Source of the DNA: a virus
Taxonomy: Duplodnaviria > Heunggongvirae > Uroviricota > Caudoviricetes
Reading direction: 5' to 3' (one strand)
IMG/VR virus record: IMGVR_UViG_2579778538_000002
DNA: 33,753 bases
Shown here: piece after piece, positions 1 through 33,753 of the stretch
Position numbering within the stretch: the stretch's first letter is position 1
Layout of the letters: every line of letters begins with the position of its first letter
The notes under the pieces: generated by a model
The model's input: only the letters and a program-made list of their open reading frames with translations
The model's database searches: none
What the model was told of the DNA's origin: nothing
Made by a program: the position numbers and the translations under genes

Positions 1-347
1 CATGTTACCGTGACGGAATTCCACCTTGCAGGAACTGGCACTGACTCTGGTCTGAGTGGAAGTGGATAAAGACGGCGCAATGGCCGCCACAGGTTCTTTC
101 TGCTCATCCGGCGTTATTTCTACAGGTAATAATTCAACGCCAGTGTCAGAAGAGGTCGTTACCGGAAGACGCCGCGAAACACGCCCTTCGTTCTGCCAGA
201 GCCTGAGCCATTTGAAAATAACATTATCATTGACGCCATTTTCACGTGCAATCTGTGCAACACAAGCTCCAGGTTGTGATGCCAGTTCCACCATACGAAG
301 TTTGAATTCATTCGAATAGTTTTTACGAGGTTCTTTTCGCCAGTCCT
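1..347 (-). CDS. IS-element transposase OrfA-like protein (HTH, IS3/IS66-type), 5' part only; continues beyond window start
   Basis: Minus-strand frame open from ATG at 347 to position 1 (not in ORF track because no stop in window). Translation MELQDWRKEPRKNYSNEFKLRMVELASQPGACVAQIARENGVNDNVIFKWLRLWQNEGR has the pattern of insertion-sequence OrfA helix-turn-helix proteins (compare IS911 OrfA ..FSAEFK..). Family assignment from memory, not searched. Confidence 0.5.
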
Positions 348-443
348 GTAATTCCATACTTAGATGTCCGTCTATATCAGATGGGCGTCTAAGTTACCAA
401 TTCTCGTCTGATGGCTACATACGGCGGTCAGTTTACGCTTACC
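348..443 (-). mobile_element. putative IS terminus and leader upstream of the transposase orfA
   Basis: About 95 bp non-coding between the gpI-like stop (449) and orfA start (347); on the transposase strand the segment begins GGTAAGCGTAAACTG, which could be a terminal inverted repeat. Other IS end is outside the window. Confidence 0.3.
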
Positions 444-448
444 CATAA

Positions 449-1027
449 TCAACTGCTCCCGTGGTTATAACTGCCATCATGGATGGCGGTATTGTTATAG
501 CGAATGGCCACAGACTGATACTCCAGGCTGGCCAGATGGCAGCGGGCCGGTGCAAATGCAGCCAGCGTCTGACGCAGCATCGCGGCCTGATCGTTAGTAA
601 TGGGCTGTTTCAGAATAACGCGATAAACTGCCCAGGCGGCTGCATCTCCATGAACAAACAGTCCGTTATAGCTGCGATTGCCGTCGTAACTGAGACGACC
701 TGTGCCTTCAATCAGATCCACTTCACCAAAGCCAAAACGGCGGATAACTTCCCGGATTGACCACGGCGTCCCTTTATACCGGTGCAGTTCGATGGCTGCT
801 TTTATAAGCATGCGGCGAACATCGTCCGATTCCGCCAGCTCCCAGCCATCGCCAGACAGTGAGAACTGCTCGCCCAGCCATGGCAGCGCGGAACTGTCGA
901 CGATATCGACGAGAAAGACCATCAGTACGCTCAGGTCGATGTTATCCAGCCGTCCTGCCAGTCTTCCCAGCGTCCTGAGACTGATATCACCCTCAAGCGG
1001 TGGCGGGAGTTGTAATGGCTCAGTCAT
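449..1027 (-). CDS. baseplate/tail protein, P2 gpI-like (Mu gp48-like)
   Basis: 192 aa ORF immediately after the gpJ-like gene with overlapping stop/start; size and position match P2 gpI / Mu gp48. Confidence 0.65.
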   Translation of the reverse strand: MTEPLQLPPPLEGDISLRTLGRLAGRLDNIDLSVLMVFLVDIVDSSALPWLGEQFSLSGDGWELAESDDVRRMLIKAAIELHRYKGTPWSIREVIRRFGFGEVDLIEGTGRLSYDGNRSYNGLFVHGDAAAWAVYRVILKQPITNDQAAMLRQTLAAFAPARCHLASLEYQSVAIRYNNTAIHDGSYNHGSS

Positions 1028-2123
1028 CAGACACTCCAGTCATGTTAAGAGTGATTGCCGTACAGTTTGCCCATTCGTTTTCTGCCACCACCCGCAGTGC
1101 CGGTGTCACCAGTTCAACCTGGTACACCCCGGAAACGGACAATGCACTGATAATCTGGCTGGGGACAATATCGCGCCCCAGCGTGGCGGCACGTGATGCC
1201 ACCCAGTTCTGTATGGCGCTGTTAGCGGCATCTTTTACAGACCTGGCATCCTGATCACGATAGATCGTAATCCTGGCTTCAATGGTGTAATCCACCTTCA
1301 CTGGTGTTTTAGCCCGCACTGTATCAGTGAGTGGCCTGACTTTCTCATCAGAGCAGAAACTCTCTACCAGCGTGAGAACACCGCCGTCCGGCAGACCGGT
1401 ACTGAGCAGCGGATACAGATCTACGGTCCCGGGAACCGGGGAAAGCACAGCAACATCGACAATGTTGGGATGGGCCTGCATGGCATGAAAGCGGTATGCG
1501 CCACGGCTTCCGGCATTGGTGAATGACTCCGGGGCCAGCCTGATACGCTCCCGGAGCCTGTCATCGTCTTCCTGTTCTGAACCGCCGGAACTGGCCATCA
1601 GATTGCTCACCAGCAGGTTAACGTTATCAATCTCATCGAGTAACTGACTGACCTGCGCAGGTTGCCAGCCGTTACCAGCGGTACCGGGTTCGGTACAGGT
1701 GGCCGTGACATTGACCAGCAGCAATCCGGCCTTCAGTACCACATCTGTATCGGTGGCAAAAATAACGCTGTCGGAAGCGCTGACGCGGGTGCCTGCCGGG
1801 ATCAGCACATCAATGGCCAGTGCCTCATCTACGGAGAACTGGAGCGTGGTGGTGGCAGGCTGCGCGGCAAGACGGTATACACCGACCAGTTCACCGAGGT
1901 AATCAATCATCGGCTCACGGGCAAAGGCGACCAGATTCTGCTTTGCTGCCTCCTGTACCGCAACCCTGACCAGCATTTCGCGATAGGCCCACAGATCAAT
2001 CAGCAGACGTTCTGCCTGTGCCGGGTACAGCGTTTTGCCGGTATCCGCTTCATACTTCGCAATCATTTCTGCCGTGATTTTGTCGGCATCGCGTTCAATA
2101 AAATCGGGTTCTGTCAGCGCCAT
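1020..2123 (-). CDS. baseplate J-like protein (P2 gpJ / Mu gp47-like)
   Basis: 367 aa; position after the gpW-like gene; translationally coupled (overlaps neighbours by 8-10 nt). Confidence 0.75.
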   Translation of the reverse strand: MALTEPDFIERDADKITAEMIAKYEADTGKTLYPAQAERLLIDLWAYREMLVRVAVQEAAKQNLVAFAREPMIDYLGELVGVYRLAAQPATTTLQFSVDEALAIDVLIPAGTRVSASDSVIFATDTDVVLKAGLLLVNVTATCTEPGTAGNGWQPAQVSQLLDEIDNVNLLVSNLMASSGGSEQEDDDRLRERIRLAPESFTNAGSRGAYRFHAMQAHPNIVDVAVLSPVPGTVDLYPLLSTGLPDGGVLTLVESFCSDEKVRPLTDTVRAKTPVKVDYTIEARITIYRDQDARSVKDAANSAIQNWVASRAATLGRDIVPSQIISALSVSGVYQVELVTPALRVVAENEWANCTAITLNMTGVSDD

Positions 2124-2461
2124 AGCAGCTCCTGAGTCCGGGTCTGTCCGTCTGAGCCTTTCCAGCTCACCCGGAGCGTAAGATGTTCGCCGTCGACGGC
2201 GGGTTTAACTGACATAAGCTGGCAGCGGGGCTCCCAGCGCCGGATGGCATCGACGGATTCGCGCACCACATGCGGAATGGCCCGGTCTACAGGCCAGTCG
2301 ATATAAAGATGCAGATTGCTGCCGAACTCCGGGCGATGCGGGTCGCTGCCGCGGGGAGTCCGCAGGATAATTTGAATCGCCTGCCGGATATCATCCAGCC
2401 CCCGGACAATTTCGCCGGGAGCCTGCAGGGCTGGTTGCCAGAATACTGAGGTTGTTTTCAT
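2114..2461 (-). CDS. baseplate protein, GPW/gp25 family (Mu gp46-like)
   Basis: 115 aa, typical size for gpW/gp25, sits between gpV-like and gpJ-like genes. Confidence 0.7.
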   Translation of the reverse strand: MKTTSVFWQPALQAPGEIVRGLDDIRQAIQIILRTPRGSDPHRPEFGSNLHLYIDWPVDRAIPHVVRESVDAIRRWEPRCQLMSVKPAVDGEHLTLRVSWKGSDGQTRTQELLWR

Positions 2462-2515
2462 GGGGGCAGTATTGCCCCCGTGCGGGAACGCTGATATTAA
2501 AGGCGTTTAAAAAGC

Positions 2516-3112
2516 TCAGTGGGAGTGGTGGCTGGAGTTTTCGCCATCAGACAACATACTGCCCGTGGCATGGACATTCCCTTTAATCTCGATATTGCCA
2601 TGGATGGTCGCGGTAACACCTTCACCACCAGAACCCGCCATGCCTCCTTCGTAAATCAGCTTACCCCTGACACGCAGATCTCCGGTAAGTTCGGTTTCCG
2701 GTGCGTCAATCGTGGCTTTCTGTGTTTTCAATACCACATCAGCACCACACTCAATGACAATATGCTCAATGCCGCCCCGGATGATCAGAGTGTGCGTCTT
2801 CCGGTTGTAGCTGTACTCTGCACCATCAGCAAACCGGGTTCCCCGGATATTTTTGTCACTGAACGGTGGTTTATCGACGTCTGAATACACCGCGCCCAGA
2901 ATAACACCATCCTCGCCGTTGGCATCGAGCAGCACCTCAACCTGCTCCCCCACGTCAGGGAGCCAGTAATCTTTGTTATCCTGGGTATTGCGCTGCAGCA
3001 CGTTAAGCCAGTTTGTGCGCAGGTTATCGCATTCAGGCAGACGAACGCGGGCCTGAACCCTGTCGGCATCAACGGCACTGACCGTACCGACCTGACGAGT
3101 GACACCAGTCAT
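2516..3112 (-). CDS. baseplate spike/assembly protein V (P2 gpV / Mu gp45-like)
   Basis: 198 aa; N-terminal OB-fold-like region followed by a Gly-rich C-terminus (GGMAGSGGEG), typical of gpV spikes; follows the gpD-like hub gene. Confidence 0.7.
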   Translation of the reverse strand: MTGVTRQVGTVSAVDADRVQARVRLPECDNLRTNWLNVLQRNTQDNKDYWLPDVGEQVEVLLDANGEDGVILGAVYSDVDKPPFSDKNIRGTRFADGAEYSYNRKTHTLIIRGGIEHIVIECGADVVLKTQKATIDAPETELTGDLRVRGKLIYEGGMAGSGGEGVTATIHGNIEIKGNVHATGSMLSDGENSSHHSH

Positions 3113-4263
3113 TTTTTCTTCTCCTTAATCACCGTCGATGTACTGCCATCCGGGTGATAAACCGTGAGTTTCTGAGTTTTTTGTTTTTTCCCTCTTGTGA
3201 CTGGCCCCCGTGCCACTTCCAGCTCTGTGGTGTAGCCGCTGTTACGGTCAAACGCATGGCGGGCAGTGGTTATGAGCCATGGCCCGGATAACTGCCCAAA
3301 ACTCACCAGTTCAATTTTGTTGCCTGCTGTCAGTTGAGGTGTTCCCGTCAGCGTCAGGGAGCCGTTCTGCTGGTATTCGTTATGTCTGGCCAGTGCTGAA
3401 TCCGCTTTAATCCGGGCACTGTCCGGGTCGCTGACGCGGCTGTTAACTTTAAGTGAGTCAGCGCTGGTAACCTTACCACCTTTGAGCTTTTTGTCGCTTT
3501 CACGGGTACCACCATCAGCTTCGTAGACGATCAGTTTTTTACTGCTGCTTTTCTGGTGTTTTACCTTTGCAGATTTATAGACCCGGTTGATGGTGTCACG
3601 CAGGGAAAAGCGGGCCACATCCTGCGGTTTTAACTGCCTGACCGGCTCCTGACTGCGCAGTGTGGCCAGATGAGAAAAAATCAGCTGGTCACTGACCACT
3701 TTCACTGCATAACCATACTCGCTGGCCAGCCGGCGCAGAAAACCCACGTCGGTTTCAGCATACTGGGTCACCCGGTCGATTCTGATGGACTCAATGCTGC
3801 CCACCAGTTTCAGCCGGTGCTTTCTGGCAATCCGCCCCGCAACAGCTGCCAGCGTGGTGTTCTCAAAACCACGACTGGTTTTAGTCCGCAGGGCACTGTT
3901 AACCGAGGTGGCCACCCCACGGATAGAAACAACGGAAGCGGGCGAACTCACTTCGATCTCGTCTATAGAGAACGTACCGCAGGACAGCAGCTTCTCGCCC
4001 TGATAGCCCATTTTCAGCGTCAGCGTGTCACCCTTGCCCGGATACCATTTATCCAGCCAGCGGCCATCGGTGTCGTCCAGCTCCACCTCAATGGTATCGG
4101 ACTCATTTTTGATGTTATCGCTCCAGGTCACACGGGTGACATAAGGCGCGATATCAGAGGTGATGTTTTTCTGCAGATACCACAGAGTGAACACCGGTGT
4201 CAGCACATCGCTGACGCCGGTTAACGCTGATGTGACTTGCGCAGTGCTGTTTATCTCAGCCAT
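3109..4263 (-). CDS. baseplate hub / late control D-like protein (P2 gpD, Mu gp44-like)
   Basis: 384 aa, size and position as P2 gpD (tape measure - U - X - D order). Confidence 0.7.
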   Translation of the reverse strand: MAEINSTAQVTSALTGVSDVLTPVFTLWYLQKNITSDIAPYVTRVTWSDNIKNESDTIEVELDDTDGRWLDKWYPGKGDTLTLKMGYQGEKLLSCGTFSIDEIEVSSPASVVSIRGVATSVNSALRTKTSRGFENTTLAAVAGRIARKHRLKLVGSIESIRIDRVTQYAETDVGFLRRLASEYGYAVKVVSDQLIFSHLATLRSQEPVRQLKPQDVARFSLRDTINRVYKSAKVKHQKSSSKKLIVYEADGGTRESDKKLKGGKVTSADSLKVNSRVSDPDSARIKADSALARHNEYQQNGSLTLTGTPQLTAGNKIELVSFGQLSGPWLITTARHAFDRNSGYTTELEVARGPVTRGKKQKTQKLTVYHPDGSTSTVIKEKKK

Positions 4264-4466
4264 GGGGCAATATCCTCTTCTGTACGGGCTTCTTCAGCCT
4301 CAATCACCGGGATCAGTAACAACAGCCCGGAGGGCAGCACCGGCGTGATGGCCACGTGCGGATTGGCGGCAATAATCCGGGGATAGCCCAGCGGGTCACC
4401 GTAGTACTGCCATGCCAGCGAATCCCAGCGCTCTCCGTCACGGGTAACATGTTCAAGAAACATCAC
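4251..4466 (-). CDS. tail protein X-like (LysM-like small tail protein)
   Basis: 71 aa, overlaps both neighbours; size and position as P2 gpX-family tail protein. Confidence 0.55.
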   Translation of the reverse strand: MMFLEHVTRDGERWDSLAWQYYGDPLGYPRIIAANPHVAITPVLPSGLLLLIPVIEAEEARTEEDIAPWLR

Positions 4467-5347
4467 ACACTCCTCGTCAGTATTCTGGCGGCCATTGCAC
4501 TTAATCCCGGAGACATGCGGTTGAATGCTGTGCCGACGGCGTTAAGCTGCCCGGAAACGGTATCCAGAGCACCTGCAATATTTCTTTTGTCCACACCACT
4601 CAGCGCAGACTGTGCCTGCTGTACATACGTGGCTGCTTCGCTGGCTGTTCTGGCCAGACTGATGGCATCGGGCATGGATTCAGAGAGTGCGTTAAACGCC
4701 GGAACACTTTTCCCCAGAGCCCCGGAGATATTACCCAGTCCGCTCATCAGCCCCGGCACACGGGTCAGTGCGACAACGGGGTTATCCTTCATTTTCTGTG
4801 TCACCCGAACGGCGCTGATAGTGGTCTGGAGTACAGACTGCGCCTGTTTCGCATAGTTGACGCCGTTGCGGATGAACTGCGCCACCCCTGAAGGTGAAGG
4901 TATGGCACCGGAGACCGCCCCGACACCCGGGAGCTTCGTGCGTATTGCCGGTGGTTGCAGAGGATTTTTCGGGTCACCGGTGTATTCCCGGAGAGACACG
5001 GTGGCACTGACAGCCAGCACGTTGCCGGTACTGTCAGTCTGCTCGCTGGTTGCAGTCACATCGGTGATCACGAACCAGCCGCGATAGTCACCGTTGCCGA
5101 AGACCAGCGCCAGTGCCTGATGGGCTTTCATGGCTGTTCGCAGTCTCGCCAGCTCCACATCGGGTACACAATAATGCTGATGGAAAACCAGAGTTATCTG
5201 GATTTCGTCCAGCCTGTCGCCGACGAACTGCAGACCAGGCTTACCCCCGATGCGGGCATGCTCCGCATAATCGACGCCGAACGTGGCCTCGAAGCCGTCC
5301 CAGTAGGTAATCAGCTCAAACTCAATATCACCCAGTACGGCAAACAT
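4463..5347 (-). CDS. tail formation protein, P2 gpU-like N-terminus (Mu gp43/N region)
   Basis: 294 aa; N-terminus MFAVLGDIEFELITYW...GKPGLQFVGDRLDEIQITL resembles the gpU signature (..LG.F.F......FQFLG...I.L.G); starts 1 nt inside the tape measure stop. Confidence 0.55.
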   Translation of the reverse strand: MFAVLGDIEFELITYWDGFEATFGVDYAEHARIGGKPGLQFVGDRLDEIQITLVFHQHYCVPDVELARLRTAMKAHQALALVFGNGDYRGWFVITDVTATSEQTDSTGNVLAVSATVSLREYTGDPKNPLQPPAIRTKLPGVGAVSGAIPSPSGVAQFIRNGVNYAKQAQSVLQTTISAVRVTQKMKDNPVVALTRVPGLMSGLGNISGALGKSVPAFNALSESMPDAISLARTASEAATYVQQAQSALSGVDKRNIAGALDTVSGQLNAVGTAFNRMSPGLSAMAARILTRSV

Positions 5348-8298
5348 CAGCGGTACTCCTTACGTTGTTTCTGAGCCAGCAGACGCTCCAGCATTTTTTC
5401 CAGCTCATGCAGACTCATATTCAGGGCACCAGTCAGTCCTGCAGGCGCTGTGGTTTCCCTGCCATTGAGGAAAAACTGAGGATTAAAGCTGACCTGGATA
5501 CCACCAGACGTTCCACCGCCGGTTGCAGCTGCACCACGGCCTGAATATCCGGCAGCCAGGATTTCAGGCGAGGGGATACGGGGAACATCCGGTGTCATCT
5601 CATTTGCCAGACGTTGCCCTGGTAAAATCGATGCCCGGGTGGAGAGCGGAATAGCGGGCATGGAAGACAAACTATTGATTACGGCTCCGATCGCATTTTT
5701 AGCAGACGACATAAACCCATTGATATCGGGCAACGGCATACTGAAGCGAACACCTGAAGTGTTATCCCGTATTTCTGGCCCCTGAATGCTCACGGGCATT
5801 CTGGGGAGCAGTTCACTGGCCATTCGCTGCCCGGCCAGAGCTGCAAGCGGAGTGGTCCGCTGCAGGCCAATGGCGGCCCCCTGCGCGATATTGTCACCAA
5901 AGCCCATAAACACGCGGCTCGGCGAATGAATGCCCAGCTTTTCGCTGAACCAGCCACTGATGCTGTCGCCCATTCCGGTTACACTGGATTTGAGCGACTC
6001 CCATTTGTTTTTGATACCGTTAATCAGACCATCGACAAGATGGCCACCGAAGTCGGTAAACTTTGCCGGCAGATCAACACCAAGATATTTCAGCGCAGCT
6101 GCAAAGGCTTTATAGAGCAGACCTGCCGGCGACCAGTTAATCAGCAGCTTACCAGTTCCCGCGATACCGCCGTTAAAGGCTTCCTGAATGTCAGCCCAGC
6201 ATTGTTTAAACCAGCTACTGATGCTGTCACCCATTCCGGTTACACTGGATTTGAGCGACCCCCATTTGTTTTTGATACCGTTAATCAAACCGTCGATAAG
6301 ATGGCCACCGAAGTCGGTGAACTTTGCCGGCAGAGTAACGCCGAAATATTTCAGCGCAGCCGCAAAGGCTTTATAGAGCAGGCCTGCCGGCGACCAGTTA
6401 ATCAGCAGCTTACCAGTTCCCGCGATACCGCCGTTAAAGGCTTCCTGAATGTCAGCCCAGCGCTGTTTAAACCAGCCACTGACTGCCCCCCAGTTGCGGT
6501 AGATAAGGTAAGCTGCTGCCGCGACAGCGGTGATAACGAGACCGATGGGATTCATCATCAGCGCTCGCCCAATCCAGAGAACGGCACGTGCAGCGCTCAT
6601 AAAACCGCGAACGAGGCTGCCCGCCAGAACTTTGCTGAGTTTCAGTCCTCCGCTGGTCAGTCGGCTGAATCCAGTGACAAGCCAGCGTAATTTGCCACCT
6701 TCTCCGAGTGCGGTAGTCAGTCGATGCCAGTTGGTCCGGAGTAAAACAGCAGTTTTCCAGACGTTCACAAAGGGGGAAATAAGGAGATTCAGCCCCAGTT
6801 TGAGACCAACAGTCGCTATCTTAATCGCAAGGAGCGCACTGATGAGCTTAAAAGCCCCACTGACAAATTGCGGGTGAGTCGCCACCCAGTGTTTTGTCCC
6901 CTGAATGAGTGGGAGCAAGTCCTGAGTCAGAGAAATAAAAGATGGAGCTAATTGATCGCCCAGCGTAATTGCCAGATCGCGACTGCTGACCATAAGTGTT
7001 TTAGTGGCTTCAAGGGGAGATTTCAGCCGCTGATCATAAGCACTGGCAAGCAAATCGTTATCCGCAGCCCTGAGAGCACCGGCACGGATCTCTCGATATC
7101 TGTCCATGTTGGCCAGCATCGGGCGGATAAATGCCATGACCTGCATATCCGCGAACATATCGCCCAGACCAAAGTTTTTCGCCAGAGCCTGAAGTGCCTC
7201 ATCTCTTGCCGTATCATTCTTTATTTTCATGGCTGATTTGAAGCCGGCCAGCGCTTCGGGGCTTTTGGCATTGAGGTAACGTTCTATAACACTCAACATC
7301 CCTTCAATCGGAGAGATCCCCGCAGCTTTATAACTCGCAATAGATCCCTGCAAATCAATACCCAGATCAGCAAACTGTTTCTGAGTATCGCGGGCAAAAA
7401 TTTTGGTAAGAAAGTTTTTAAAATTATTGGCTGCTTCGTCGGTGGAACCTGCACCGATTTTTGCTATCTGGAGACTGGCCCCGATTTCAGCAACAGCCTC
7501 TTTTCCACTGGCAATACCCGCCATCATTGGGGCCAGGGACTGCATCCACTTGACCTGATCCGGGATTTCAAATGACCCCTGGTCACCGGCATAAGCCATA
7601 ATATTCTGAACGGCACCAAAATCTCTGGCCGCGCCTTTCAGGGAGTTTTGCCAGACTGCGGCCACTTTTGCCCAGTCCTGAGCAGACGTGCGTGTTGCCG
7701 TTGCCGCGCGGGCAATATCCGGCATCAGAAAACCGATATCTGACACATTATCAATATTGTCGCTGATGAGTGAACCCATCGCCTCCTGCAGCTCATCCTG
7801 ATACTGATTGTATTTAAGCGCCCAGCCTTTTATCTGTCCGGCAAGTGCATCCCGCGTTTTATTGTCATATTTTGCGGTGATCGACATATCAATCATTTTG
7901 TCCTGAAAAGACATGGACTGCTGAACGGCAGGGGAAACCGTATGATAAACAGTCTGTGCCATGCCATACGCTTCAATCCCCTGACCATACAGCGCCATGC
8001 GGTTAGCTTTCAGCGCATCACTGGTAGCGGATGCCGCTGACAGACGGCGCTGCTGGCGCTCAATTTGCTCCATGGTGCGGCTTACCCGCAGCAGCTCGCT
8101 GTTGAGATGCTGCATCCGGGAAGAACCCAGTTGACCATAACGTTCTGTTGCACGGGTTAAAGCGTTCTGACGTTCCTGCAGGCGGCGTGAGGTATCGCTC
8201 AGGGAATCAAGCGCACGGCGGGTACCGCTCATTGCAGAACGGAATGTGCTGCCAATCATCCCGCCGATAACAACGCCGACTGAAAACTGTCCCGACAT
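5347..8298 (-). CDS. tail tape measure protein
   Basis: 983 aa, largest tail gene, directly downstream of the frameshifted chaperone pair; helical N-terminal third, hydrophobic central segment, internal tandem repeat; GGAGG Shine-Dalgarno about 10 nt upstream of ATG. Confidence 0.85.
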   Translation of the reverse strand: MSGQFSVGVVIGGMIGSTFRSAMSGTRRALDSLSDTSRRLQERQNALTRATERYGQLGSSRMQHLNSELLRVSRTMEQIERQQRRLSAASATSDALKANRMALYGQGIEAYGMAQTVYHTVSPAVQQSMSFQDKMIDMSITAKYDNKTRDALAGQIKGWALKYNQYQDELQEAMGSLISDNIDNVSDIGFLMPDIARAATATRTSAQDWAKVAAVWQNSLKGAARDFGAVQNIMAYAGDQGSFEIPDQVKWMQSLAPMMAGIASGKEAVAEIGASLQIAKIGAGSTDEAANNFKNFLTKIFARDTQKQFADLGIDLQGSIASYKAAGISPIEGMLSVIERYLNAKSPEALAGFKSAMKIKNDTARDEALQALAKNFGLGDMFADMQVMAFIRPMLANMDRYREIRAGALRAADNDLLASAYDQRLKSPLEATKTLMVSSRDLAITLGDQLAPSFISLTQDLLPLIQGTKHWVATHPQFVSGAFKLISALLAIKIATVGLKLGLNLLISPFVNVWKTAVLLRTNWHRLTTALGEGGKLRWLVTGFSRLTSGGLKLSKVLAGSLVRGFMSAARAVLWIGRALMMNPIGLVITAVAAAAYLIYRNWGAVSGWFKQRWADIQEAFNGGIAGTGKLLINWSPAGLLYKAFAAALKYFGVTLPAKFTDFGGHLIDGLINGIKNKWGSLKSSVTGMGDSISSWFKQCWADIQEAFNGGIAGTGKLLINWSPAGLLYKAFAAALKYLGVDLPAKFTDFGGHLVDGLINGIKNKWESLKSSVTGMGDSISGWFSEKLGIHSPSRVFMGFGDNIAQGAAIGLQRTTPLAALAGQRMASELLPRMPVSIQGPEIRDNTSGVRFSMPLPDINGFMSSAKNAIGAVINSLSSMPAIPLSTRASILPGQRLANEMTPDVPRIPSPEILAAGYSGRGAAATGGGTSGGIQVSFNPQFFLNGRETTAPAGLTGALNMSLHELEKMLERLLAQKQRKEYR
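5950..6471. repeat. in-frame tandem duplication, 2 x 261 bp, inside the tape measure gene
   Basis: Two adjacent 261-nt units starting near 5950 and 6211, about 94% identical (about 16 mismatches); a third unit begins at 6472 and diverges after about 10 nt. Encodes a duplicated 87-aa block (WFKQRWADIQEAFNGGIAGTGKLLINWSPAGLLYKAFAAALKY...). Confidence 0.9.
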
Positions 8299-8373
8299 AG
8301 TGGTTAACCTCCGGGGAAGGTGAAAAGACGTGAGGGGATAACGCAGAACAGCCGCTACTGGCGGCTGTCTGTA

Positions 8374-8791
8374 CTATGATTTGTCGCCGTACTCGCTTTT
8401 GATTTGCTCTTCAGCCTGCTCCAGCCACATCTCCAGATCGTCAGTATCGAGGGCATCAATCTCCCCCGGCTGAAACCGGAACCATCTCGCCAGCAGCCCC
8501 TGCGCCTGCGTCAGCGCCCTGGTTGCTCTCACCCATCCCCGTGATGAGCTGAAATCGTTTCTGTAACTGCAGGTAATCAGCCAGATCCATATTGTCGAGA
8601 TCCTCCGGGAGAAGACCAGTACTGCGGGCAATCAGCGGTTCGTCCCAGTCTGCCGGGTTTTTGCTGATTTTGCGCACCTGCTTCAGGTCTTTTACCGTCA
8701 GGCGTTTCAGTTCAACCAGCTCAATTCTGGTGCCTGCAGCAGTGGTGAAGGGATAAGACAATTTAAAAGTATCGGATGGGGTCTGTGACAT
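8374..8791 (-). CDS. frameshift-extended tail assembly chaperone (gpE+E' / gpGT analogue), +1/-2 shift near 8461-8469
   Basis: The +1 frame stays open for a further 29 codons past the 8456 stop. The shift must occur in the overlap; the G5 run CCGGGGGAG three codons before the stop is the obvious slippery site. Predicted fusion about 139 aa. Confidence 0.45.
8456..8791 (-). CDS. tail assembly chaperone (P2 gpE / lambda gpG analogue)
   Basis: 111 aa ORF immediately upstream of the tape measure gene, with AGGAG Shine-Dalgarno 8 nt before ATG; a second ORF (8374-8631) overlaps its 3' end in the +1 frame, the conserved chaperone arrangement. Confidence 0.6.
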   Translation of the reverse strand: MSQTPSDTFKLSYPFTTAAGTRIELVELKRLTVKDLKQVRKISKNPADWDEPLIARSTGLLPEDLDNMDLADYLQLQKRFQLITGMGESNQGADAGAGAAGEMVPVSAGGD

Positions 8792-8849
8792 GATTGTGCT
8801 CCTGTGTAAGTTCAGGGCAGTATGTCGGGAGAAGCGCGTGACGGATATT

Positions 8850-8881
8850 AAAGGAGATTAAGAAGAAGGGGCCGGAGCCCC
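8850..8881 (-). terminator. candidate intrinsic terminator/attenuator between the tube module and the chaperone/tape measure genes
   Basis: 6-bp GC stem AGGGGC-CGGA-GCCCCT (about 8866-8881) followed on the minus strand by the pyrimidine-rich run TTCTTCTTAATCTCC. Confidence 0.35.
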
Positions 8882-8888
8882 TGTGATG

Positions 8889-9170
8889 TCAGCAAGTGCG
8901 AAACCCCTTGCAGTTACGCAGGAAAGCGATGAGAAGCGTCTTTCCCTCAGATTTGCCGATGCCGGAGAACCAGTGGTCGGGAGGCTCCCATGCTTCAATC
9001 AAATCCGCCAGTTTGCGGGCCTTTGAACGTGTGCAGTCAATCGGGTCATTGGTTTTACGGGTATTAAAAAGGGTTTCCACCCCCGGAATATCAAGGAGGG
9101 TAAACCACGTACCATTTGACATGCCCAGTGCCGCACATCGTCCTCCTTTATCCGTCAGTTCAACACTCAC
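8889..9170 (-). CDS. hypothetical protein (93 aa), translationally coupled to the tail tube gene
   Basis: ORF begins with GTG 2 nt after the tube stop, with a GGGGG run 9-13 nt upstream; no recognisable motifs; could be spurious. Confidence 0.35.
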   Translation of the reverse strand: MSVELTDKGGRCAALGMSNGTWFTLLDIPGVETLFNTRKTNDPIDCTRSKARKLADLIEAWEPPDHWFSGIGKSEGKTLLIAFLRNCKGFRTC

Positions 9171-9172
9171 CG

Positions 9173-9694
9173 TCAGCCCCCGATATTGATACGGTAGTCA
9201 GTCAGTTGATCAACACCGCCGACCCGGAAGATGTTGGCCAGATAGTCCAGTTGCAGCAGCTCTTCACCATCCAGTACCTGTCTGATATACGTGCAGGTGA
9301 AGCTACTGGAGAACTCGGCGTTCTCGTGCTGTTTGAACGTCCCCAGCGGGTTCTTCTTGAACATAATCGTCAGGAAGGTGACCAGCGGGATTTCGTCAAT
9401 CAGCCCCTGCGAGCTGTAGCGCTGGACGCTGGAACGACACTGCAGTGCCAGCGACCTGTACGGGTTCGCGGCAGACAGCATCGCATCGCGGTAAAAGCTG
9501 TTCCATTTGATTTCGCCTTCCAGTTTGTCAAAACCAGCCGGGAGTTCCACCTTACCCACCATCCCCAGCGCCTTGTGTTCCTGCATAATCATGGAGACAT
9601 CGGGGAGTTTAACTTCCTCAGCCCGTCCCAGCAGGTTAGTACCATCCAGATAGATGTTGGCATTCGTGATGCGGTTTATCTCAATCTTTGACAT
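9173..9694 (-). CDS. tail tube protein (Mu gpM-like)
   Basis: 173 aa gene immediately after the sheath gene (stop/start overlap), the canonical sheath-tube order. Confidence 0.75.
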   Translation of the reverse strand: MSKIEINRITNANIYLDGTNLLGRAEEVKLPDVSMIMQEHKALGMVGKVELPAGFDKLEGEIKWNSFYRDAMLSAANPYRSLALQCRSSVQRYSSQGLIDEIPLVTFLTIMFKKNPLGTFKQHENAEFSSSFTCTYIRQVLDGEELLQLDYLANIFRVGGVDQLTDYRINIGG

Positions 9695-11121
9695 CAGTTG
9701 CCCCCTTTCAGGGTTAACAGGTATTCCGAGGTGATCTCAGTCTCAAACGTCAGTCGCTCCAGCGGCGGTGGTGGCGTATATTTGTAGCTCAGCAACAGGT
9801 GCCCGGCGGCCAGCTCCGTCTCCGGATTGCGGGCCGGATCAAACCAGCAACGGAAGCCCAGTACCGCACCATCACCAGTCATTTTGCGACCGTAGGCGTT
9901 GACCGACTCCGTCAGTGCATCAATCAGCGCCTGAGTAATCGGCATGTCGATGTACTGCTGGCTGAAATAACGAATGGACTCGTTGATCACATCACCGGTG
10001 CGGCGAACGTTCTCAAAGTTACGCATATGGGTGACCGTTGGCCATGCTGCCGTCCGGTTACCCCACAGACGAAGGCCGCTGCCGTAACTGCTGAATACCG
10101 TGGTGATCCCCTGTTCGTTAAGCAGGTTCACCTCACTCTGCGGGTCATCAATCATCGCGGACAGCTGGCGCTCCACGCCGGTGATCCCCAGAATCTCCTG
10201 ATTGGAGGATGACCACCAGTAGCCCTTGTCCAGATCGACTCTGGCACGCAGACCTGCTGCACGCTGGCTGAGCGGCTCCAGACGCTCTGTGTTTGTCACC
10301 GGGTCATATACCTTCACATGCGGATAGCACAGACGGACGCGGTCGGAGCTGGTATTGAAGTTGATGGTGCCTTCCGGGCCACGACCTGCCAGAGCCTGTG
10401 CAAAGGTGGTACCGACAGGCGCATCAATGTAGGTTACCGCGCCCAGCTTCTCTGCCATGGCGATAAGCTCAACTGCGACACTCTTCTGGGTGCAGAACAC
10501 CGGCGCAATCAGAATTTTGGCGAAATAGCCGTACAGGTTGAAGCTGTCGTTAAGCAGCTTCATGCCGGTTCGGTTTCCGGCGCTGTTCACCCCGCCGATG
10601 ATGTCCGCCGCAGTCACCTTCGACGGGTCCGCGTACTCATAGCTCACCTTCACGCTGCCACCGGCCTCAATAGCCTTGCCCAGGTTCGTGAGCACACCCG
10701 CCTGCGCATCAACACGGTAGTCCGTGTTCGCCGTGTGGGTGGTGCTGCCTTCACTGTTTTTCACCACCACATTAGCGACAACCGGATGCGCCAGTCTGGC
10801 CTGCCCTGTCGATTTGTCAAAGGTAACCACCTCATCCTCGATCGCCGTTTTATGTTTCGCCGGGTCGAGGACGTTAATGACCAGAACGGTGCCTGCACCA
10901 TGGTCATAAATCGCATCCAGCGCCTGCGGAATGGTAAAGCCGGTGAACTGGCTGCCAAATGCCGCTGCGTCTTTCTCAGACAGGCACTGTACCAGCGTAT
11001 TGACATCCCCCATCGGGGCGGTACCAATCAGGCCAATAACGGCAGATTTCACCGTTTTAACCGGGCGGGCACCGTTTTCCACCTCAATGGTTTCGGGACC
11101 ATGCAGATAGTTAGCTGCCAT
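9694..11121 (-). CDS. contractile tail sheath protein (Mu gpL-like)
   Basis: 475 aa, size and position of Mu L / P2 FI sheath proteins. Confidence 0.85.
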   Translation of the reverse strand: MAANYLHGPETIEVENGARPVKTVKSAVIGLIGTAPMGDVNTLVQCLSEKDAAAFGSQFTGFTIPQALDAIYDHGAGTVLVINVLDPAKHKTAIEDEVVTFDKSTGQARLAHPVVANVVVKNSEGSTTHTANTDYRVDAQAGVLTNLGKAIEAGGSVKVSYEYADPSKVTAADIIGGVNSAGNRTGMKLLNDSFNLYGYFAKILIAPVFCTQKSVAVELIAMAEKLGAVTYIDAPVGTTFAQALAGRGPEGTINFNTSSDRVRLCYPHVKVYDPVTNTERLEPLSQRAAGLRARVDLDKGYWWSSSNQEILGITGVERQLSAMIDDPQSEVNLLNEQGITTVFSSYGSGLRLWGNRTAAWPTVTHMRNFENVRRTGDVINESIRYFSQQYIDMPITQALIDALTESVNAYGRKMTGDGAVLGFRCWFDPARNPETELAAGHLLLSYKYTPPPPLERLTFETEITSEYLLTLKGGN

Positions 11122-11365
11122 GGGTGTCCTCCGTTTTCACTTCGCTGTCACTGCTGCTTCTGCGCTTTGGTGACTGCACAGCCGGTGTGCCGGCGGGTTT
11201 AGTCTCTTCAGGTACCGGCGTCAGATGTTTCAGCGCCACCAGTACCTTCACGTAGTCATGCTCCTCCGGCAGGGAAACCGTCTTCCCCGGCCAGAGCAGG
11301 ATTTCGGTTCCGTCCGACAGCGTGACGCCGCTGGCCGGGCCGGAATAGCGGTATTCTTTCATCAC
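11111..11365 (-). CDS. hypothetical small protein upstream of sheath gene
   Basis: 84 aa ORF overlapping both neighbours in the late operon; basic Ser-rich C-terminus. Confidence 0.45.
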   Translation of the reverse strand: MMKEYRYSGPASGVTLSDGTEILLWPGKTVSLPEEHDYVKVLVALKHLTPVPEETKPAGTPAVQSPKRRSSSDSEVKTEDTHGS

Positions 11366-11826
11366 TCGCTTTCCTCATAGTTCACTTCGGTTAACAGCGG
11401 GCCGGACGGTAAATCGCTGTCTTCGATAAAGACGCTTTCAGTCGCGAAGTCGAGGGCGTACTGCCACAGCCCCCTGACTTCACCGATAAACACCTCGCGG
11501 GTCAGCCAGATACGGCGGCGGCAGCCGGGCGGGGTGTGGCCACCGAGAATGCGGCGGACAGCATCCAGGACATTAATCGCCCCTTTTTTACCGTTGAGCT
11601 GGCGGAAGACCACCGTGACGCAGAGCTGGATAGTCTGAGACTGGATCACCGCACCGGTATCATCCGGCCTGTCAAAGCGCGAACCGGCATAGCTCAACAG
11701 CAACGCGCCAACCGGATGGTTCAGGCGATATTCAGCCGGTTTCTCCGGGAAGTACTCCACCTGCAGTTGCGGCAGCTTCTCGCGTAACCGGGCCAGTACC
11801 GCATCAAGGACGGGCAGAACGTTCAT
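11362..11826 (-). CDS. head-tail joining / tail completion protein (Mu gp37-like)
   Basis: 154 aa; position between connector-like gene and sheath. Confidence 0.5.
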   Translation of the reverse strand: MNVLPVLDAVLARLREKLPQLQVEYFPEKPAEYRLNHPVGALLLSYAGSRFDRPDDTGAVIQSQTIQLCVTVVFRQLNGKKGAINVLDAVRRILGGHTPPGCRRRIWLTREVFIGEVRGLWQYALDFATESVFIEDSDLPSGPLLTEVNYEESE

Positions 11827-12272
11827 CAGTATTTCTCCAGTAAACCGTCACGACCGCCGAAAGTGGCCGGGCGACTGCGTACACGAAACTCGCCAGGCTC
11901 AGGCACATCTTTCTGAGTGGACGGCAGCCCCAGCGTGAGCCTGTTATCACGTAACTCCCTGAGTTGCCGCAGCGCTTCTTTGTGGTCATCCTTCACCGTA
12001 TCCGGGAGGTCACCTTCCGGGCGGCGGGCGTAGAGCCGGTAACGGACCAGCGTGATGGCAATGTCCCGCAGAACAGTCGGTATCTCTGCCAGTGGCAGGA
12101 TATAGCGTCCGCGCAGATGGGCATCAATCAGCTCGTCGGCATAGCGGATACAGCTGTCCACCACACGGGTATTCACTGTTGCAGGTGAGTCGAAGTCCAT
12201 CTCTTCACTGGTGAGCTCGATAAGCGTCCGCTCCGGCACCTGCGCAAGCAAATCCTCCAGGGTGCAGTACAT
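11826..12272 (-). CDS. head-tail connector-like protein (Mu gp36-like)
   Basis: Track ORF 11826-12434; start moved to internal ATG at 12272 (MYCTLEDLLAQ...), 1 nt after the upstream stop; 149 aa. Confidence 0.5.
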   Translation of the reverse strand: MYCTLEDLLAQVPERTLIELTSEEMDFDSPATVNTRVVDSCIRYADELIDAHLRGRYILPLAEIPTVLRDIAITLVRYRLYARRPEGDLPDTVKDDHKEALRQLRELRDNRLTLGLPSTQKDVPEPGEFRVRSRPATFGGRDGLLEKY

Positions 12273-12273
12273 G

Positions 12274-12612
12274 TCACACCCCGCGCAGGATACGAATGAC
12301 GTCGCCTTCACCCCCGGCTTCATCAAGTGCAATACCACAGGATTTACCGTCGCCGGACTGCGGCACGGCTCTGGCCTGAGCATCTGACTGAACAGCCACA
12401 CCACGGCTGACAGCGGCCCCGGCCTCGACAGCAATAATGCCCAGAACGCTCACCGGCGTGCTGTCGCCGGTAACAGCATCCACTTCGGCAACCCCGAGCG
12501 CTGCGGCACCGGCTTTACAGGGGGTATTATCTGCCCCGACAAAACGCTGCTGTGCCAGTGCTGCCCCTGCCGTTACGGTTGTGATCAGAATGACCTGCTG
12601 AGTGGTTCCCAT
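12274..12612 (-). CDS. putative head decoration/cement protein (Gly/Ala-rich, DUF2190-like)
   Basis: 112 aa Gly/Ala/Val-rich protein immediately downstream of the major capsid gene. Confidence 0.45.
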   Translation of the reverse strand: MGTTQQVILITTVTAGAALAQQRFVGADNTPCKAGAAALGVAEVDAVTGDSTPVSVLGIIAVEAGAAVSRGVAVQSDAQARAVPQSGDGKSCGIALDEAGGEGDVIRILRGV

Positions 12613-12621
12613 AACGCCTCC

Positions 12622-13575
12622 TTATTTACTGATACCGGTAATGAGATACCCGGCATCGCCACCAACCACGGCGACTTTGTAGATATCGGTATAACGGCAG
12701 TACTTCACCTTGCCACCGGCTCCGTCGTATTTGTCGGCAACAGGCATCCCCTTACGACGCAGGGTGTAGCCGAAGGACGGCTCGTTCTCGTCCGCGCTGT
12801 CCGCCCCCGGCTGCGGTTTGCCGACATAGTGCAGCATCAGATTGTCTCCCCAGATATCCGCCGGCACGCTGTTCTTATCCATTGCCGCTTTCATGGACGG
12901 CAGGGAGACTGGGGCACCGATGACGATCTCTTCGATCTGAAAGAGGTCCTGCAGGATTTCTGTGGTGATGCGCTTGCGTTCGTTGGCTCCGATGGCGGCC
13001 TGAATCGCCGGGTGGAACTTCAGCAGCGCCATCACGCCGGCCCCCATGGTCATCAGGTTAGGACGCAGCCCCGTGGCCGTACGGACCGCTTCCATACCGG
13101 CTTCAATCACCCCGATGGGGTCCCCCTTACCACCGGCCCAGCGATCACTGGCTGTCAGTTTTTTGACGTGCCCGGTACGGTAGACCTTTTCATCCTGAGC
13201 CAGACGGGCAGCGATAAGTTCACGGCGCAGGTTCACGCCATTCGTGGCGCGACGGATGGCCTTGCTCTCTTCGTTAAACATGGACTCCGCCTGCTCGCGA
13301 TAGTCCACCGGCGCAGCCAGATCGTGTTCACCCAGCACCAGGTCCAGCGTGCCTGTTTTTTCACGGACCAGAACATTGCTGTCCGCCCCGACGGCACGCT
13401 CGGTGTCATATTCCACAAAGGCGGTTTTCCCGAAGGTCGGTACACGCACGCCTTCCTTGTCCGTCAGCACGACGGGGAAAATACGTTCGCCGATGAATGC
13501 GGCATTTTTATAGCCACGGGCGATACTGGTCAGTACCGGATCAACGACACGTTTACCTTTTAAGTAATCAGACAT
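12622..13575 (-). CDS. major capsid protein (Mu gpT-like)
   Basis: 317 aa, directly after the protease/scaffold gene; size and position of Mu T. Confidence 0.8.
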   Translation of the reverse strand: MSDYLKGKRVVDPVLTSIARGYKNAAFIGERIFPVVLTDKEGVRVPTFGKTAFVEYDTERAVGADSNVLVREKTGTLDLVLGEHDLAAPVDYREQAESMFNEESKAIRRATNGVNLRRELIAARLAQDEKVYRTGHVKKLTASDRWAGGKGDPIGVIEAGMEAVRTATGLRPNLMTMGAGVMALLKFHPAIQAAIGANERKRITTEILQDLFQIEEIVIGAPVSLPSMKAAMDKNSVPADIWGDNLMLHYVGKPQPGADSADENEPSFGYTLRRKGMPVADKYDGAGGKVKYCRYTDIYKVAVVGGDAGYLITGISK

Positions 13576-13589
13576 GCTCTCTCCTTAAA

Positions 13590-14705
13590 TTACAGGCAGC
13601 GTGCGACAGCAGCCTCATAGCTGATGCCTTCTTTTTTGGACAGGGCCACTGCTTTCTGATGCAGGGCCAGACGCTCAGGATCGGCTTCCGCAAACTCTGC
13701 CACATCCACCTTCACCGTGTCGCCGACACGCTCTTTTGTGGCCTGTTCGGCGAAATTCATCACCGGCTCCCCGTCGGAGAGCAATGAACGAAAGGCGGTG
13801 GCCAGCGGTGTGCGGCTTTCCCCCTCAGCAAACTCCACCGGCTTGTCGCCACCGGCGACGGCATCCAGCAGGGCAACCACCACGGAGGAGGCGCGGGGAG
13901 CCAGACGGCCCTCTGCGACCAGTTTTTCTGCAAAGGCCACATTGTCCTTATGCAGTTGCTCCTGTCTGACCTGTGCATCACGCGCATCGCGATCAGCAGC
14001 CTGCTGCTTCAGGCGGCGGTTCTCCTCCTGAAGGGCTTCAATCTCTTCTTTTGTCATCGATGATTCCTCGTTACTTGCGGAAGACGGCCCCGGGCCTGTC
14101 TCACTGAATTGTGCACCTGCTGCATCCTGCGACAGTGTGTCGCGGTACGCCTCTTCGCGCAGACTGTTGAGCTGCCATTCCGGCAGGACTTTTTCTGCCT
14201 CGTCCAGACTGAAGCGGGCGATCAGAAAATCGCGCAGCTTTCCCCACAGGGAGGCATTCGTGATGGCCTGCCAGTCGGCGAACTCCACCACACCTTCTTC
14301 CTGCTCACTGAAGGACACCTGTTTCAGCCCCTTGACGGAAGGTGGCTGTGCCCCGAGAAAGCCCACATGGCGAAGGTAGAGCACGCCGGGCTTCGGATTG
14401 GACGGTGAATCCGGGAGGTAGAAAGAGGCGGACACTTTTTTGAATCGTCCGTCGGTGACCATCTCAGCAAACTGCGGGTCCAGCTGGGCAGGCTCTGCCA
14501 TCAGATCGACGCCGCTGAGCGACAGGGCTTTCACCCAGCCCCACGCCGGGTCTTCCGTTCTGGGATGACCAATCACGAGTGGTGCTTCATGGACGGACGG
14601 GTCATAGGCTTTCACGCAGGCGGCAAGATCGTCTGGCGTGAACGGCAGTTTTTTGCCGTGCATATCGGTATGAGTACCGGCTTTAAAAATGTGAATGGCT
14701 GACAT
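13590..14705 (-). CDS. head maturation protease/scaffold protein (Mu gpI-like)
   Basis: 371 aa; N-terminal protease-like half, acidic coiled-coil region (EEIEALQEENRRLKQQAADRDARDAQ), C-terminal scaffold-like half, as in Mu I/Z. Confidence 0.8.
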   Translation of the reverse strand: MSAIHIFKAGTHTDMHGKKLPFTPDDLAACVKAYDPSVHEAPLVIGHPRTEDPAWGWVKALSLSGVDLMAEPAQLDPQFAEMVTDGRFKKVSASFYLPDSPSNPKPGVLYLRHVGFLGAQPPSVKGLKQVSFSEQEEGVVEFADWQAITNASLWGKLRDFLIARFSLDEAEKVLPEWQLNSLREEAYRDTLSQDAAGAQFSETGPGPSSASNEESSMTKEEIEALQEENRRLKQQAADRDARDAQVRQEQLHKDNVAFAEKLVAEGRLAPRASSVVVALLDAVAGGDKPVEFAEGESRTPLATAFRSLLSDGEPVMNFAEQATKERVGDTVKVDVAEFAEADPERLALHQKAVALSKKEGISYEAAVARCL

Positions 14706-14729
14706 TTTGCTGTCCCGCGTTATGTTGTC

Positions 14730-14768
14730 GGAGACAGTTTGTGAGAAATGCAGGCCCGGCGATTTTAA
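14730..14768 (-). promoter_or_regulatory. candidate activator-dependent late promoter upstream of gene I (tripartite motif shared with the holin upstream region)
   Basis: Minus strand reads TTAAAATC-N7-CTGCATTT-N8-CTGTCTCC; the outer elements have the same 23-nt spacing as upstream of the holin gene. Lies in the 214-bp gap between G and I, where Mu has the C-dependent P_I promoter. Confidence 0.4.
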
Positions 14769-14919
14769 TCTGCTTTAGAAAACATCAGGGGAGAAGGACA
14801 GGGAAAGCAATGCGGTGAACCGGAGGCGGTTATAAAACAGAGGCTGTAAAGCCTTTATAAAGGTAATACAGCCCCTCATTCGCTGGCAATGATAAATCAC
14901 CCGCCTGAAGAGAGAAAAC

Positions 14920-15378
14920 TCAGCGACGGGCCGCTGATTCAAGATGGCGGACAATGGTATCGAGGATGGGGATTACCACTTCAGGCTGTAGTTCTCCATC
15001 CCCCGTCACCGGCAGGAACGGGCGGGCCGGAAGTTCAACAGACTCATTACGCCCCGTTTTACCCCCGAACTGGTGAATGGCACCGTAAACAACGTTGGTC
15101 CCCACAACAGCCTGCCGGTCGTCATGGTCGGTTGATACTGACCCCATCAGACGCCCGGTATCCTGCAGTGTCTGCCCGTCACGTTCTTCCGCTGCCAGCG
15201 AGGGCATCCACCCCGGACGCCCCTCATCAAGAAAGTTAAACTGTGTTTCCGCCAGCAGGGTTCCGGCGATTTTGCGCATCGCGGGCTCCAGGTCTGTGGC
15301 AGCAAGATCCAGCGCACGGAGGCTCCGGCGCAGGGACTTATCGTTAATGGTGATACTGACCAGGTTATCGGAAGCCAT
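14920..15378 (-). CDS. virion morphogenesis protein (Mu gpG-like)
   Basis: 152 aa, downstream of the F-like gene; size and order as Mu G. Confidence 0.7.
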   Translation of the reverse strand: MASDNLVSITINDKSLRRSLRALDLAATDLEPAMRKIAGTLLAETQFNFLDEGRPGWMPSLAAEERDGQTLQDTGRLMGSVSTDHDDRQAVVGTNVVYGAIHQFGGKTGRNESVELPARPFLPVTGDGELQPEVVIPILDTIVRHLESAARR

Positions 15379-15380
15379 TG

Positions 15381-16202
15381 TTATCCTCTCAGTTCCTGTT
15401 GTGCCAGTGGCTGAAGCGTACCCTGATAGCGGGCCAGGTCGGGACGGTATGCTGCCCCCGGAGCATAAGACCAGCCGACGTCGGTGGTCACCTTCGTGGT
15501 GCCGGTATTAAAGGTGGCCACGTTCCGCATTTCGCCGGTTTTCTCTGAGACCAGTTTCAGTTCCTGGCCCATGGCAGAGCCGGAGCTGATAACCTTCAGG
15601 CCACGGGCACGTACATCCGCCGCACTCAGGGCAATAACACTACAGCGGCAGCGCCAGCCGTTCGGCGGGTAAAATGCCTGCCAGAACGGGTCATCCCAGC
15701 GCAGCACCAGACCATGCAGCGCCAGATGGCTCCTGCGGGTATGGCTGTCGTTGATGCCGGTATACATCCAGTACGGCCTGTCGTCGACGTTTTCCATCTG
15801 TTCCGCCCAACGACCGGCGCTGTAGAGTACGGACATATTGGTGCGAAAGATGGTATCGAGCCGCCACGGACTGCCCTGCTGAATGGTGACCGGCTCACCC
15901 GTTACCGGGTCAGTCGTGTCACGTGGTCCCCACCATCCCTTACGCTTCAGCACCGGCTCCAGCTCCTGCCGGAACCAGCGATCGGTTTTTCCTTCATCGA
16001 CAGCCTGCTGCAGTGCCCCGCGAATATCTTCCAGGATATCCAGGCGGGTCACTTTAGCAACGGTAAAGGCGCGGGCATGGGCCTCCTGCCACATTTCTTC
16101 CCAGTCCCAGGTAATCTGATATCCTTTGGACTTCAGGTAGTTGATTGCCCGCTTCGGGGGAAGCGTCATGCAGTACGCCAGTTCAGCCGTTGTCACGCTC
16201 AT
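15381..16202 (-). CDS. head morphogenesis protein, Mu F-like
   Basis: Contains GWRCRC and a conserved aromatic region typical of Mu F / SPP1 gp7-family proteins; start moved to ATG at 16202 (GGGGA Shine-Dalgarno), overlapping the portal 3' end. Confidence 0.7.
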   Translation of the reverse strand: MSVTTAELAYCMTLPPKRAINYLKSKGYQITWDWEEMWQEAHARAFTVAKVTRLDILEDIRGALQQAVDEGKTDRWFRQELEPVLKRKGWWGPRDTTDPVTGEPVTIQQGSPWRLDTIFRTNMSVLYSAGRWAEQMENVDDRPYWMYTGINDSHTRRSHLALHGLVLRWDDPFWQAFYPPNGWRCRCSVIALSAADVRARGLKVISSGSAMGQELKLVSEKTGEMRNVATFNTGTTKVTTDVGWSYAPGAAYRPDLARYQGTLQPLAQQELRG

Positions 16203-17679
16203 GCAGACGTCCCCGGATATTTGCCACAAAGAGAATGCGGGCCAGCCGCTCCTGCAGATCGTCCGTGTTCATCTGAGGGTAGAGCTCCGCCAGTTCGCCC
16301 AGCAGCTCAGACGGGTTAACCCCGTTTTCGACCCGCCTGAACAGAGGTGCCAGGACGGGTTCCAGCGTGCCATTTAACGCGCCTCCGTTCATCAGAATGT
16401 CCAGCGCGTCGTCAAGCTGCTGCTGAGCCTGAATATCAGCATCAATCGCCTCGGCAAATGACAGCGGCAGCATGTTATTCTGGCGTTCCGACGGTGGTGT
16501 CTCGTCAATATCGCCGTCCTGCAGTTGGTACTCACGCTTGAAGTACTGCGGGGTCAGACGCAGACCCGCCCGGGTGAGTTTTTCGTCGCGGGTGGCACGG
16601 GTGTCATCAATGGCCTCCTGTTCCCACATGGCCCAGACCGGACACGGCACATCGCCGAAGTTCAGGGTGACCACCGTTCTGATGACCTGATTCACTGCCG
16701 CCTGAATGATGTCCGCATCCGCATCGCGGATATCAGCCGTTACCTCCAGCCCGGCCTGTGCAGAGGCCTTGTTACTGTTCGCTTCCGTGGTCTGATTCTG
16801 ACCGAGTAATGCAATGGAGATCTCACTGCGTGACAGTGTGATCAGCTCGCGAAATACCTCGCTGCTGTCTGCCTTGCCATCCGCTGCCCTGAGCTCAATA
16901 CTGCTGTCATCGGGGATGGCGGCCACCGCGTCCTCCACCATCTGCTCCATGGAGTCCAGCAGTTTTTCAATCTCTGCATCATTTGCGCCCCTCGGGTGCT
17001 TACCGATCACCCACGGGGAGCCAAACTTTTCGGCAAAGCGGAGCCAGAATTTCATCCCGCCTTTCTTGAAGGCGACCGGCCAGAAGCACATGGACAGGTC
17101 CGGGAAACCGTAAGGATTGTCATACGAGGCATCCTGTGCCGGCACCACGAATTTTGACGGTGACAGCAGCTCACCCTCCACACCCGCATCACGCGCCCGA
17201 AAGCGCAGGCAGTTGTCCGTATCAAACTGAAACCACTCAGGCGGTTTGCCGACAATATCCGTCACCGCCCACGACCTGACCGAACGGCCCCACATGATTT
17301 CACAGGGCTGATACCCGTAGAGCACGGCATCGCTCATTTCACCGATGATGCGGGACAGATCCAGATCGTCGAGCATGTCGCGGATGAAACGGAAGACCCG
17401 GGCAGAGGCGTGACCACGCTCCAGTCCACGCTCCAGCGATTTGAGCGCTGCTTTACGTCTGCGGATACAGCCCCCGACCAGCGGGTCGGTGCGCAGTTCG
17501 CGGTAGATACGGATATCCCGTCCCTGAGCCTTGAGAATGGGATCAGGATTGGGCAGATACATGCCCAGTCCGTAAAAGTCGATCGCGCGGCTGCGGGAGG
17601 CAATCTGCGCGGTCAGTGATTTCTGAGGCTCAGAAAAAGCAACAAATTCATCGGGTGAAACCCAGATACCCCTCGCCAT
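16183..17679 (-). CDS. portal protein (Mu gp29-like)
   Basis: 498 aa; start overlaps terminase stop (ATGA); terminase-portal-F order. Confidence 0.8.
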   Translation of the reverse strand: MARGIWVSPDEFVAFSEPQKSLTAQIASRSRAIDFYGLGMYLPNPDPILKAQGRDIRIYRELRTDPLVGGCIRRRKAALKSLERGLERGHASARVFRFIRDMLDDLDLSRIIGEMSDAVLYGYQPCEIMWGRSVRSWAVTDIVGKPPEWFQFDTDNCLRFRARDAGVEGELLSPSKFVVPAQDASYDNPYGFPDLSMCFWPVAFKKGGMKFWLRFAEKFGSPWVIGKHPRGANDAEIEKLLDSMEQMVEDAVAAIPDDSSIELRAADGKADSSEVFRELITLSRSEISIALLGQNQTTEANSNKASAQAGLEVTADIRDADADIIQAAVNQVIRTVVTLNFGDVPCPVWAMWEQEAIDDTRATRDEKLTRAGLRLTPQYFKREYQLQDGDIDETPPSERQNNMLPLSFAEAIDADIQAQQQLDDALDILMNGGALNGTLEPVLAPLFRRVENGVNPSELLGELAELYPQMNTDDLQERLARILFVANIRGRLHERDNG

Positions 17680-19274
17680 CAGAATCCCTCCAGCATACGG
17701 GCCGCCTGACGACGACGGCGTGAGCTTGCCTTCACCGGCCCTTTGTTAATTTCACGGCTGGCGAAATACGCCAGCGCCAGTGCGATGGCTGAATCCCCGT
17801 GGCGTTTACCACCGTCAGCCTTTGCTTTTGAGCGTTGCTCCGGTACGCGGGGGACACCGTTCACCACCTGAACGGCCCGCAGGTCATCCAGTGTGTCTTC
17901 ATCCTTTGGTAAGTCCACCAGGTTGCCGTCTTCCAGTGCAGCTTTGACCGGAGGCATATGCTCCCGGTACCAGCCTTCGGTTGGCATCACCTGCTGAACC
18001 CGGCCGGAGCCGTAGCGCTGCATGGCGTATTCAGCCAGATAGGCACCATTACCACGGGCATCAAACGCTGCACCCAGCAGACCGGGCAGGCCATCCATCA
18101 GATACCAGGTGATTTGCTCCTGCTGTCTGAACGGCACGTTACGCAGCTCCAGTACGAATGGCACGCGTCGTACCAGGTTCTTCTCCTGCAGCAGGGGATA
18201 GTCCACCGACAAATCACCGCTACGGCCAAAGTCGCGCCCCAGGAAAGAGCGGGCATCAGTGGGGAGTGCCTCCAGCAATGGTTTCAGATACTCATCAAGC
18301 CAGTCCTGCGTCTCGCGGAAGCGAACCTCATCAGACAGCAGTTCATAACCTTCCTTGCAGGTCAGACGCAATACCGGCGTATCAGCGGACATGCGGGACT
18401 CTATCAGGGCACGGGACAGCCAGGCACCGCCACCGTTGGCCGGAATACAGTCAAGCTCTTCGGATGCGCCGGCACCGTAGAATTTGTACACCGATGCCAT
18501 CCAGGCCTGCTCGGATGCCTCCGACCATTCCTTCCCGGTGCGCAGACAGACGCGCCGGAACAGCCCCTCAGATACGGCTTCCCGGAAAGTGATGCGATGT
18601 ATGCTGCCTCCCTGACGTCCGGCACGGATATCCCCGATAAGCGTATTGAACGGATTGTCGTCACCGTCATGGGTGGAGATAACGCGTACCTTTCCCCCCC
18701 AGATAAGCATCGCCAGCGCCGCTTTCAGCAGTTCGTCCAGTTGCTCATGGAACGCCGCTTCGTCGATAACAATAATACCCTGACGGCCACGCAGGTTAGA
18801 CGGGCGGCTGGAGAGCGCAACAATACGAAAGCCGGAGTCAGGAAATTTGATGGTGTAAGTCTTGATGTGTTTGTCGTCGTCGTCCTCTTCCCAGAATCCT
18901 TCTTCAATTTCACTGGCCGCATAGTTGAATGCCCGTGCCCACATCGCACACGCCTGAATGTATTCGACGGTCATGTCCTGGTTATAAGCGATGTAATACA
19001 CATTCATCCCGCCTGCTGGCGCAGAAGAGGCGGCGGTCAGTACGTTATCGGATGCCTCAGCCCATGTAATACCGGTACGACGGCTCTTTTCTATCACCTT
19101 AAGCGGAGAGGTGTCTGCCACCCAGCGCTGCTGGTAAGGCAACAGAACGGGAGGGGCATCCAGCGCCGAGGTATCAGGCAAAACGGGAGCAAGGTTATTC
19201 CTCCCGTCCATGGGACTCATCCCTTCGGGGCCGCCGCCAGCGGCGTTTAAAATCACTCCGGATGATTTTGTCAT
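17679..19274 (-). CDS. terminase large subunit (Mu gp28-like)
   Basis: 531 aa; N-terminal ATPase-like and C-terminal nuclease-like regions; start overlaps small-subunit stop. Confidence 0.8.
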   Translation of the reverse strand: MTKSSGVILNAAGGGPEGMSPMDGRNNLAPVLPDTSALDAPPVLLPYQQRWVADTSPLKVIEKSRRTGITWAEASDNVLTAASSAPAGGMNVYYIAYNQDMTVEYIQACAMWARAFNYAASEIEEGFWEEDDDDKHIKTYTIKFPDSGFRIVALSSRPSNLRGRQGIIVIDEAAFHEQLDELLKAALAMLIWGGKVRVISTHDGDDNPFNTLIGDIRAGRQGGSIHRITFREAVSEGLFRRVCLRTGKEWSEASEQAWMASVYKFYGAGASEELDCIPANGGGAWLSRALIESRMSADTPVLRLTCKEGYELLSDEVRFRETQDWLDEYLKPLLEALPTDARSFLGRDFGRSGDLSVDYPLLQEKNLVRRVPFVLELRNVPFRQQEQITWYLMDGLPGLLGAAFDARGNGAYLAEYAMQRYGSGRVQQVMPTEGWYREHMPPVKAALEDGNLVDLPKDEDTLDDLRAVQVVNGVPRVPEQRSKAKADGGKRHGDSAIALALAYFASREINKGPVKASSRRRRQAARMLEGF

Positions 19275-19816
19275 GTGGCAATCCCCAGAATCTCGCGACG
19301 AAGCGCCTGTACTGCGTCGCTTGACAGTCCCCCCTTACGGGCAATTTTCTCGGCGTTGCTGGCTGCCTGCTGCGCTCTGGCCCGTACTTCAGACTGGAAC
19401 TTTTTGAGGTTGACGGACGCGCGGGACAGCGTAGCCACATTCTTCGCCACCTTCGACAGCAGGGCCACGCGTTCTTTAGGATCGACTTCGCCTTCTTCCG
19501 CCTCCTGCAACTGGACAATACTCTCGAACAGCTCGGTCTGAATAAGGGCTATCACAGCCTCCGAACGCGCATCCTGATCGTCTGCTGCGCCTTCGGTCAG
19601 CATGCGGGCCGCTTCTGTTGCCGCACGGATAGCACCATAGCGGCGCTCAATCTTCTGTCCATAGCGATGGATAGCGGATTTGCTGATGACGTACCCCCGC
19701 TCACGCAACAGTGACTCCAGCTCGTTATACCCGCTGAAGCCGGATTCAGTCAGCGCCCGTTCAAGCCAGCGGCGCACGTCTTCCGGCAGCTTTTCTATTG
19801 TGCTGCGTCTGGCCAT
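19271..19816 (-). CDS. terminase small subunit (Mu gp27-like)
   Basis: 181 aa, immediately upstream of the large terminase gene; N-terminal DNA-binding-like region and helical C-terminus. Confidence 0.6.
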   Translation of the reverse strand: MARRSTIEKLPEDVRRWLERALTESGFSGYNELESLLRERGYVISKSAIHRYGQKIERRYGAIRAATEAARMLTEGAADDQDARSEAVIALIQTELFESIVQLQEAEEGEVDPKERVALLSKVAKNVATLSRASVNLKKFQSEVRARAQQAASNAEKIARKGGLSSDAVQALRREILGIAT

Positions 19817-20127
19817 TATTCACTCCAGTACTTTTCCGGGCGGGCAATACCCGGACCACATTCCACGGTGTATTCCACCAGGTCTACGCCGAGGCGGGTC
19901 AGGTCAGCAAACCAGTCGCCAGAAGGTTTTTTCTCCAGCTCAACCATTTTACGGTCAGCCAGATAATCCAGTTCGCGGCGCAGTTCCAGCGGTGTGGTGT
20001 CCGGGTAGATGGCACGGGACACATCCAGCAGCAGCGTCTCGCTGGCGGTGTAAGGGCGGGTCTTGTTCAGGGCAACCAGCAGACTCCAGCGCAGGGATTC
20101 GCGGCGTACCCGGGTAATATCGACCAT
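19816..20127 (-). CDS. hypothetical protein (Mu gp26-position)
   Basis: 103 aa ORF between lysis cassette and terminase genes; ATGA-type overlap with neighbours. Confidence 0.45.
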   Translation of the reverse strand: MVDITRVRRESLRWSLLVALNKTRPYTASETLLLDVSRAIYPDTTPLELRRELDYLADRKMVELEKKPSGDWFADLTRLGVDLVEYTVECGPGIARPEKYWSE

Positions 20128-20453
20128 TATTGACCTCCGGTATTGCGGTACTGCTGTACCACTTCCAGTTTGTTATAAAGCGCGTCCAGTTTGGCCTCAA
20201 TGACTGTCTGGCCACGGATATAATCCTCTCGACGGACATAATTCAGCGGTAAATCCGCTTTAAATCGCATAAATTCTTTTTCCAGCTCGCCCCAGTTGGA
20301 GGCGGATTGTTGCAGGGCCTGTTCAAGGGAGGCGAATCGTGCCGCCTGGCGTTCTTCTGTTTTACTGAACAACCATTTGGCGAGCCCTCCCACAAACCTC
20401 ATGAAGGTGAGCAGAAAACTCACCACCGTCCAGAATTCAACCTGCAGTGTCAT
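20127..20453 (-). CDS. membrane protein with one N-terminal TMD (Mu gp25 'releasin'-position)
   Basis: 108 aa; hydrophobic stretch FWTVVSFLLTFMRFVGGLAKWLF then helical region; located right after the spanins. Confidence 0.45.
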   Translation of the reverse strand: MTLQVEFWTVVSFLLTFMRFVGGLAKWLFSKTEERQAARFASLEQALQQSASNWGELEKEFMRFKADLPLNYVRREDYIRGQTVIEAKLDALYNKLEVVQQYRNTGGQ

Positions 20454-21100
20454 TTCTGTAATCCTTCCCGTTCATCCAGCAGCGCGTTTATCTGGTTCCG
20501 CCAGCGACGACATTGCCATGCGTTGTCGATGATGTTGGCGAGAACGTCACGCTGGGAGACACCCGAATCGCGTAACCGGGTGTCAGTGGTTTCAGGTTGC
20601 CCGGTCGCTGTGCCAGAGCGGGTGCCAGTGGCGGCAACTGAGTCTGAATGACCGGTGTCGACGGATGCGTTGTCATATCCGAGTGCGGCGTTGTACTGGC
20701 GCACGAAACCGCGAGTAAACACGCACTCAATGGGATGACTCTTACCTTTTTCATCAATCCAGCGCTGTGTGACATCGTTAATTTGCCCCTGTAGTTGTTT
20801 GTTCCGGCTCTCCAGTTGAGCAATCTGCTCAAGATAACCGGCTTCAGCCCGCTGCCCGGCGGCCACCTGCTCCTGATACCGTCTGGCCCAGGCCCGCAGC
20901 GCAGCATTCTCAAGCGTTGCCTGCTCCGTTTTGTACGCGTCAAATGCTGACTGCAACTGACTTAGCGCGGTATCACCGTCACGCTTTGCAGAGTCATGAC
21001 CACTTCTGTATCCCATGGCATACAGGCCGACCAGAAAGGCATTGATAAGAATGGCCAGCAGAATGCCGCGCCACGGCAGCTTTTTAACCAGATGCCACAC
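20450..21100 (-). CDS. i-spanin (Rz-like inner-membrane spanin)
   Basis: Positively charged N-terminus then TMD (LPWRGILLAILINAFLVGLYAMGY), then long helical periplasmic region; an out-of-frame lipoprotein gene is nested inside. Track ORF starts at 21202; GTG near 21100 with GGGGAGG Shine-Dalgarno is the more plausible start. Confidence 0.55.
   Translation of the reverse strand: MWHLVKKLPWRGILLAILINAFLVGLYAMGYRSGHDSAKRDGDTALSQLQSAFDAYKTEQATLENAALRAWARRYQEQVAAGQRAEAGYLEQIAQLESRNKQLQGQINDVTQRWIDEKGKSHPIECVFTRGFVRQYNAALGYDNASVDTGHSDSVAATGTRSGTATGQPETTDTRLRDSGVSQRDVLANIIDNAWQCRRWRNQINALLDEREGLQK
20488..20754 (-). CDS. o-spanin (Rz1-like outer-membrane lipoprotein), nested in the i-spanin gene
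   Basis: Internal Met of track ORF 20488-20943: MKKVRVIPLSACLLAVSCASTTPHSD... has a lipoprotein signal (lipobox AVSC) and a Pro-rich mature part, entirely inside the i-spanin gene in another frame. Confidence 0.6.
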   Translation of the reverse strand: MKKVRVIPLSACLLAVSCASTTPHSDMTTHPSTPVIQTQLPPLAPALAQRPGNLKPLTPGYAIRVSPSVTFSPTSSTTHGNVVAGGTR

Positions 21101-21824
21101 AACTGCTGCCTCCCCATGTGAGATATCGCGGTGCCAGTTCGCGCAGGATGCGCTGCGGATAATGGCGGTTCTCCCGCCAGCTGGCCGCATTGCGTCCGGC
21201 ATTCACCGTGGCGACATGTCCGAACCAGCGGGTGCTGTCCAGACCTTTCTGTGATGCAAGCCGCCTGTCCCGTTGTACCCAGCCCAGACCACCGTTATAG
21301 CCCGACAGTGTCATGGCCATACGCTCGCAGTCACTGGCGGCGCTGACACGCTGCCACAGCCAGCGGTCATAGCTGACCAGCGCCCGGATAGCCCATGCCG
21401 GATTAAACGGCTCACGACTGCTCAGCATCGGTATCAACTGGCTTATCCAGTCGGCAGTGGCAGGCATGAACTGCGCCAGTCCCTGAGCGCCAGCCGGCGA
21501 GATCGCATCAGGTCGCCAGCCGCTTTCCTGATGCAGTTGCGCGGCGAAATCGGCCACCGGCGCAGACAGTCCCCATTCAAGCCGGGCATTACGGATCACA
21601 TCATCGCGATACTGCAGCGCAGCCTGCGGAGGTTGTGCTGCGCATGCCTGGCTGAAAAAGCCGCCACACCAGAGCAACATTGCGACAAAGAATACCCATG
21701 CCATATGAACCAGAAAGGTCCCGGCGCGGACTGACAGGCGTTCGGTTCTGATGAAGACCCGAAAGGCTTCGAAAGCCAGTTTCAGGGACATGCATACAAT
21801 CCAGGTGATCTGCGGCCAGTTCAT
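21084..21824 (-). CDS. endolysin, lytic transglycosylase (SLT domain) with N-terminal hydrophobic signal/SAR-like segment
   Basis: Catalytic-region signature QLHQESGW ... GAQGLAQFMPATA (E-S / GLMQ-type SLT motif); hydrophobic MAWVFFVAMLLWCGGFFSQA before the domain; true start may be an internal Met. Confidence 0.8.
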   Translation of the reverse strand: MNWPQITWIVCMSLKLAFEAFRVFIRTERLSVRAGTFLVHMAWVFFVAMLLWCGGFFSQACAAQPPQAALQYRDDVIRNARLEWGLSAPVADFAAQLHQESGWRPDAISPAGAQGLAQFMPATADWISQLIPMLSSREPFNPAWAIRALVSYDRWLWQRVSAASDCERMAMTLSGYNGGLGWVQRDRRLASQKGLDSTRWFGHVATVNAGRNAASWRENRHYPQRILRELAPRYLTWGGSSCVASG

Positions 21825-21826
21825 GA

Positions 21827-22177
21827 TTAAAGCCCCATCGCAACAGCCAGGCAGACCGCTGCAACAATCAGTGCACGGCGGATTAACGCAGCAGAAAACA
21901 CCAGGTGAAGGCCGGTCTGTACCGGGAAACGCCCTTCAGCCATCAGCCTGTCGTCATGTTTCAGGTACTGACCGGGACGGGCTTTGGGGAAGAGCGAACG
22001 GTCAAGCCAGTAACCCAGCACTGCTGCCAGCGTGATGAGTGCCAGCTTGTAGATCACAACAGGCAGCTGCTGTGGTGAGACCAGAGCGATGGTGCCCAGC
22101 AACAGCACTGAGGTCAGCAGCCAGCCGCTGAGGCGAGGTTTTTTAACAGGGGGAATGAATTTTTTCAGGTTTTTCAT
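21827..22177 (-). CDS. putative holin / small multi-TMD membrane protein
   Basis: Start moved to ATG at 22177 (AAGGAG 7 nt upstream); 116 aa with about three hydrophobic segments; first gene of lysis cassette directly upstream of the endolysin. Confidence 0.5.
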   Translation of the reverse strand: MKNLKKFIPPVKKPRLSGWLLTSVLLLGTIALVSPQQLPVVIYKLALITLAAVLGYWLDRSLFPKARPGQYLKHDDRLMAEGRFPVQTGLHLVFSAALIRRALIVAAVCLAVAMGL

Positions 22178-22196
22178 GTGTGTCTCCTTATCTGGT

Positions 22197-22235
22197 GGAG
22201 ACAGCATCACAAATACAGGGCGCGAAGGATTTTAA
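22197..22235 (-). promoter_or_regulatory. candidate activator-dependent late promoter upstream of the lysis cassette (same tripartite motif as upstream of gene I)
   Basis: Minus strand reads TTAAAATC-N9-CTGTATTT-N6-CTGTCTCC, ending about 20 nt before the holin ATG; in the divergent intergenic region 22178-22307. Confidence 0.4.
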
Positions 22236-22307
22236 AGCGCGTTAAGAGAGCCGGGGATACGGGATGTGCAGGATAAACGATGAATTATTCACAGAGGAGA
22301 ATACGAT

Positions 22308-23036
22308 ATGACGCAGACACTGAATCCGGTCATCACTGTCACCGTGTCCGGTCCTGTGGGCAGCGGTAAAAGTTACGTACTGGCGCGAATAGAGGAAGTG
22401 GTGAAACAGGAATTCGGAAACAGCGTCATTGTCGACGCCGCAGACGTGGACGGTGAGCGCCGTATGAGTGGGGATGATCTGAGCACATGGCAGAAACCAC
22501 GGGCTGGCACAGTGATCAGGCTGGAGGAATACACGGGACAGGGCCTGTTGTCATACGGCGAGGAGCGTATCTGTCGGACGAATGAGCTGCTGGATGTTAT
22601 ATGCCCCACGGGCCGGCAACCCTGGATACTGCCCGATGCACTGCATGCCACCATTGCGGCACTGATGACAGTTTACGATCAGGAGCTGCTCATGAAGGAG
22701 TTACGTAAACTCACTGGTCAGTCAACAGAATGTTGTTCGTCCCCGAAGTACGGCAAACAGGAACACATCCCGATTAACCAGCCTCCCCGGTTCTTCGACG
22801 AATACCTTCTGACACCGGAAAATAAAGCTGAGCATGAAGAGATCAAAGCGGCGTTGTTCCGGGAAATCAGGAAGATTGCTGAAATGCAACTGGAGGGCGG
22901 GCTGGACAGAGTGATGGCGAGAGGAGAATGGGCATCGCTGTTTGAAAGAGTTTCCCCGGAATTACTTCCCCTCGCACTGGCTATCGGGATTATGCAGACA
23001 GCGGATAAACCTCACTTACGTTCATTAAACACGTAA
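22308..23036 (+). CDS. P-loop NTPase, kinase-like (Walker A GPVGSGKS at residues 15-22), unknown function
   Basis: 242 aa with strong Shine-Dalgarno (GAGGAG) before ATG; N-terminal strand-P-loop-helix arrangement VITVTVSGPVGSGKSYVLARIEE and candidate Walker B SVIVDAAD; transcribed divergently from the late operon. Confidence 0.6.
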   Translation: MTQTLNPVITVTVSGPVGSGKSYVLARIEEVVKQEFGNSVIVDAADVDGERRMSGDDLSTWQKPRAGTVIRLEEYTGQGLLSYGEERICRTNELLDVICPTGRQPWILPDALHATIAALMTVYDQELLMKELRKLTGQSTECCSSPKYGKQEHIPINQPPRFFDEYLLTPENKAEHEEIKAALFREIRKIAEMQLEGGLDRVMARGEWASLFERVSPELLPLALAIGIMQTADKPHLRSLNT

Positions 23037-23416
23037 CGCATAATCCGGGATACGCATTCAGCGATGACTGCATTTTCACCGGTTTTTACTGCATCCAGAA
23101 GTGACTCTTTAAATGGTACGGGCCGGGGCTGCAGAAAGGTCGGCATGGCATTGAGCAGACAGAGCGTTTTTTCCGTGAGGACGACATCAGCCGCTCCCAC
23201 AGCCAGCAACTGAGAGTAACGAATATAGCTGTTATCCCGAAGCCATATCAGCGTATCAATAAAACACCGGCACTTTTTCTGGTCGTGATCAACCTGGTCC
23301 GGGATATCGAAAAAACCAGAATAAATCAAAACCTGAGGTGCCGGATGCGTGTTCAGTAATCGGCAGAATATTTTGCCGGTGAGTACATAAAAATCATCAT
23401 TTAAGGAGTGCATCAT
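23012..23416 (-). CDS. hypothetical protein (134 aa)
   Basis: ORF convergent with the P-loop gene (25-bp 3' overlap) and head-to-head with the 71-aa gene; AT-richer than the phage core; coding status uncertain. Confidence 0.4.
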   Translation of the reverse strand: MMHSLNDDFYVLTGKIFCRLLNTHPAPQVLIYSGFFDIPDQVDHDQKKCRCFIDTLIWLRDNSYIRYSQLLAVGAADVVLTEKTLCLLNAMPTFLQPRPVPFKESLLDAVKTGENAVIAECVSRIMRYVFNERK

Positions 23417-23630
23417 GAATCCCCGATTAACGTTAACAGAACATCAGCGCCGTGCTGAAGCAGTGAACAATGTTCTGGAAGATATTATCCGGTTATACCG
23501 CGGAGAACTGAGTGTCTGTCGTGCCGCTTTTCATTTTCAGGGAATACAAAAGCAGTTTGATACTTCTGTTTTTGCAGAAGGTATTACTTATGCCCTGGAC
23601 CGGATAAGGTCAGAAAATCGCCCCGGATAA
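23415..23630 (+). CDS. hypothetical protein (71 aa)
   Basis: ATG preceded by AAGGAG with 6-nt spacing; no recognisable motifs. Confidence 0.45.
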   Translation: MNPRLTLTEHQRRAEAVNNVLEDIIRLYRGELSVCRAAFHFQGIQKQFDTSVFAEGITYALDRIRSENRPG

Positions 23631-23820
23631 TCCCTAAACCACATTAACAGAAATCCCGCCATCCCTGCCGCATCATGAAAGAACGACCAGCCCGGCACCC
23701 GAAAGCCGGGCTGGTCATCGCCCCACAGGAATGCGCTGTGAGCCGACCAAGGTTCAGTCAGTCTCGCGAGACCTGACCAGACTGCCATATTTTTTAATAA
23801 TTGTAAAAGGCTTGCAGATT

Positions 23821-24585
23821 ATGAAAATGCAGACATTACCCATCGTGCCGTGGATTGGTGGCAAACGCCGCCTTGCAAAACACATTCTGCCGCTGTTTCC
23901 GGCGCATGAATGTTATGTGGAGCCGTTTTGTGGGGCAGCAGCGCTCTATTTTCTTAAGACACCCGGCAAGATCGAAGTCATCAATGATATCAACGGTGAA
24001 CTGGTGAATCTGTACCGGGTGGTAAAGCATCACCTGGAAGAATTTGTCCGCCAGTTCAAATGGGCGCTGGTCAGCCGTCAGATCTACAAATGGCTGCAGA
24101 TCACCCCGGAAGAAACACTGACGGATATCCAGCGTGCGGCACGGTTCTACTACCTTCAGAAGCAGGCGTTTGGCGGCAAGGTGGCAGAGCACAGCTTCGG
24201 TACCTCCACCACATCCCCGCCACGCTTCAACCTGCTACGTATTGAAGAAGAACTGTCAGCGGCACACCTGCGGCTTTCCAGAACAGTCATAGAACACATG
24301 GACTGGCAACAGTGCATTGAGCGTTATGATCGTCCGCACACGCTGTTCTACTGCGACCCACCGTACCTGGGTACGGAAGGCTATGGTGTGGATTTTCCTG
24401 AAGGGAACTACTCGCGGCTGGCAGAGCTGGCCCGGTGCATCAGAGGAAAAATGATAATTTCGGTGAACGACATCCCGCAGATGCGCGAGGTGTTCACTGG
24501 ACTGAACATACAGACAGTGAATATCAACTACAGTCTGGCGGGTAAACCCACGCCGCGCCGTGAACTGCTAATCTGCAACTTCTGA
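23821..24585 (+). CDS. DNA N6-adenine methyltransferase, Dam-like (D12 class), orphan
   Basis: N-terminal AdoMet-binding region WIGGKRR...YVEPFCGAAALYF and catalytic motif DPPY (FYCDPPYLGTEGYG) as in E. coli Dam; start set at internal ATG 23821 (MKMQTLPIV...). No restriction endonuclease candidate adjacent. Confidence 0.85.
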   Translation: MKMQTLPIVPWIGGKRRLAKHILPLFPAHECYVEPFCGAAALYFLKTPGKIEVINDINGELVNLYRVVKHHLEEFVRQFKWALVSRQIYKWLQITPEETLTDIQRAARFYYLQKQAFGGKVAEHSFGTSTTSPPRFNLLRIEEELSAAHLRLSRTVIEHMDWQQCIERYDRPHTLFYCDPPYLGTEGYGVDFPEGNYSRLAELARCIRGKMIISVNDIPQMREVFTGLNIQTVNINYSLAGKPTPRRELLICNF

Positions 24586-24616
24586 AACAAAACCGGAAAG
24601 CACAATGCTTTCCGGT
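24581..24616 (-). terminator. candidate intrinsic terminator downstream of the repressor gene (hairpin also abuts the Dam stop)
   Basis: 10-11 bp perfect stem ACCGGAAAGC-ACAAT-GCTTTCCGGT (about 24592-24616), followed on the minus strand by TTTGTTTC; no U-tract on the plus side. Confidence 0.45.
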
Positions 24617-24701
24617 AAACCAAACAACTTCCACTATGTCACTGGCGATGTTTTCTGAAAGCATCCAGATCAACCACCTGTCCTTTGTGTCCGGGTCAGT
24701 A

Positions 24702-25058
24702 TCAGCCTGCGATTTTTCCTGGTTTTGGCTGAGTATAGAATCGCCCAATCTCAAGAAATGAGCGTTGTTGGTCTGGTGTCATGTCGTCAAAAGTATCTAT
24801 TAGTTTTTGTTTTTCTGGGGAAATTTGATTCTGGTTTCTAGTCATACCATCTGTGCTCATTCCAGTGAGCAACCAATTTACATCAACATTAAACTCTTGA
24901 TGCATCTTTAACAGAAACTCCCCTCCAGGCATCGCCTTTCCATTTTCAATCTGACTGATACCACCATTAGAAATACCTAAACGAGCTGCAAATTCTCTCT
25001 GGTTCAACCCTGCTTTCTTCCTCACAGAAATAACGCGCTCTCCTATATCTTTGCTCAT
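24702..25058 (-). CDS. prophage repressor, XRE-family HTH (functional analogue of Mu c)
   Basis: N-terminal helix-turn-helix LNQREFAARLGISNGGISQIENGK; transcribed divergently from the early operon; start codon lies inside an operator half-site. Confidence 0.8.
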   Translation of the reverse strand: MSKDIGERVISVRKKAGLNQREFAARLGISNGGISQIENGKAMPGGEFLLKMHQEFNVDVNWLLTGMSTDGMTRNQNQISPEKQKLIDTFDDMTPDQQRSFLEIGRFYTQPKPGKIAG

Positions 25059-25104
25059 AAAAGTGAATCTCTATCTTGATATGCTCATAATTATGAGCAA
25101 TAAT
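25052..25104. promoter_or_regulatory. operator/early promoter region: perfect 18-bp palindrome TGCTCATAATTATGAGCA (25082-25099) plus a third half-site TGCTCATAA (25052-25060)
   Basis: The palindrome exactly fills the 17-bp spacer between a candidate -35 TTGATA (25076-25081) and -10 AATAAT (25099-25104) pointing into the early operon; the extra half-site overlaps the repressor start codon. Confidence 0.6.
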
Positions 25105-25151
25105 CTAACACATATAAGGCAAACATCATTGCATCAACAAAGGAGACAACG

Positions 25152-25340
25152 ATGACTGCAGAACAAGTCAAAGCTCTCTTCCGCCAGCGCGGGATCACTT
25201 TCACCCGCTGGGCAGAAGAAAACGGCTACAACCGCAATGAGGTATACCGCGTTCTCAACGGGCAGACCAAAGCCCGTTACGGTAAATCCCATGAAATCGC
25301 CGTGAAGTTGGGACTGAAATCAACAGCTCAGGCGGCCTAA
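25152..25340 (+). CDS. small DNA-binding early regulator (Cro/Ner functional analogue)
   Basis: 62 aa, first gene of the early operon, AAGGAG Shine-Dalgarno; HTH-like segment FTRWAEENGYNRNEVYRVLNGQ. Confidence 0.6.
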   Translation: MTAEQVKALFRQRGITFTRWAEENGYNRNEVYRVLNGQTKARYGKSHEIAVKLGLKSTAQAA

Positions 25341-25392
25341 ATATTTTGAGTCTTTGTAAAAGGTTATCACATATCGCAAAAGAGGTATGCAG

Positions 25393-25701
25393 ATGAGTAA
25401 GACGAATGTTTCAAGCTCCGGCAGTCGCATCCTCCGGGTACTCAAAGCGCTGCGCGGTCATGCCCTGAACGGTATTTCTAACGGTGAACTGGCGACAGCA
25501 CTGCACGAGTCACCGGCAAACATCAACCGGGCACTCAACACCCTCATTGAAGAAGGGCTGGCTCTGAAACTGGAGAACGGACGTTTTGCACCGGGCATCC
25601 AGTTACTGCAGATCGCCATGGCCCACAGTAACGAGATGGCACGTGCACAGGATCGTATTAACGAAATTAACCAACGTGTCATTTCAGGTAGTCGTTTGTA
25701 A
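25393..25701 (+). CDS. winged-helix DNA-binding protein (IclR/MarR-like N-terminal HTH)
   Basis: ILRVLKALRGHALNGISNGELATALHESPANINRALNTLIEEGL resembles a winged-helix HTH; start set at ATG 25393 (Shine-Dalgarno AGAGG). Confidence 0.5.
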   Translation: MSKTNVSSSGSRILRVLKALRGHALNGISNGELATALHESPANINRALNTLIEEGLALKLENGRFAPGIQLLQIAMAHSNEMARAQDRINEINQRVISGSRL

Positions 25702-25711
25702 GGAGTAATCA

Positions 25712-26632
25712 ATGGGACGTACCAAATCACCGATTAACACTGAACTGAACGCCGATGTACCGCTGTCGGATGATCTCAACGTCAGCCTGAATGCCATGAC
25801 ACAGCATCGCATGGAGATCATGCAGCAGTTTGGTGATGGACTGCCTTATGAACGTGAACGCATCGTTCACGAAGCACGTTTTTATATGGCGCAGAGTGCT
25901 GAATCTATGTTGGAAGCGGGTAAGCGGCTGATCATCTTAAAAGAAAATGAACCGCATGGTGATTTCACAAATATTCTGGAAAACGACCTCGGATTAGCAC
26001 CACAGGTAGCTCGTCGCATGATGCAGGCCAGCGTGAAATTTCTCGGCAATGGAGATGAACAGCCAAAACGCTCAGCGCTGAGCGTTTTGGGAAAAACCAA
26101 GTTATATGAACTGATGGTTCTGGATGACGAAGAACTCGACGCATTAGCTGATGGTGGAACCGTCGCCGGTGCAACGCTTGATGATATTGATCGCATGACC
26201 AGCCGCGAACTGAAGGCCGCCCTGCGTGAAGCGCGCGAAACCAACGCAGCTCAGCAACAGGTGCTTGCCGGAAAGGACGAAAAAATCAACGAACTGGCCA
26301 CAAAACTGGAGAAGAAATCGCGCCTGCAACCTCCGCCGCCAGACGAAGAACTGAAAAAATTGCGGGCGGAAGTGACGGCATTAGCGGTTGAGGCCGAATC
26401 GGCTATCGCCGTCCGGCTGTCCAGTGTTTTTGAGACCCTGTGTGAATACTGCACCAAAAACATGATCGATACCCCCAGAGATTTCATGGCCGGTCTGGTC
26501 TGCCAGATTGAACGCAGTGTTCATGCATTACGTGAGACGTTTGACCTTGAGGCCGCTCCATCGGGTAACGATGCCCCCGCCTGGCTGACCGAACCGGAAC
26601 CTGAAATCAACCGACCGGAGGATATGCAGTAA
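25712..26632 (+). CDS. hypothetical early protein, coiled-coil with Pro-rich linker
   Basis: 306 aa, between the regulators and the transposase; central heptad-like region and QPPPPDEE linker. Confidence 0.5.
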   Translation: MGRTKSPINTELNADVPLSDDLNVSLNAMTQHRMEIMQQFGDGLPYERERIVHEARFYMAQSAESMLEAGKRLIILKENEPHGDFTNILENDLGLAPQVARRMMQASVKFLGNGDEQPKRSALSVLGKTKLYELMVLDDEELDALADGGTVAGATLDDIDRMTSRELKAALREARETNAAQQQVLAGKDEKINELATKLEKKSRLQPPPPDEELKKLRAEVTALAVEAESAIAVRLSSVFETLCEYCTKNMIDTPRDFMAGLVCQIERSVHALRETFDLEAAPSGNDAPAWLTEPEPEINRPEDMQ

Positions 26633-26949
26633 TGAATACGAATAACACACAAAATACCCTGATGGACAGCCCGGAGGCACTGGGGCACGCACTGTGTAAT
26701 CTGCTGCCGGAGATGGTGCAGGGTTTCCGCGTGGTGACCCCTTCCGGTGAAATCTGCGTACCCGCACAGGAGACGCACCCGTTTGTACTGACGATGGAGG
26801 TGATGCTGATGCAGCAGATAAGACGTCTGCAGAATCAGTCAGCATTACGCCCGGTAGTTGCACCGCAACCGGTAAATACCGTGGTGAAAACCTGCGATGG
26901 CGAAACACTGTGCGACCTCGCCAGAAAAATTGCCGCCAGAATCGGATAA
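26632..26949 (+). CDS. hypothetical early protein (105 aa)
   Basis: ATGA overlap with upstream gene; no recognisable motifs. Confidence 0.45.
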   Translation: MNTNNTQNTLMDSPEALGHALCNLLPEMVQGFRVVTPSGEICVPAQETHPFVLTMEVMLMQQIRRLQNQSALRPVVAPQPVNTVVKTCDGETLCDLARKIAARIG

Positions 26950-26964
26950 CAGGGAAGACAAGCT

Positions 26965-28734
26965 ATGACCCCGGCACTGACTGAAAAACTGGTTGAAACA
27001 GCCCGCGCGGCACGTGACGCGGGGCATGGTAAACGCGGTGCAATATACGACGCTGCCTGTGCTGAACTTGGCATGTCCCGCGCCACTCTGCTGCGCAGGC
27101 TGAAGGAGGTATCTGTGACTGATAAACGCAAAAAACGCGCCGATGCCGGGCGCAGCGCCCTGACCCGCGACGAAGCCGCGCTGATATCTGCCACACTGCG
27201 TGAGGCCACCCGCAAGAACGGTAAGCGTCTCTATTCCATCGCAGATGCAGTGGAAACCCTGCGGGCTAACGGCTTTATCACCGCAGGCAGAACAGATGAA
27301 ACCACCAGTGAGTTTTTCCCGTTGTCTGAAGATGCCATCAGCCGTGCTCTGCGTAACTATGGCCTGCACCCGGAACAACTGGATGCCCCTGCACCACATA
27401 CCGAAGTGGCCAGTCTGCATCCCAATCATGTCTGGCAGATTGACGCCTCACTCTGCACGCTTTACTACCTGAGCAATGGACATAAAGGGCTGCAGGTGAT
27501 GGACAGCGCGAAGTTCTACAAGAACAAGCCCGCTAACCTTGCCCGTATCGCCAGTGACCGCGTGTGGAGTTACGAGATTACCGACCATGCCAGCGGCTGG
27601 ATTTACGTTGAGTATGTGACGGGCGCGGAATCAGGTGAGAACCTGTGTTCTGTGCTTATCAACGCCATGCAGGAGCGTGGCGGCGCAGACGTGCTGCACG
27701 GCGTGCCGAAAATACTCTATCTCGACCCCGGCTCGGCAAACACCGCGGGTATGACGAAAAACATGTGCCGCTCACTGGGCATCGACCTGATAGCGCACAA
27801 GCCGCATAACGCCCGCGCCACCGGACAGGTGGAAAAGGCGCGTGACATTATCGAACGCAAGCTGGAGCCGGGTCTGAAGTTCCGGCCGGTTCACAGTCTG
27901 GAAGAACTCAACGCGCTGGCCGCGAAATGGCGCAGCCACTTTAACGCCACGGCTGTTCACAGCCGCCACGGTAAAACCCGCACGGATATCTGGCTGAAGA
28001 TTACTGCTGAGCAGCTGAAAAAAGCGCCTTCCGTTGAGGTATGTCGTGAACTGGCTGTGGCGGCACCAGAACTCCGCAAAGTCACGCCAAAACTTCGTGT
28101 CTCGTTCCGGGGCACTGAATTTGACGTATCAACGGTACCGGGCGTACTGGTTGGTGAAAAACTGATGATTACCCGTAACCCATGGCGCAGCGATGTGGCA
28201 CAGGTGGTTCTGACCGGTGAGGACGGCCACGAGACGTTCTTCCTGGTCGAAGAGGTCAGAAAGAACGAGTTTGGCTTTGCTGAAGGCGCGGCGGTATTTG
28301 GCGAAAGTTACAAAGCCCTGCCGGAAACCCCGGCACAGATGGCGGCAAAAGAAACCGAAGCGCTGGTTACCGGTACAGACAACGCCGCAGATGCAGCCGC
28401 CGCACGCAAGGCGAAGGCGCTGCCGTTCGGCGGGCGGCTTGACCCGTATAAACATATCGACGACACCACACTTCCGGCCTATATGCCGAAGCGTGGTCAG
28501 GCCTCTGACGTACGCGGGCCGCGCACTGAACAACGTCCCATGACTCATGTGGAGGCCGCGAAAGCCCTGCGCGATAAGTTCAGCGCCGACGGCCTTACCT
28601 GGACGCCGGAACATTACCGCCAGTTAACGGCACAGTACCCGGACGGCGTACCGGAAGCCGCACTGGATGAAGTCATGGCCACGCTGACCACACCGGCCCG
28701 CAGCAGTGTTATCAGCATTGTTAACGGCAACTGA
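26965..28734 (+). CDS. DDE transposase (Mu A-type, short B3/D3112-like form)
   Basis: 589 aa; N-terminal HTH region, then DDE core with candidate catalytic residues in HVWQIDAS, YLDPGSAN and TGQVEKAR; followed by the AAA+ B-type gene as in transposable phages. Confidence 0.85.
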   Translation: MTPALTEKLVETARAARDAGHGKRGAIYDAACAELGMSRATLLRRLKEVSVTDKRKKRADAGRSALTRDEAALISATLREATRKNGKRLYSIADAVETLRANGFITAGRTDETTSEFFPLSEDAISRALRNYGLHPEQLDAPAPHTEVASLHPNHVWQIDASLCTLYYLSNGHKGLQVMDSAKFYKNKPANLARIASDRVWSYEITDHASGWIYVEYVTGAESGENLCSVLINAMQERGGADVLHGVPKILYLDPGSANTAGMTKNMCRSLGIDLIAHKPHNARATGQVEKARDIIERKLEPGLKFRPVHSLEELNALAAKWRSHFNATAVHSRHGKTRTDIWLKITAEQLKKAPSVEVCRELAVAAPELRKVTPKLRVSFRGTEFDVSTVPGVLVGEKLMITRNPWRSDVAQVVLTGEDGHETFFLVEEVRKNEFGFAEGAAVFGESYKALPETPAQMAAKETEALVTGTDNAADAAAARKAKALPFGGRLDPYKHIDDTTLPAYMPKRGQASDVRGPRTEQRPMTHVEAAKALRDKFSADGLTWTPEHYRQLTAQYPDGVPEAALDEVMATLTTPARSSVISIVNGN

Positions 28735-28744
28735 GGAGGGAAAC

Positions 28745-29911
28745 ATGCTGGTACTGAAGCAGCAACTGAAAGAGGCCCGTATTCCACAGGCGGTGGTGGC
28801 GAGAGCTGTCGATGTTTCTGAGGCCACGCTGGCCCAGATTGTGAATCATAACGCGTGGCCCCGCACCAGCCCCGGAGAAGTGCGCCGGCGTCTTGCGTCC
28901 TGGCTGGAAAGTCAGGGGATTGATACAACGAAGAGTTTTGATGCTGTACAGGGCGCGGCCACGCCCCGTACAGCGGGTACCACAGATAAAACGAGCCTCA
29001 GTGAGGAAGAGAATATGTTACTCAAAAAACAGGTGTTATTTCCAGCAACCAAAAAAGCGTTTGGTCTTTTCCGTGACCCGTTCGCCGACGAAGCCATGCA
29101 GGGTTCTGATGATGTGTTCACCACCCCGGACATTCGCTACGTGCGTGAGGCGCTGTACCAGACAGCCCGTCATGGTGGGTTTATGGCCGTCATCGGTGAG
29201 TCCGGTGCGGGTAAATCCACGCTGCGCCGCGACCTGACTGAACGTATCAACCGCGAGAATGCGCCGGTAATTGTTATCGAGCCATACATCATCGCTATGG
29301 AAGACAACGATGTGAAAGGGAAAACCCTGAAGGCAGCAGCTATTGCCGAAGCCATTATCAGTACCATCGCACCACTGGAAAGCATCAGACGCAGTCAGGA
29401 CGCCCGTTTTCGCCAGTTGCATCGCGTCCTGAAAGACAGCAGCCAGGCGGGGTTCAGCCACGTTCTGGTGATTGAGGAGGCCCACAGTCTGCCCATTCCG
29501 ACACTGAAACACCTCAAACGCTTTTTTGAGCTGGAGTCCGGTTTCAAAAAACTGCTGTCCATCGTGCTGATTGGCCAGCCGGAACTGGCGACAAAACTGT
29601 CTGAACGCAATATGGAAGTCCGTGAAGTCGTTCAGCGCTGTGAGGTGGTCGAACTTCTGCCTCTGGACAATAACCTTGAAGAATTTCTGACGTTCAAACT
29701 GCAACGGGCCGGTAAACAGCTGACGGACATTATGGACGCCGGTGCAGTGGATGCCATACGTGCCCGCCTGAGCAATCCGGGAAGTCACCGTAAAAATATG
29801 GTCAGCCTGCTGTATCCGCTGGCCGTCAGTAACCTGGTAATAGCCGCCATGAATCTGGCCGCTGAAATCGGGGTTCCACAGGTCAACGCTGACGTTGTCA
29901 AAGGGGTTTAA
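28745..29911 (+). CDS. DNA transposition ATPase (Mu B-like AAA+ protein)
   Basis: Walker A GESGAGKST, Walker B-like HVLVIEEAH; start set at ATG 28745 after GAGGAGGG; immediately downstream of the transposase. Confidence 0.8.
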   Translation: MLVLKQQLKEARIPQAVVARAVDVSEATLAQIVNHNAWPRTSPGEVRRRLASWLESQGIDTTKSFDAVQGAATPRTAGTTDKTSLSEEENMLLKKQVLFPATKKAFGLFRDPFADEAMQGSDDVFTTPDIRYVREALYQTARHGGFMAVIGESGAGKSTLRRDLTERINRENAPVIVIEPYIIAMEDNDVKGKTLKAAAIAEAIISTIAPLESIRRSQDARFRQLHRVLKDSSQAGFSHVLVIEEAHSLPIPTLKHLKRFFELESGFKKLLSIVLIGQPELATKLSERNMEVREVVQRCEVVELLPLDNNLEEFLTFKLQRAGKQLTDIMDAGAVDAIRARLSNPGSHRKNMVSLLYPLAVSNLVIAAMNLAAEIGVPQVNADVVKGV

Positions 29912-29913
29912 TA

Positions 29914-30183
29914 ATGAAATCCACCACAGGTATCAACCAGCAAATCAGCAAAGTGCAGTCAGCCATTATGGCGCTTAAGGCGACGAACACGGATGTACAA
30001 AGCATCACCATCAGGGGTAACAAACCTGTCATCCGCGTTTCCCGGAGTGCGCATTGCATGCGCATGCTTGAGCAGGGAAAGGCCTGTTATCTGTATACCG
30101 GACATGACCACAGGGGATATTTCCGTCAGGGCGTTTTCGAACTGCACGGCTGTCGCGTCGTGTGGCCGGAATCTTTGTGGTAA
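29914..30183 (+). CDS. hypothetical early protein (89 aa)
   Basis: Tightly packed after B; no recognisable motifs. Confidence 0.45.
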   Translation: MKSTTGINQQISKVQSAIMALKATNTDVQSITIRGNKPVIRVSRSAHCMRMLEQGKACYLYTGHDHRGYFRQGVFELHGCRVVWPESLW

Positions 30184-30210
30184 TCAGCACAACTGGAGAA
30201 ATCATAAAAA

Positions 30211-30741
30211 ATGGCAAAAAGTACAAAAGGTGCAAAACGTATCAAGGCCGCAGCAGCACTCTGGGTGCCGGGGACACGTGAAGAGGTCATTGAGGGAATC
30301 AGACTACTCGGTGACGCACAACGTGAACTGGTCAGGGCTGAAACAGAAATGAATGACGCCATTGGCGATATCACCGCACGTTATGCCCCGCTCACCGAGA
30401 GCCTGAAAAAACGCATGGCCGAACTGCAGTCCGGTATTCAGACATGGTGTGAGGCACACCGTGATGAACTGACCGGCAACGGGAAGGTGAAGTTCGCTAA
30501 CCTCACCACCGGCGAGGTGCAGTGGCGAAACCGTCCGCCATCAGTCAGTATCCGTGGGGCGGATAATGTTATTGAATTACTGAGACGTCTGGGGCTTGAG
30601 CGCTTTATTCGTGTAAAAGAGGAAATAAATAAAGACGCTATCCTGAATGAAAAAGAGGCCGTGAAAAATATTCCCGGTATTTCCATTAAAAGCGACATTG
30701 AGGATTTTTCAATAATTCCTTTTGAGCAGGATGTGCAGTAA
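30211..30741 (+). CDS. gam: host-nuclease inhibitor protein Gam (Mu Gam-like, Ku-like DNA end binding)
   Basis: 176 aa; near-colinear with phage Mu Gam as I recall it (MAK..KRIK.AAA...RLETEMNDAI...WCEA.RDELT..GKVK.ANL.TG.V.WR.RPPSVSIRG...ERLGL.RFIR.K.EINK.AIL...IEDFSIIPFEQ). Confidence 0.9.
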   Translation: MAKSTKGAKRIKAAAALWVPGTREEVIEGIRLLGDAQRELVRAETEMNDAIGDITARYAPLTESLKKRMAELQSGIQTWCEAHRDELTGNGKVKFANLTTGEVQWRNRPPSVSIRGADNVIELLRRLGLERFIRVKEEINKDAILNEKEAVKNIPGISIKSDIEDFSIIPFEQDVQ

Positions 30742-30838
30742 ACACACCACGTTAATTATTTAATAAAAACATTTTCTTTTTTATTCCGACGTCAGCGCCG
30801 CGGGCTTCTGCACGCCGGAAACAGAGGAGAATTAAATC

Positions 30839-31033
30839 ATGATATTTAAATGTATTCAGTGCGAGAGGGATATAACAGCCCTGCGTTTTCACAGCGCCAT
30901 CGCCGTGATGTCCGGTAAATACCACATCCCTGCGGTACGCGTCACCCTGGTCTGCCCGTACTGCAGCCAGCATTTTTCGGCAGACGTGCCCGTCATGGAA
31001 TTCTCCCGCCCTGACAGGGAGGACTCGCAATGA
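30839..31033 (+). CDS. small zinc-ribbon protein (CxxC...CxxC)
   Basis: 64 aa with CIQC and CPYC pairs about 30 residues apart; Shine-Dalgarno GAGGAG upstream. Confidence 0.45.
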   Translation: MIFKCIQCERDITALRFHSAIAVMSGKYHIPAVRVTLVCPYCSQHFSADVPVMEFSRPDREDSQ

Positions 31034-31302
31034 TTACCCCACAGGAAGCACGACAGCGCACCCGAACCCTTGTTGAACACTATGTCAACGAGTGTGAATG
31101 CCGCGACCTCACCGATGTGAAGCACGTCCTGACGGCGCTAATCAGCATGGCCACACAGGCCATTGTGGCGACCAACGGAAAGGAGGCTGCCCTGCAGGTA
31201 CTGATGAACACACTCACCCACACGGCAGAGCATGAGGTGCCGTACCGGATGGAAACCACTGCAGAAGGCGGCCTGCACATCACCGTCAGCCGGAAGCACT
31301 GA
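31030..31302 (+). CDS. hypothetical early protein (90 aa)
   Basis: ATGA overlap with upstream gene; contains CEC motif; no family assigned. Confidence 0.4.
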   Translation: MITPQEARQRTRTLVEHYVNECECRDLTDVKHVLTALISMATQAIVATNGKEAALQVLMNTLTHTAEHEVPYRMETTAEGGLHITVSRKH

Positions 31303-31311
31303 GGGCGCGGC

Positions 31312-31608
31312 ATGACACGAAACACCGAACTCACCCGCACCGCCCTCTACCGTCTGGCCCTGCAGCGTTTCGGGCCGGACGCACAGGCCCTGAAACTGGC
31401 AGAAGAGGCCGCTGAACTGGCGGCCAGTGCCGCCCGCAACCTGAACGGACAGGGCAGCGAAAGTGACCTCGCGGCAGAGCTGGCAGACGTGGAAATCATG
31501 ACAGAGCAACTGCGCCTTCAGGGGATGGACCGGCTGATTGACTTCCACAAACAGAAAAAACTGGAACGTCTGGCTGCACGACTGGGCGTGATTTACACGA
31601 ACGAGTAA
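31312..31608 (+). CDS. MazG-like nucleotide pyrophosphohydrolase (small all-alpha NTP-PPase)
   Basis: 98 aa with paired acidic motifs LAEEAAELAASA and AAELADVEIM, resembling the EExxE...ExxD metal-binding motifs of MazG-type proteins; assignment from motif only. Confidence 0.5.
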   Translation: MTRNTELTRTALYRLALQRFGPDAQALKLAEEAAELAASAARNLNGQGSESDLAAELADVEIMTEQLRLQGMDRLIDFHKQKKLERLAARLGVIYTNE

Positions 31609-31622
31609 CCGGGAGGCATTCA

Positions 31623-31838
31623 ATGGCTGACATACTCAGGGAAATCACCGCATGGACACTGATTCTTACTGGCCTGGCGACATGCCTCAGTGCGGGGGCA
31701 GCCCTGGCTGCCCTGCTGATGCACATAACAACACAGTGGTTATGGGAAAAGCTTAAAGCAGCATACAGCCTGAAAGAGCTGTCCGACGCTGTCCGGGCAT
31801 GGAAACGGCAGAAAAATACCGGAGATACAGAACAATGA
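31623..31838 (+). CDS. small membrane protein (one TMD)
   Basis: 71 aa; hydrophobic segment WTLILTGLATCLSAGAALAALLM. Confidence 0.4.
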   Translation: MADILREITAWTLILTGLATCLSAGAALAALLMHITTQWLWEKLKAAYSLKELSDAVRAWKRQKNTGDTEQ

Positions 31839-32518
31839 CAGACCAGAATAAACACATTGAGAAACTGAAAAAGTTGCTGGCGCTGGCCGCATCCGGCAAC
31901 CCGCACGAGGCCGCTCTGGCACTGCGCCGAGCCCGTAAACTGATGGATGTTCACGGCATCACACATTCCGACATTGCTATGAGTGATATTGATGAAACCA
32001 TCAGTCACTACTGGCCGACAGGCAGTCTCCGTCCACCGCGCTACATGCTGGGCCTGATGAACATCATCCGCGAGGTATTTGGTGTTAACTCCATCATTCA
32101 CCCCGGCACGCATCCGTCTGTGGGGTTCTACGGCAACCGGGAACGTGCGGCACTGGCTGCATACACCTGGGAAGTGCTGGCCCGTCAGCTGAAAAAGGCG
32201 CGTCAGCAGTATATCAGTGCACAGAACAAAAGAATAAAAACCGCCACCCGCACCAGCCGTGGAGACCAGTTTGCCGAAGGCTGGGTGCTGGCCGTTATCA
32301 GTGAAATACAGTCCTTTGCCCTGACCGATGATGAGCGTGAACTGATGCAGCAGTGGCTGGAACATAAATACCCGCAGACGCAAACCACCAGGGCGCGTAA
32401 ACCGGGAAGAAGCCGCAATGGCGACGCCTCGCGCTATGCGGGGTTTCGTGAAGGGCAGAACGTCAGACTGCACCGCCCGGTCAGTGGGCAGGAACAACAG
32501 AAACTGGAGGCCAGATGA
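31835..32518 (+). CDS. DUF2786-like early protein
   Basis: Start set at ATG 31835 (GGAGA upstream); N-terminus HIEKLKKLLALAASGNPHEAALALRRARKLMDVHGI matches the DUF2786 pattern common in prophage early regions (from memory). Confidence 0.5.
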   Translation: MTDQNKHIEKLKKLLALAASGNPHEAALALRRARKLMDVHGITHSDIAMSDIDETISHYWPTGSLRPPRYMLGLMNIIREVFGVNSIIHPGTHPSVGFYGNRERAALAAYTWEVLARQLKKARQQYISAQNKRIKTATRTSRGDQFAEGWVLAVISEIQSFALTDDERELMQQWLEHKYPQTQTTRARKPGRSRNGDASRYAGFREGQNVRLHRPVSGQEQQKLEAR

Positions 32519-32745
32519 TTACGCTATCAGGTAAAAGCCGGAAATTAAAAGCCTGCCGAATATCTGCCAGATACCTTTTTGCCCGCGCCTTTTTTAAGAA
32601 CGTCAGGCCGGGGATCACAATTGGTGTTATTGCCGGACGCGAACAGGTTGAAAAATACATGTCAGGTGCATGGTGGAATAACGACCCTGTCATTGCTGCC
32701 CGTAATATTCATATCGAATGGGGAGGTATTCAGAATGACTACTGA
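32515..32745 (+). CDS. hypothetical early protein (76 aa)
   Basis: ATGA overlap with upstream gene; basic; no family assigned. Confidence 0.35.
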   Translation: MITLSGKSRKLKACRISARYLFARAFFKNVRPGITIGVIAGREQVEKYMSGAWWNNDPVIAARNIHIEWGGIQNDY

Positions 32746-32941
32746 AACCATTGTCTGTTTTCTTTTCTGGTATATGTACGCAGGATCATGCAGCGCAAGA
32801 CTTCATCGTTCCCTGGGCTATGGCAGGCACTACGACACCGCGCATTACATCCTGTACATGACCGCCGTCATGTTGTTCTGGCCAGTCACCCTGCCAGCTG
32901 CAACCGACATTGTTGCCGACAGACTGAAAAAAAGGAGATGA
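32735..32941 (+). CDS. small hydrophobic protein (two predicted TMDs)
   Basis: Internal ATG of track ORF 32579-32941 preceded by GGGAGG; hydrophobic segments VCFLFWYMYAG and YILYMTAVMLFWPVTL. Confidence 0.35.
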   Translation: MTTETIVCFLFWYMYAGSCSARLHRSLGYGRHYDTAHYILYMTAVMLFWPVTLPAATDIVADRLKKRR

Positions 32942-32942
32942 T

Positions 32943-33392
32943 ATGCAGAAAAAACGCCTGATACAGCTTATCCATATTGCCCGTAATGAACTGGGTATGG
33001 ATGAAGACACCTACCGCCAGATGTTACAGGGGCTGACCGGTAAAGCCTCAACCAAAGGAATGGATACCACACAACTAAACTGCGTGCTGGAATCCATGAA
33101 AAAGAAAGGCTTTCGCGTTAAACCAGCCAGAAAAGCCAGCTCCGGTTTACCGCTTGATAACCATCCGCAGTCCAGGAAAATTCGTGCGCTATGGCTTGAA
33201 ATGGCTGCTGCCGGCATTGTTCGTGACCGTTCAGAAAATGCATTAGCGAGGTGGATCAAGCGGGAAACGGGCATCAGCGCCCTGCGCTGGCTCAGTACTG
33301 AACAGGCAAGCAGTGTTATTGAGAAACTGAAGAAGTGGCAGCGCAGAGCTGCGGGAGTCAAACATGAGCGACCTGAATCAGTTTCGAAGTAA
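32943..33392 (+). CDS. gemA: GemA/gp16-like early regulatory protein
   Basis: 149 aa directly upstream of mor as in Mu; N-terminus RLIQLIHIARNELGMDEDTYRQMLQGLTGKAS fits the Mu gp16/GemA family pattern (from memory). Confidence 0.55.
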   Translation: MQKKRLIQLIHIARNELGMDEDTYRQMLQGLTGKASTKGMDTTQLNCVLESMKKKGFRVKPARKASSGLPLDNHPQSRKIRALWLEMAAAGIVRDRSENALARWIKRETGISALRWLSTEQASSVIEKLKKWQRRAAGVKHERPESVSK

Positions 33393-33753
33393 GGGGCCGG
33401 AACTCCTGGTGGAACTGGCACAGCATACCTCTGAGACCGTTCGCGAGATTATTGATATTGAGCCCGAAGTTGCCGACCAGATTGGTCAGGCCGTCGCGAA
33501 CCGAATGATGCAGGTCTGGGGCGGGCAAAACGTTTATTTCCCGATGGGCATGGTATGGAAGGTCAGTCAGCGCGACCGGGAAATCTTCAGGGAGTTTAAC
33601 GGACGCAACCACCACGAACTGGCCCGCAAATTTGGTGTTTCGCTTCAGTGGGTCTACAGCGTGGTTAAGCGGGTAAGAAAAGAAGAACTGGATCGGATGC
33701 AGGGCAAGCTATTTGCTGATGAACCCGATGCAGATACGGAGAAAAAAGAGTAA
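33364..33753 (+). CDS. mor: middle operon regulator Mor (Mor/C-family transcription activator)
   Basis: 129 aa (same length as Mu Mor); C-terminal HTH region FNGRNHHELARKFGVSLQWVYSVVKRVR parallels Mu Mor FNGRN..EL....GV....VY...RR.R; overlaps gemA-like gene by 29 nt. Confidence 0.85.
   Translation: MSDLNQFRSKGPELLVELAQHTSETVREIIDIEPEVADQIGQAVANRMMQVWGGQNVYFPMGMVWKVSQRDREIFREFNGRNHHELARKFGVSLQWVYSVVKRVRKEELDRMQGKLFADEPDADTEKKE

Follow-up and report, generated by a model that had tools for sequence, protein, structure and literature searches.

Insertion sequences of the IS66 family carry a small HTH gene, tnpA, first, followed by tnpB (IS66 Orf2) and the DDE transposase gene tnpC, and they generate an 8-bp target-site duplication. 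The terminal inverted repeats of this family reportedly start with 5'-GTAAGCG. Among transposable phages, BcepMu and the genus Bcepmuvirus resemble the prophage of this study in the transposase, the Mu-type portal, F, Gam, Mor and the divergent early and late blocks. For the prophage Phi2 of Escherichia coli EC958, a 2,067-bp invertible tail-fibre segment with crossover sites has been described, and both orientations were present in PacBio reads (Forde et al. 2014, PMC4134206). The module is similar to the Mu G segment/Gin and the P1 C segment/Cin systems: a constant fibre N-terminus is combined with alternative C-terminal 'Collar' cassettes, each with its cognate assembly gene, and a 190-aa serine invertase flips them (PMC4134206).

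The stretch of DNA analysed here, in the following the window, comprises 33,753 nucleotides (IMG/VR record IMGVR_UViG_2579778538_000002). By sequence comparison, positions 443-33753 are the BcepMu-like transposable prophage Phi2 of E. coli ST131 and positions 1-442 (minus strand) belong to ISEc23, a common E. coli element of the IS66 family, and represent its end on the tnpA side. One copy of ISEc23 has most probably transposed into the late operon of Phi2 at the octamer GATTATGG, leaving the host-range module intact and displaced by 2.5 kb; the probability of this reading is about 0.93. Element and prophage are both already known, and the insertion is an ordinary one. In comparison to the switches of Mu and P1, the whole invertible module lies outside the window and is relevant only as the part that the IS separates from the baseplate genes. 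The name ISEc23 follows the RefSeq/PGAP annotation on identical copies. The features around the junction are:

1..442, minus strand: partial ISEc23 (IS66 family), the tnpA-proximal 442 nt of the 2,532-bp element, cut at position 1 by an assembly gap
1..357, minus strand: tnpA, IS66 accessory HTH protein, codons 1-119 of 141 (translation, Pfam, NCBIfam, RefSeq identity)
372..446, minus strand: chimeric 24-codon ORF, MGKRKLTAVCSHQTRIGNLDAHLI* (translation)
419..442, minus strand: terminal inverted repeat of the tnpA end, GTAAGCGTAAACTGACCGCCGTAT (alignment of both IS ends)
443..450, minus strand: one copy of the 8-bp target-site duplication, GATTATGG on the gene strand; second copy at L017 12493-12500
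449..1027, minus strand: gpI-like baseplate/tail protein, 192 aa, intact (Pfam Tail_P2_I)
1020..3112, minus strand: baseplate genes J (1020-2123), W/gp25 (2114-2461) and V (2516-3112) (Pfam Baseplate_J, GPW_gp25, Phage_base_V)

The Phi2 prophage and its gpI/fibre junction

Window positions 439-33753 were 99.99 % identical over 33.3 kb to the prophage of EC958, and likewise to that of E. coli AREA_494. The EC958 prophage between aroA and ycaL is, by its coordinates, the 'Phi2' of Forde et al. 2014; chromosomal site and fibre module are common to both, whereas in EC958 gpI and the fibre gene are not separated by an IS and three additional bases are present at 23545. Within 439-33753, position 441, which is the junction itself, and this 3-bp indel were the only differences. 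The indel is an extra TAC of EC958 in a small hypothetical gene (216 versus 219 nt); window and AREA_494 share the allele of the majority (447 of 488 genomes). The AREA_494 prophage was otherwise one SNP apart from the window.

The set of Pfam families comprised an rve transposase with its AAA_22 partner, Phage_Mu_Gam, Mor, Portal_Mu and Phage_Mu_F, combined with a P2-like tail. The transposase shared 67.8 % identity with gp09 of BcepMu, and Escherichia phage PhiKM, whose GenBank record has an identical transposase, is classed as Bcepmuvirus. Relatives resided at varied chromosomal sites: aroA, pepN, nitrate-reductase-type molybdopterin genes and dadX/fadR-type genes. In contrast to BcepMu, the host is E. 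coli and the module ends in a Gin/Cin-type invertible segment, a feature read in the E. coli prophage alone. The window ends on the right, at 33753, exactly with the stop codon of the Mor gene, which is the last one of the prophage. An internal direct duplication of about 290 bp (5948-6240 and 6209-6500, 92 % identity) was located in the gene for the tape-measure protein (5347-8298, minus strand). In relatives the tape-measure proteins had 961, 983 and 1,070 aa, a hint that they differ in their count of repeat units.

In the late operon the genes J, W/gp25 and V are upstream of gpI. The assignment of gpI was based on PF09684 (87.2 bits), TIGR01634 (40.4 bits, cutoff 30.05) and the position after Baseplate_J, gp25/W and V; length and position equal those of the gpI gene of RefSeq (WP_000138756.1) on window-identical DNA. 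Its stop codon TGA occupies 451..449 (minus strand). In IS-free relatives the fibre ATG follows 2 nt past the gpI stop (TGATTATGG), i.e., 3 nt after the last gpI base. The gene strand of EC958 reads ...AGTTGATTATGGGAAACCTG... across the junction and contains the uninterrupted target sequence TGATTATGGGAAACC. The offset of the ATG to gpI was the same in EC958 and in all ten relatives obtained from a look-up with the gpI protein, and a 130-bp query spanning the gpI/fibre junction was covered to at least 80 % in 588 of the 589 matching complete genomes.

The fibre ORF of EC958 (L002 7677-9008) is intact and codes for 443 aa with three Phage_fiber_2 repeats and a Collar domain. It is followed by a 204-aa assembly protein, two inverted alternative C-terminal cassettes, the 190-aa serine invertase and aroA. 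RefSeq/PGAP calls the fibre gene of EC958 Phi2 pseudogene fragments ('missing N-terminus and C-terminus'), though the ORF is intact; the call seems to be due to the invertible alternative cassettes. The 190-aa protein with Resolvase and HTH_7 domains and the inverted Collar-domain cassettes were found in EC958 as well as in the scaffold that contains the window (L017, see below), in both cases as a module outside the window.

The ISEc23 end in the window

The 442 nt at window positions 1-442 were 100 % identical to the annotated ISEc23 copy of E. coli AREA_494. This full copy (L001 6911-9442) has 2,532 bp, the ends GTAAGCG... and ...CGCTTAC, and the 8-bp repeat GATATTTT on either side. In an alignment of the two ISEc23 ends the first 8 nt were identical and about 19 of 24 positions matched; both ends open with GTAAGCGT. 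Every ISEc23 copy examined had an identical tnpA-side end, and target-site duplications around the full copies placed the terminus in the window at GTAAGCG, 442..436 (minus strand). Identity over 442 nt, the GTAAGCG terminus, tnpA in first position, the 8-bp duplication and sister copies of 2,532 bp all agree with ISEc23; the element itself presented no differences, and this strain is special only in the site of insertion.

The tnpA ORF starts with an ATG at 357..355 (minus strand), 91 nt past the gpI stop, and stays open through position 1. Its translation matched Pfam HTH_Tnp_1 with 46.9 bits and the NCBIfam model NF047595 for IS66-like TnpA with 76.1 bits (cutoff 74), and all 119 residues equal the first 119 of the 141-aa protein WP_000422741.1, the RefSeq 'IS66-like element accessory protein TnpA'. 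On the basis of these matches and the RefSeq identity, the ORF codes for the accessory TnpA and not for the DDE transposase. The tnpC gene for the DDE transposase lies outside the window. Sister copies of ISEc23 with identical ends carry tnpB (PF05717) and tnpC (PF03050), and tnpC stops 30 nt before the end of the element.

The original prediction had described this end as a gpI-like gene with its stop at 449, followed by a minus-strand ORF of the IS transposase type with an HTH motif that runs off the window edge. The gpI assignment was confirmed by TGA at 451..449 and the Tail_P2_I match. ORF and HTH motif were recovered as well, with a start at 357..355 instead of the proposed 347, and the protein does belong to an IS66 element, as accessory TnpA rather than as DDE TnpC. 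The sequence next to the gpI stop that had been suspected to be an IS terminus, GGTAAGCG, contains the GTAAGCG end at 442..436. A tail-fibre gene had been noted as missing from the window, in agreement with a tblastn search of the window with the EC958 fibre, fibre-assembly and invertase proteins that retrieved no homologue (best E = 0.6).

At the near junction the octamer GATTATGG at 443..450 includes the last two nucleotides of the gpI stop and the original fibre ATG (446..444), so the IS starts in the window directly after ATGG of the fibre gene. The exact string of this junction was absent from IMG/VR, the GTDB species representatives and the JGI metagenomes, and also from 5,426 complete E. 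coli genomes. The chimeric ORF at 372-446 combines the original ATG of the fibre gene and its native ribosome binding site (GGGAG, 460..456) with a reading frame into the IS inverted repeat, upstream of tnpA; this 24-codon ORF is probably without function.

Sequence beyond the window and rival structures

E. coli BIDMC 79 has on record a partial protein that equals the truncated 119-aa TnpA exactly. Scaffold KK736444.1 of this strain (GCA_000692675.1, L017) showed no mismatch to the window over the stretch compared, positions 1-10357. Its near junction reads ...GATTATGG directly followed by GTAAGCG and then 1,902 Ns, and the left edge of the window is one base away from this scaffold gap inside the IS. 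The truncation of tnpA at position 1 is thus an assembly artefact: an N gap of the draft scaffold inside a repeated element limits the IS portion in the window to 442 nt, and the fibre genes are lacking from the window because its sequence stops at the N run. Nine further public contigs from the look-up with the 119-aa fragment stop at this position of ISEc23 as well, 357-358 nt past the start of tnpA. The position seems to be a systematic breakpoint of assemblies, possibly as the remainder of ISEc23 is common to other repeats.

The interior of this ISEc23 copy consists of the 1,902 Ns. Past the gap, the last 232 nt of ISEc23 were present, including the end of tnpC, of which the last 66 codons are visible (PF13817, DDE_Tnp_IS66_C). 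The far junction had been predicted from the 8-bp rule before its discovery as ...CGCTTAC-GATTATGG-GAAACC and was found exactly so in L017, ...GACGCTTAC-GATTATGG-GAAACCTGAATG...; the exact predicted string was absent from IMG/VR, the GTDB representatives and the JGI metagenomes. The fibre ORF past the IS (L017 12497-13828, 443 aa) is identical to that of EC958, and the 7,866 bp after the IS were 100 % identical to the IS-free EC958 sequence, through aroA, serC and ycaP. The gene order behind the IS is fibre gene, fibre-assembly gene, inverted alternative cassette, DNA invertase and aroA. The N gap in L017 has an estimated size, and the join across it rests on the scaffolding by the assembler, the matching 8-bp repeats and the collinearity with EC958.

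In the proposed course of events, ISEc23 would have targeted the 8 bp GATTATGG that span the gpI stop and the fibre start codon, and the insertion would have duplicated them. Because of this duplication both the gpI stop and the fibre ATG are kept: gpI would retain its stop, and the fibre gene its ATG together with the whole reading frame beyond the IS. With both genes kept, the host-range module is intact and 2.5 kb further away from gpI. A single 2.5-kb IS has shifted the module, with neither a deletion nor an interruption of the reading frame. The original prediction had left the choice between displacement by an IS and deletion, of which the 8-bp repeat and the intact module in L017 support the former and dismiss the latter. 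Its further suggestion of a defective prophage or a rearranged host-range region did not hold, as intact fibre genes follow undisrupted directly beyond a short IS. The proposed inspection of the sequence beyond the window was productive: the IS end, the target-site duplication GATTATGG and the fibre gene were all found in KK736444.1.

Three other structures were considered. HTH proteins are common in phages and the window shows a fragment only, so the ORF at 1-357 could be taken for a phage regulator gene, with no IS present. We give this reading no credence, since the ORF sequence is 100 % identical to part of a mobile 2,532-bp unit with inverted-repeat ends, which is flanked by 8-bp duplications at five sites in the prophage family, whose tnpA end adjoins eight further unrelated flanks on chromosomes and plasmids, while IS-free prophages are entirely devoid of the ORF sequence. 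A deletion or rearrangement of the fibre module by the IS, either as adjacent deletion or by recombination between two ISEc23 copies, would leave a truly fibreless prophage. The window alone, with a single IS end and no fibre gene, would fit such an event, and ISEc23 is a multicopy element: query 380-500, about half of which is IS end, had matches in 2,609 of 5,426 genomes, with a median of 2 places per genome. In L017, however, the matching 8-bp repeat stands behind the other IS end, and then comes the whole module in collinear order, 100 % identical to EC958 up to aroA. Neither a deletion nor an IS-IS recombinant would carry matching duplications, and a fibreless prophage is therefore very improbable. 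Still more remote is a derivation from the insertion of AREA_494, located 38 bp deeper in the fibre gene, by an IS-adjacent deletion of 38 bp of the fibre start. The two insertions share IS and orientation, they are only 38 bp apart, and a single SNP distinguishes the prophages elsewhere; the shared 3-bp variant is, however, the common allele in 447 of 488 genomes, and on the far side L017 reads GATTATGG and retains the fibre gene's 5' end in full, with the 38 bp still in place. This far-junction sequence cannot be reconciled with an origin from the GATATTTT insertion, and the derivation was rejected.

Prophages with IS insertions are commonplace, as are assemblies with gaps at IS copies. A prophage that appears fibreless in a draft assembly may be complete, which bears mainly on correct annotation.

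Fibre expression and insertions at the fibre start

The consequences of the insertion for the fibre genes were deduced from the arrangement of signals at the two junctions. The regenerated fibre ATG is now preceded by the IS end ...CCGTTGACGCTTACGATT, which has no evident Shine-Dalgarno motif. The native ribosome binding site (GGGAG, 460..456) remains on the gpI side of the IS, and so does the TGAttATG by which fibre gene and gpI were coupled. Transcripts of the late phage genes would extend into tnpA, tnpB and tnpC. Since the IS genes are co-oriented with the late operon, fibre transcripts would have to arise by read-through of 2.5 kb of IS genes. Loss of the native ribosome binding site and of the coupling, together with the need for read-through, would lower fibre expression and hence yield fewer adsorbing virions. 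A reduced expression of the fibre and fibre-assembly genes by polarity is thus rather likely on sequence grounds. The invertase gene has its own orientation and is unaffected by the IS. Scans for promoters and terminators at the junction and in a full-length IS copy returned no more hits than expected from shuffling and were uninformative on polarity.

A functionally neutral insertion, in which read-through and adequate initiation provide enough fibre for a fully infectious prophage, appears possible yet rather unlikely. The direction of the IS genes, which is that of the late operon, the tnpC stop only 30 nt before the IS end and the intact state of fibre ORF, ATG and downstream genes would all permit it, and the scan detected no convincing intrinsic terminator in the IS. 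Opposed to neutrality are the position of GGGAG and the TGAttATG coupling on the wrong side of the IS and the length of the intervening RNA, as polar effects are common downstream of 2.5 kb of poorly translated IS RNA. For ST131, polarity would mean that one strain-specific ISEc23 insertion may silence the Phi2 fibre; silencing would matter only if Phi2 particles are infectious or otherwise functional.

The Phi2-type prophage is a frequent IS target in the ST131-type lineage. Four other ISEc23 insertions were present in the prophage family, all with 8-bp duplications (GATATTTT, CTGATGTG, ACGAGTGT and GGATAAAC). They are located in the fibre gene of AREA_494, 38 bp further inward than in the window (repeats at L001 6903-6910 and 9443-9450), in gpV (L006 5754-8285), upstream of the holin gene at the head of the late operon (L027 about 21937-24468) and in an early-region gene (L016 2597-5128). 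A second IS66-family element, ISCro1, occupied the same octamer GATTATGG in NZ_OZ040274.1 (L015 6065-6072 and about 8771-8778). There, too, gpI is intact and the fibre ORF, here of 543 aa, is intact; ISCro1 differs in its size of 2,699 bp, an identity to ISEc23 of about 64-76 % in patches, the opposite orientation and the location of the prophage copy near pepN.

Three independent IS66-family insertions of two IS species thus lie within 46 bp, two of them at one 8-bp target, set against a census elsewhere in the prophage that was partial and coarser. The 48 bp at the fibre start stand out in composition: they have 67 % A+T in comparison to 45 % in the prophage and rank among the top 1.3 % of all 50-bp windows and the top 0.24 % of those in the late region. 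The 13 distinct ISEc23 flanks had a mean of 65 % A+T, with A or T in position 5 in all 13. As patch and flanks are both AT-rich, the clustering at the fibre start is accounted for, and a preference for AT-rich targets is probably sufficient as explanation. It is doubtful that the first ~50 bp of the fibre gene form a true landing pad for IS66-family elements beyond their AT-richness, with the insertions retained as a step of domestication; if true, an uncoupling of the fibre/host-range module from the late operon would benefit the lysogen. The literature on target preferences of ISEc23 and IS66 yielded incidental mentions only. In two genomes, the early region of the prophage carried an IS1.

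Follow-up and report, generated by a model that had tools for sequence, protein, structure and literature searches.

The DNA analysed here, a stretch of 33,753 nucleotides (the window), holds the greater part of an E. coli prophage, namely a BcepMu-like transposable (Mu-style) myovirus and the same element as Escherichia phage PhiKM, and we consider it likely that this element runs a two-tier cascade in which a Mor-family protein would activate the late genes directly. From a low-GC switch/cargo region (22178-25151) its early genes run one way and its late genes the other, a layout that is real but ordinary, because back-to-back blocks are the published and already known hallmark of the BcepMu-like family; what the analysis newly adds is a set of four candidate late promoters with conserved boxes.

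Identity and extent of the prophage

PhiKM (PQ738613), filed in GenBank under Bcepmuvirus, is 100% identical to the window over their shared parts, including positions 20000-33753; its record is a permuted one in which a sequencing gap interrupts the tape-measure gene. The prophage is common in E. coli: about 650 of the 5,426 complete genomes carry it, and 493 complete genomes have 80% or more of positions 20000-33753 in a single piece. The entire element measures about 37 kb. It has a 6-bp duplication on either side in each of two independent insertions, one inside irp2 (CTCAGG) and one between aroA and ycaL (GAAGAA), and additional insertion sites exist. The target duplication of Mu is 5 bp, and that was the length anticipated in the earlier note; the present phage generates 6 bp. 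The prophage termini read 5'-TG...CA-3' and carry GATAAATG repeats about 23 bp apart, resembling the ends of BcepMu.

As had been proposed, the ends lie beyond both window edges. The right end is 163 bp past the edge, and thus 163 bp downstream of mor, and on the left a further 3.1 to 3.3 kb or so of prophage is present in strain 4/1-1, whose copy is free of the insertion sequence. Positions 1-441 of the window are the non-phage end of an IS66-family, ISEc23-like element. A Gin/Cin-like invertase and an invertible tail-fibre segment, both Mu-like, lie outside the window.

Two divergent gene blocks

The ORF listing and gene-by-gene translation bear out the assignment of early genes to the plus strand (25152-33753) and late genes to the minus strand (22177-449). 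The late run comprises 28 genes, unbroken from the holin ATG at 22177 to the stop codon of the tail protein I gene at 449:

449-1027, minus strand: tail protein I, baseplate (BcepMu gp51)
1020-2123, minus strand: J, baseplate (BcepMu gp50)
2114-2461, minus strand: W, baseplate (BcepMu gp49)
2516..8791, minus strand: P2-like tail genes V, D, X, U and others (31-57% identity to BcepMu gp48-gp41)
5347-8298, minus strand: tape measure, in the P2-like tail block
8456-8791, minus strand: tail assembly chaperone, in the same block
8889..14705, minus strand: tail tube, tail sheath, head-completion, capsid and protease genes (42-76% identity to BcepMu gp40-gp32)
12622-13575, minus strand: major capsid protein, in the gp40-gp32 block
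13590-14705, minus strand: protease/scaffold, in the same block
14920..22177, minus strand: Mu G and F homologues, portal, large and small terminase, two small genes and lysis cassette (32-67% identity to BcepMu gp31-gp21)
21827-22177, minus strand: holin, in the lysis cassette with Rz-like and SLT endolysin genes

The baseplate genes I, J and W show 55-63% identity to their BcepMu counterparts. The early run is likewise unbroken, from the Ner-like gene to the stop codon of the Mor-family gene, which is the final gene of both the early operon and the prophage:

25152-25340, plus strand: Ner-like HTH protein, 62 aa (46% identity to BcepMu gp16)
25393-25701, plus strand: wHTH regulator (34% identity to BcepMu gp12)
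25712-26632, plus strand: DUF3102 protein (39% identity to BcepMu gp10)
within 25152..26949, plus strand: 105-aa protein, at the start of the early operon
26965-28734, plus strand: DDE (rve) transposase (Pfam rve; 68% identity to BcepMu gp09)
28745-29911, plus strand: ExeA-like AAA+ transposition ATPase (Pfam AAA_22; 59% identity to BcepMu gp08)
30211-30741, plus strand: Gam host-nuclease inhibitor (Pfam Phage_Mu_Gam, E = 1e-40)
32943-33392, plus strand: GemA homologue, just before the Mor ORF (Pfam GemA, E = 8e-41; 44% identity to BcepMu gp02)
33364-33753, plus strand: Mor/C-family transcription activator (Pfam Mor PF08765, E = 1.3e-43; 54% identity to BcepMu gp01)

Genes of mixed strand at 22308-25058 separate the two runs, and GC content there is 0.48-0.49, against 0.55-0.60 elsewhere in the window. 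The lower GC content of the centre, together with central genes that have no BcepMu homologues, is what could be expected if the window joined two prophage remnants or were mis-assembled at 22200-25150, the divergence then being an artefact. We nevertheless reject this explanation as vanishingly improbable: the junction is contiguous in the 493 complete genomes and in PhiKM, the full 37 kb lies between 6-bp duplications at each of two independent sites, the genes on either side of the centre (holin and gp16-like HTH) are syntenic with BcepMu, and the strand switch is common to BcepMu, B3 and KP12. Host genes or an attachment site in the centre had been named as the finding that would favour such a junction, but the window contained no tRNA genes or Rfam RNAs, and the ORFs of the centre fall into families of phage proteins.

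The BcepMu-type layout that had been proposed for this element was corroborated by whole-genome comparison: 35 of 50 genes in the window match BcepMu genes with order and relative orientation conserved. BcepMu (NC_005882) carries genes 1-16 on one strand and genes 17-52 on the opposite one, gene 1, at the genome end, being Mor. Exactly this two-cluster layout with a terminal Mor was described by Lavigne et al. in 2009 (PMC2771037).

Candidate late promoters

Four exact matches to TAA-N6-TTAAWATC occur in the window, all of them intergenic, on the minus strand and before blocks of late genes, placing candidate late promoters at approximately 22244, 14777, 8860 and 2509:

22228..22244, minus strand: Plys, box TAACGCGCTTTAAAATC, -10 hexamer GATGCT at 22208-22203
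14761..14777, minus strand: PI, box TAAAGCAGATTAAAATC, -10 hexamer CAAACT at 14741-14736
8844..8860, minus strand: Ptail, box TAATCTCCTTTAATATC, -10 hexamer CATACT at 8824-8819
2493..2509, minus strand: Pbase, box TAAACGCCTTTAATATC, -10 hexamer AATACT at 2473-2468

When one mismatch was allowed, five matches were obtained against 0.30 expected, and none of 100 shuffles reached five. An xAxxCT hexamer lies exactly 36 nt after the TAA at all four sites, and each box is oriented toward the late genes downstream, 48-72 nt from their start codons; none of the sites is among the sigma-70-type two-hexamer promoter matches listed. Terminator-like hairpins lie immediately upstream of Ptail (8882-8867) and upstream of PI (14937-14920 and 14854-14841). 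The late genes, described earlier as one operon, probably form four transcription units.

The boxes are retained at orthologous places in KP12 and BcepMu, the latter carrying TAAAGCCGATTAAAAGA both at the place orthologous to PI and, as with Plys, upstream of its holin gene, although two of its four sites are degenerate. Among IMG/VR loci, with 74 to 79 relatives carrying the box at each site, the PI box was conserved in 74/78 (protease identity down to 45%), against a background of 0.003 matches per 80 nt, and those of Plys, Ptail and Pbase in 78/78, 79/79 and 77/77, respectively. For the latter three sites, most relatives have a flanking protein with 70-100% identity, so recent common ancestry accounts for part of the conservation there. 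An xAxxxT hexamer stood at +36 in 43/46 unique sequences for PI, 39/40 for Plys, 33/34 for Ptail and 22/23 for Pbase (137/143 pooled), with a variable spacer. The divergent layout does not in itself entail the box: B3, which shares the layout and has a Mor homologue, gave no match at all to TAA-N6-TTAA.

Mor as the putative late activator

In the Pm region of Mu, AGTAA-AGCCGG-TTAAT precedes TATCCT with the same 36-nt offset as in the late boxes, the Mu sequence having been placed by us on published coordinates rather than taken from the figures of the papers. The Mor site in Pm comprises two 5-bp inverted repeats around a G/C-rich 6-bp spacer, from -51 to -36 with its centre at -43.5 (PMC4390567; PMC4287176). 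The box and its spacing thus match Pm, and the positions of Plys and PI correspond to those of Mu Plys and PI; the C-dependent late promoters of Mu use a different half-site, ATAACCCC. We describe the late box as Mor-type on the strength of its sequence and not of protein similarity, the Mor-family protein scoring 54 bits against both Mu Mor and Mu C. No second Mor/C ORF was found in the 37-kb prophage; the C-like activator that had been expected downstream of mor is absent, the gene being followed by 163 bp to the prophage end.

The match of the conserved late boxes to the Mor site of Pm, and the position of Mor as the last early gene product and sole Mor/C protein, point to a two-tier cascade. 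The cI-like repressor (24702-25058, minus strand) would face an operator-overlapped sigma-70 early promoter at about 25076-25104, which would drive a single long plus-strand operon encoding the Ner-like protein, transposase, AAA+ partner, Gam, small proteins, GemA and finally Mor. The binding site of Mor on the opposite strand would be the 16-bp dyad yTTAA-N6-TTAAw, whose centre falls near -43 in four promoters lacking a -35 element. Plys would serve the lysis and head genes, PI the protease and capsid genes through those for the tail sheath, Ptail the tail chaperone and tape-measure genes, and Pbase the baseplate genes. Such a cascade would pass from early to late, against the three tiers of Mu (early to Mor to C to late). 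Action of the late activator in trans from 11-19 kb away had been predicted; the opposite-strand candidate promoters agree with this, and the distance holds for the first two, but the full span is 11-31 kb.

The boxes might instead be some other conserved intergenic signal, such as sites for a nucleoid protein or a transposition or packaging factor, or parts of terminators. Two of them directly follow terminator-like hairpins, and the predicted Pbase start falls on the gpW ATG (2461), so that this site either requires a leaderless mRNA or serves another role. A hexamer fixed at +36 while the spacer varies is, however, the signature of a promoter rather than of a site bound only by a protein, and the uniform orientation of the boxes and their proximity to start codons also argue against this reading, which we regard as very unlikely. 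Somewhat less improbable, though still unlikely, is that the boxes are late promoters bound by a regulator other than Mor, either the wHTH protein (25393-25701) or an unrecognised analogue of Mu C that would preserve three tiers. Conservation with BcepMu extends to the wHTH protein and to several small early proteins whose function is unknown, the Mor-family protein is equally close to Mu Mor and Mu C, and our assignment of Mor to the boxes is drawn from sequence. Against this, the boxes agree with the published Mor site in half-site, in a G/C-rich spacer of 6 bp and in distance to the -10 hexamer, the prophage lacks a second Mor/C ORF, and C-dependent promoters have another half-site. We therefore favour direct activation of the four promoters by Mor.

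Relationship to other transposable phages

The BcepMu-like transposable myoviruses include phiE255 and prophages of Haemophilus, Aggregatibacter and Chromobacterium. The present phage and BcepMu agree in their divergent clusters and terminal Mor, their Tn552-like rve transposase and its ExeA-like ATPase, their P2-like tail module and their Mu-like head module (terminase, portal, F and G). Both also have a lysis cassette with an SLT endolysin, TG...CA termini whose terminal repeats are related, and a strand switch occupied by variable cargo. Protein identity is nevertheless only 31-76% and nucleotide similarity (coverage x identity) about 22%. Unlike BcepMu, the present phage has a Mu-type Gam with no BcepMu match, a Dam methylase, a different repressor, different central genes and the invertase with its invertible segment, and it lacks the BcepMu acyltransferase gp53.

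With Mu (NC_000929) it has in common the biology of replicative transposition, TG...CA ends, the invertase system, a tail-proximal terminus resembling attR, and homologues of Gam, GemA (36% identity), Mor (30%), TerL (49%), F (47%), portal and G. The earlier note spoke of Mu-type early proteins, with Gam near-colinear with its Mu counterpart and a Mu-like Mor; this applies to Gam (61.5% identical across 169/174 aa), GemA and Mor but not to the transposase and ATPase, which are of the BcepMu type and showed no similarity to MuA and MuB by BLASTP. Mu also differs in its co-directional early, middle and late genes, its possession of both Mor and C where the present phage has one activator, its tail genes, which are not P2-like, and its mom/com in place of dam.

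Pseudomonas phage B3 (AF232233) and the B3-like transposable siphoviruses have the same divergent layout, in which Mor and GemA occupy the genome end. B3 shares related terminal sequence, a Dam methylase and a transposase 56% identical to that of the present phage, but its tail module is that of a siphovirus and its dam lies, with com, inside the late cluster. The close relatives are PhiKM, Escherichia phage Phi06_2974 B, Klebsiella phage KP12 and the aroA-ycaL prophage (e.g. of E. coli JJ1886), all with the layout and four promoter boxes of the window; across half of the early/central region, identity to the window is about 87% for KP12 and Phi06_2974 B. The window differs from this group in having the IS66-family element in place of the start of the tail-fibre gene.

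The central switch/cargo region

22308-23036, plus strand: 242-aa P-loop protein, variable cargo
23012-23416, minus strand: 134-aa protein, variable cargo
23415-23630, plus strand: 71-aa protein, variable cargo
23635..24585, plus strand: Dam-type N6-adenine methyltransferase, including leader (Pfam MethyltransfD12, E = 9e-29; PADLOC MTase_II)
24702-25058, minus strand: repressor, 118-aa HTH_3/cI-like (Pfam HTH_3, E = 4.6e-15, and Phage_CI_repr; PHROG repressor families)
25076..25104, plus strand: candidate early promoter, TTGATA-17-AATAAT

The three cargo genes match PHROG families 3787, 2266 and 4490, which have no known function, and gave no PADLOC match to a defence system; relatives carry other genes at this position. 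The candidate early promoter, from which mor would be transcribed, agrees at 10/12 positions and is the top sigma-70-type match in 21800-33753. Direct reading of the sequence revealed a perfect palindrome, TGCTCATAATTATGAGCA, at 25085-25102 that overlaps this promoter and is a probable operator. The start codon of the methyltransferase is likely to be at 23821, and its leader is structured, with a hairpin at 23685-23716 and a fold z-score of -5.07. A fifth Mor-type box may precede this gene on the plus strand (23635-23648, with CATCAT at 23671-23676), and KP12 keeps a box at the same place.

Genome organization and unity of the element

The divergence of early and late genes described in the earlier note is real and was correctly placed: an open reading frame (ORF) map, together with the translation of 50 chosen genes, puts 28 head-to-tail genes on the minus strand, from 22177 down to 449, and 17 head-to-tail genes on the plus strand, from 25152 to the end of the window at 33753. 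The center, at 22308-25058, holds five genes on mixed strands, with a GC content of 0.48-0.49 against 0.55-0.60 elsewhere, and in relatives the strand switch is kept but other central genes and another repressor are found. The central region is a variable cargo and immunity spot. A PADLOC defense search of the cargo genes returned only sub-threshold noise, the methyltransferase apart, and Pfam gave a weak P-loop hint, and nothing more, for the 242-aa central protein.

The same note had allowed that the window might join two prophage remnants, enclose an attachment site or host genes at the switch, or be misassembled there. Together, four results exclude these readings. Hundreds of finished genomes have the central junction, and a single pair of target duplications bounds the whole moving element. 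A search for tRNAs and Rfam RNAs, made with an attachment site at the switch in mind, found none anywhere in the window, and the three central ORFs of unknown function matched phage protein families. The window is one element.

Escherichia phage PhiKM (PQ738613), a phage of uropathogenic E. coli placed by GenBank in Bcepmuvirus, matches 20000-33753 with 100% identity. Among 5,426 complete E. coli genomes, 646 have this stretch, 493 of them uninterrupted; the aroA-ycaL prophage of strain 4/1-1 matches 2000-33753 with 100% identity, and strain JJ1886 has the same junction as that prophage. The prophage is thus among the common ones of clinical E. coli, being present in about 12% of complete genomes, JJ1886 included. 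The PhiKM record (L001, 20200-20740) is circularly permuted, with the tail-fiber end joined to the mor end; between the two lies a minus-strand gene annotated as "Fe2+ ABC transporter permease," a stretch that probably does not belong to the phage but derives from packaged host DNA or from a join made in assembly.

Relationship to BcepMu, B3, and Mu

BLASTP was used to compare window genes with the annotated BcepMu (NC_005882) and Mu (NC_000929) proteins. Except for one 93-aa ORF, every late gene between tail protein I and the holin, both included, matches a BcepMu gene, running from gp51 to gp21 without change of order (31-76% identity), and the genes for the Ner-like helix-turn-helix (HTH) protein, winged-HTH regulator, DUF3102 protein, transposase, ATPase, GemA, and Mor match gp16, gp12, gp10, gp09, gp08, gp02, and gp01, also in order. 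In BcepMu as annotated, genes 1 to 16 share a strand, the first of them being Mor, at the genome end, and gene 17 (repressor) onward lies on the opposite strand; Pseudomonas phage B3 is organized as are BcepMu and the window. The two-cluster organization of BcepMu was stated explicitly by Lavigne et al. in 2009, and its transposase was described as being Tn552/IS1604-like, not MuA-like, and its tail cassette as being P2-like (PMC2771037). The earlier note was right to call the layout BcepMu-type; divergence is a known hallmark of the BcepMu-like group and the textbook organization for BcepMu- and B3-type transposable phages. The sequence is already deposited and the layout already published, and the layout itself changes nothing.

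The element has every architectural feature of the group: opposite-strand clusters that have the lysogeny control genes between them, with Mor/GemA outermost in the early cluster; an rve transposase (68% identity to gp09) and an ExeA-like ATPase (59% identity to gp08), matching Pfam rve and AAA_22; TG...CA termini with repeated terminal transposase-binding motifs and many chromosomal insertion sites; and a P2-like contractile tail (matches to gp39-gp51) combined with Mu-like TerS, TerL, portal, F, and G proteins. Genus demarcation, in ICTV style, is at about 70% genome nucleotide identity to the type species, here BcepMu. In blastn, BcepMu aligns to 32% of the window with 68% identity, or about 22% overall, below the value for Bcepmuvirus, and BcepMu was not matched in a megablast of 20000-33753. 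With only about 22% nucleotide similarity, the element is therefore a family-level relative of BcepMu and not a close one.

Phage Mu proper (Muvirus) has codirectional early, middle, and late genes, MuA and MuB, Mor plus C, and a 5-bp target duplication, whereas this element has a divergent layout, no similarity to MuA or MuB, a single Mor/C ORF, and a 6-bp duplication. It resembles Mu in its transposition biology and, as we infer, in Mor-type late control, yet it is not a Mu-type phage. The description of its early proteins as being of Mu type holds for Gam (61.5% identity to Mu), GemA (36%), and Mor (30%), each of which falls in the matching Pfam family, but fails for the transposase and its ATPase partner: the rve domain of the former is only marginal, and BLASTP shows no similarity of the former to MuA or of the latter (AAA_22/ExeA-like) to MuB.

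Central switch and probable early promoter

The genes facing each other at the switch are separated by a 93-bp spacer.

24702-25058, minus strand: repressor, 118 aa, HTH_3/cI-like
from 25152, plus strand: Ner-like gene, 62 aa

Within the spacer lies the region's best sigma-70-type promoter match, TTGATA-17-AATAAT at 25076-25104, overlapped by a perfect 18-bp palindrome, TGCTCATAATTATGAGCA, at 25085-25102; we infer that these are the early promoter and its operator, respectively. A terminator scan of the early region gave only weak matches, with no excess over shuffled sequences, so the early transcript most likely ends with mor, as in Mu.

Prophage ends and mobility

The termini were located by comparing the sequences on either side of the 4/1-1 prophage with those of other genomes and then at two further loci. 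They read 5'-TGATGCGCCGCGCGATAAATGCAC... and ...TTATCTCAAGTCTAATCA-3' and enclose 37,045 bp in 4/1-1. The ends had been expected to lie off the window, and the mapping of termini in identical prophage copies bears this out, the right end being 163 bp past the last base of the window, which is also the last base of the mor stop codon. An insertion inside irp2 has CTCAGG on both flanks and the aroA-ycaL insertion is flanked by GAAGAA, so the target duplication is 6 bp and not the 5 bp of Mu that had been anticipated; further copies lie beside hybB and at other sites. Each end contains two GATAAATG-type repeats spaced about 23 bp apart, and both ends can be aligned with the BcepMu and B3 termini. 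At the tail-proximal terminus, the E. coli phage, BcepMu, and B3 (TGAAGCGCGGCGCGATA...) are similar to the right end of Mu (TGAAGCGGCGCACGAAAAACGCG) (L003, the left part of the 4/1-1 prophage, at 6302, and L002 at 31917, compared with sequences L004, L005, and L009). The mor-proximal terminus has no resemblance to the Mu left end, a pattern consistent with an early block inverted relative to Mu.

In strain MS20645 (CP082091; L006, 1-3012), the right end of the prophage adjoins hybB, the left end adjoins zinc-ribbon genes and IS66, and a matching target duplication is absent, which suggests that this copy was rearranged after insertion.

The left part of the window differs from other copies. 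Positions 1-441 belong to the end of an ISEc23-like element of the IS66 family, whose tnpA accessory gene is on the minus strand, and this end directly abuts the stop codon of tail protein I (gpI); a similar but not identical junction was found in only one complete genome (AREA_494). The tail-fiber gene, which comes after gpI in PhiKM and other copies, is absent from the window, and the source prophage copy is therefore probably tail-fiber defective. In 4/1-1 the corresponding region outside the window (L003, 6302-9870) encodes a Gin/Cin-like serine recombinase and opposed tail-fiber and tail-fiber assembly genes; it is an invertible host-range module resembling the Mu G segment, which BcepMu does not have.

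A single Mor/C-family activator

The element encodes a Mor/C-family activator (Pfam PF08765; E value, 1.3e-43) that scores equally against Mu Mor (54.3 bits over 109 aa) and Mu C (53.9 bits over 79 aa). Phmmer searches of every six-frame ORF in the window and in the full 37-kb prophage, with Mu Mor, Mu C, BcepMu gp01, B3 ORF1, and the window Mor as queries, returned mor as the sole match, with no second Mor/C ORF even at E values up to 10. The C-like activator that had been looked for downstream of mor was thus not found; only 163 bp separate mor from the right end.

Candidate late promoters

The holin and protease genes are preceded by intergenic regions with a motif in common. A search with the pattern TAA-N6-TTAAWATC gave four exact matches, all on the late strand and in the gaps ahead of blocks of late genes; allowing one mismatch raised the count to five, against 0.30 expected.

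22228-22244, minus strand: Plys box (holin), -10-like hexamer GATGCT
14761-14777, minus strand: PI box (protease), -10-like hexamer CAAACT
8844-8860, minus strand: Ptail box (tail chaperone), -10-like hexamer CATACT
2493-2509, minus strand: Pbase box (baseplate gene gpW), -10-like hexamer AATACT

The hexamer begins exactly 36 nt after the TAA at all four boxes, two of which have terminator-like hairpins just ahead of them, and none of the four sites is among the sigma-70-type (two-hexamer) promoter matches listed. The Mor site is a 16-bp dyad of 5-bp inverted repeats around a G/C-rich hexanucleotide spacer, at -51 to -36 and centered on -43.5, in a promoter with a -10 but without a -35 element (PMC4390567; PMC4287176). 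The Mu middle-promoter region contains AGTAA-AGCCGG-TTAAT followed by TATCCT at the same offset as in our boxes, and by our reading it would fit those coordinates. At the sequence level, the features of a Mor/C-dependent promoter (a dyad at about -43.5, a -10 hexamer, and no -35 hexamer) are present at all four boxes.

BcepMu has TAAAGCCGATTAAAAGA at the orthologous places ahead of its holin and protease genes and degenerate versions ahead of gp41 and gp49, and Klebsiella phage KP12 keeps all four boxes, whereas B3 has no TAA-N6-TTAA match, so that the rule does not reach B3-like phages. Relatives in IMG/VR, gathered through the downstream protein, gave the following counts.

Conservation of box and hexamer among IMG/VR relatives
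PI: box at 74 of 78 loci; xAxxxT at +36 in 43 of 46 unique sequences; protease identity down to 45%; background, 0.003 hits per 80 nt
Plys: box at 78 of 78 loci; xAxxxT at +36 in 39 of 40 unique sequences
Ptail: box at 79 of 79 loci; xAxxxT at +36 in 33 of 34 unique sequences
Pbase: box at 77 of 77 loci; xAxxxT at +36 in 22 of 23 unique sequences

The spacer between box and hexamer varies freely among relatives, and a conserved box and hexamer around a variable spacer is the pattern that promoters dependent on an activator should show. With a single Mor/C-family ORF in the element, the most economical model is a cascade of two tiers, in which this lone protein would directly activate four late units lying 11 to 31 kb from mor. 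On balance, we lean toward a general form of this model, in which the single Mor/C-family activator of BcepMu-like phages, encoded by the last early gene at the genome end, would directly switch on all late units through Pm-type boxes (TAA-N6-TTAA at about -43), in two tiers without the middle (C) step of Mu, with a leaderless gpW mRNA at the start of the baseplate operon and with dam as a fifth, leader-controlled member of the regulon and a functional analogue of Mu Pmom/com.

No description of the boxes was found in the literature searched, although the original BcepMu paper (Summer et al., 2004) may cover part of them. The promoter map is a small, testable addition of modest, practical value: it supplies a rule for annotating late promoters in the BcepMu-like group (TAA-N6-TTAA, then a -10 hexamer at +36), and the switch, the ends with their 6-bp duplication, and the four or five predicted Mor-dependent promoters offer targets for induction and transcription studies.

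Further features of the candidate late promoter regions

At Pbase (2461-2509), AATACT ends 6 nt ahead of the gpW ATG, an arrangement kept in nearly all of the 77 relatives and in BcepMu; this spacing predicts a leaderless gpW mRNA. The Plys box (in the region 22228-22310) is nearly palindromic, and its plus-strand image, with CAGGAT at +36, faces the 242-aa P-loop gene (22308-23036), so that this activator site might serve both directions.

In the region 23635-23835, ahead of the dam methylase gene, is a possible fifth Mor-type box, TAAACCACATTAAC, followed at +36 by CATCAT. The dam leader that follows, about 140 nt long, is conserved with KP12 above its surroundings and folds strongly, with a 12-bp stem at 23685-23716 (z = -5.07). 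As a Com-like regulator for dam, a 64-aa CxxC...CxxC protein (30839-31033) was considered and rejected, its similarity to Mu Com not being significant. By analogy with Mu Pmom/com, dam may be a late-activated, leader-controlled DNA modification gene.

A hairpin after the G gene (14841-14870) has a loop, TTTATAAAGGCTTTAC, that is common to the E. coli phage and BcepMu (L004, 18727-18760) despite their low nucleotide similarity. Mu has a strong gyrase site between G and I, and the TTTATAAAGGCTTTAC hairpin occupies that place in the G-I intergenic region.

Follow-up and report, generated by a model that had tools for sequence, protein, structure and literature searches.

The window, meaning the whole 33,753-nt stretch of DNA analyzed here (IMG/VR virus record IMGVR_UViG_2579778538_000002), carries P2-like tail genes in the order gpFI/FII/E/T/U/X/D. 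Genes for the sheath, the tube, a DUF product, and a tail assembly chaperone (PF10109) are followed by a tape measure gene, gpU (PF06995), gpX, gpD, and the baseplate genes V/W/J/I (Table 1). The host element is probably a Mu-like/BcepMu-like transposable myophage integrated in E. coli, with a window allele typical of ST131, an assignment that shares the confidence attached below to the explanation as a whole. The only pointer to particle formation by this prophage is a hint from the GenBank phage record PhiKM, which is 99.3% identical. Literature searches on the prophage in ST131, on phage PhiKM, and on tail measurements for BcepMu-like coliphages gave no relevant results.

The tape measure protein matches PF10145 (PhageMin_Tail/TP901-type) at aa 159-340 with a score of 74.6 bits (cut-off 33.2), and it also matches phrog_28, phrog_794, and other PHROG tape-measure families. 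In an identical complete genome, PGAP labels the gene "phage tail tape measure protein." Its position after the tube, sheath, and chaperone genes and before the distal tail and baseplate genes fits a tail module. The initial annotation had named it a tape measure gene, and the domain score, the PHROG families, and the place between the chaperone and the gpU/X/D homologues support that name. A plus-strand ORF (5926..6690, 254 aa) lying over the repeat described below was set aside as a presumed spurious antisense frame of this well-supported gene, and no canonical slippery heptamer for a programmed frameshift was found in the chaperone gene. A 71-aa segment present in the window lineage and missing from a distant lineage with an 821-aa protein is a second source of tape measure length variation. 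Its candidate interpretation as a second, older duplication was unsupported: only some 20 residues at the boundary are similar to the following segment, with a BLASTP E-value of 4.6.

Table 1. Features of the tape measure locus in window coordinates
Feature	Position	Strand	Basis or remark
Tail assembly chaperone gene, upstream	8456..8791	minus	PGAP "phage tail assembly protein"; PF10109 Phage_TAC_7 in L015; phrog_166
Tail tape measure protein gene	5347..8298	minus	ORF, 983 aa, 2952 nt; PF10145; PHROG families; PGAP name
Hydrophobic segment, aa 478-508	6775..6867	minus	Kyte-Doolittle 19-aa windows >1.6
Hydrophobic segment, aa 579-600, just before the array	6499..6564	minus	Kyte-Doolittle 19-aa windows >1.6
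Upstream boundary copy of TCAGTGGCTGGTT	6470..6482	minus	Single-unit outgroup L010 has TCAGTAGCTGGTT at the same place
Repeat unit A, first in the protein	6214..6474	minus	261 nt/87 aa, aa 609-695; all 10 fixed diagnostic sites "a"
Unit A copy of the 79-nt A/B-identical tract (unit nt 14-92)	6383..6461	minus	Tract lengths
Repeat unit B, last in the protein	5953..6213	minus	261 nt/87 aa, aa 696-782; all 10 fixed diagnostic sites "b"
Downstream boundary copy of TCAGTGGCTGGTT	5948..5960	minus	Exact repeat of 6470..6482; outgroup L010 has TCAGTGACTGGTT
71-aa segment, aa 823-893, missing from the 821-aa lineage	5620..5832	minus	Protein alignment
gpU-like tail protein gene, directly downstream	4463..5347	minus	PF06995 Phage_P2_GpU; phrog_788

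Tandem Repeats Finder detects a single tandem array in the whole window, at 5948..6482 within the tape measure gene, with a period of 261 and 2.0 copies (93% matches, 0% indels, score 958). No period shorter than 261 was found in the window by the same program. The two adjacent units, A and B, are in codon phase and share 245 of 261 nucleotides (93.9% identity) without indels, which is far beyond chance. The 16 differences amount to eight synonymous codon changes and six amino-acid changes (R/C, F/L, T/D, I/V, G/E, and S/G), and the longest identical stretch in the window allele is a 79-nt tract at unit nt 14-92. These values agree with the in-frame duplicated 87-aa block, in two adjacent 261-nt units about 94% identical, that had been annotated at 5950-6471, no more than 3 nt from the unit limits found here. 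As read from the unit sequence, F2-F13 and F44-F55 are the only W/F pairs 11 residues apart within the 87-aa unit. A Pfam scan of the two-unit segment gave nothing above threshold, its weak DUF matches being noise. A single-sequence AlphaFold model of aa 569-822 is mostly helical by DSSP, but its pLDDT of 40.5 is too poor for the assignment of an extended helix.

The array is bounded on both sides by a 13-nt homology, TCAGTGGCTGGTT (plus-strand form AACCAGCCACTGA), which encodes S-G-W-F and recurs at the internal junction (6209..6221), where it differs at one position. The initial annotation had described a third unit that starts and then diverges. The match at the upstream boundary is boundary homology only and does not come from a third unit that has decayed. 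In single-unit outgroups, an 11/13 version of the same homology lies on either side of the unit; the homology is older than the duplication.

The tape measure gene is present in 636 of 5426 complete E. coli genomes, 371 of which match at ≥99% identity. Many complete genomes are 100% identical over all 2952 nt, including dozens from independent projects among the matches listed, and those with the identical gene are mostly ST131. The Sanger-era IAI39 genome also carries two units in a 983-aa ORF. Repeats of such size do trouble assemblers, and in the PhiKM record a 100-N sequencing gap falls exactly within the array, so one could suppose that the second copy was misassembled and that the window truly has one or another number of units. 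The recurrence of the identical gene across these genomes, the IAI39 ORF, and a pattern of 16 differing sites that is kept across alleles effectively refute this supposition, in keeping with the earlier claim that the repeat was not generated by assembly.

Copy number at this locus is polymorphic. Close relatives at 95-100% identity carry one, two, three, or four units, corresponding to proteins of 896, 983, 1070, or 1157 aa. Examples are TUM14759 with one unit, 4/1-1 with two, EC5654 and EC13 with three, and GCA_003301715.1 with four. All one-, two-, three-, and four-unit genes examined are uninterrupted ORFs, and the period of 261 equals 3 x 87. Two-unit alleles make up roughly 63-70% and three-unit alleles 18-23%, proportions that come from evenly spaced samples of hit lists and are not full counts. 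Synthetic three- and four-unit queries were useless for counting: overlapping pieces are joined, and two-unit genomes also reach 100% coverage. Seventy complete genomes have a single unit, comprising 16 close alleles and about 54 members of the distant 821-aa lineage, in which about 54 of about 56 complete genomes are single-unit. This lineage, which includes the phage records KP12 and Phi06_2974 B, provides the unduplicated relatives that the initial annotation had assumed. The block is nearly always single-copy there, and close relatives carry one to four units.

Ten fixed sites distinguish unit a, the first, from unit b, the last, across alleles, and most close alleles carry two units with these same 10 position-specific differences; the duplication is therefore older than the diversification of these alleles. 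The sharing would also suit an ancient fixed feature, the case that had been raised against the annotation, in which all homologues carry the same two copies and the repeat has no bearing on tail-length variation. That reading is refuted by the one-, three-, and four-unit alleles at 95-100% identity, complete genomes included, and by the single-unit state of the distant lineage. The claim that the duplication is not very recent is upheld by the fixed differences, but the copy number itself is not fixed.

The 10 sites also reveal the composition of the other alleles. In close alleles with one unit, that unit is an a|b chimera, and two different breakpoints occur, a|bbbbbbbbb in L008 and aa|bbbbbbbb in L004 and L009. 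Middle units of longer arrays are b|aaaaaaaaa in L007, L012, L013, and L015, and all-a, 1 nt from the first unit, in L005 and L006. Both kinds of chimera that reciprocal exchange should leave are present, a|b in contracted arrays and b|a in expanded arrays. Breakpoints fall between diagnostic sites 13 and 93 in L007, L008, L012, L013, and L015, and most inferred crossover points lie within the tract at unit nt 14-92. Outgroup units are interleaved mosaics (ababaababb in L003 and L010, abababbabb in L002), as would be expected for the ancestral state. Close relatives with a single unit do not represent that state; they arose by secondary deletion.

Some one-unit forms, above all those in draft assemblies, could be repeats that were collapsed. 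The commonest one-unit form is exactly the a|b chimera that collapse of a de Bruijn graph would give, its breakpoint lying in the 79-nt identical tract. The 896-aa form occurs on 435 contigs and is far rarer in complete genomes, with a single unit in just 3 of about 371 that have the ≥99% allele. Extending this doubt to every one-, three-, and four-unit entry, such that only the two-unit state is real and the remainder are assembler collapse or expansion errors, is very unlikely to be correct. One-unit alleles occur in 16 complete genomes on two allelic backgrounds with two different breakpoints, and many complete genomes have three-unit alleles, which show at least three different middle-unit structures and private substitutions of their own. 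Added copies are rare from assemblers, and all forms are intact ORFs.

Units A and B differ with a dN of 0.036 and a dS of 0.168, and the resulting dN/dS of about 0.2 indicates that both copies are under purifying selection. The dS between either unit and an outgroup unit is 0.36-0.58. Distant tape measure proteins have the same module duplicated independently, with other periods.

The best explanation, with a probability of roughly 0.8, is that the locus is an in-frame 261-bp (87-aa) minisatellite that changes copy number by unequal recombination and thereby affects tail length. The a|b single units, the b|a or all-a middle units, and the outgroup mosaics together argue for an old duplication that happened once, after which unequal recombination recurred. 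On either side of the ancestral single unit there would have been a copy of an imperfect 13-nt direct repeat (S-x-W-F in both places), and slippage or illegitimate recombination between the two copies probably produced a single duplication. The two copies would then have diverged at the 10 now-fixed sites under purifying selection on both, and unequal homologous recombination between misaligned units, with crossovers mostly in the long identical 5′ tract, would repeatedly have yielded one-, three-, and four-unit alleles.

Minisatellite or VNTR coding repeats are known from bacterial surface-protein genes, where unequal homologous recombination shifts copy number and gives stepped protein lengths. 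The window locus fits this class, with near-identical alleles polymorphic in copy number, a preserved frame, and the expected chimeras; it exemplifies a type of variation already known and does not represent a new mechanism. However, surface-protein VNTRs are cellular and often associated with immune evasion, whereas this repeat sits in a virion ruler protein.

The consequence for the virion would follow from the role of the protein. Katsura and Hendrix are said to have found in 1984 that in-frame duplications and deletions in the lambda ruler gpH change tail length proportionally, and Abuladze et al. reportedly extended ruler proportionality to contractile tails in 1994 with T4 gp29. Those were laboratory constructs in unrelated tape measure proteins, with no natural copy-number polymorphism. 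The tape measure protein fills the tail tube and determines the point at which tube and sheath polymerization ends, and a change in tail length per unit is therefore expected. Each unit would shift the tail by about 13 nm, or roughly 3-4 hexameric tube/sheath rings. The same figure had been given in the initial annotation, and it agrees with conversions from two other phages. In the TP901-1 deletion series, the loss of 347 aa takes the tail from 118 nm down to 65 nm, which amounts to 0.153 nm/aa (PMC5099701). For phage Mu, 30 rings that each rise by about 35 Å and a tape measure protein of 690 residues or more give about 0.15 nm/aa and about 23 residues per ring (PMC11915804). Predicted tails are accordingly ~134 nm for the 896-aa protein, ~147 nm for the 983-aa protein of the window, and ~174 nm for the 1157-aa protein, and the natural copy-number series probably corresponds to a graded set of tail lengths.

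An alternative is that the units are a functional module and not a ruler, serving for instance to bind a chaperone or, while DNA is injected, to insert into the membrane or form a channel, such that changes in copy number would alter infection properties instead of tail length or be near-neutral. The array directly follows the two hydrophobic segments, and purifying selection on both copies would be needless for a pure spacer. Terminal repeats of TP901-1 affect plaque formation, and its repeats are described as "not alone responsible" for length (PMC5099701); a 2026 survey also reports that myovirus-type tape measure proteins are mostly without tandem repeats. However, every TP901-1 deletion tested shortened the tail proportionally, in repeat and hydrophobic regions alike (PMC5099701), and ruler behavior is established for lambda and T4 as well, which makes the alternative unlikely. 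A ruler role and a functional-module role of the units can coexist.

Tandem units with histories of duplication and loss have been described in tape measure proteins by Belcaid, Bergeron & Poisson 2011 (PMC3271669). Like the array described here, they are in-frame tandem units through whose gain and loss length evolves. Those units are 11 aa or 11-11-18 aa, W/F-marked, and described mostly for siphoviruses that infect Gram-positive hosts and mycobacteria (PMC3271669), whereas the unit in this contractile-tail Mu-like prophage is 87 aa, and its gain and loss are seen as within-species polymorphism with identifiable crossover products. The 11- or 18-residue W/F-marked periodicity of the Belcaid 2011 and Mahony 2016 units is absent from the array, whose period is 87 aa. 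TP901-1 resembles this locus in that its repeat region comes after hydrophobic segments and tail length scales with the tape measure, and Mahony et al. 2016 (PMC5099701) proposed that its repeats make it easier for the protein to lengthen or shorten. It is, however, a siphovirus with 29 short repeats and engineered variants (PMC5099701), whereas the allelic series described here is natural. Mu gp42 serves as an analogue from a transposable myophage, as a trimeric tape measure protein that fills the tube; its structure paper reports no repeat polymorphism (PMC11915804), and the tail genes of the window are P2-like.

The ST131-type allele has one unit in 3 complete genomes, which are consensus assemblies, and these show change on an epidemiological timescale from which no rate is derivable. 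A more far-reaching and distinctly doubtful idea is that the array is a tail-length contingency locus, in which RecA-dependent unequal exchange between units keeps a standing, reversible mix of one- to four-unit prophages in a lysogen population. If so, different tail lengths would be favored on hosts that differ in envelope, capsule, or O-antigen thickness, and the independent amplification of the same module with varied periods in many distant tape measure lineages would be its wider signature.

The repeat also affects the genomic record. It broke the assembly of the deposited phage genome PhiKM, leads PGAP to mis-call intact three-unit genes as pseudogenes, and probably yields collapsed one-unit genes in draft assemblies. 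As a VNTR, the array could mark the prophage of the pandemic ST131 lineage. The natural allelic series of 896, 983, 1070, and 1157 aa, whose members differ only by whole 87-aa units, makes the ruler model and ring quantization testable in a contractile Mu-like phage without engineering.

Tandem Repeats Finder detects one array as the sole array in the 33.7-kb window, with a period of 261, 2.0 copies, 93% matches, no indels, and a score of 958. The initial annotation described two adjacent in-frame 261-nt units of about 94% identity, and this description holds: unit A (first in the protein) and unit B (last) lie inside the 983-aa ORF and are 93.9% identical, with 16 mismatches over 261 nt. The third unit, said to start and then diverge, amounts to only 13 nt repeated at both array edges. 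This homology reads AACCAGCCACTGA on the + strand and TCAGTGGCTGGTT in gene orientation, where it encodes S-G-W-F. Units A and B differ by 8 synonymous and 6 amino-acid-changing codon changes (R5C, F44L, T47D, I60V, G72E, S87G), giving dN = 0.036 and dS = 0.168 (NG86), which shows purifying selection on both copies. The 87-aa unit matches no Pfam family.

Coordinates of the array, its gene, and related features (window positions unless a compared locus, L, is named)
Feature	Position	Strand	Description
Tape measure gene	5347..8298	minus	983 aa; only long ORF spanning the array
Array	5948..6482		Tandem Repeats Finder call
Unit A	6474..6214	minus	aa 609-695; codon phase
Unit B	6213..5953	minus	aa 696-782; codon phase
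13-nt homology, exact copies	6470..6482 and 5948..5960		AACCAGCCACTGA on + strand
13-nt homology, one-mismatch copy	6209..6221		internal junction between units
71-aa segment	5620..5832	minus	aa 823-893; GQRMASELLP...RASILP
Diverged region	~6890..8000	minus	aa ~100-470, including the PF10145 region
Tail assembly chaperone ORF	8456..8791	minus	overlaps second-frame ORF
Second-frame ORF	8374..8631		elsewhere annotated GpE-family protein
Tail-fibre end	1..450; L014 1-2250		
Four-unit allele	L015 1501-4974		GCA_003301715.1, BGUC01000026.1; 1157 aa, WP_113383342.1
Three-unit genes	L005 2001-5213; L007 2001-5213; L012 377-3589		each 1070 aa
Gap in phage PhiKM	L001 4915-5014		100 N, starting within unit A and ending within unit B

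Of 5426 complete E. coli genomes, 636 contain a match to the 2952-nt gene; O25b:H4-ST131 strains and related isolates from humans make up most of them. Identity reaches at least 99% in 371 of the 636, and in many it is 100% across the full length. IAI39, a Sanger-era genome, carries a two-unit allele of 983 aa. The identical gene in many complete genomes and the two units of IAI39 bear out the earlier view that the repeat is not assembly-generated. The array nevertheless marks other records. Escherichia phage PhiKM (PQ738613.1; 99.3% identity to the window) has its tape measure gene annotated as two fragments around a run of N, and its assembly was evidently broken by the repeat. Three-unit genes are annotated by PGAP as two "incomplete; partial in the middle of a contig" pseudogenes in three loci (L005, L007, L012), each of which holds an uninterrupted 1070-aa ORF, so these calls are an annotation artefact of the extra unit. 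Collapse of the assembly graph would likewise yield the commonest single-unit form, which occurs on 435 draft contigs (P0103, the 896-aa form) versus 3 of ~371 complete genomes with the allele at 99% identity or more; many 896-aa calls from draft assemblies are therefore suspect. The case for real single-unit alleles is built on 16 complete genomes, among which two different breakpoints occur.

Close homologues (95-100% identity) in a search of 5.8 billion proteins come in 896, 983, and 1070 aa, which motif counting resolves to one, two, and three units. A four-unit protein of 1157 aa, WP_113383342.1, falls in the cluster of the window's own protein and is confirmed at the DNA level in L015. 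No interruption of the ORF occurs in any of the genes examined, whether of 1, 2, 3, or 4 units. Sampling the hit lists at even spacing gives rough shares of ~63-70% two-unit and ~18-23% three-unit genomes. A 561-nt single-unit query recovers 70 single-unit complete genomes, of which 3 are 100% identical to an ST131-type a/b chimera, 13 show 94.6-96.7% identity, and ~54, at 91% or less, are from a more distant lineage whose protein has 821 aa. As to the suggested check whether the block is single-copy elsewhere, one unit is present in ~54 of ~56 complete genomes of the 821-aa lineage and in each of the phage records KP12 and Phi06_2974 B (84-86% nucleotide identity); close relatives carry 1-4 units.

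Ten nucleotide sites are fixed in the multi-unit alleles, with state a in the first unit and state b in the last. The sites were defined by DNA comparison of loci L005-L007, L011-L013, and the window; L015, scored after they were set, has an all-a first unit and an all-b last unit.

States at the ten diagnostic sites in single and middle units (a slash marks the switch in chimeras)
Unit	Loci	Pattern
Outgroup single unit	L003, L010	ababaababb
Outgroup single unit	L002	abababbabb
Single unit, close lineage	L008	a/bbbbbbbbb
Single unit, close lineage	L004, L009	aa/bbbbbbbb
Middle unit, 3-unit array	L007, L012, L013	b/aaaaaaaaa
Middle unit, 3-unit array	L005, L006	aaaaaaaaaa, 1 nt from unit 1
Middle units, 4-unit array	L015	b/aaaaaaaaa twice, mutually identical

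The outgroup mosaics are the pattern expected of an ancestor from which the two copies later diverged, each by fixing separate changes. Close-lineage single units switch state cleanly once, at either of two breakpoints, which makes them secondary deletions and not ancestral single copies. Together, the a/b and b/a forms are both kinds of product expected of unequal exchange between misaligned units. Most breakpoints lie between unit nt 13 and 93; in the window allele, A and B are identical there over 79 nt, their longest identical tract. Two flanking-sequence backgrounds were seen, and each holds 1-, 2-, and 3-unit arrays, which shows that copy-number change has recurred. The identical middle units of L015 mark the most recent expansion seen.

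Synonymous divergence of either unit from the outgroup unit (dS 0.36-0.58) exceeds that between A and B (0.13-0.19), which dates the duplication later than the divergence from the single-unit lineage. An 11/13 version of the 13-nt homology already flanks the outgroup single unit on each side, as would fit a duplication that arose through slippage, or through illegitimate recombination, at short direct repeats.

The 983-aa protein scores 74.6 bits against Pfam PF10145 (PhageMin_Tail; cut-off 33.2) and matches several PHROG tape-measure families. PGAP gene order in an identical complete genome runs sheath, tube, small ORF, tail assembly protein, tape measure protein, gpU-like, tail protein X, gpD-like, and baseplate V/W/J/I, then head genes, lysis genes, DDE transposase, Gam, and Mor, with the prophage end adjoining ycaL-cmk-rpsA; Pfam on L015 also supports the tail gene order. 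The element is a Mu-like/BcepMu-like transposable myophage, and the 99.3% identical PhiKM record is a Bcepmuvirus in the GenBank classification. At the tail-fibre end, PGAP marks the tail fibre genes as fragmentary (partial, N- and/or C-terminus missing). Frameshifted chaperone pairs usually show the kind of overlap seen here between the chaperone ORF and a second-frame ORF. The chaperone region (8374..8791) contains no canonical slippery heptamer, only AAACCCG at ~8660, and the chaperone gene is annotated with an internal stop in two single-unit loci (L004, L009).

Hydrophobic segments of the tape measure protein (aa 478-508 and 579-600) both lie ahead of the array. Comparison of the 983-aa and 821-aa lineages shows a strongly diverged middle between a conserved first 100 aa and a conserved C-terminal half, which points to mosaic recombination inside the gene. 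Among close alleles, the 300 nt directly upstream of the array fall into two very dissimilar versions (60 differences/450 nt). The 71-aa segment occurs in the 983-aa lineage and is missing from the 821-aa one; over its first ~20 residues it is similar to the beginning of the next segment (GQRLANEMTP...), with no significant overall similarity between the two (E = 4.6).

Tail length is set by tape measure proteins. In TP901-1, engineered deletions spanning 347 residues took tail length from 118 nm down to 65 nm (0.153 nm/aa), and the authors suggested that repeats facilitate natural length gain and loss (Mahony 2016, PMC5099701). In Mu, the tail consists of 30 tube/sheath rings, each rising ~35 Å, around a trimeric tape measure protein whose modelled C-terminus is residues 674-690 (PMC11915804); these figures convert to ~0.15 nm/aa and ~23 residues per ring. 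From both systems, one 87-aa unit is predicted to correspond to ~13 nm of tail, or 3-4 rings. Predicted tails are roughly 123 nm for 821 aa, 134 nm for 896 aa, 147 nm for the 983 aa of the window, 160 nm for 1070 aa, and 174 nm for 1157 aa. The AlphaFold model of the array region is of poor quality and uninformative for or against an extended helix. Purifying selection on the units is also compatible with a main role in injection or chaperone binding, which we consider unlikely.

A profile-free scan of the 87-aa unit against 1.84 billion representative proteins yields 591 hits at E <=1e-3. Among the 90 full-length proteins (at least 700 aa) within the 150 best-scoring of these 591 (P0121-P0270), 65 carry one near-complete module copy, 23 carry two, one carries three, and one carries four. 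Module periods in the best 150 of 591 are 76, 87, 42-43, 49, or 113-114 aa. Copy-to-copy identity within a protein (0.5-0.74) is often higher than identity to the query unit (0.35-0.5), which, with the differing periods, shows that this module, widespread in tape measure proteins, was duplicated independently many times in the family. The youngest case, which is still polymorphic, is that of the window.

Tandem units with duplication and loss histories are already known in tape measure proteins (Belcaid 2011, PMC3271669; Mahony 2016, PMC5099701), as is ruler behaviour in lambda and T4. Unlike the known 11/18-aa aromatic-marked units, the unit here spans 87 aa and lacks such periodicity. A 2026 survey found myovirus tape measure proteins mostly without tandem repeats, whereas this array sits in a contractile Mu-like prophage. 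It is no new mechanism but a well-resolved further instance of known tape measure repeat variation, in which the process is seen under way, as a polymorphism of 1-4 copies whose exchange products can be recognised, in a prophage of a globally important clone.

Follow-up and report, generated by a model that had tools for sequence, protein, structure and literature searches.

A tail-assembly chaperone gene of BcepMu-like prophages probably carries an unannotated and widespread +1 programmed frameshift at CGA_UUU_C (8557..8551 on the minus strand), which would produce a homologue of the phage P2 E+E' protein. We draw this reading from a comparison of ~220 loci related to the window, by which we mean the whole stretch of 33,753 nucleotides that was analyzed (IMG/VR virus record IMGVR_UViG_2579778538_000002). 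Tail-chaperone frameshifting is a classic conserved recoding event. The present case, if confirmed, would add a widespread bacterial +1 example with a minimal, sequence-only signal, and it would connect the +1 and −1 solutions through a single homologous codon. What lets UUU_C shift at a useful rate, and whether the CGA codon that precedes it plays a role, could then be studied in a natural setting.

The relatives were assembled from several sources. A search with the chaperone protein gathered 79 IMG/VR loci, and a search with an alignment of the E' extension gathered 66 loci from species-representative genomes; to these we added BcepMu and relatives from Salmonella, Ralstonia, and Pseudomonas. 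Metagenome contigs were scanned independently and yielded 77 further loci. The ratio of nonsynonymous to synonymous polymorphism (pN/pS) was analyzed over 55 enterobacterial sequences.

Two coding frames between the tube and tape-measure genes

The window is a BcepMu-like myovirus prophage. Escherichia phage PhiKM, a Bcepmuvirus by GenBank's classification, matches it at 100% identity over the 1-kb segment 8250-9250, and of 5,426 complete E. coli genomes, 641 contain a 601-bp segment surrounding the chaperone locus. The genes for the head around the chaperone locus are Mu-like, and those for the tail are P2-like. Along the minus strand, the ORF list places the sheath gene (11121..9694) ahead of the P2 FII-like tail tube gene (9173..9694; ORF and PhiKM/RefSeq annotation), whose product is the presumed partner of the E' extension. 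There follow a 93-aa ORF (9170..8889; ORF list), the chaperone ORF (8456..8791), the +1 ORF ending at 8374, and a gene (5347..8298) for a 983-aa protein, the presumed chaperone client, which is annotated "tape measure protein" in PhiKM and RefSeq. Two overlapping ORFs between the tube gene and the tape-measure gene are the gene order of the lambda G/GT class. Between the stop codon of the +1 ORF and the tape-measure gene lies a conserved GC-rich hairpin, ACAGCCGC-CAGTA-GCGGCTGT (8348..8368, minus strand; alignment columns 444-470), the stem of which is kept among relatives while its loop varies.

The 111-aa chaperone ORF is a homologue of P2 gpE, Mu gp41, and BcepMu gp41. It matches Pfam family PF10109, Phage_TAC_7 (E 5.5e-21, residues 8-81), described there as "tail assembly chaperone proteins E, or 41 or 14," and it also matches phrog_166, "tail protein." Every one of the 23 members of the predicted fusion family matches Phage_TAC_7. 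Its functional domain extends to about residue 81; the Gly/Ala-rich tail that follows (residues 82-111) is poorly constrained.

Three-frame translation finds the +1 frame open for 85 codons (8631..8374, minus strand). The first bases of the two stop codons are 8458 (chaperone) and 8376 (+1 frame), and (8791 − 8376) mod 3 = 1. The same +1 relation holds in all 148 genome and viral loci, those with disrupting indels being set aside, and in 77 of 77 metagenome loci. The initial annotation, which had described a tail-chaperone pair with its downstream frame at +1 to the 111-aa ORF instead of the usual −1, is borne out on both points: a Phage_TAC_7 ORF is overlapped by a coding +1 frame, and the coordinates and all of these loci agree on the direction. 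It had also named conservation of the extension frame in homologues as a check, and the +1 frame is indeed conserved, with a pN/pS of 0.42 and then 0.03 along its length.

The E'-type extension itself, recognized by translation, phrog_8286, pN/pS, and hhalign, comprises 58 codons and a stop (8374..8550, minus strand; SSSRGWVRATRALTQAQGLLARWFRFQPGEIDALDTDDLEMWLEQAEEQIKSEYGDKS). A search of the +1 frame against phrog_8286 gives an E value of 7.9e-34. Its Phage_P2_GpE-like domain core (8395..8493, minus strand; residues 100-132 of the predicted fusion, LARWFRFQPGEIDALDTDDLEMWLEQAEEQIKS) aligns with PF06528, Phage_P2_GpE, at 18.4 bits, which is below the family's 23-bit cutoff; among the 23 family members, 18 match PF06528 at E values up to 0.1, the best being 1e-5. 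Residues P108 and E110 are invariant in the alignment of the core. NCBIfam returned zero matches at E up to 0.1 for the predicted fusion and for P2's own protein alike, and a PDB sequence search with the family profile returned nothing significant. Because the +1 frame matches phrog_8286, because 18 of 23 family members match PF06528, and because its pN/pS lies between 0.03 and 0.4, we conclude that it is a genuine coding sequence and not a chance ORF.

The switch in selection and the poly-G run

Purifying selection passes from one frame to the other in the middle of the chaperone ORF. Over codons 20-79, pN/pS is 0.20 in the chaperone frame and 1.24 in the +1 frame; over the 19 codons past TTT_C (8554..8551, minus strand), it is 0.83 in the chaperone frame and 0.42 in the +1 frame; and in the E' core, it falls to 0.03 in the +1 frame, with the chaperone frame devoid of synonymous differences. 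In sliding windows, the crossover lies at codons 79-85. Over the first 4-5 codons past TTT_C (windows 79-82), the +1 frame is weakly conserved. Among 23 diverse predicted fusions, a Trp is common 3-6 residues past the Phe encoded by this TTT, and a Leu seven residues before LLARW is nearly invariant.

The initial annotation had placed the recoding event much farther downstream, at the poly-G run CCGGGGGAG (8461..8469, minus strand, with the five Gs at 8467..8463), and had seen no other obvious shifty sequence in the overlap. Its location was given correctly: the run stands at 8469..8461, three codons ahead of the chaperone stop (GCC GGG GGA GAT TGA). It has company, however, since the overlap also holds TTT_C and two GGG_N sites, and the relatives often lack the run or stop the chaperone frame before reaching it. 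In a four-way alignment of relatives that are 85-89% identical, the chaperone frame of Klebsiella phage KP12 (L002) and of E. coli AF22 (L005) ends with a TAG five codons before the run. Of 146 loci, only 39 (16 of 103 unique sequences) have a chaperone frame that extends to a run of at least five Gs; in 45 it stops short of an existing run, and 62 have no such run, as in CCGAGTGAG, where P-S-E stands in place of P-G-E. In the +1 frame the run is read CCG GGG GAG, and by our alignments its conservation among close relatives is due to the Pro-Gly-Glu of the E' domain that it encodes. Judged by these comparative data, the run appears to be refuted as a conserved shift site, and the proposal to use it as a test of +1 versus −2 recoding falls with it.

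The substitutions upstream of the run reinforce this conclusion. Differences such as AGA/AGG, TTC/TTT, CGG/AGA, GCG to GCA, and CTG to CTA/TTG are synonymous in the +1 frame, and the first three of these are nonsynonymous or nonsense in the chaperone frame. In the most conserved part of E' (LLARWFRFQPGE; LLARWFRFQPGEID), pN/pS in the +1 frame is ~0.03, and zero synonymous differences occur in the chaperone frame. The +1 frame must therefore already be translated before the run.

A shift on the five Gs themselves would give a 138-aa fusion if the direction were +1 (giving ...VPVSAGEIDALD, with the junction VPVSAGEIDALDTDDLEMWLEQAEEQIK) and a 139-aa fusion if it were −2 (...VPVSAGGEIDALD). In this window the run exists and the chaperone frame extends into it, and a −2 re-pairing of tRNA-Gly from GGA to GGG is feasible there. 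Mu offers a precedent, and the initial annotation had it right: the joined coding sequence in GenBank AF083977 carries the remark "verified -2 translational frameshift in PMID 15469818," in agreement with PMC5009743, and its site, CGG_GGG_CGA, is a similar run eight codons ahead of the Mu chaperone stop. One relative, L145, also carries a Mu-like CGGGGGC, though at the position of the Phe codon and away from the stop. Against all of this stand not only the 45 loci in which the chaperone frame ends too early and the 62 that have no run but also the very strong purifying selection on the +1 frame over at least the 10 codons upstream of the run, with moderate selection for ~28 codons. The product of such a shift, moreover, would omit LLARWFRFQ, the best-conserved part of E'. 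We consider a programmed shift at the run very improbable. Adventitious slippage on it may occur in this particular phage, and nothing supports a function for it. For scans of this kind the lesson is that the most conspicuous homopolymer in an overlap need not be the recoding site.

Sequence databases contain 138-aa proteins in which the two frames are fused, and we rejected these as evidence for the junction. Entries joined at the G-run (P0004, P0007, P0009, L079, and L126) are accompanied by others joined at GGG (P0023) and at AAAAA (P0060), and some carry double indels (P0023, P0028, P0060, and P0113). Because the joins fall at different homopolymers (G5, G3, and A5) and some come with a second indel, we take them to be indels of sequencing or assembly, or mutations. 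The in-frame fusions in L079 and L126 (C/G run) and in L099 (five codons upstream of TTT) were likewise treated as one-base deletions reflecting sequencing error or prophage decay. One could instead read the one-base deletions in the G5, G3, and A5 runs of public assemblies, some of which could be RNA derived, as transcriptional slippage in which RNA polymerase drops a homopolymer base and makes an mRNA with the frames already fused. Known bacterial sites of that type are runs of ~7-9 A or T residues, and the longest run here is 5 nt. The indels, furthermore, are scattered over several runs as sequencing errors are, and slippage of the polymerase would leave the conservation of TTT_C unexplained. 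This is the least probable account that we considered, and we give it next to no weight.

Conservation of CGA_TTT_C and a proposed mechanism

The predicted +1 site, identified by its conservation across the family, consists of Arg79 CGA (8557..8555), Phe80 TTT (8554..8552), and the following C (8551) on the minus strand, ~90 bases upstream of the poly-G run. From an alignment of the chaperone proteins of every locus, we took the codon used at the last Phe of the chaperone domain, Phe80 in the window. TTT followed by C occurs at the homologous Phe in 146 of 147 genome and viral loci, representing 55 distinct contexts; this count includes L150 (ACG TTT CTG), an initial misfit (145/147) that proved to be a one-codon alignment offset. 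All 77 metagenome loci have TTT_C as well, four apparent misfits being mapping offsets that read CGA TTT CTG. The sole exception is L145, a Gallionellaceae metagenome-assembled genome that reads CTT CGG GGG CTT and carries the Mu heptamer CGGGGGC at the same position; TTT_C is therefore not universal. The hosts span Enterobacterales, Ralstonia, Pseudomonas, Lysobacter, Geobacter, and Methylotenera, along with Burkholderia phage BcepMu.

The conservation extends to the nucleotides. The residue after Phe is variable (Q/R/L/H), yet the first base of its codon is invariably C. TTT is retained even in GC-rich hosts, which seldom use it for Phe: in BcepMu (TCC TTT CGC), Ralstonia, Pseudomonas, Lysobacter, and Variovorax, the local TTT fraction is only 0.10-0.24 of Phe codons. 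Among 20 clusters with Arg before the Phe, 19 use CGA. Over 30 clusters at <85% identity, the product of background TTT frequencies is ~1e-12, and the joint probability for CGA is ~1e-17; both are rough figures that assume independence and use crude local codon tables. The invariance of TTT_C and CGA could in principle derive in part from the Phe and Arg of the chaperone domain and from shared ancestry.

The stop codons of relatives bracket the event from both sides. In at least nine lineages (L087, L088, L134, L140, L149, L216, L218, L225, and L237), a +1-frame stop lies three codons upstream of TTT, and the chaperone frame ends 5-7 codons downstream of TTT in six (L132, L145, L148, L150, L152, and L153). 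Within this bracket, TTT_C is the only shared sequence that permits +1 re-pairing of a P-site tRNA. The overlap combines a conserved second frame with a conserved slippery sequence, as in the lambda G/GT class though in the +1 direction, and that sequence, a zero-frame UUU followed by a pyrimidine at 8554..8551, is of the UUU_Y type across the family.

The same bracket bears on the two GGG_N sites of the window, ACG_GGG_A at codon 86 and GCA_GGG_G at codon 100, which would be the shift sites if each lineage had its own +1 or −2 site and TTT_C were kept for other reasons. GGG_N does permit tRNA-Gly re-pairing, CAGGG is invariant in the enterobacterial relatives, and L145 is an example of a G-run occupying this region. 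Both sites are missing, however, in L086 (AGC ATG GCT and AAT GGC GCT) and in most distant lineages, and in the six lineages just mentioned the chaperone frame ends within seven codons of TTT, ahead of any GGG_N site. A relative that is 98% identical (L023) has a chaperone TAG at codon 92, which, provided that its prophage is functional, would rule out the codon-100 site. A +1 slip on GCA_GGG_G was discarded as a candidate given the AAT GGC of L086 and the several lineages that end the chaperone ORF earlier. So was a −2 slip of tRNA-Ala on G_GCG_CA; it had looked attractive in the four-sequence alignment, and many relatives have ACA or CCA there. Lineage-specific sites are accordingly an improbable account, if somewhat less so than the poly-G run.

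Another alternative dispenses with frameshifting altogether and has the +1 ORF translated alone, from an internal start, as a 45-55-aa GpE-family protein. Gene callers and the NCBI pipeline PGAP treat it so in some relatives: in L004 and L005, PGAP starts a 45-aa "GpE family phage tail protein" at an ATG. The phrog_8286 profile begins at a GTG (VRATRAL...), and the BcepMu record gives gp42 an ORF of its own, with an ATG start in the +1 frame. These starts do not hold across the family: the ATG of L004 is ACG in the window and ATT, ACA, or ATA elsewhere, and the GTG of phrog_8286 is GCA, GCG, CTG, or ATT elsewhere. Conservation of the +1 frame, as seen in the nearly invariant Leu and the common Trp, also starts upstream of the candidate internal starts. 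The homologous E' of P2 is produced only as the E+E' fusion (AF063097 annotation; PMC3091744), with which the predicted fusion is collinear. Internal initiation would, finally, leave the invariance of TTT_C and CGA without explanation. We regard a separately translated protein as unlikely, although it is the strongest of the rival explanations, and expression of the second frame by recoding, not as a separate gene, as likely.

The recoding event that we favor would be ribosomal. Most ribosomes would make the 111-aa chaperone, and a minority, perhaps a few percent, would shift +1 at CGA_UUU_C. In the proposed step, the peptidyl-tRNA-Phe (anticodon GAA) paired with UUU in the P site would re-pair with the overlapping UUC, and decoding would continue at AGC (8550..8548). 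We propose a slip from UUU to UUC because the tetranucleotide UUU_Ynn is known to be prone to +1 shifts in bacteria (PMC5009743). The predicted product is a 138-aa protein made of chaperone residues 1-80 and the 58-aa E' extension SSSRGWVR...GDKS, with the junction ...LQLQKRF-SSSRGWVR... lying within LQLQKRFSSSRGWVR. Lambda gpG/gpGT and P2 E/E+E' suggest, by analogy, a division of labor in which the N-terminal domain common to both products would coat the tape-measure protein and the tube protein would be recruited by the rare extension.

We recognized no stimulator of the shift nearby. No Shine-Dalgarno-like stimulator was seen by eye upstream of it, the predicted downstream RNA fold is no better than that of shuffled sequence (z −0.24), and the codon after Phe (CAG, CTG, or CGN) is not consistently rare. 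The lack of a Shine-Dalgarno-like element and of RNA structure fits the low-efficiency event that a G:GT-like ratio needs. The rare CGA may be the exception. CGA is decoded via an I:A wobble pair, and it could act by either of two routes: through weak I:A pairing once in the E site, or earlier, while still in the P site, by favoring out-of-frame binding of Phe-tRNA to UUC. Both routes would lead to an identical protein. A broader proposition can be assembled from these parts, in which a large family of P2-type tail chaperones, spread across Proteobacteria in BcepMu-like phages and prophages and present in ~12% of complete E. coli genomes, shifts +1 on CGA_UUU_C without the aid of a stop codon, Shine-Dalgarno element, or RNA structure, has switched direction relative to P2 at one site, and uses CGA as a new bacterial +1 stimulator. 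Taken whole, we put it forward tentatively, as a possibility that we lean against more than toward.

Relation to known recoding systems and to current annotation

The closest known system is P2 gpE/gpE+E'. Both pairs sit between the genes for the tube (FII in P2) and the tape measure (T), and in both the extension appears to be of a PF06528-like type. P2 E is named in the Pfam description of Phage_TAC_7, and the likeness of the chaperone to gpE is judged by that description, the ORF of the window having been the one scanned. Between the predicted fusion family and P2 gpE+E', hhalign gives a probability of 94.5% (E 8e-8) over 124 collinear columns that run across the junction; sequence identity is only ~22%. 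The P2 shift is −1 and is annotated at GGT TTT TTG, the Phe-Leu that closes the chaperone domain, with an extension of 57 aa (AF063097; PMC3091744), against 58 aa here. Phe80 falls within two residues of this experimentally mapped T_TTT_TTG site. The E' of P2 lies in the −1 frame, whereas here it lies in the +1 frame, a relation that does not suit a P2-type −1 shift. The P2 site is a tandem-slip heptamer, and its counterpart is the tetranucleotide UUU_C, within CGA_TTT_CAG, at the homologous Phe; the chaperone ORF runs ~30 codons past the site here, compared with 6 in P2. Because the collinear alignment puts Phe80 so close to the P2 site, the two families appear, on sequence grounds, to recode at a homologous Phe codon in opposite directions.

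Other tailed phages use −1, −2, or +1 shifts (PMC5009743). Mu gp41/Mu_56 has the same +1/−2 frame relation as the present pair, and Mu gp41 too is named in the description of Phage_TAC_7, by which its likeness to the chaperone is judged. The Mu shift takes place on a G-run close to the ORF end, whereas in this family the conserved site is another one than the G-run. The Mu extension, judged from translations, has no evident resemblance to E'. Only L145 has the Mu-like CGGGGGC, at the Phe position. In lambda, an abundant chaperone, gpG, is joined by a rare C-terminally extended form, gpGT, that links the tape measure to tube polymerization (PMC5009743). The functional logic would be the same here by analogy, although lambda has no detected sequence similarity to this family, shifts in the other direction (−1 at G_GGA_AAG), and builds a siphovirus tail.

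The slippery tetranucleotide itself has parallels in genes unrelated to the chaperone family. UUU_Ynn appears to be the site in Yersinia YopN-TyeA, and UCC_UUU_CGU is the +1 cassette of influenza A PA-X (PMC5009743); at such UUU_Y sites, as proposed here, tRNA-Phe re-pairs to UUC or UUU. The TCC_TTT_CGC of BcepMu and L152 is the influenza motif except for its last base. In the eukaryotic viruses, a slow CGN codon after UUU is the proposed stimulator, whereas in the present family mostly CAG or CTG follows and an unusual CGA precedes the Phe. E. coli prfB (+1 at CUU_UGA) is a bacterial programmed +1 event by P-site re-pairing, as is proposed here, but it has a stop codon in the A site and a Shine-Dalgarno-like element upstream, and CGA_UUU_C has neither. 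The prfB shift reaches an efficiency of 30-50%, and a low efficiency is to be expected at CGA_UUU_C.

Our literature search found no +1 shift at UUU_C described for this family, although prior mention in Xu et al. 2004, Summer et al. 2004, or Christie et al. 2002 is possible. The tail-chaperone cases given in PMC5009743 are −1 (most phages), −2 (Mu), and +1 (the archaeal myovirus HSTV-2). The practical consequence of our reading is the annotation of an E+E' product in these prophages, for RefSeq (PGAP) and GenBank records give the short chaperone alone or two separate genes, so that E+E' is missing or split. The BcepMu record labels gp42, the E'-frame ORF, "probable lambda G" and treats gp43 as the slippage product, an allocation of the G and T roles that seems to pick the wrong ORFs.

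Sequence variants at the predicted recoding site

TTT_C, the +1 frameshift site predicted at Phe80 of the chaperone, was missing from only one of the loci compared, that of a Gallionellaceae MAG (L145, WSYA01000017.1), in which CTT CGG GGG CTT ACC TGA occupies the place of the homologous Phe. This replacement contains, at the homologous Phe position, CGGGGGC, the heptamer of the verified -2 frameshift site of Mu, and the slippery sequence may have been swapped at one and the same position. CGC TTT TTT CGA stands at this site in one of the metagenome contigs (Ga0164242_10020915), with a run of six T's like that of the -1 site of P2; the frame of E', the extension that the shift would append to the chaperone, is nonetheless +1 and opens three codons upstream. 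Such a sequence might be a transitional form linking the -1 arrangement with the +1 one.

BcepMu (AY539836, 4603-5364) carries TCC_TTT_CGC within gp41, its TAC_7 chaperone, and gp42 is the +1-frame E' ORF. Its record annotates gp42 as "probable lambda G" and gp43 as the slippage product, an assignment of the G and T roles that looks wrong to us.

Premature stops and frame breaks in relatives

Two IMG/VR loci (L023) that are 98% identical to the window bear a chaperone-frame CAG-to-TAG change at codon 92, a premature stop located 3' of TTT_C, and their +1 frame is unbroken; a shift at codon 80 would be consistent with this arrangement. Other relatives join or break the frames. A one-base deletion at the C/G run places the chaperone and E' in-frame in L079 and L126 (Erwinia tracheiphila), a one-base deletion five codons 5' of the TTT produces the same in-frame fusion in Apirhabdus apintestini, and a further locus (L084) has multiple frame breaks. 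All of these frame changes may be sequencing errors or products of prophage decay.

Genes and hairpins flanking the chaperone

A 93-aa ORF (8889-9170, minus strand) sits between the tube and chaperone genes. It matches phrog_1239 (E 5e-48) and scores 24.7 bits against DUF7739, just under the Pfam cut-off of 27; a Salmonella relative (L086) is without it, the tube gene being followed directly by the chaperone. Separating this ORF from the chaperone gene within the tail operon is a terminator-like hairpin, AGGGGC-TCCG-GCCCCT, with a T-rich tail (8867-8882, minus strand). This hairpin could keep expression of the chaperone and the tape measure below that of sheath and tube.

A second, GC-rich hairpin with an 8-bp stem and a 5-nt loop (8348-8368, minus strand) lies directly 3' of the E' stop, ~50 nt 5' of the tape-measure start. 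It is conserved in relatives, with an invariant stem and a variable loop, and no strong U-tract follows it in the window; it may act as an attenuator or a stabiliser.

The tape-measure gene itself contains a 261-bp tandem duplication (5948-6482, minus strand; 2.0 copies, 93% identical), which doubles an 87-aa segment of the protein in the window. The gene is labelled "disrupted by sequencing gap" in the record of Escherichia phage PhiKM and "incomplete" in RefSeq strain SK1144; the repeat probably interrupts assemblies. If real, the repeat would imply a longer tail.

What the first reader, a model, noticed from the sequence alone, without database searches (positions are those of the whole stretch)
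14730..22235. Shared tripartite motif upstream of the holin gene and of gene I: candidate late promoters
On the minus strand both regions read TTAAAATC-N(7-9)-CTG(T/C)ATTT-N(6-8)-CTGTCTCC, with identical 23-nt spacing between the outer elements (plus-strand 22197-22235 and 14730-14768). In Mu, C-dependent late promoters sit upstream of lys and I, and this phage encodes Mor at the right edge. The recurrence at the two analogous positions is unlikely to be chance and suggests a binding site for a Mor/C-family activator, possibly encoded beyond the window.
Basis: partly seen in the sequence, partly recalled or inferred. Interest (0 to 1): 0.55.

Follow-up and report, generated by a model that had tools for sequence, protein, structure and literature searches.

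The report
Mor-activated late promoters of Mu-like prophage
The repeated motif is real and marks two of at least four late-gene promoters of a common BcepMu-type E. coli prophage, most likely switched on by the phage's own Mor-family activator as in phage Mu; a sound but unsurprising finding.

Summary
The tripartite string occurs exactly twice, at the stated coordinates, and in none of 100 shuffles.

The window is a BcepMu-type transposable prophage, identical to Escherichia phage PhiKM. Comparison with relatives redefines the element. A 22-nt spacer of fixed length and free sequence follows, then a -10-like hexamer nAnnMT.

This is the geometry of phage Mu's mapped Mor-dependent promoter Pm (dyad -51..-36, -10 at -13..-8).

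With this definition the window has four late-strand sites:
- holin
- head protease I
- tail chaperone
- baseplate W

It also has a candidate site before the Dam methylase gene and a reverse reading of the holin dyad.

The same four positions carry the box in KP12, BcepMu/phiE255, a Pseudomonas phage and a Pasteurella phage. The baseplate start codon sits at the predicted transcription start in all five, which suggests leaderless mRNA.

The only Mor/C gene is inside the window (33364-33753).

No transcription start or binding data exist, so function is inferred. Verdict: interpretation supported and refined; a new member of a known kind; modest interest.

The parts
22231..22246 (-).
   Evidence: 25.7 bits; best score in shuffles 16.8. 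11 of 16 positions are invariant in 14 distinct relatives.
22203..22208 (-). P_lys -10-like hexamer GATGCT (p28-33), preceded by TG at p25-26. Predicted start is 22196/22195; the holin ATG is at 22177.
   Evidence: Hexamer plus the next base is invariant (7/7) in 14 distinct relatives.
14764..14779 (-). P_I activator dyad TCTAAAGCAGATTAAA (p-10..p5, p1 = 14768)
   Evidence: 26.3 bits. 16 of 16 positions are invariant in 7 distinct relatives.
14736..14741 (-). P_I -10-like hexamer CAAACT (p28-33). Predicted start is 14729/14728; the gene I ATG is at 14705.
8847..8862 (-). P_tail activator dyad CTTAATCTCCTTTAAT (p1 = 8851), a new third copy
   Evidence: 23.0 bits. 14 of 16 positions are invariant in 16 distinct relatives.
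8819..8824 (-). P_tail -10-like hexamer CATACT. Predicted start is 8812/8811; the tail assembly chaperone gene starts at ATG 8791.
   Evidence: Downstream gene is Phage_TAC_7.
2496..2511 (-). P_W activator dyad TTTAAACGCCTTTAAT (p1 = 2500), a new fourth copy
   Evidence: 25.2 bits. Also present in KP12.
2468..2473 (-). P_W -10-like hexamer AATACT. The start codon of baseplate wedge gene W (2461) lies at p40, the predicted transcription start, which suggests a leaderless mRNA.
   Evidence: Downstream gene is GPW_gp25.
23633..23648 (+). Candidate P_dam dyad CCTAAACCACATTAAC (p1 = 23644) with hexamer CATCAT at 23671-23676, upstream of the Dam methylase gene 23731-24585
   Evidence: 23.5 bits. The gene is MethyltransfD12. 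Relatives have dam divergent from the holin gene around one dyad.
22269..22274 (+). Hexamer CAGGAT at p28-33 of the holin dyad read on the + strand. This is a candidate divergent promoter for ORF 22308-23036 (predicted start 22281/22282).
   Evidence: 23.6 bits. Hexamers occupy the same place in KP12 and L004 (CAGAAT) and in L032 (CATGAT).
33364..33753 (+). Mor-family activator gene (129 aa), the last gene of the early operon within the window and the proposed binder of all the dyads
   Evidence: PF08765, 1.3e-43. It is the only Mor/C homologue in the window. About 30% identical to Mu Mor and 37% to Mu C. Its recognition helix is shared with the other phages that carry the box.
14920..14937 (-). 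Terminator-like hairpin at the end of gene G, upstream of P_I
14841..14854 (-). Second terminator-like hairpin between G and P_I. It forms part of a larger conserved palindrome at 14842-14873.
8867..8882 (-). Terminator-like hairpin AGGGGCTCCGGCCCCT whose T-tail runs into the P_tail dyad. In Mu Pm a GC-rich hairpin followed by a T-run likewise overlaps the Mor site.
   Evidence: Mu sequence.

Best explanation
The two motifs are the lysis-operon promoter (P_lys) and the head-protease promoter (P_I) of a BcepMu-type transposable prophage. They belong to a set of four late promoters; the other two are P_tail and P_W.

Each promoter has three parts:
1. A 16-bp imperfect dyad, TTTAA-N6-TTAAA.
2. 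A 22-nt spacer in which length matters but sequence does not.
3. A weak -10 hexamer, nAnnMT. There is no -35.

Inferred mechanism, by homology with Mu Pm: the phage's single Mor-family protein is made from the end of the early operon. It binds the dyad centred near -43 and recruits host sigma-70 RNA polymerase through contacts with the alpha C-terminal domain and sigma region 4. Transcription then starts about 40-41 nt downstream of the first T of the right half-site.

What is shown: the sequences, their conservation pattern, their positions, the presence of one Mor gene, and the identity of geometry with Mu Pm. What is inferred: binding by Mor, dependence on Mor, and the exact start sites.
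For: **Motif.** It is non-random.

**Footprint in relatives.** Dyad and hexamer are nearly invariant, while only 7-9 of 22 spacer positions are fixed.

**Register with Mu Pm.** The published Mor dyad spans -51..-36, and permanganate-reactive positions are at -12, -4, -1, +1, +3 and +4 (PMC4287176). These map uniquely onto the Mu sequence. They put the dyad, the -10 hexamer TATCCT and +1 at exactly my p-10..p5, p28-33 and p41.

**Shared core.** BcepMu's core TAAAGCCGATTAA has a single match in the Mu genome, with one mismatch, and it lies on the Mor dyad. Only 3 of 100 shuffles gave any match.

**Non-circular matrix test.** A weight matrix built without any enterobacterial site scores six window placements at 23.0-26.3 bits. 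The best score in 40 shuffles was 16.8, and the next real hit is 14.1.

**Same positions in other phages.** KP12, BcepMu/phiE255, Pseudomonas phage Komp_PAO1_1 and Pasteurella phage AFS-2018a carry the box at the same four gene positions. The Pasteurella phage was not in the training set and has near-consensus -10 hexamers.

**Invariant -10 positions.** Among 17 sites, A at p29 and T at p33 are invariant, and p9-p28 carry about 0 bits. Of the 12 other TAA-N6-TTAA occurrences in Mu, only 1 has both bases.

**Baseplate start codon.** The start codon of baseplate gene W falls at p40 or p41 in five phages.

**No consensus promoter; terminators upstream.** None of the four sites has a consensus sigma-70 promoter on the late strand. 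Terminator-like hairpins precede P_I and P_tail.

**Single activator gene.** The window has one Mor-family gene.

**Helix tracks the box.** The recognition helix VS(L/M)Q(W/F)(V/I)Y is shared by all five box-carrying phages and differs in Mu Mor and Mu C.
Against: - There is no experimental start site, footprint or expression measurement for this phage or any BcepMu-type phage.
- The one dRNA-seq data set I found for a lysogen, B. cenocepacia J2315, shows no start at the predicted positions. It is from uninduced cells, so it is uninformative.
- A matrix trained without Mu Pm does not recover Pm in the Mu genome. The link to Mu rests on the core half-sites and the geometry, not on the whole site.
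- The -10 hexamers of P_lys and P_I are poor (3 of 6).
- In locus L045 a GGGAG that looks like a ribosome-binding site lies at p26-30, upstream of the predicted start. It would serve only read-through transcripts.
- The shared CTGTCTCC and the T-run of P_lys and P_I go beyond what this model requires and are not explained by it.
Confidence: 0.8

Rival explanations
1. These are ordinary activator-independent sigma-70 promoters. TAAAAT/TAATAT (p2-7) would be the -10 hexamer, and transcription would start near p14. The GC-rich spacer, the T-run and CTGTCTCC would then lie in the leader.
For: TAAAAT (P_lys, P_I) and TAATAT (P_tail, P_W) match TATAAT at 5 of 6 positions.
Against: Position 7 is G in 9 of 17 sites, including all Komp sites and three of four BcepMu sites. 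That would remove the critical -7 T. Nothing is conserved where a -35 or an upstream activator site would then lie. This reading also leaves three things unexplained: the left half-site, the invariant A29/T33 at fixed distance, and the W start codons at p40/41. In Mu Pm the homologous sequence is the mapped Mor site, not the -10.
Confidence: 0.05
2. The third element is chiefly an RNA signal. CUGUCUCC would pair with the ribosome-binding site of the holin gene and of gene I to form a leader hairpin that limits translation.
For: Both sites can form a hairpin that sequesters the ribosome-binding site: -9.8 and -10.0 kcal/mol, z = -2.2 and -1.7. Changes seen in relatives (T to C opposite G, A to G opposite T) keep the pairing. 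For gene I, read-through transcripts from P_lys would contain both arms.
Against: In the Mu Pm register, the 5' arm lies upstream of the predicted start, so it would be absent from the promoters' own transcripts. The stability is only marginally better than shuffles, and 7 and 10 of 200 shuffles fold as well. CTGTCTCC is absent from BcepMu, Komp and Pasteurella sites. P_tail and P_W have the related CTGCCC with no matching downstream arm. No Rfam family matches.
Confidence: 0.07
3. The dyad is bound by a regulator other than Mor. Candidates are the phage's IclR-like HTH protein (25387-25701), the c-type repressor (24702-25058) or a host protein.
For: The window encodes other DNA-binding proteins. 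No binding experiment assigns the site.
Against: The site core and its distance to the -10 equal those of the mapped Mor site of Mu Pm. The Mor recognition helix is nearly identical in the five box-carrying phages and differs in Mu Mor and C, whose boxes differ. The sites precede late operons only, as expected of a late activator.
Confidence: 0.06
4. The shared strings are a relic of duplication or gene conversion between two intergenic regions and have no function.
For: P_lys and P_I share more than the family consensus requires (CTGTCTCC and a T-run). The Dam-proximal dyad looks like a duplicated copy.
Against: Conservation follows a block pattern, with the dyad and hexamer kept and the spacer free, across hosts from Burkholderia to Pasteurella. 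The positions are the same four in each phage, and the distance to the start codons is fixed.
Confidence: 0.02

Closest known systems
Phage Mu middle promoter Pm (Mor-dependent)
   Same: Both have a 16-bp imperfect dyad with a TAA-N6-TTAA core. Mu has AGTAAAGCCGGTTAAT; BcepMu has sTAAAGCCGATTAAA. The distance from dyad to -10 hexamer, and by inference to +1, is identical. There is no -35. A GC-rich hairpin with a T-run overlaps the site. The activator is a Mor-family protein made from the early operon.
   Different: In Mu, Pm is a single middle promoter that drives gene C. Here the Mor-type box drives the late operons directly, and there is no second activator. The flanks differ: p6-8 is AKC here and CCG in Mu. 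A matrix of BcepMu-type sites does not retrieve Pm. The recognition helices also differ.
Phage Mu late promoters Plys, PI, PP, Pmom (C-dependent)
   Same: Both systems have four late promoters, including one before the lysis genes and one before gene I. Each has a -10 without a -35, and the activator dyad is centred at -43.5 (PMC2582627). A T-run in the spacer is noted for Mu Plys and Pmom (PMC4461284) and is present in P_lys and P_I here. The candidate Dam promoter parallels Pmom, which drives a DNA modification gene.
   Different: The half-sites differ: Pmom reads TTAT-N6-ATAA, whereas this phage has TTTAA-N6-TTAAA. The other two promoters here precede the tail chaperone and baseplate W, not P and mom. 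The activator is equally distant from Mor and C.
Phage P2/P4 late promoters activated by Ogr/Delta (from my own knowledge, not tested here)
   Same: P2 has four late operons, each preceded by an activator dyad upstream of a -35-less promoter. The tail and baseplate genes of this phage are P2-like.
   Different: The activator family is unrelated (zinc-finger Ogr), the dyad is different (TGT-N12-ACA, centred near -55), and the promoter positions differ.

Membership tests
Mor/C-dependent promoters of Mu-like phages | The phage encodes a Mor/C-family activator | tested here: met
   ORF 33364-33753 matches PF08765 at 1.3e-43 over the full domain. It is the only homologue in the window.
Mor/C-dependent promoters of Mu-like phages | A 16-bp imperfect dyad-symmetry element | tested here: met
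   TTTAA-N6-TTAAA is present at all four late sites. p-8/-7 and p2/p4 are invariant, and p-6, p1 and p3 are kept in 16 of 17 sites.
Mor/C-dependent promoters of Mu-like phages | The dyad is centred at about -43.5 relative to the transcription start | tested here: inconclusive
   The distance from the dyad centre to the -10-like hexamer (30.5 nt) equals that in Mu Pm. W start codons at p40/41 fit a start there. The start sites themselves have not been measured.
Mor/C-dependent promoters of Mu-like phages | A recognisable -10 hexamer and no -35 hexamer | tested here: met
   The hexamers are GATGCT, CAAACT, CATACT and AATACT, all with A at position 2 and T at position 6. No consensus sigma-70 promoter lies on the late strand at any of the four sites.
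Mor/C-dependent promoters of Mu-like phages | The promoters lie at the heads of late operons | tested here: met
   The sites precede the holin gene, head protease I, the tail chaperone and baseplate W. Terminator-like hairpins lie upstream of P_I and P_tail.
Mor/C-dependent promoters of Mu-like phages | Transcription depends on the activator, and the activator footprints the dyad | not testable with these tools
   This needs reporter assays, EMSA or footprinting, or 5' mapping after induction.
Mu C-box (late promoter) subtype | Half-sites of the Mu C type, such as TTAT-N6-ATAA in Pmom | tested here: not met
   The window sites read yTTAA-N6-TTAAA. The Pmom sequence was read.
Mu Mor-box (Pm) subtype | Sequence similarity to the Pm Mor site | tested here: inconclusive
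   The core TAAAGCCGnTTAA is shared with BcepMu and is unique in the Mu genome. The full matrix does not retrieve Pm.
Consensus sigma-70 promoter | TTGACA-like and TATAAT-like hexamers 16-18 nt apart | tested here: not met
   None is present on the late strand at any of the four sites.
Known structured RNA family (Rfam) | A match at the family's gathering score | tested here: not met
   The whole window gives no matches.

The most novel reading that the evidence does not exclude
A single Mor-family protein runs the whole late programme of BcepMu-type phages, with no separate middle stage. It would act from five dyads used as six promoters. One dyad would fire in both directions: towards the lysis operon, and towards the Dam methylase in the ancestral layout or an inserted P-loop gene here. 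The baseplate operon would be expressed from a leaderless mRNA. This four-promoter plan would be conserved from Burkholderia to Pasteurella.
Probability: 0.4. Interest if true: 0.45.

Novelty: new member of a known kind. Interest (0 to 1): 0.35.

Why it matters
This prophage family is common. The P_I region is present in 637 of 5,426 complete E. coli genomes, and relatives occur in Klebsiella, Burkholderia, Pseudomonas and Pasteurella. I could not find a description of its late regulation in the papers I could search.

The analysis gives a precise, testable promoter map: six predicted starts, plus the base positions that should and should not tolerate mutation. It suggests a simpler two-stage cascade than Mu's three stages. 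It also offers natural variants of Mor boxes and recognition helices for the current structural work on Mor/C activators.

It corrects some annotations as well. BcepMu gp32's annotated start lies inside the predicted -10 hexamer. The start of the dam gene in the window is probably too far upstream.

It does not reveal a new kind of mechanism.

Tried and rejected
Allowing up to 5 mismatches found no third copy. The motif was wrongly delimited; redefining it as dyad plus hexamer found the other copies.
2. **Wrong spacing in one scan.** I used TAA-N7-TTAA by mistake and it missed the sites. One search corrected this to N6.
3. **Other -10 placements.**
   - CATTTG/CATTTC (p20-25) was rejected because relatives have CTTTTC there, which lacks the critical A.
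   - TAAAAT (p2-7) is treated as a rival explanation.
   - TTAAAA as a -35 was rejected because it would leave a 21-nt spacer.
4. **DNA operator reading.** I considered TGTCTCC-N9-GGAGACA as a DNA operator. The arm spacing differs by 3 bp between the two sites, so I rejected it.
5. **J2315 dRNA-seq.** B. cenocepacia J2315 carries a BcepMu prophage (PMC4603805, Table S3). I mapped coordinates as chr = 609955 - BcepMu coordinate. Late-direction starts occur only before gp20 and inside gp48, and none falls at a predicted late promoter. The cells were uninduced, so this is uninformative.
6. **Matrix without Mu Pm.** It does not retrieve Pm in the Mu genome.
7. **Literature.** I found no description of these promoters in the papers I could search. 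The original BcepMu paper (J Mol Biol 2004) is not held, so prior description there cannot be excluded.
8. **Rfam.** No matches.
Full report
**Observation.** On the minus strand the window reads TTAAAATC-GCCGGGC-CTGCATTT-CTCACAAA-CTGTCTCC at 14768-14730. At 22235-22197 it reads TTAAAATC-CTTCGCGCC-CTGTATTT-GTGATG-CTGTCTCC. The pattern matches only these two places and none of 100 shuffles. The single elements are individually unremarkable. A scan allowing 5 mismatches adds no further late-strand copy.

**Context.** The window is 100% identical to Escherichia phage PhiKM (genus Bcepmuvirus) over the shared part. It is about 87% identical to Klebsiella phage KP12.
- Late genes run on the minus strand, from the holin gene (21827-22177) down to the tail fibres.
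- Early genes run on the plus strand from 22308.
- They end with GemA and a complete Mor-family gene at 33364-33753.
- That gene is the only Mor/C homologue in the window.

The two motifs lie directly upstream of the holin gene and of the head maturation protease gene I.

**Phylogenetic footprint.** I fetched 56 viral loci anchored on gene I.
- In the tier with about 74% protein identity, both sites keep TTAAAAKC and CTGTCYCC at the same 39-nt span, while the GC-rich stretch between them changes freely.
It reads ATTAACGCTGTTTAAAATC at the holin site and TCTAAAGCAGATTAAAAKC at the gene I site.
- The 'CTG' of the middle element is not conserved.
- Among distinct sequences, the dyad, spacer and hexamer-plus-one-base have these numbers of invariant positions:
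  - P_lys: 11/16, 9/22 and 7/7
  - P_I: 16/16, 7/22 and 6/7
  - P_tail: 14/16, 7/22 and 7/7

**Register and the link to Mu.** I number positions from p1, the first T of the right half-site TTAA.
- BcepMu itself is only 49% identical in gene I protein. It carries sTAAAGCCGATTAAAAGACC before both its holin gene and its gene I equivalent.
- Mu's middle promoter Pm contains AGTAAAGCCGGTTAAT.
- The literature places the Mor dyad of Pm at -51..-36, centred at -43.5. It reports permanganate-reactive bottom-strand T residues at -12, -4, -1, +1, +3 and +4 (PMC4287176).
- That pattern fits the Mu sequence in only one way. It puts +1 at p41, the -10 hexamer TATCCT at p28-33, and the dyad at p-10..p5.
- The window sites have GATGCT and CAAACT at p28-33.
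- BcepMu's 13-nt core matches the Mu genome once, with one mismatch, exactly on this dyad. Only 3 of 100 shuffles gave any match.
- Mu late promoters likewise have a -10, no -35, and a C dyad centred at -43.5 (PMC2582627).

**More copies.** Searching for the dyad core alone (TAA-N6-TTAA) reveals four late-strand sites in the window. Their p1 positions and downstream genes are:
- 22235: holin
- 14768: gene I
- 8851: tail assembly chaperone, hexamer CATACT
- 2500: baseplate wedge gene W, hexamer AATACT

KP12 has the same four sites. Pseudomonas phage Komp_PAO1_1 has four copies of TTTAAACCCGATTAAAAGCC at the same four gene positions. BcepMu and phiE255 have two perfect and two imperfect dyads at those positions.

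None of the four window sites has a consensus sigma-70 promoter on the late strand. Terminator-like hairpins precede P_I and P_tail.

**Non-circular tests.**
- I built a weight matrix from ten sites outside the enterobacterial lineage. It scores six window placements at 23.0-26.3 bits. The maximum over 40 shuffles was 16.8, and the next real hit scores 14.1.
- Pasteurella phage AFS-2018a was not used for training. It gives four hits at the same four gene positions, with hexamers TATACT, TATTCT, TAAACT and TAATAT at p28-33.
- Over 17 sites, A at p29 and T at p33 are invariant, and positions p9-p28 carry essentially no information.
- Nine sites were found by the dyad alone and played no part in choosing the hexamer position. 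All nine have both bases. Only 1 of the 12 other dyad-core occurrences in Mu has both.
- The start codon of gene W lies at p40 or p41 in the window, KP12, BcepMu/phiE255, Komp and the Pasteurella phage. This fits a leaderless mRNA that starts where the Mu register predicts.

**Who binds.** The Mor proteins of the five box-carrying phages are 42-53% identical to the window protein, apart from KP12 at 94%. All five share the recognition helix VS(L/M)Q(W/F)(V/I)Y. Mu Mor (VTFNTVY) and Mu C (LSQPQIY) differ there and have different boxes.

A preprint lists six HTH DNA-contact residues of Mu C (10.1101/2025.05.02.651988). By the alignment, four of them (R98, S110, Y115, R120) are kept in the window protein. 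The preprint also reports contacts of Mor and C with the alpha C-terminal domain and sigma-70 region 4, and binding as a tetramer.

**Extra sites.**
- A plus-strand site at p1 = 23644 (23.5 bits) precedes the Dam methylase gene.
- The holin dyad read on the plus strand has CAGGAT at p28-33 (23.6 bits) and faces ORF 22308-23036.
- In L017, L030 and L036 the dam gene is directly divergent from the holin gene, with the single dyad between them.
- The window and L004 have two ORFs inserted there.
- This suggests an ancestral bidirectional arrangement, but it is less secure than the four late-strand sites.

**What remains unexplained.** P_lys and P_I share CTGTCTCC and a T-run beyond the family consensus.
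- CTGTCTCC can pair with the ribosome-binding sites, but only modestly: z = -2.2 and -1.7. It also lies upstream of the predicted start.
- P_tail and P_W have the related CTGCCC, so part of it may be a lineage-specific -10/discriminator preference.

**Negative results.**
- The dRNA-seq data for a BcepMu lysogen show no start at the predicted sites, but the cells were uninduced.
- A matrix trained without Mu Pm does not retrieve Pm.
- Rfam gives nothing.
- The papers I could search do not describe these promoters. The original BcepMu paper could not be read.

**Verdict.** These are most likely Mor-activated late promoters, two of at least four. They are built like Mu Pm and served by the activator encoded in the window. 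This is a new member of a known kind and of modest interest. Function still has to be shown by experiment.

Noticed in passing
window 14842-14873 (minus strand), between gene G and P_I: A 32-nt composite palindrome, GGCTGTA-tta-CCTTTATAAAGG-ctt-TACAGCC. Its core TTTATAAAG is kept in the G-I intergenic region of KP12-type relatives, BcepMu, phiE255 and Komp_PAO1_1. Mu's strong gyrase site is annotated in the same G-I gap (Mu 17879-17880). This could be a positional equivalent, or only a terminator.
   Followed up: partly
window 22308-23630 (+): Two ORFs are inserted between the holin and dam genes relative to L017, L030 and L036. One is 242 aa with a Walker A motif (GPVGSGKS; weak AAA/KAP P-loop hits; phrog_3787, function unknown). 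The other is 71 aa (phrog_4490). The first faces the reverse reading of the holin dyad, so it may be a late-expressed moron.
   Followed up: partly
window 23685-23716: A strong hairpin, GACCAGCCCGG-N9-CCGGGCTGGTC, sits in the predicted dam leader. On the opposite strand it is followed by GTTCTTTC. The same hairpin lies next to P_lys in relatives that lack the insertion. It is probably the terminator of the minus-strand repressor-side transcript.
   Followed up: no
window 23731-24585 (+): The dam ORF probably starts downstream of the first ATG. In relatives, residues 1-21 align in a different reading frame from the rest. The methyltransferase domain begins at residue 41.
   Followed up: partly
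L059 (BcepMu) 18850-18864: The annotated start of gp32 (18850) falls inside the predicted -10 hexamer GATGAT. The in-frame ATG at 18862 (p41) fits the N-terminus of the homologues (M..HIF), which suggests a leaderless start. In L045 the gene I start (GTG) is also at p41.
   Followed up: partly
BcepMu prophage in B. cenocepacia J2315 (PMC4603805, Table S3), chr3 605588: The largest values among the prophage TSS entries I saw in the dRNA-seq table belong to an antisense start inside the transposition protein B gene (BCAS0547 = gp08). I did not check the equivalent position in the window.
   Followed up: no
L060 (Pasteurella phage AFS-2018a), e.g. plus strand 5071-5082 and 22261; minus strand 11012-11023 and 14315-14348: Besides the four promoter boxes, this phage has many TTTAAA-N5-TTTAAA repeats, some in tandem at 11-nt steps, in intergenic regions on both strands. 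They may be extra Mor sites or simply a feature of the AT-rich host.
   Followed up: no

Follow-up and report, generated by a model that had tools for sequence, protein, structure and literature searches.

A run of five tightly coupled genes on the minus strand, at positions 20127-22177 of a 33,753-nucleotide stretch of viral DNA (hereafter the window), almost certainly constitutes, as far as can be read from its sequence, a lysis cassette that belongs to the late operon of a transposable Escherichia coli prophage of BcepMu-like (Bcepmuvirus) type. The order of the genes is holin, endolysin, i-spanin with an embedded o-spanin, and a small membrane protein here termed p5, followed by a gp26-like gene and the terminase genes. 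The cassette is of an ordinary, previously described BcepMu-like kind that is common in E. coli. Its sole unusual feature is a two-helix membrane leader on the endolysin, which in other phages is a separate small gene. The region matches the DNA of Escherichia phage PhiKM, a member of Bcepmuvirus, at 100% identity, and of 5426 complete E. coli genomes 638 contain it. The first-pass annotation had claimed a complete lysis cassette at 20127-22177, and all five genes were found there, on the minus strand, in the order and with the identities that it gave, as judged from family profile matches and synteny with BcepMu; chance is ruled out for the five assignments by the HMM E-values together with conservation across genera. 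The label attached to the cassette, "Mu-style", has to give way to "BcepMu-style", since the window corresponds to BcepMu gp21-gp27 gene for gene. The best overall explanation, a BcepMu-like cassette operating by the export, cleavage and trigger mechanism proposed below, is in our judgement likely to be right, and translational coupling of the five genes is a probable part of it. A scan of the cassette for sigma-70 promoters found none, terminator-like matches within it occurred at chance level only, and an NCBIfam search gave nothing useful for the holin, the spanins or p5.

BcepMu encodes a holin (gp21), an SLT endolysin (gp22), Rz (gp23), an embedded Rz1 (gp24), an inner-membrane protein (gp25), gp26 and the small terminase subunit TerS (gp27). 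The gene order of the window is the same as that of gp21-gp28, and the identities obtained by tblastn are 52% for the holin (gp21), 61% for the SLT enzyme, 32% for the i-spanin, 51% for p5 (gp25), 57% for the gp26-like protein p6 and 67% for TerS. Gene order, these identities of 32-67% for six proteins and the DNA identity to PhiKM all assign the window to the BcepMu type. Both phages have the o-spanin embedded in the +1 frame (the BcepMu gene, gp24, is annotated Rz1) with a common PL.PGYA motif, and in both the SLT enzyme is predicted to be exported. They differ in the leader of this enzyme, which is a plain signal peptide of 19 aa (MRVLIAFVVALLGAAAPVAA|QVP) in BcepMu gp22 and a 62-aa segment with two transmembrane domains (TMDs) in the window, and in that the mature part of the BcepMu Rz1 has one extra Cys, of which the window o-spanin has none.

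The resemblance to Mu itself is looser. Mu encodes a SAR endolysin (gp22), the spanins gp23 and gp23.1 and the releasin gp25 (Chamblee et al., 2022, PMC9239132). In common with the window, it has a late-operon cassette directly upstream of gp26- and gp27-family genes, in which an endolysin that is (or, in the window, would be) exported precedes a two-component spanin, and a small N-out/C-in single-TMD protein comes last. However, the absence of a holin, the SAR muramidase and the overlapped spanin genes that characterize the lysis system of Mu proper are all missing from the window: Mu lacks a holin whereas the window has one of the Holin_2-3 family, the Mu endolysin, whose SAR domain is weakly hydrophobic, belongs to the muramidases whereas the window enzyme is an SLT protein, and the o-spanin of the window is embedded rather than overlapped. 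In addition, gp25 is a DUF2730 protein of phrog_736, whereas p5 belongs to phrog_462 and has no detectable similarity to it.

The holin (22177..21827; 116 aa) scores far above the gathering cutoff of Holin_2-3 (PF13272; E=1e-41, 141.8 bits against a cutoff of 27) and matches phrog_1528 over its full length (E=6e-55). It is a small protein with a basic N-terminus and, by hydropathy, three hydrophobic segments (about 14-36, 35-59 and 88-116), in keeping with its first description as a multi-TMD holin-like protein. A longer open reading frame starting at GTG 22210 was rejected, as the full-length profile match and a Shine-Dalgarno (SD) sequence, AAGGAG, 7 nt upstream of the start favour the shorter form.

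The spanins are an i-spanin and a lipoprotein o-spanin forming an embedded pair, an assignment that draws on profile matches and the conservation of the nested frame. The i-spanin (21100..20450; 216 aa), which matches the Rz-like spanins of phrog_1403 (E=4e-92), has an N-terminal TMD at residues 7-33, as had been noticed before, and a helical periplasmic domain with two periplasmic Cys residues. Its start, earlier flagged as ambiguous, is settled as GTG 21100: this codon is conserved, is preceded by a GGAGG sequence 8 nt upstream, and relatives from several genera have the frame closed at 6-7 codons before it. The alternative ATG 21202 was rejected on the grounds of the SD site, the full-length profile match and the closed upstream frames in relatives. 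The o-spanin (20754..20488; 88 aa) lies wholly within i-spanin codons 116-205 in the +1 frame and carries a lipoprotein signal (MKKVRVIPLSACLLAVSC) with the lipobox LLAVSC; its mature part is 15% Pro and contains a conserved PLTPGYA motif. It spans 0.54-0.95 of the i-spanin length, as is typical of embedded spanins (PMC6139136). The nested, out-of-frame, Pro-rich lipoprotein with an AVSC lipobox that the first-pass annotation had described is thus present, and the loss of the lipobox in homologues, which would have spoken against it, is not what is seen: the lipobox and the Pro-rich open reading frame are kept in 60 of 65 loci of i-spanin homologues, down to about 30% i-spanin identity. Another candidate lipobox, PLSAC (Cys12), was rejected because its h-region is too short and because the second Cys precedes a conserved (A/S)(S/N)TTP in all genera. 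The o-spanin carries no annotation in PhiKM or RefSeq, nor in the records of the E. coli genomes with this prophage, where "lipoprotein" is a frequent wrong label for the i-spanin and p5.

The last gene of the cassette encodes p5 (20453..20127; 108 aa), a member of phrog_462 (E=2e-35), whose family has 596 representatives. It has one N-terminal TMD, oriented N-out/C-in by the positive-inside rule, and an 83-aa cytoplasmic helical domain; the AF2 model is confident (pLDDT 92) and contains helices 7-71 and 75-104. A motif LP..YVRREDYIRGQTVIEAKLDAL is conserved. The gene is located directly upstream of the gp26- and gp27-family genes, which is the slot of Mu gp25. The first of these, p6 (19816..20127, minus strand; 103 aa), follows p5 immediately; p6 and Mu gp26 are assigned to the same family on their strong matches to phrog_436 (E=7e-42 and E=7e-43, respectively), although BLASTP between the two found nothing. 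The second is the small terminase subunit TerS of the Mu gp27 family (19271..19816, minus strand; PF11985, E=1e-56; phrog_426). The architecture of Mu gp25, an N-terminal N-out/C-in TMD with a cytoplasmic domain of about 75-85 aa, encoded downstream of the endolysin, is reproduced by p5. The earlier description of a single-TMD protein at the position of the Mu releasin therefore holds for the position and the TMD but does not extend to detectable homology. BLASTP gave no alignment of p5 with Mu gp25; a Pfam scan of p5 and 72 family members gave no match to PF10805 (DUF2730), which Mu gp25 itself matches at E=2.5e-13; hhalign of the two profiles gave a probability of 7.5% with only the TMD matched; Foldseek of the p5 model against BFVD gave no match; and the two proteins fall into different PHROGs. 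On these sequence, profile and fold comparisons p5 was rejected as a detectable DUF2730-type releasin homologue.

What, then, is the role of p5? It would be a membrane-anchored cytoplasmic protein that accompanies the gp26 and TerS genes in Mu-like phages, and it may possibly regulate lysis as Mu gp25 does. A competing idea, which we hold tentatively but give considerable weight, is that p5 is not a lysis protein and by its function belongs instead to the start of the packaging module, together with the gp26-like protein and the small terminase. The triad of p5, gp26-like protein and TerS is kept beside an unrelated holin and endolysin (loci L047, L049, L060 and L011) and also in Gram-positive Mu-like phages, in BalMu-1 it comes directly after the late activator with no lysis gene adjoining, and 72 diverse members show hardly any variation in the cytoplasmic motif YVRREDYIRGQTVIEAKLD. 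Nevertheless, a membrane anchor is unusual for a packaging factor, the Mu protein in the same slot is an experimentally shown lysis factor (PMC9239132), and in a Salmonella remnant p5 adjoins holin and SLT genes while the terminase is absent.

The endolysin (21824..21084; 246 aa) is an SLT lytic transglycosylase by its match to PF01464 (E=2e-14, 53.8 bits against a cutoff of 21.3) and by a catalytic Glu in an E-S motif. The AF2 model was built from a shallow alignment of 40 sequences and is poor in the catalytic domain (mean pLDDT 65.8), so that a PDB sequence-profile search was used in place of a fold search. The search matched the catalytic domain (residues 63-246; 21084..21638) to Slt70 (1sly; E=1e-8), the invariant E100 (QESGW) aligning with the catalytic E478 of Slt70 (RQES478). 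Cys166 and Cys242 are also invariant.

The first 62 codons (21639..21824) encode the leader, delimited by its phrog_5479 match, the conservation of an AxA motif and AF2 helices. Hydropathy shows two hydrophobic segments here, where the first-pass annotation had noted one, and the layout is TMD1, a basic loop (RVFIRTERLSVR), TMD2 (..LLWCGGFF) and SQACA, with a predicted signal-peptidase site A-C-A|A; the AF2 helices cover residues 3-25 and 30-53 (pLDDT 78-88). The leader matches phrog_5479, a family of small two-TMD phage proteins, the match of the window allele being weak (E=4.5e-4, residues 1-58) and that of the KP12-type leader strong (E=3.5e-15), while free-standing members score E=1e-17 to 1e-30. 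These free-standing homologues, encoded by a separate gene in many phages, are 52-60 aa long and stop 1-2 residues past GGFF. The family is not confined to lysis cassettes: in FoX5, Mica, BcepB1A and metagenomic contigs, free copies have early or accessory genes as their neighbours. The succession of M-x-W-P-Q-I, TMD1, the basic loop and ..LLWCGGFFSQAxA|A(Q/E)PP is kept in about 100 protein clusters, which come from Escherichia, Klebsiella, Salmonella, Pantoea, Pectobacterium, Dickeya, Serratia and Morganella. Among the 96 clusters in which the AxA motif was compared, Ala occupies the -3 position in 89 and the -1 position in 94, and the -2 position varies freely. No description of a two-TMD endolysin leader was found in literature searches, and the reading of these 62 residues as a two-TMD module of phrog_5479, predicted from sequence similarity, appears to be modestly novel.

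The same catalytic domain occurs behind quite different export signals. It has short classical signal peptides in BcepMu, Burkholderia and Ralstonia and a collapsed single-TMD version (MNWRQIIGIVLLWCSGMVSPALA|DELP) in Photorhabdus. The B3-like phages of Pseudomonas (B3 ORF24-28; JBD67 gp19-23) draw their holin, SLT, spanin and p5 proteins from the same families as the window, but a further small gene precedes their i-spanin, and their o-spanin is overlapped rather than embedded. B3 ORF25 has the same fused two-TMD leader (AKA|DEIP), whereas JBD67 encodes the two-TMD piece apart, as a 52-aa open reading frame in another frame, and its SLT protein has a lipoprotein signal of its own, LLSAC.

How does the enzyme reach the murein? 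Topology and cleavage were called from hydropathy, the positive-inside rule and the (-3,-1) rule, and they suggest that the endolysin is most likely Sec-exported and cleaved, the SAR type being disfavoured. Export by its own leader is very probable, and cleavage at AxA is somewhat favoured. The precursor would insert into the inner membrane through the leader, independently of the holin, with the N-terminus of TMD1 outside and the basic loop in the cytoplasm; TMD2 would serve as an internal signal sequence, which would place the SLT domain in the periplasm. Signal peptidase I would most likely cut after Ala60-Cys61-Ala62 and thereby release a soluble SLT domain of about 184 aa, leaving in the membrane a 62-aa two-helix hairpin that would be the counterpart of the free-standing phrog_5479 proteins. 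The Holin_2-3 holin would set the timing: by collapsing the membrane potential it would license an enzyme that is already outside, and it would not be needed as a channel. After degradation of the murein the complex of i-spanin and o-spanin would disrupt the outer membrane. Sec-secreted endolysins with cleavable signal peptides are represented by Lys44 of Oenococcus phage fOg44 and, as a prediction, by Burkholderia phage KS10 (PMC2628397). Such systems would have in common with the window a holin-independent export, for which an N-terminal signal is followed by a peptidase site and the holin is left with a trigger role only, but they use single signal peptides, whereas the window adds an upstream TMD to make a hairpin homologous to an independent small-protein family. 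The proposed model offers no explanation of how a freely secreted transglycosylase is restrained until the holin triggers, and the weak phrog_5479 match and marginally hydrophobic TMD1 of the window allele also count against it.

The first-pass annotation had called the endolysin membrane-tethered or SAR-like, which is probably wrong given a strongly hydrophobic two-TMD hairpin followed by a conserved AxA. A reading along those lines would leave the enzyme uncleaved, with the two-TMD leader tethering it in an inactive state to the inner membrane until holin depolarization frees it in a SAR-like manner, possibly aided by p5 as a releasin analogue; we regard this as rather unlikely. TMD2 has about 23 hydrophobic residues, which exceeds the usual length of a cleavable h-region and could speak for an anchor that stays uncleaved, and it contains an invariant Gly-Gly (G54, G55) preceded by a Cys that is kept in 83 of 96 clusters. 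This Cys recalls P1 Lyz, whose SAR domain has a Cys. The location of p5 in the Mu gp25 slot points the same way. Mu gp25 frees a variety of SAR endolysins, and in Mu-like phages of Pseudomonas SAR transglycosylases come paired with DUF2730 proteins (PMC9239132). However, p5 lacks detectable gp25 homology, and an uncleaved anchor has no need of an AxA motif, which is kept with a free -2 position in the 96 clusters. TMD2 also departs from the weakly hydrophobic composition, rich in Gly, Ala, Ser and Thr, of a SAR domain: it consists of 65% LIVFMW and 30% GASTC, against 32% and 50% in the SAR domain of Mu gp22. Moreover, homologous catalytic domains sit behind ordinary short signal peptides and lipoprotein signals.

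A further and more speculative proposal, which we consider doubtful, builds on cleavage: the endolysin gene might be a two-in-one precursor that yields a soluble periplasmic transglycosylase together with a stable 62-aa two-helix membrane protein having its own lysis function. The 62-aa product may in that case partner the holin, act as an antiholin or, as a tether, set the timing.

The leader is translated only if the start of the endolysin, likewise marked as ambiguous in the first-pass annotation, lies at ATG 21824, and conservation settles it there. Initiation at Met41 (ATG 21704), with the first 40 codons untranslated and a plain signal peptide MAWVFFVAMLLWCGGFFSQACA, would fit the presence of that Met in the window allele, the marginal hydrophobicity of its TMD1 (K15, E19, R22; KD 1.43) and the weak SD, only GGGG, before ATG 21824, but it is highly improbable, as Met41 is unconserved (absent from the KP12-type allele and most of the ~100 homologous clusters), has no SD in front and would lack a basic n-region, whereas ATG 21824 is 2 nt after the holin stop with a spacing of 2-3 nt in nearly all loci, 40 diverse sequences all have W3 and Q5 and nearly all of them P4, the frame stays open with in-frame indels only, and both PGAP and GenBank annotate the 246-aa product.

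These assignments allow better annotation of a prophage that about 12% of the complete genomes of E. coli carry, ST131 among them. As a non-homologous occupant of the Mu releasin slot, p5 could serve to test whether "releasin" denotes a function of the position or of the DUF2730 family. The series of export signals on one catalytic domain, from short signal peptide and lipoprotein signal to collapsed single TMD and two-TMD hairpin, provides a comparative system for how Gram-negative cells restrain secreted endolysins, and it also lets one ask whether holins serve purely as depolarizing triggers. If the endolysin gene does encode two products, the same small protein would be fused in the phages of E. 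coli, Klebsiella and Salmonella and in B3 or separate in JBD67 and many metagenomic phages, and this would give a first function to the widespread phrog_5479 and add to the ways in which endolysins are controlled in Gram-negative hosts a new one.

The first-pass annotation had proposed five lysis genes at 20127-22177, and family searches back each of them at exactly these coordinates. All are on the minus strand, arranged end to end. The holin gene (22177..21827, 116 aa; PF13272 Holin_2-3, E=1e-41; phrog_1528) has a strong SD (AAGGAG) 7 nt upstream of its start and encodes a protein whose N-terminus is very basic and which has three hydrophobic stretches. The endolysin gene (21824..21084, 246 aa; PF01464 SLT, E=2e-14; phrog_669) begins with an ATG 2 nt past the holin stop (TAATCATG); its family profile matches Escherichia coli Slt70 in a PDB search, with the invariant E100 aligned with the catalytic E478 of Slt70. 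The i-spanin gene (21100..20450, 216 aa; phrog_1403 Rz-like spanin, E=4e-92) starts with GTG, preceded at 8 nt by GGAGG, and shares its first 17 nt with the end of the endolysin gene. The o-spanin gene (20754..20488, 88 aa) is wholly internal to it, in the +1 frame across codons 116-205. The gene for p5, a single-TMD protein (20453..20127, 108 aa; phrog_462), has its start codon joined to the i-spanin stop in an ATGA overlap and is followed on the same strand by p6 (20127..19816, 103 aa; phrog_436), the small terminase gene TerS (19816..19271; PF11985 Mu gp27) and the large terminase gene. On the other side, the lysis operon and the Dam methylase gene (23731-24585) are separated by three uncharacterised genes: 22308-23036 (plus strand, phrog_3787), 23012-23416 (minus strand, phrog_2266) and 23415-23630 (plus strand, phrog_4490). 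The first is divergent from the holin gene, and the 130-nt spacer between them has no recognizable sigma-70-like promoter, which fits activator-dependent late transcription.

The cassette sequence is already public and largely annotated; what is new concerns the firm gene starts, the unannotated o-spanin, the relation to Mu, with the same slot filled by a different family, and the origin of the endolysin leader described below. The cassette region is 100% identical to that of Escherichia phage PhiKM (Bcepmuvirus, from uropathogenic E. coli) and about 88% identical to those of the Klebsiella 'KP12' clone and Phi06_2974 B. Of 5426 complete E. coli genomes, 638 (about 12%), ST131 included, carry it, 471 of them at ≥99% identity; in the E. 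coli genome collection the lysis region reaches at most three copies per genome and lies in one case on a plasmid. The same cassette is also found in prophages of many Enterobacterales, Burkholderia, Paraburkholderia and Thauera, and in Pseudomonas B3-like phages. Because a Mu-type transposase, a MuB-like protein, a repressor and the Dam methylase are also carried, the window is a BcepMu-like transposable prophage. The record 'Klebsiella phage KP12 clone KP12_2' (OM835952.1, our locus L002) is likewise a 35-kb BcepMu-like transposable phage, though classified under Vequintavirinae; it is probably a co-purified induced prophage and not part of KP12. Some loci are reduced. A prophage remnant in Salmonella Infantis SARB27 (locus L009, 2093-3315; STM4218-STM4216 in LT2 numbering) has adjacent holin-like, SLT and p5 homologue genes, lacks spanin and terminase genes, and continues directly into tail genes. 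Two others look like decaying copies: in Apirhabdus apintestini (locus L023, 1790-2000) a frameshift splits the N-terminal leader from the SLT domain, and Mixta mediterraneensis (locus L022, about 2847-3173) has Tyr in place of the o-spanin lipobox Cys, with its p5 homologue displaced about 2 kb downstream relative to the other loci.

Is the cassette Mu-style, as had been proposed? A cassette of this kind was reportedly described in BcepMu in 2004, and the BcepMu order (gp21 holin, gp22 SLT endolysin, gp23 Rz, gp24 embedded Rz1, gp25 inner-membrane protein, gp26 and gp27 TerS) is that of the window, six of whose proteins are homologous to their BcepMu counterparts at 32-67% identity. Mu, in contrast, lacks a holin; its endolysin gp22 is a SAR muramidase, its spanin genes are of the overlapped type, and its releasin gp25 defines DUF2730 (PMC9239132; annotated Mu record). 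In the window a holin is present, the endolysin is an SLT transglycosylase and the o-spanin is embedded. Thus the style is not that of Mu, and likeness to Mu is confined to the synteny downstream: both p6 and Mu gp26 match phrog_436 (E about 1e-42) and TerS is of the Mu gp27 family, so that p5, as had been noticed, sits exactly in the Mu gp25 slot.

By every test applied, p5 falls outside DUF2730, the family of the gp25 releasin. Among 72 members of the p5 family no Pfam match to DUF2730 was found, BLASTP of p5 against Mu gp25 found nothing, hhalign gave a probability of 7.5%, the PHROG assignments differ (phrog_462 for p5, phrog_736 for Mu gp25), and a structural search revealed no DUF2730 relation; p5 therefore has no detectable homology to DUF2730 releasins. 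The family has 596 representatives at 50% clustering, with a nearly invariant motif LP..YVRREDYIRGQTVIEAKLDAL. As a short acidic N-terminus precedes the TMD and Lys residues follow it, p5 is predicted to be N-out, C-in, with an 83-aa cytoplasmic part modelled as two helices (pLDDT 92). The triad of p5, gp26-like protein and TerS is retained where the lysis genes are unrelated, and in the Gram-positive Mu-like BalMu-1 and FP_Mushu; Chamblee et al. described a similar distribution for DUF2730, which is also present alongside cytoplasmic endolysins (PMC9239132). Since p5 is outside DUF2730 and its triad is kept without related lysis genes, a releasin-like role, drawn by analogy from position and architecture only, is put forward as a hypothesis, with a function connected to the packaging module judged about equally likely. 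PHROGs, GenBank and RefSeq call phrog_462 'lipoprotein', a label that is wrong because p5 has no Cys. Two database proteins of 225 aa each (P0242 and P0337) end in 85 residues of p5 sequence and may be i-spanin-p5 read-through fusions or frameshift artefacts at the ATGA junction.

The real lipoprotein gene is that of the o-spanin, which neither PhiKM nor the inspected RefSeq E. coli records annotate. It is the i-spanin (20450-21100) that PhiKM, KP12 and some RefSeq genomes name 'putative lipoprotein'. The o-spanin ORF starts at a conserved Met (MKK/MKN/MNA...), and its signal closes with LLAVSC; in every genus (A/S)(S/N)TTP comes after the second Cys, and the C-terminal motif RP..L.PL.PGYA is common to E. 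coli through Burkholderia. Loss of the lipobox in homologues had been set as the finding that would refute the nested gene, and this check does not refute it: in a looser search 60 of 65 loci with an i-spanin homologue keep a +1-frame lipobox and Pro-rich ORF. Of the five counted without it, one is a regex artefact and two are damaged loci. The o-spanin covers 0.54-0.95 of the i-spanin length, and the i-spanin has two periplasmic Cys, the mature o-spanin none; such a position and Cys pattern are both common in embedded spanins (PMC6139136). The i-spanin start, previously ambiguous, is settled at GTG 21100, which is conserved; going upstream, the frame closes after 6-7 codons in several genera, with no alternative start codon available; the 250-aa ORF from ATG 21202 is therefore not the gene.

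The endolysin start had been ambiguous as well. Met41 is rejected: the KP12-type allele and most relatives lack it and no SD precedes it, while M-x-W-P-Q-I at the N-terminus is conserved (40 diverse sequences all have W3 and Q5) and the ATG lies 2-3 nt after the holin stop in nearly all loci. The start is thus ATG 21824, and residues 1-62, MNWPQITWIVCMSLKLAFEAFRVFIRTERLSVRAGTFLVHMAWVFFVAMLLWCGGFFSQACA, form the leader. The plan of TMD1, a basic loop (e.g. KHGEPRNDKYSF), TMD2 ending in LLWCGGFF, then SQA-x-A↓A(Q/E)PP and the catalytic domain is common to about 100 protein clusters from at least 10 enterobacterial genera, and an AF2 model has helices at 3-25 and 30-53 (pLDDT 78-88). At the junction in 96 clusters, position -3 is Ala in 89 and -1 is Ala in 94, and -2 is N, R, H, C, D, A, S, Y or Q. 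Judged from sequence, this pattern is characteristic of a selectively maintained signal-peptidase I site, and the basic loop, TMD2 and SQAxA would therefore together make up a full n-h-c signal peptide, preceded by an additional TMD.

The endolysin would then insert via its own leader and deliver the SLT domain to the periplasm without the holin, which we consider very probable. Cleavage at ACA↓A, leaving the 62-aa hairpin in the membrane, is somewhat favoured. The holin would act as the timing trigger, and the spanins would complete lysis through outer-membrane disruption. In the main rival model the leader stays uncut and the tethered enzyme is released later in a SAR-like manner; the length of TMD2, the invariant GG and the presence of a protein in the gp25 slot agree with it, but the conserved AxA, together with the signal peptides and lipoprotein signals that this catalytic domain carries in other phages, makes it rather unlikely. 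So does the composition of TMD2, 65% Leu/Ile/Val/Phe/Met/Trp versus 32% in the Mu gp22 SAR domain, and TMD2 does not resemble a SAR domain; of the two options in the first-pass annotation, a signal or a SAR-like segment, the latter is probably wrong.

The leader preferred here as a cleavable signal also occurs alone. In Pseudomonas phage JBD67 a 52-aa ORF (MGAPQIIWIM...VWWGGFFG, then stop) lies between the holin and SLT genes in another frame, and the SLT protein has a lipoprotein signal of its own, MKRLLTLGLLGLLSAC; in phage B3 leader and SLT are fused as in the window, with the junction AKA↓DEIP. A leader profile matched 172 protein clusters at E≤0.001, and among the best 120 of them 92 stand alone as proteins 52-60 aa long (median 55). 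These are phrog_5479 members with the pattern M-G-[WAI]-P-Q-I ... HG-x-P-[KR] ... LLW[CW]GGFF, most stopping 1-2 residues past GGFF; the KP12-type leader matches phrog_5479 at E=3.5e-15 and the diverged leader of the window at E=4.5e-4. Free-standing copies also occur outside lysis cassettes, among early or accessory genes in Xanthomonas FoX5, Burkholderia Mica, BcepB1A and metagenomic contigs. FoX5 gp46 (locus L080, 2501-2671; 56 aa) and FoX2 gp47 are annotated 'lytic murein transglycosylase' and lack a catalytic domain, a label apparently derived only from likeness to the leader of fused endolysins. A 107-aa metagenomic protein (P0167) carries the two-TMD module twice in tandem. No earlier description of such a fused leader was found in the searchable literature, of which coverage is incomplete.

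The same catalytic domain stands behind a 19-23-aa classical signal peptide in BcepMu, Ralstonia and Burkholderia, a single long signal in Pectobacterium and Brenneria, a collapsed leader keeping both end motifs in Photorhabdus (MNWRQIIGIVLLWCSGMVSPALA↓DELP) and a lipoprotein signal in other phages. Canonical lipoprotein signals (LLSAC, LLSGC) on some SLT endolysins of the family (JBD67 gp21, locus L012 1570-2199; P0099) would make these lipid-anchored endolysins. On sequence grounds, the endolysin leader thus represents a small membrane protein, widespread in free-standing form, that has been fused to the enzyme ahead of a conserved peptidase site, and the interchangeable signals would indicate that the SLT catalytic domain functions after Sec export and mostly also after cleavage.

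What the first reader, a model, noticed from the sequence alone, without database searches (positions are those of the whole stretch)
22178..23720. Three-gene accessory island (P-loop kinase-like protein plus two small unknown proteins) at the switch region between late and early operons
Seen: a 242-aa protein with an N-terminal Walker A (GPVGSGKS) and strong RBS, a convergent 134-aa ORF overlapping its 3' end, and a 71-aa ORF with strong RBS. The segment is AT-richer than the phage core and none of the three belongs to the Mu core gene set as I know it. Inference: it sits between the lysis cassette and the Dam/repressor region, where temperate phages usually keep cargo, so it could be an undescribed defence, anti-defence or toxin-antitoxin-like module. 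The 134-aa protein has a weak VLIYSGFFD motif reminiscent of nucleoside 2-deoxyribosyltransferase-like folds; this is speculative.
Basis: partly seen in the sequence, partly recalled or inferred. Interest (0 to 1): 0.7.

Follow-up and report, generated by a model that had tools for sequence, protein, structure and literature searches.

The report
Prophage accessory cassette, not a kinase
The three ORFs are real, conserved but uncharacterised accessory genes in the variable region of a Mu-like (BcepMu-type) E. coli prophage; the "kinase" is only a 75-residue Walker-A mini-domain fused to swappable modules, and the two small genes form an unusual head-to-head pair also found in the defence hotspot of P2-like phages.

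Summary
The window is Escherichia phage PhiKM (Bcepmuvirus), and the segment occurs in about 11% of complete E. coli genomes. All three ORFs exist as described, have strong ribosome-binding sites, are AT-richer than the core and are under purifying selection. The interpretation needs revising. (1) The 242-aa protein is not kinase-like. It is a mosaic of a 75-aa N-terminal Walker-A mini-domain, which exists alone as 72-100-aa phage proteins and heads proteins with at least 8 different C-terminal modules, plus a middle module and a C-terminal module. No P-loop NTPase profile or fold match was found. (2) The unit that travels together is the C-terminal module + 134-aa gene + 71-aa gene. It is conserved in a Serratia prophage, where the C-module is a separate 89-aa gene, and it is absent whenever the C-module is absent. 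(3) The 134-aa and 71-aa genes are head-to-head with abutting start codons (CATCATG). Homologues of the 134-aa protein in more than 40 P2-like phages have the same geometry with an unrelated 64-aa partner, inside the A–Q defence hotspot. (4) There is no match to any known defence, toxin-antitoxin, deoxyribosyltransferase or RNA family. The function remains unknown. My inferred, low-confidence mechanism is a face-to-face-promoter cassette with a role in phage–host or phage–phage conflict.

The parts
22211..22307 (.). Divergent control region between the lysis (holin) operon and the mosaic gene; the conserved motif TTTTAAAGCGCGTTAAGAG lies at 22230-22248
   Evidence: Blocks are conserved among E. 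coli, Serratia, Citrobacter and S. diarizonae prophages. The motif is unique in the window. No sigma-70 consensus promoter was found here.
22308..22541 (+). N-terminal mini-domain (aa 1-78) of the 242-aa protein, with Walker-A-like GPVGSGKS
   Evidence: G20 and K21 are invariant; G15, G18, S22, E50 and W61 are nearly invariant; E74 is invariant in the 20-sequence domain alignment. The domain occurs alone as 72-106-aa proteins and at the N-terminus of 140-364-aa mosaics. pLDDT is above 90. GC is 56.4%, the same as the core.
22542..22787 (+). Middle module (includes PWILPDALHATIAALMTVYDQELLMKELRKL)
   Evidence: It recurs at the C-termini of P0037, P0039 and P0062. It is present without the C-module in the 141-158-aa variants.
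22788..23036 (+). C-terminal module (aa ~161-242) of the 242-aa protein; part of the co-travelling cassette
   Evidence: It is 46% identical to a free-standing 89-aa gene at the same place in Serratia prophages. It co-occurs with p71 in all loci examined. GC is 49.4%.
23012..23416 (-). 134-aa gene (phrog_2266 family); the probable start is the second ATG at 23413; its 3' end overlaps the mosaic gene convergently by 25 nt
   Evidence: Homologues are 82% (L022), 53% (Serratia) and 31% (P2-like phages) identical. dN/dS is 0.09 in the P2-like phages. The gene is internally deleted in LR-31, L032 and L035.
23411..23417 (.). CATCATG junction: abutting or overlapping divergent start codons of the 134-aa and 71-aa genes
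   Evidence: Searches show the same CATCATG in Serratia. The P2-like loci have CATG in all of the roughly 40 loci examined.
23415..23630 (+). 71-aa gene (phrog_4490)
   Evidence: AAGGAG ribosome-binding site. The 73-aa Serratia homologue is 31% identical and sits in the same position. dN/dS is 0.3-0.4. The gene is retained where p134 is deleted.
23685..23716 (-). Strong 12-bp GC hairpin with a U-rich tail on the minus strand only; a likely terminator for leftward transcripts between Dam and the cassette
   Evidence: Folding energy is -33.7 kcal/mol for the 66-nt plus-strand segment and -40 kcal/mol for the minus-strand segment (z -5.5 and -6.0). Serratia has a hairpin of different sequence at the same place, followed by UUUUUU on the same (p139) strand.
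23821..24585 (+). D12-class DNA adenine methylase (neighbour, possibly co-transcribed)
   Evidence: Pfam MethyltransfD12, E = 8.7e-29. It always lies downstream of the cassette, but it also occurs without it.

Best explanation
SHOWN: the segment is the variable accessory region of a BcepMu-like transposable prophage. It holds a composite of two things. (a) A gene divergent from the lysis operon. Its first 75 residues are a conserved Walker-A mini-domain, and the rest is a string of swappable helical modules. (b) A horizontally mobile cassette made of the last of those modules, an antisense 134-aa gene and a 71-aa gene. The last two are head-to-head with abutting start codons. INFERRED mechanism: the plus strand (mosaic gene -> antisense through p134 -> p71 -> Dam) is one transcription unit. 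p134 is transcribed leftward from a promoter that must lie inside p71, and a minus-strand terminator insulates it from repressor-side transcripts. There is no intergenic space, so the two promoters must face each other. Expression of one strand should then suppress the other by transcriptional interference or antisense pairing, as at P2 Pe/Pc and 186 pR/pL. The likely result is p134 expression in one state (probably the prophage) and the C-module protein, p71 and Dam in the other (lytic growth). The C-module and p71 are probably protein partners of p134. The biological role is most likely in phage-phage or phage-host conflict (exclusion or counter-defence), not in core phage development, and no kinase chemistry is involved. 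Confidence by step: anatomy about 0.9, accessory cargo about 0.8, face-to-face switch about 0.35, conflict role about 0.4.
For: Identity and prevalence: 100% identical to phage PhiKM; found in 584 of 5426 complete E. coli genomes. Mosaicism: an exhaustive HMMER search found that only residues 1-76 are shared with proteins of 72-364 aa that carry different C-terminal modules. Cassette: in Serratia prophages a free-standing 89-aa C-module, a 139-aa homologue and a 73-aa homologue keep the same order and overlaps, and Dam follows. The tblastn table shows the C-module and p71 always together, and p134 and p71 never present without the C-module. In E. coli the N-domain plus middle module is in 570 genomes and the cassette in 499. 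A GC step from 56% to 44-49% falls at the module boundary. Head-to-head geometry is conserved in about 40 P2-like loci; both genes there are under strong purifying selection, dN/dS 0.09 and 0.18. Those loci are in the A–Q hotspot, next to a type VI retron and other cargo. No plus-strand terminator was predicted between the mosaic gene and p71. The natural p134 deletion joins the mosaic gene, p71 and Dam directly. The orientation-specific terminator hairpin is conserved in position but not in sequence.
Against: No promoter was mapped. The consensus scan found none at the expected places. No DNA-binding or any other domain was detected in p134. Its AF2 model is unusable, with pLDDT 46. The P2-like homologue is acidic, pI 4.55, which is atypical for a repressor. 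The small partners in the two phage lineages are not detectably homologous. Alternative cargo at the same BcepMu site consists of lipoproteins and unknowns, not known defence genes. In P2-like phages the pair is nearly constant while its neighbours vary, which fits a backbone or regulatory role as well as a conflict role. p134 is dispensable for carriage of the prophage.
Confidence: 0.35

Rival explanations
1. A prophage-encoded anti-phage defence or superinfection-exclusion system. The lysogen expresses p134, with or without p71 and the C-module, and these block incoming phages.
For: The region is variable and AT-rich. The p134 family lies in the P2 A–Q hotspot, which is experimentally known to hold defence systems (PMC9122126, PMC9519451), next to a type VI retron. 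p134 has the same orientation as the repressor and is shielded by a terminator. Among close E. coli variants all 6-7 substitutions in p134 are non-synonymous.
Against: No PADLOC model matches any component or homologue. The proteins have no recognisable effector domain (nuclease, NTPase core, TM, TIR and so on). In P2-like phages the pair is constant and under strong purifying selection, while the true defence cargo around it varies. p134 is deleted in some prophages.
Confidence: 0.25
2. A counter-defence (anti-restriction) operon. The mosaic protein and p71 would inhibit host immunity and be co-expressed with the Dam methylase during lytic growth, with p134 as an Aca-like antisense regulator.
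For: Plus-strand co-orientation with an orphan D12 methylase. The mosaic architecture of one conserved domain plus many swappable small modules is typical of conflict proteins. Free-standing N-domain proteins lie in early or semi-essential regions of other phages, for example before Mor in a Mu-like contig. The 242-aa protein is acidic, pI 5.2.
Against: There is no homology to any known anti-defence protein. The T7 gp5.5/5.7 similarity noted in the annotation of phage Midge could not be reproduced. Dam occurs without the cassette, and the N-domain occurs without Dam. The timing of expression is unknown.
Confidence: 0.25
3. A toxin-antitoxin-like addiction module formed by p134 and p71 (with or without the C-module).
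For: The genes are small, adjacent and tightly coupled, they travel together, and they sit on a mobile element.
Against: The genes are divergent, not a co-directional operon. There is no match to any toxin or antitoxin family. p134 can be deleted while p71 is kept, in LR-31, L032 and L035, without loss of the prophage. This excludes p134 as an essential antitoxin to p71.
Confidence: 0.08
4. The 242-aa protein is a working P-loop kinase or NTPase enzyme.
For: The Walker A motif is perfect and conserved across the family. An invariant Glu (E74) follows a hydrophobic strand, like a Walker B residue. A profile of the domain weakly matches the beta-strand/P-loop/helix element of many NTPases and of designed minimal P-loop proteins (E about 1e-4 to 1e-3).
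Confidence: 0.05

Closest known systems
Face-to-face promoter switches of P2 (C/Cox, Pc/Pe) and 186 (CI/Apl, pL/pR)
   Same: Two small divergent genes whose promoters must each lie on the far side of the other, so the 5' transcripts overlap and interfere. The setting is a temperate phage. This comparison rests on established knowledge of those switches plus the geometry shown.
   Different: Here there is no intergenic space at all; the start codons overlap. No HTH or other DNA-binding domain is detectable, and the proteins have no sequence relationship to C, Cox, CI or Apl. The phage has its own repressor/ner switch 1.3 kb away. Promoters have not been mapped.
Cargo of the P2 A–Q hotspot (old, tin, retrons, PARIS and others; Rousset 2022 PMC9122126; Vassallo 2022 PMC9519451)
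   Same: Homologues of the 134-aa protein and their 64-aa partner lie in exactly this hotspot, beside a type VI retron or DUF262-like genes. In the window the cassette likewise lies in the variable region of its phage.
   Different: It matches none of the described systems. It is constant rather than variable among the P2-like loci sampled. No effector domain is present.
Minimal or ancestral P-loop prototypes and designed P-loop proteins (PDB 6c2u 'phosphate-loop protein', 9jix)
   Same: A beta-strand/GxxGxGK[ST]/helix element within a very small domain. These are among the better profile hits (E = 8e-4 and 1e-3).
   Different: Those are engineered proteins. For the natural 75-aa phage domain, no nucleotide or nucleic-acid binding has been shown, and the AF2 model gave no fold match.
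Mu com-mom late DNA-modification operon
   Same: A DNA-modification gene preceded by a small gene, outside the early and structural operons of a transposable phage.
   Different: p71 has one Cys, not the four-Cys zinc finger of Com. Dam is a D12 methylase, not Mom. Dam occurs without p71 in related prophages. Late-promoter control is untested.

Membership tests
P-loop NTPase / kinase | Walker A motif GxxxxGK[ST] after a beta-strand | tested here: met
   GPVGSGKS at residues 15-22. G20 and K21 are invariant in 47 sequences.
P-loop NTPase / kinase | Walker B (hhhhD/E) conserved | tested here: inconclusive
   D43 of VIVD is not conserved. E74 after the strand TVIRLE is invariant, but its role is unknown.
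P-loop NTPase / kinase | Complete alpha/beta core (five or more strands, roughly 150 residues or more) recognisable by profile or fold | tested here: not met
Nucleoside 2-deoxyribosyltransferase-like | Profile match, and conservation of the proposed VLIYSGFFD motif | tested here: not met
   No Pfam hit at E <= 1. The motif region reads VITYEKFNA in P2-like homologues and MLIFDAFFD in Serratia.
Known anti-phage defence systems (PADLOC-DB 2.0) | A significant match of any component to a system model | tested here: not met
   The only hits are Walker-A-only matches with E >= 0.003 for the 242-aa protein. p134, p71 and their Serratia and P2-like homologues have none.
Type II toxin-antitoxin module | Co-directional two-gene operon with a recognisable toxin or antitoxin family; the antitoxin cannot be lost | tested here: not met
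   The genes are divergent. There are no family hits. p134 is deleted with p71 retained in several prophages. Toxicity itself cannot be tested here.
Winged-helix / DUF2513-type DNA-binding protein (p134) | Profile or structural match to a wHTH family | tested here: inconclusive
   One source names the P0031 cluster 'DUF2513'. Pfam gives no hit for P0031, p134 or their paralogues. PDB profile searches were empty. The AF2 model is poor. The segment WL+xxGYI...V.LTEKxLxxLN looks wHTH-like, but this is my reading only.
Face-to-face promoter switch | Divergent genes whose promoters face each other and whose 5' transcripts overlap | not testable with these tools
   The geometry requires it: there is zero intergenic space, and this is conserved in two phage lineages. 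Transcription starts are not mapped, and the consensus scan is uninformative.
Mu Com-like translational activator (p71) | Four-Cys zinc finger | tested here: not met
   p71 contains a single Cys.
Bcepmuvirus core gene set | A homologue present in BcepMu at the syntenic position | tested here: not met
   BcepMu gp18-20 lie on the holin strand and are unrelated. tblastn of all parts against BcepMu found only ner, holin and SLT.

The most novel reading that the evidence does not exclude
Two new things may be hidden here. (1) The 75-residue Walker-A domain may be a natural, autonomous minimal P-loop protein that binds a nucleotide or nucleic acid. It would serve as the constant 'head' of a family of phage proteins with interchangeable inhibitor or effector modules. 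(2) The 134-aa protein and its start-codon-overlapping small partner may form a new two-gene immunity or counter-immunity switch shared by P2-like and Mu-like prophages, with the C-module as a third, sometimes fused, component.
Probability: 0.15. Interest if true: 0.75.

Novelty: new variant of a known kind. Interest (0 to 1): 0.45.

Why it matters
The cassette sits in about one in ten complete E. coli genomes, including ST131 and ABU 83972 lineages, and every component is annotated 'hypothetical'. If the head-to-head pair is a switch or an immunity module, it would add a widespread element to the P2 hotspot and to Mu-like prophages. If the 75-aa domain binds nucleotides, it would be a natural counterpart of the engineered minimal P-loop proteins. 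For annotation, the result corrects a tempting 'kinase / ABC ATPase' label that already appears in RefSeq as 'ABC transporter ATPase'. It also redraws the functional unit.

Tried and rejected
- Pfam, NCBIfam, PHROGs and PADLOC scans of all three proteins and of their Serratia, P2-like, Citrobacter, Salmonella and Eco889-type neighbours gave no informative family.
- PDB sequence and profile searches matched only the generic Walker A stretch for the N-domain, and nothing for p134.
- AF2 of p134 gave pLDDT 46, so I did not use it for fold search.
- The similarity to T7 gp5.5/5.7 claimed in the Midge annotation was not reproduced by hhalign.
- Homology between p71 and the 64-aa P2-like partner was not found by BLASTP or hhalign.
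- The conserved intergenic motif does not recur in the window, so it is not a repeated late-promoter element.
- Rfam found no known RNA at 21800-25400.
- Literature searches by accession, PHROG id, DUF2513 and phage name found nothing relevant.
- The first genome-collection scan, with the broad alignment, failed for lack of conserved words. The narrower alignment worked.

Full report
**Source and setting.** The 1543-bp segment is 100% identical to Escherichia phage PhiKM (PQ738613.1, genus Bcepmuvirus). It is present in 584 of 5426 complete E. coli genomes, always chromosomal, including ST131 EC958 and ABU 83972. On its left are the holin, SLT endolysin and spanin genes on the minus strand. 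On its right are a D12 DNA adenine methylase (plus strand), an HTH repressor (minus strand), ner and the transposition genes.

**Check of the observation.** The three ORFs are exactly as described. Both plus-strand genes have strong Shine-Dalgarno sequences. The convergent 25-nt overlap between the 242-aa and 134-aa genes is real. The segment has 50.4% GC against 56.4% for the late region. PGAP calls all three genes, and each belongs to a PHROG family of unknown function. Substitution patterns indicate coding sequences under selection. dN/dS is about 0.2 for the 242-aa gene and 0.3-0.4 for the 71-aa gene. For the 134-aa gene it is 0.55 at 82% identity and about 0.18 against the Serratia homologue. 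Among very close E. coli variants, all 6-7 changes in the 134-aa gene are non-synonymous; this is too few to be significant. BcepMu itself has different genes at this position, so the genes are not Bcepmuvirus core.

**The '242-aa P-loop protein' is a mosaic.**
- An exhaustive HMMER search of 1.84 billion representatives found 60 relatives. Apart from close E. coli copies, they share only residues 1-76.
- Their sequences show one N-terminal domain followed by at least eight unrelated modules in different combinations, in proteins of 140-364 aa. Free-standing versions of 72-106 aa also exist.
- G20 and K21 of the Walker A motif are invariant. G15, G18, S22, E50 and W61 are nearly invariant. E74 is invariant in the 20-sequence domain alignment.
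- The middle module of the window's protein recurs at the C-termini of other members.
- The C-terminal module (about residues 161-242) is a separate 89-aa gene in Serratia prophages.
- RefSeq sometimes names the short variants 'ABC transporter ATPase', which looks like an over-annotation.

**What travels together.**
- In Serratia BcepMu-like prophages the order is holin | 89-aa C-module gene | convergently overlapping 139-aa homologue (53% identity) | head-to-head 73-aa homologue (31% identity) | hairpin | Dam.
- A tblastn table over 60 loci shows that the C-module and p71 always co-occur, and that p134 is with them except in three deletion derivatives. Neither p134 nor p71 is present in prophages whose N-domain gene ends differently: the Eco889 type, Citrobacter, S. 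diarizonae and L044-46.
- In E. coli the N-domain plus middle module occurs in 570 genomes and the cassette in 499.
- GC falls from 56% in the N-domain to 49, 46 and 44% across the C-module, p134 and p71.
- The unit is therefore C-module + p134 + p71. In E. coli it is fused to the 3' end of a resident gene.
- The LR-31-type deletion removes codons of about 16-127 of p134 between GCAnAAT microhomologies. It leaves the mosaic gene, p71 and Dam contiguous.

**The head-to-head pair.**
- The start codons of p134 and p71 lie in CATCATG (23411-23417). Serratia has the same heptamer.
- Homologues of p134 at about 31% identity occur in P2-like phages. In every one of the roughly 40 IMG/VR loci examined, and in phages Midge and ST147-VIM1phi7.1, the 143-aa gene is head-to-head with a conserved 63-64-aa gene (phrog_2454), with start codons overlapping as CATG.
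- Both P2-like genes are under strong purifying selection, with median dN/dS of 0.09 and 0.18.
- The small partners of the two lineages are not detectably related.
- In P2-like phages the pair lies between portal gene Q and replication gene A. This is the hotspot shown experimentally to hold anti-phage systems (PMC9122126, PMC9519451). The pair sits beside a type VI retron, DUF262-like genes or other cargo.
- The pair itself stays constant while its neighbours change.

**Inferred mechanism.**
- There is no intergenic DNA, so each gene's ribosome-binding site lies in the other gene's first codons. AAGGAG for p71 is encoded within codons 3-5 of p134. GGGGA for p134 lies within codons 2-4 of p71.
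- Each promoter must therefore lie inside the other gene. This gives facing promoters and overlapping 5' transcripts.
- No plus-strand terminator is predicted between the mosaic gene and p71, so plus-strand transcription probably runs antisense through p134 into p71 and perhaps Dam.
- A very stable hairpin between p71 and Dam has a U-tract only on the minus strand. Serratia has a hairpin of different sequence at the same position with the same polarity. This should stop leftward transcripts coming from the repressor side, so p134 needs its own promoter.
- Together these features suggest mutually exclusive expression of the two strands, by analogy with the P2 Pe/Pc and 186 pR/pL switches. This is inference; no promoter was identified.

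**Function.**
- No component matches a known defence, anti-defence, toxin-antitoxin or enzymatic family.
- The proposed deoxyribosyltransferase motif is neither detected nor conserved.
- p134 shows a segment that I read as winged-helix-like, clearest in a paralogue in L033. No profile or structure search supports this, and the P2-like homologue is acidic.
- A simple toxin-antitoxin reading is contradicted by the loss of p134 with p71 retained.
- The location in variable regions of two unrelated temperate phage types, the composition, the mosaic partner protein and the dispensability point to an accessory role in phage-host or phage-phage conflict.
- The data do not separate defence, counter-defence (with Dam) and pure regulation of neighbouring cargo.
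- Other cargo at the same BcepMu site consists of lipoproteins and unknowns. The site is therefore a general moron region rather than a proven defence island.

**Verdict.** The segment is accessory cargo of unknown function. The 'kinase' and 'deoxyribosyltransferase' leads are not supported, and the functional unit is redrawn. Two features deserve follow-up: the strictly conserved start-codon-overlapping gene pair shared with the P2 hotspot, and the 75-residue Walker-A domain that heads a highly mosaic protein family. Nothing found requires a categorically new mechanism. I rate the finding a new variant of known prophage accessory cassettes, with interest 0.45.

Noticed in passing
L033 6383-7163 (IMG/VR E. 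coli prophage): A second, divergent paralogue of the 134-aa family (27% identity, about 127 aa, with a clear GYL...VLTAKGLEVLN segment) is inserted between p71 and Dam, together with a duplicated fragment of the Dam 5' end. It has no head-to-head small partner.
   Followed up: partly
L003 5131-7761 (E. coli Eco889) and L037-L042: An alternative version of the region has a 158-aa N-domain plus middle-module protein, then a 193-aa unknown, a 328-aa protein with weak similarity to the flagellar regulator Flk (E = 2.9e-12, below cut-off), and a different 153-aa HTH repressor. It has no Dam.
   Followed up: partly
window 23731-24585: The longest Dam ORF starts at 23731 (284 aa), but PGAP aa from 23821. 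A sigma-70-like site (CTGACC-17-AATAAT, 23773-23801) lies just upstream of the shorter start, so Dam may have its own promoter.
   Followed up: no
L007 3556-4792; L076 and L085 3527-4777: A type VI retron reverse transcriptase (PADLOC RT_VI, E = 5e-104) with its HTH partner lies directly beside the 143-aa/64-aa pair in several P2-like phages.
   Followed up: partly
P0014/P0015 (E. coli, 182 aa): A natural internal deletion variant of the mosaic protein joins residues about 1-50 directly to the C-terminal half, which disrupts the N-domain after the Walker A helix.
   Followed up: no
model of window 22308-23036: AF2 gives pLDDT above 90 for residues 10-70, yet DSSP reports no beta-strands at all in the expected beta-P-loop-alpha-beta domain. 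I cannot explain this and had no coordinates to inspect.
   Followed up: no
window 24592-24616 (minus strand): A canonical intrinsic terminator (11-bp stem followed by TTTGTTT) lies immediately after the repressor gene. With the 23685-23716 hairpin, this makes two successive leftward terminators that bracket the antisense of Dam.
   Followed up: no
L004 (E. coli E300010) 1-5600: A heavily degraded remnant of the same prophage, with pseudogenised tail, head and portal genes, ends at the holin gene next to paaX. Only the first 166 bp of the finding are retained.
   Followed up: no
window 20450-21202 and 20488-20943: A 151-aa ORF is embedded out of frame in the 250-aa ORF downstream of the SLT endolysin. 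This is the typical Rz/Rz1-type spanin arrangement, as annotated in BcepMu gp23/gp24.
   Followed up: no
L047 1251-2400 (Mu-like IMG/VR contig): A free-standing 100-aa N-domain protein lies at the end of the early region, immediately before a Mor/C-like activator and the lysis genes. This differs from its position in the enteric BcepMu-like prophages.
   Followed up: no
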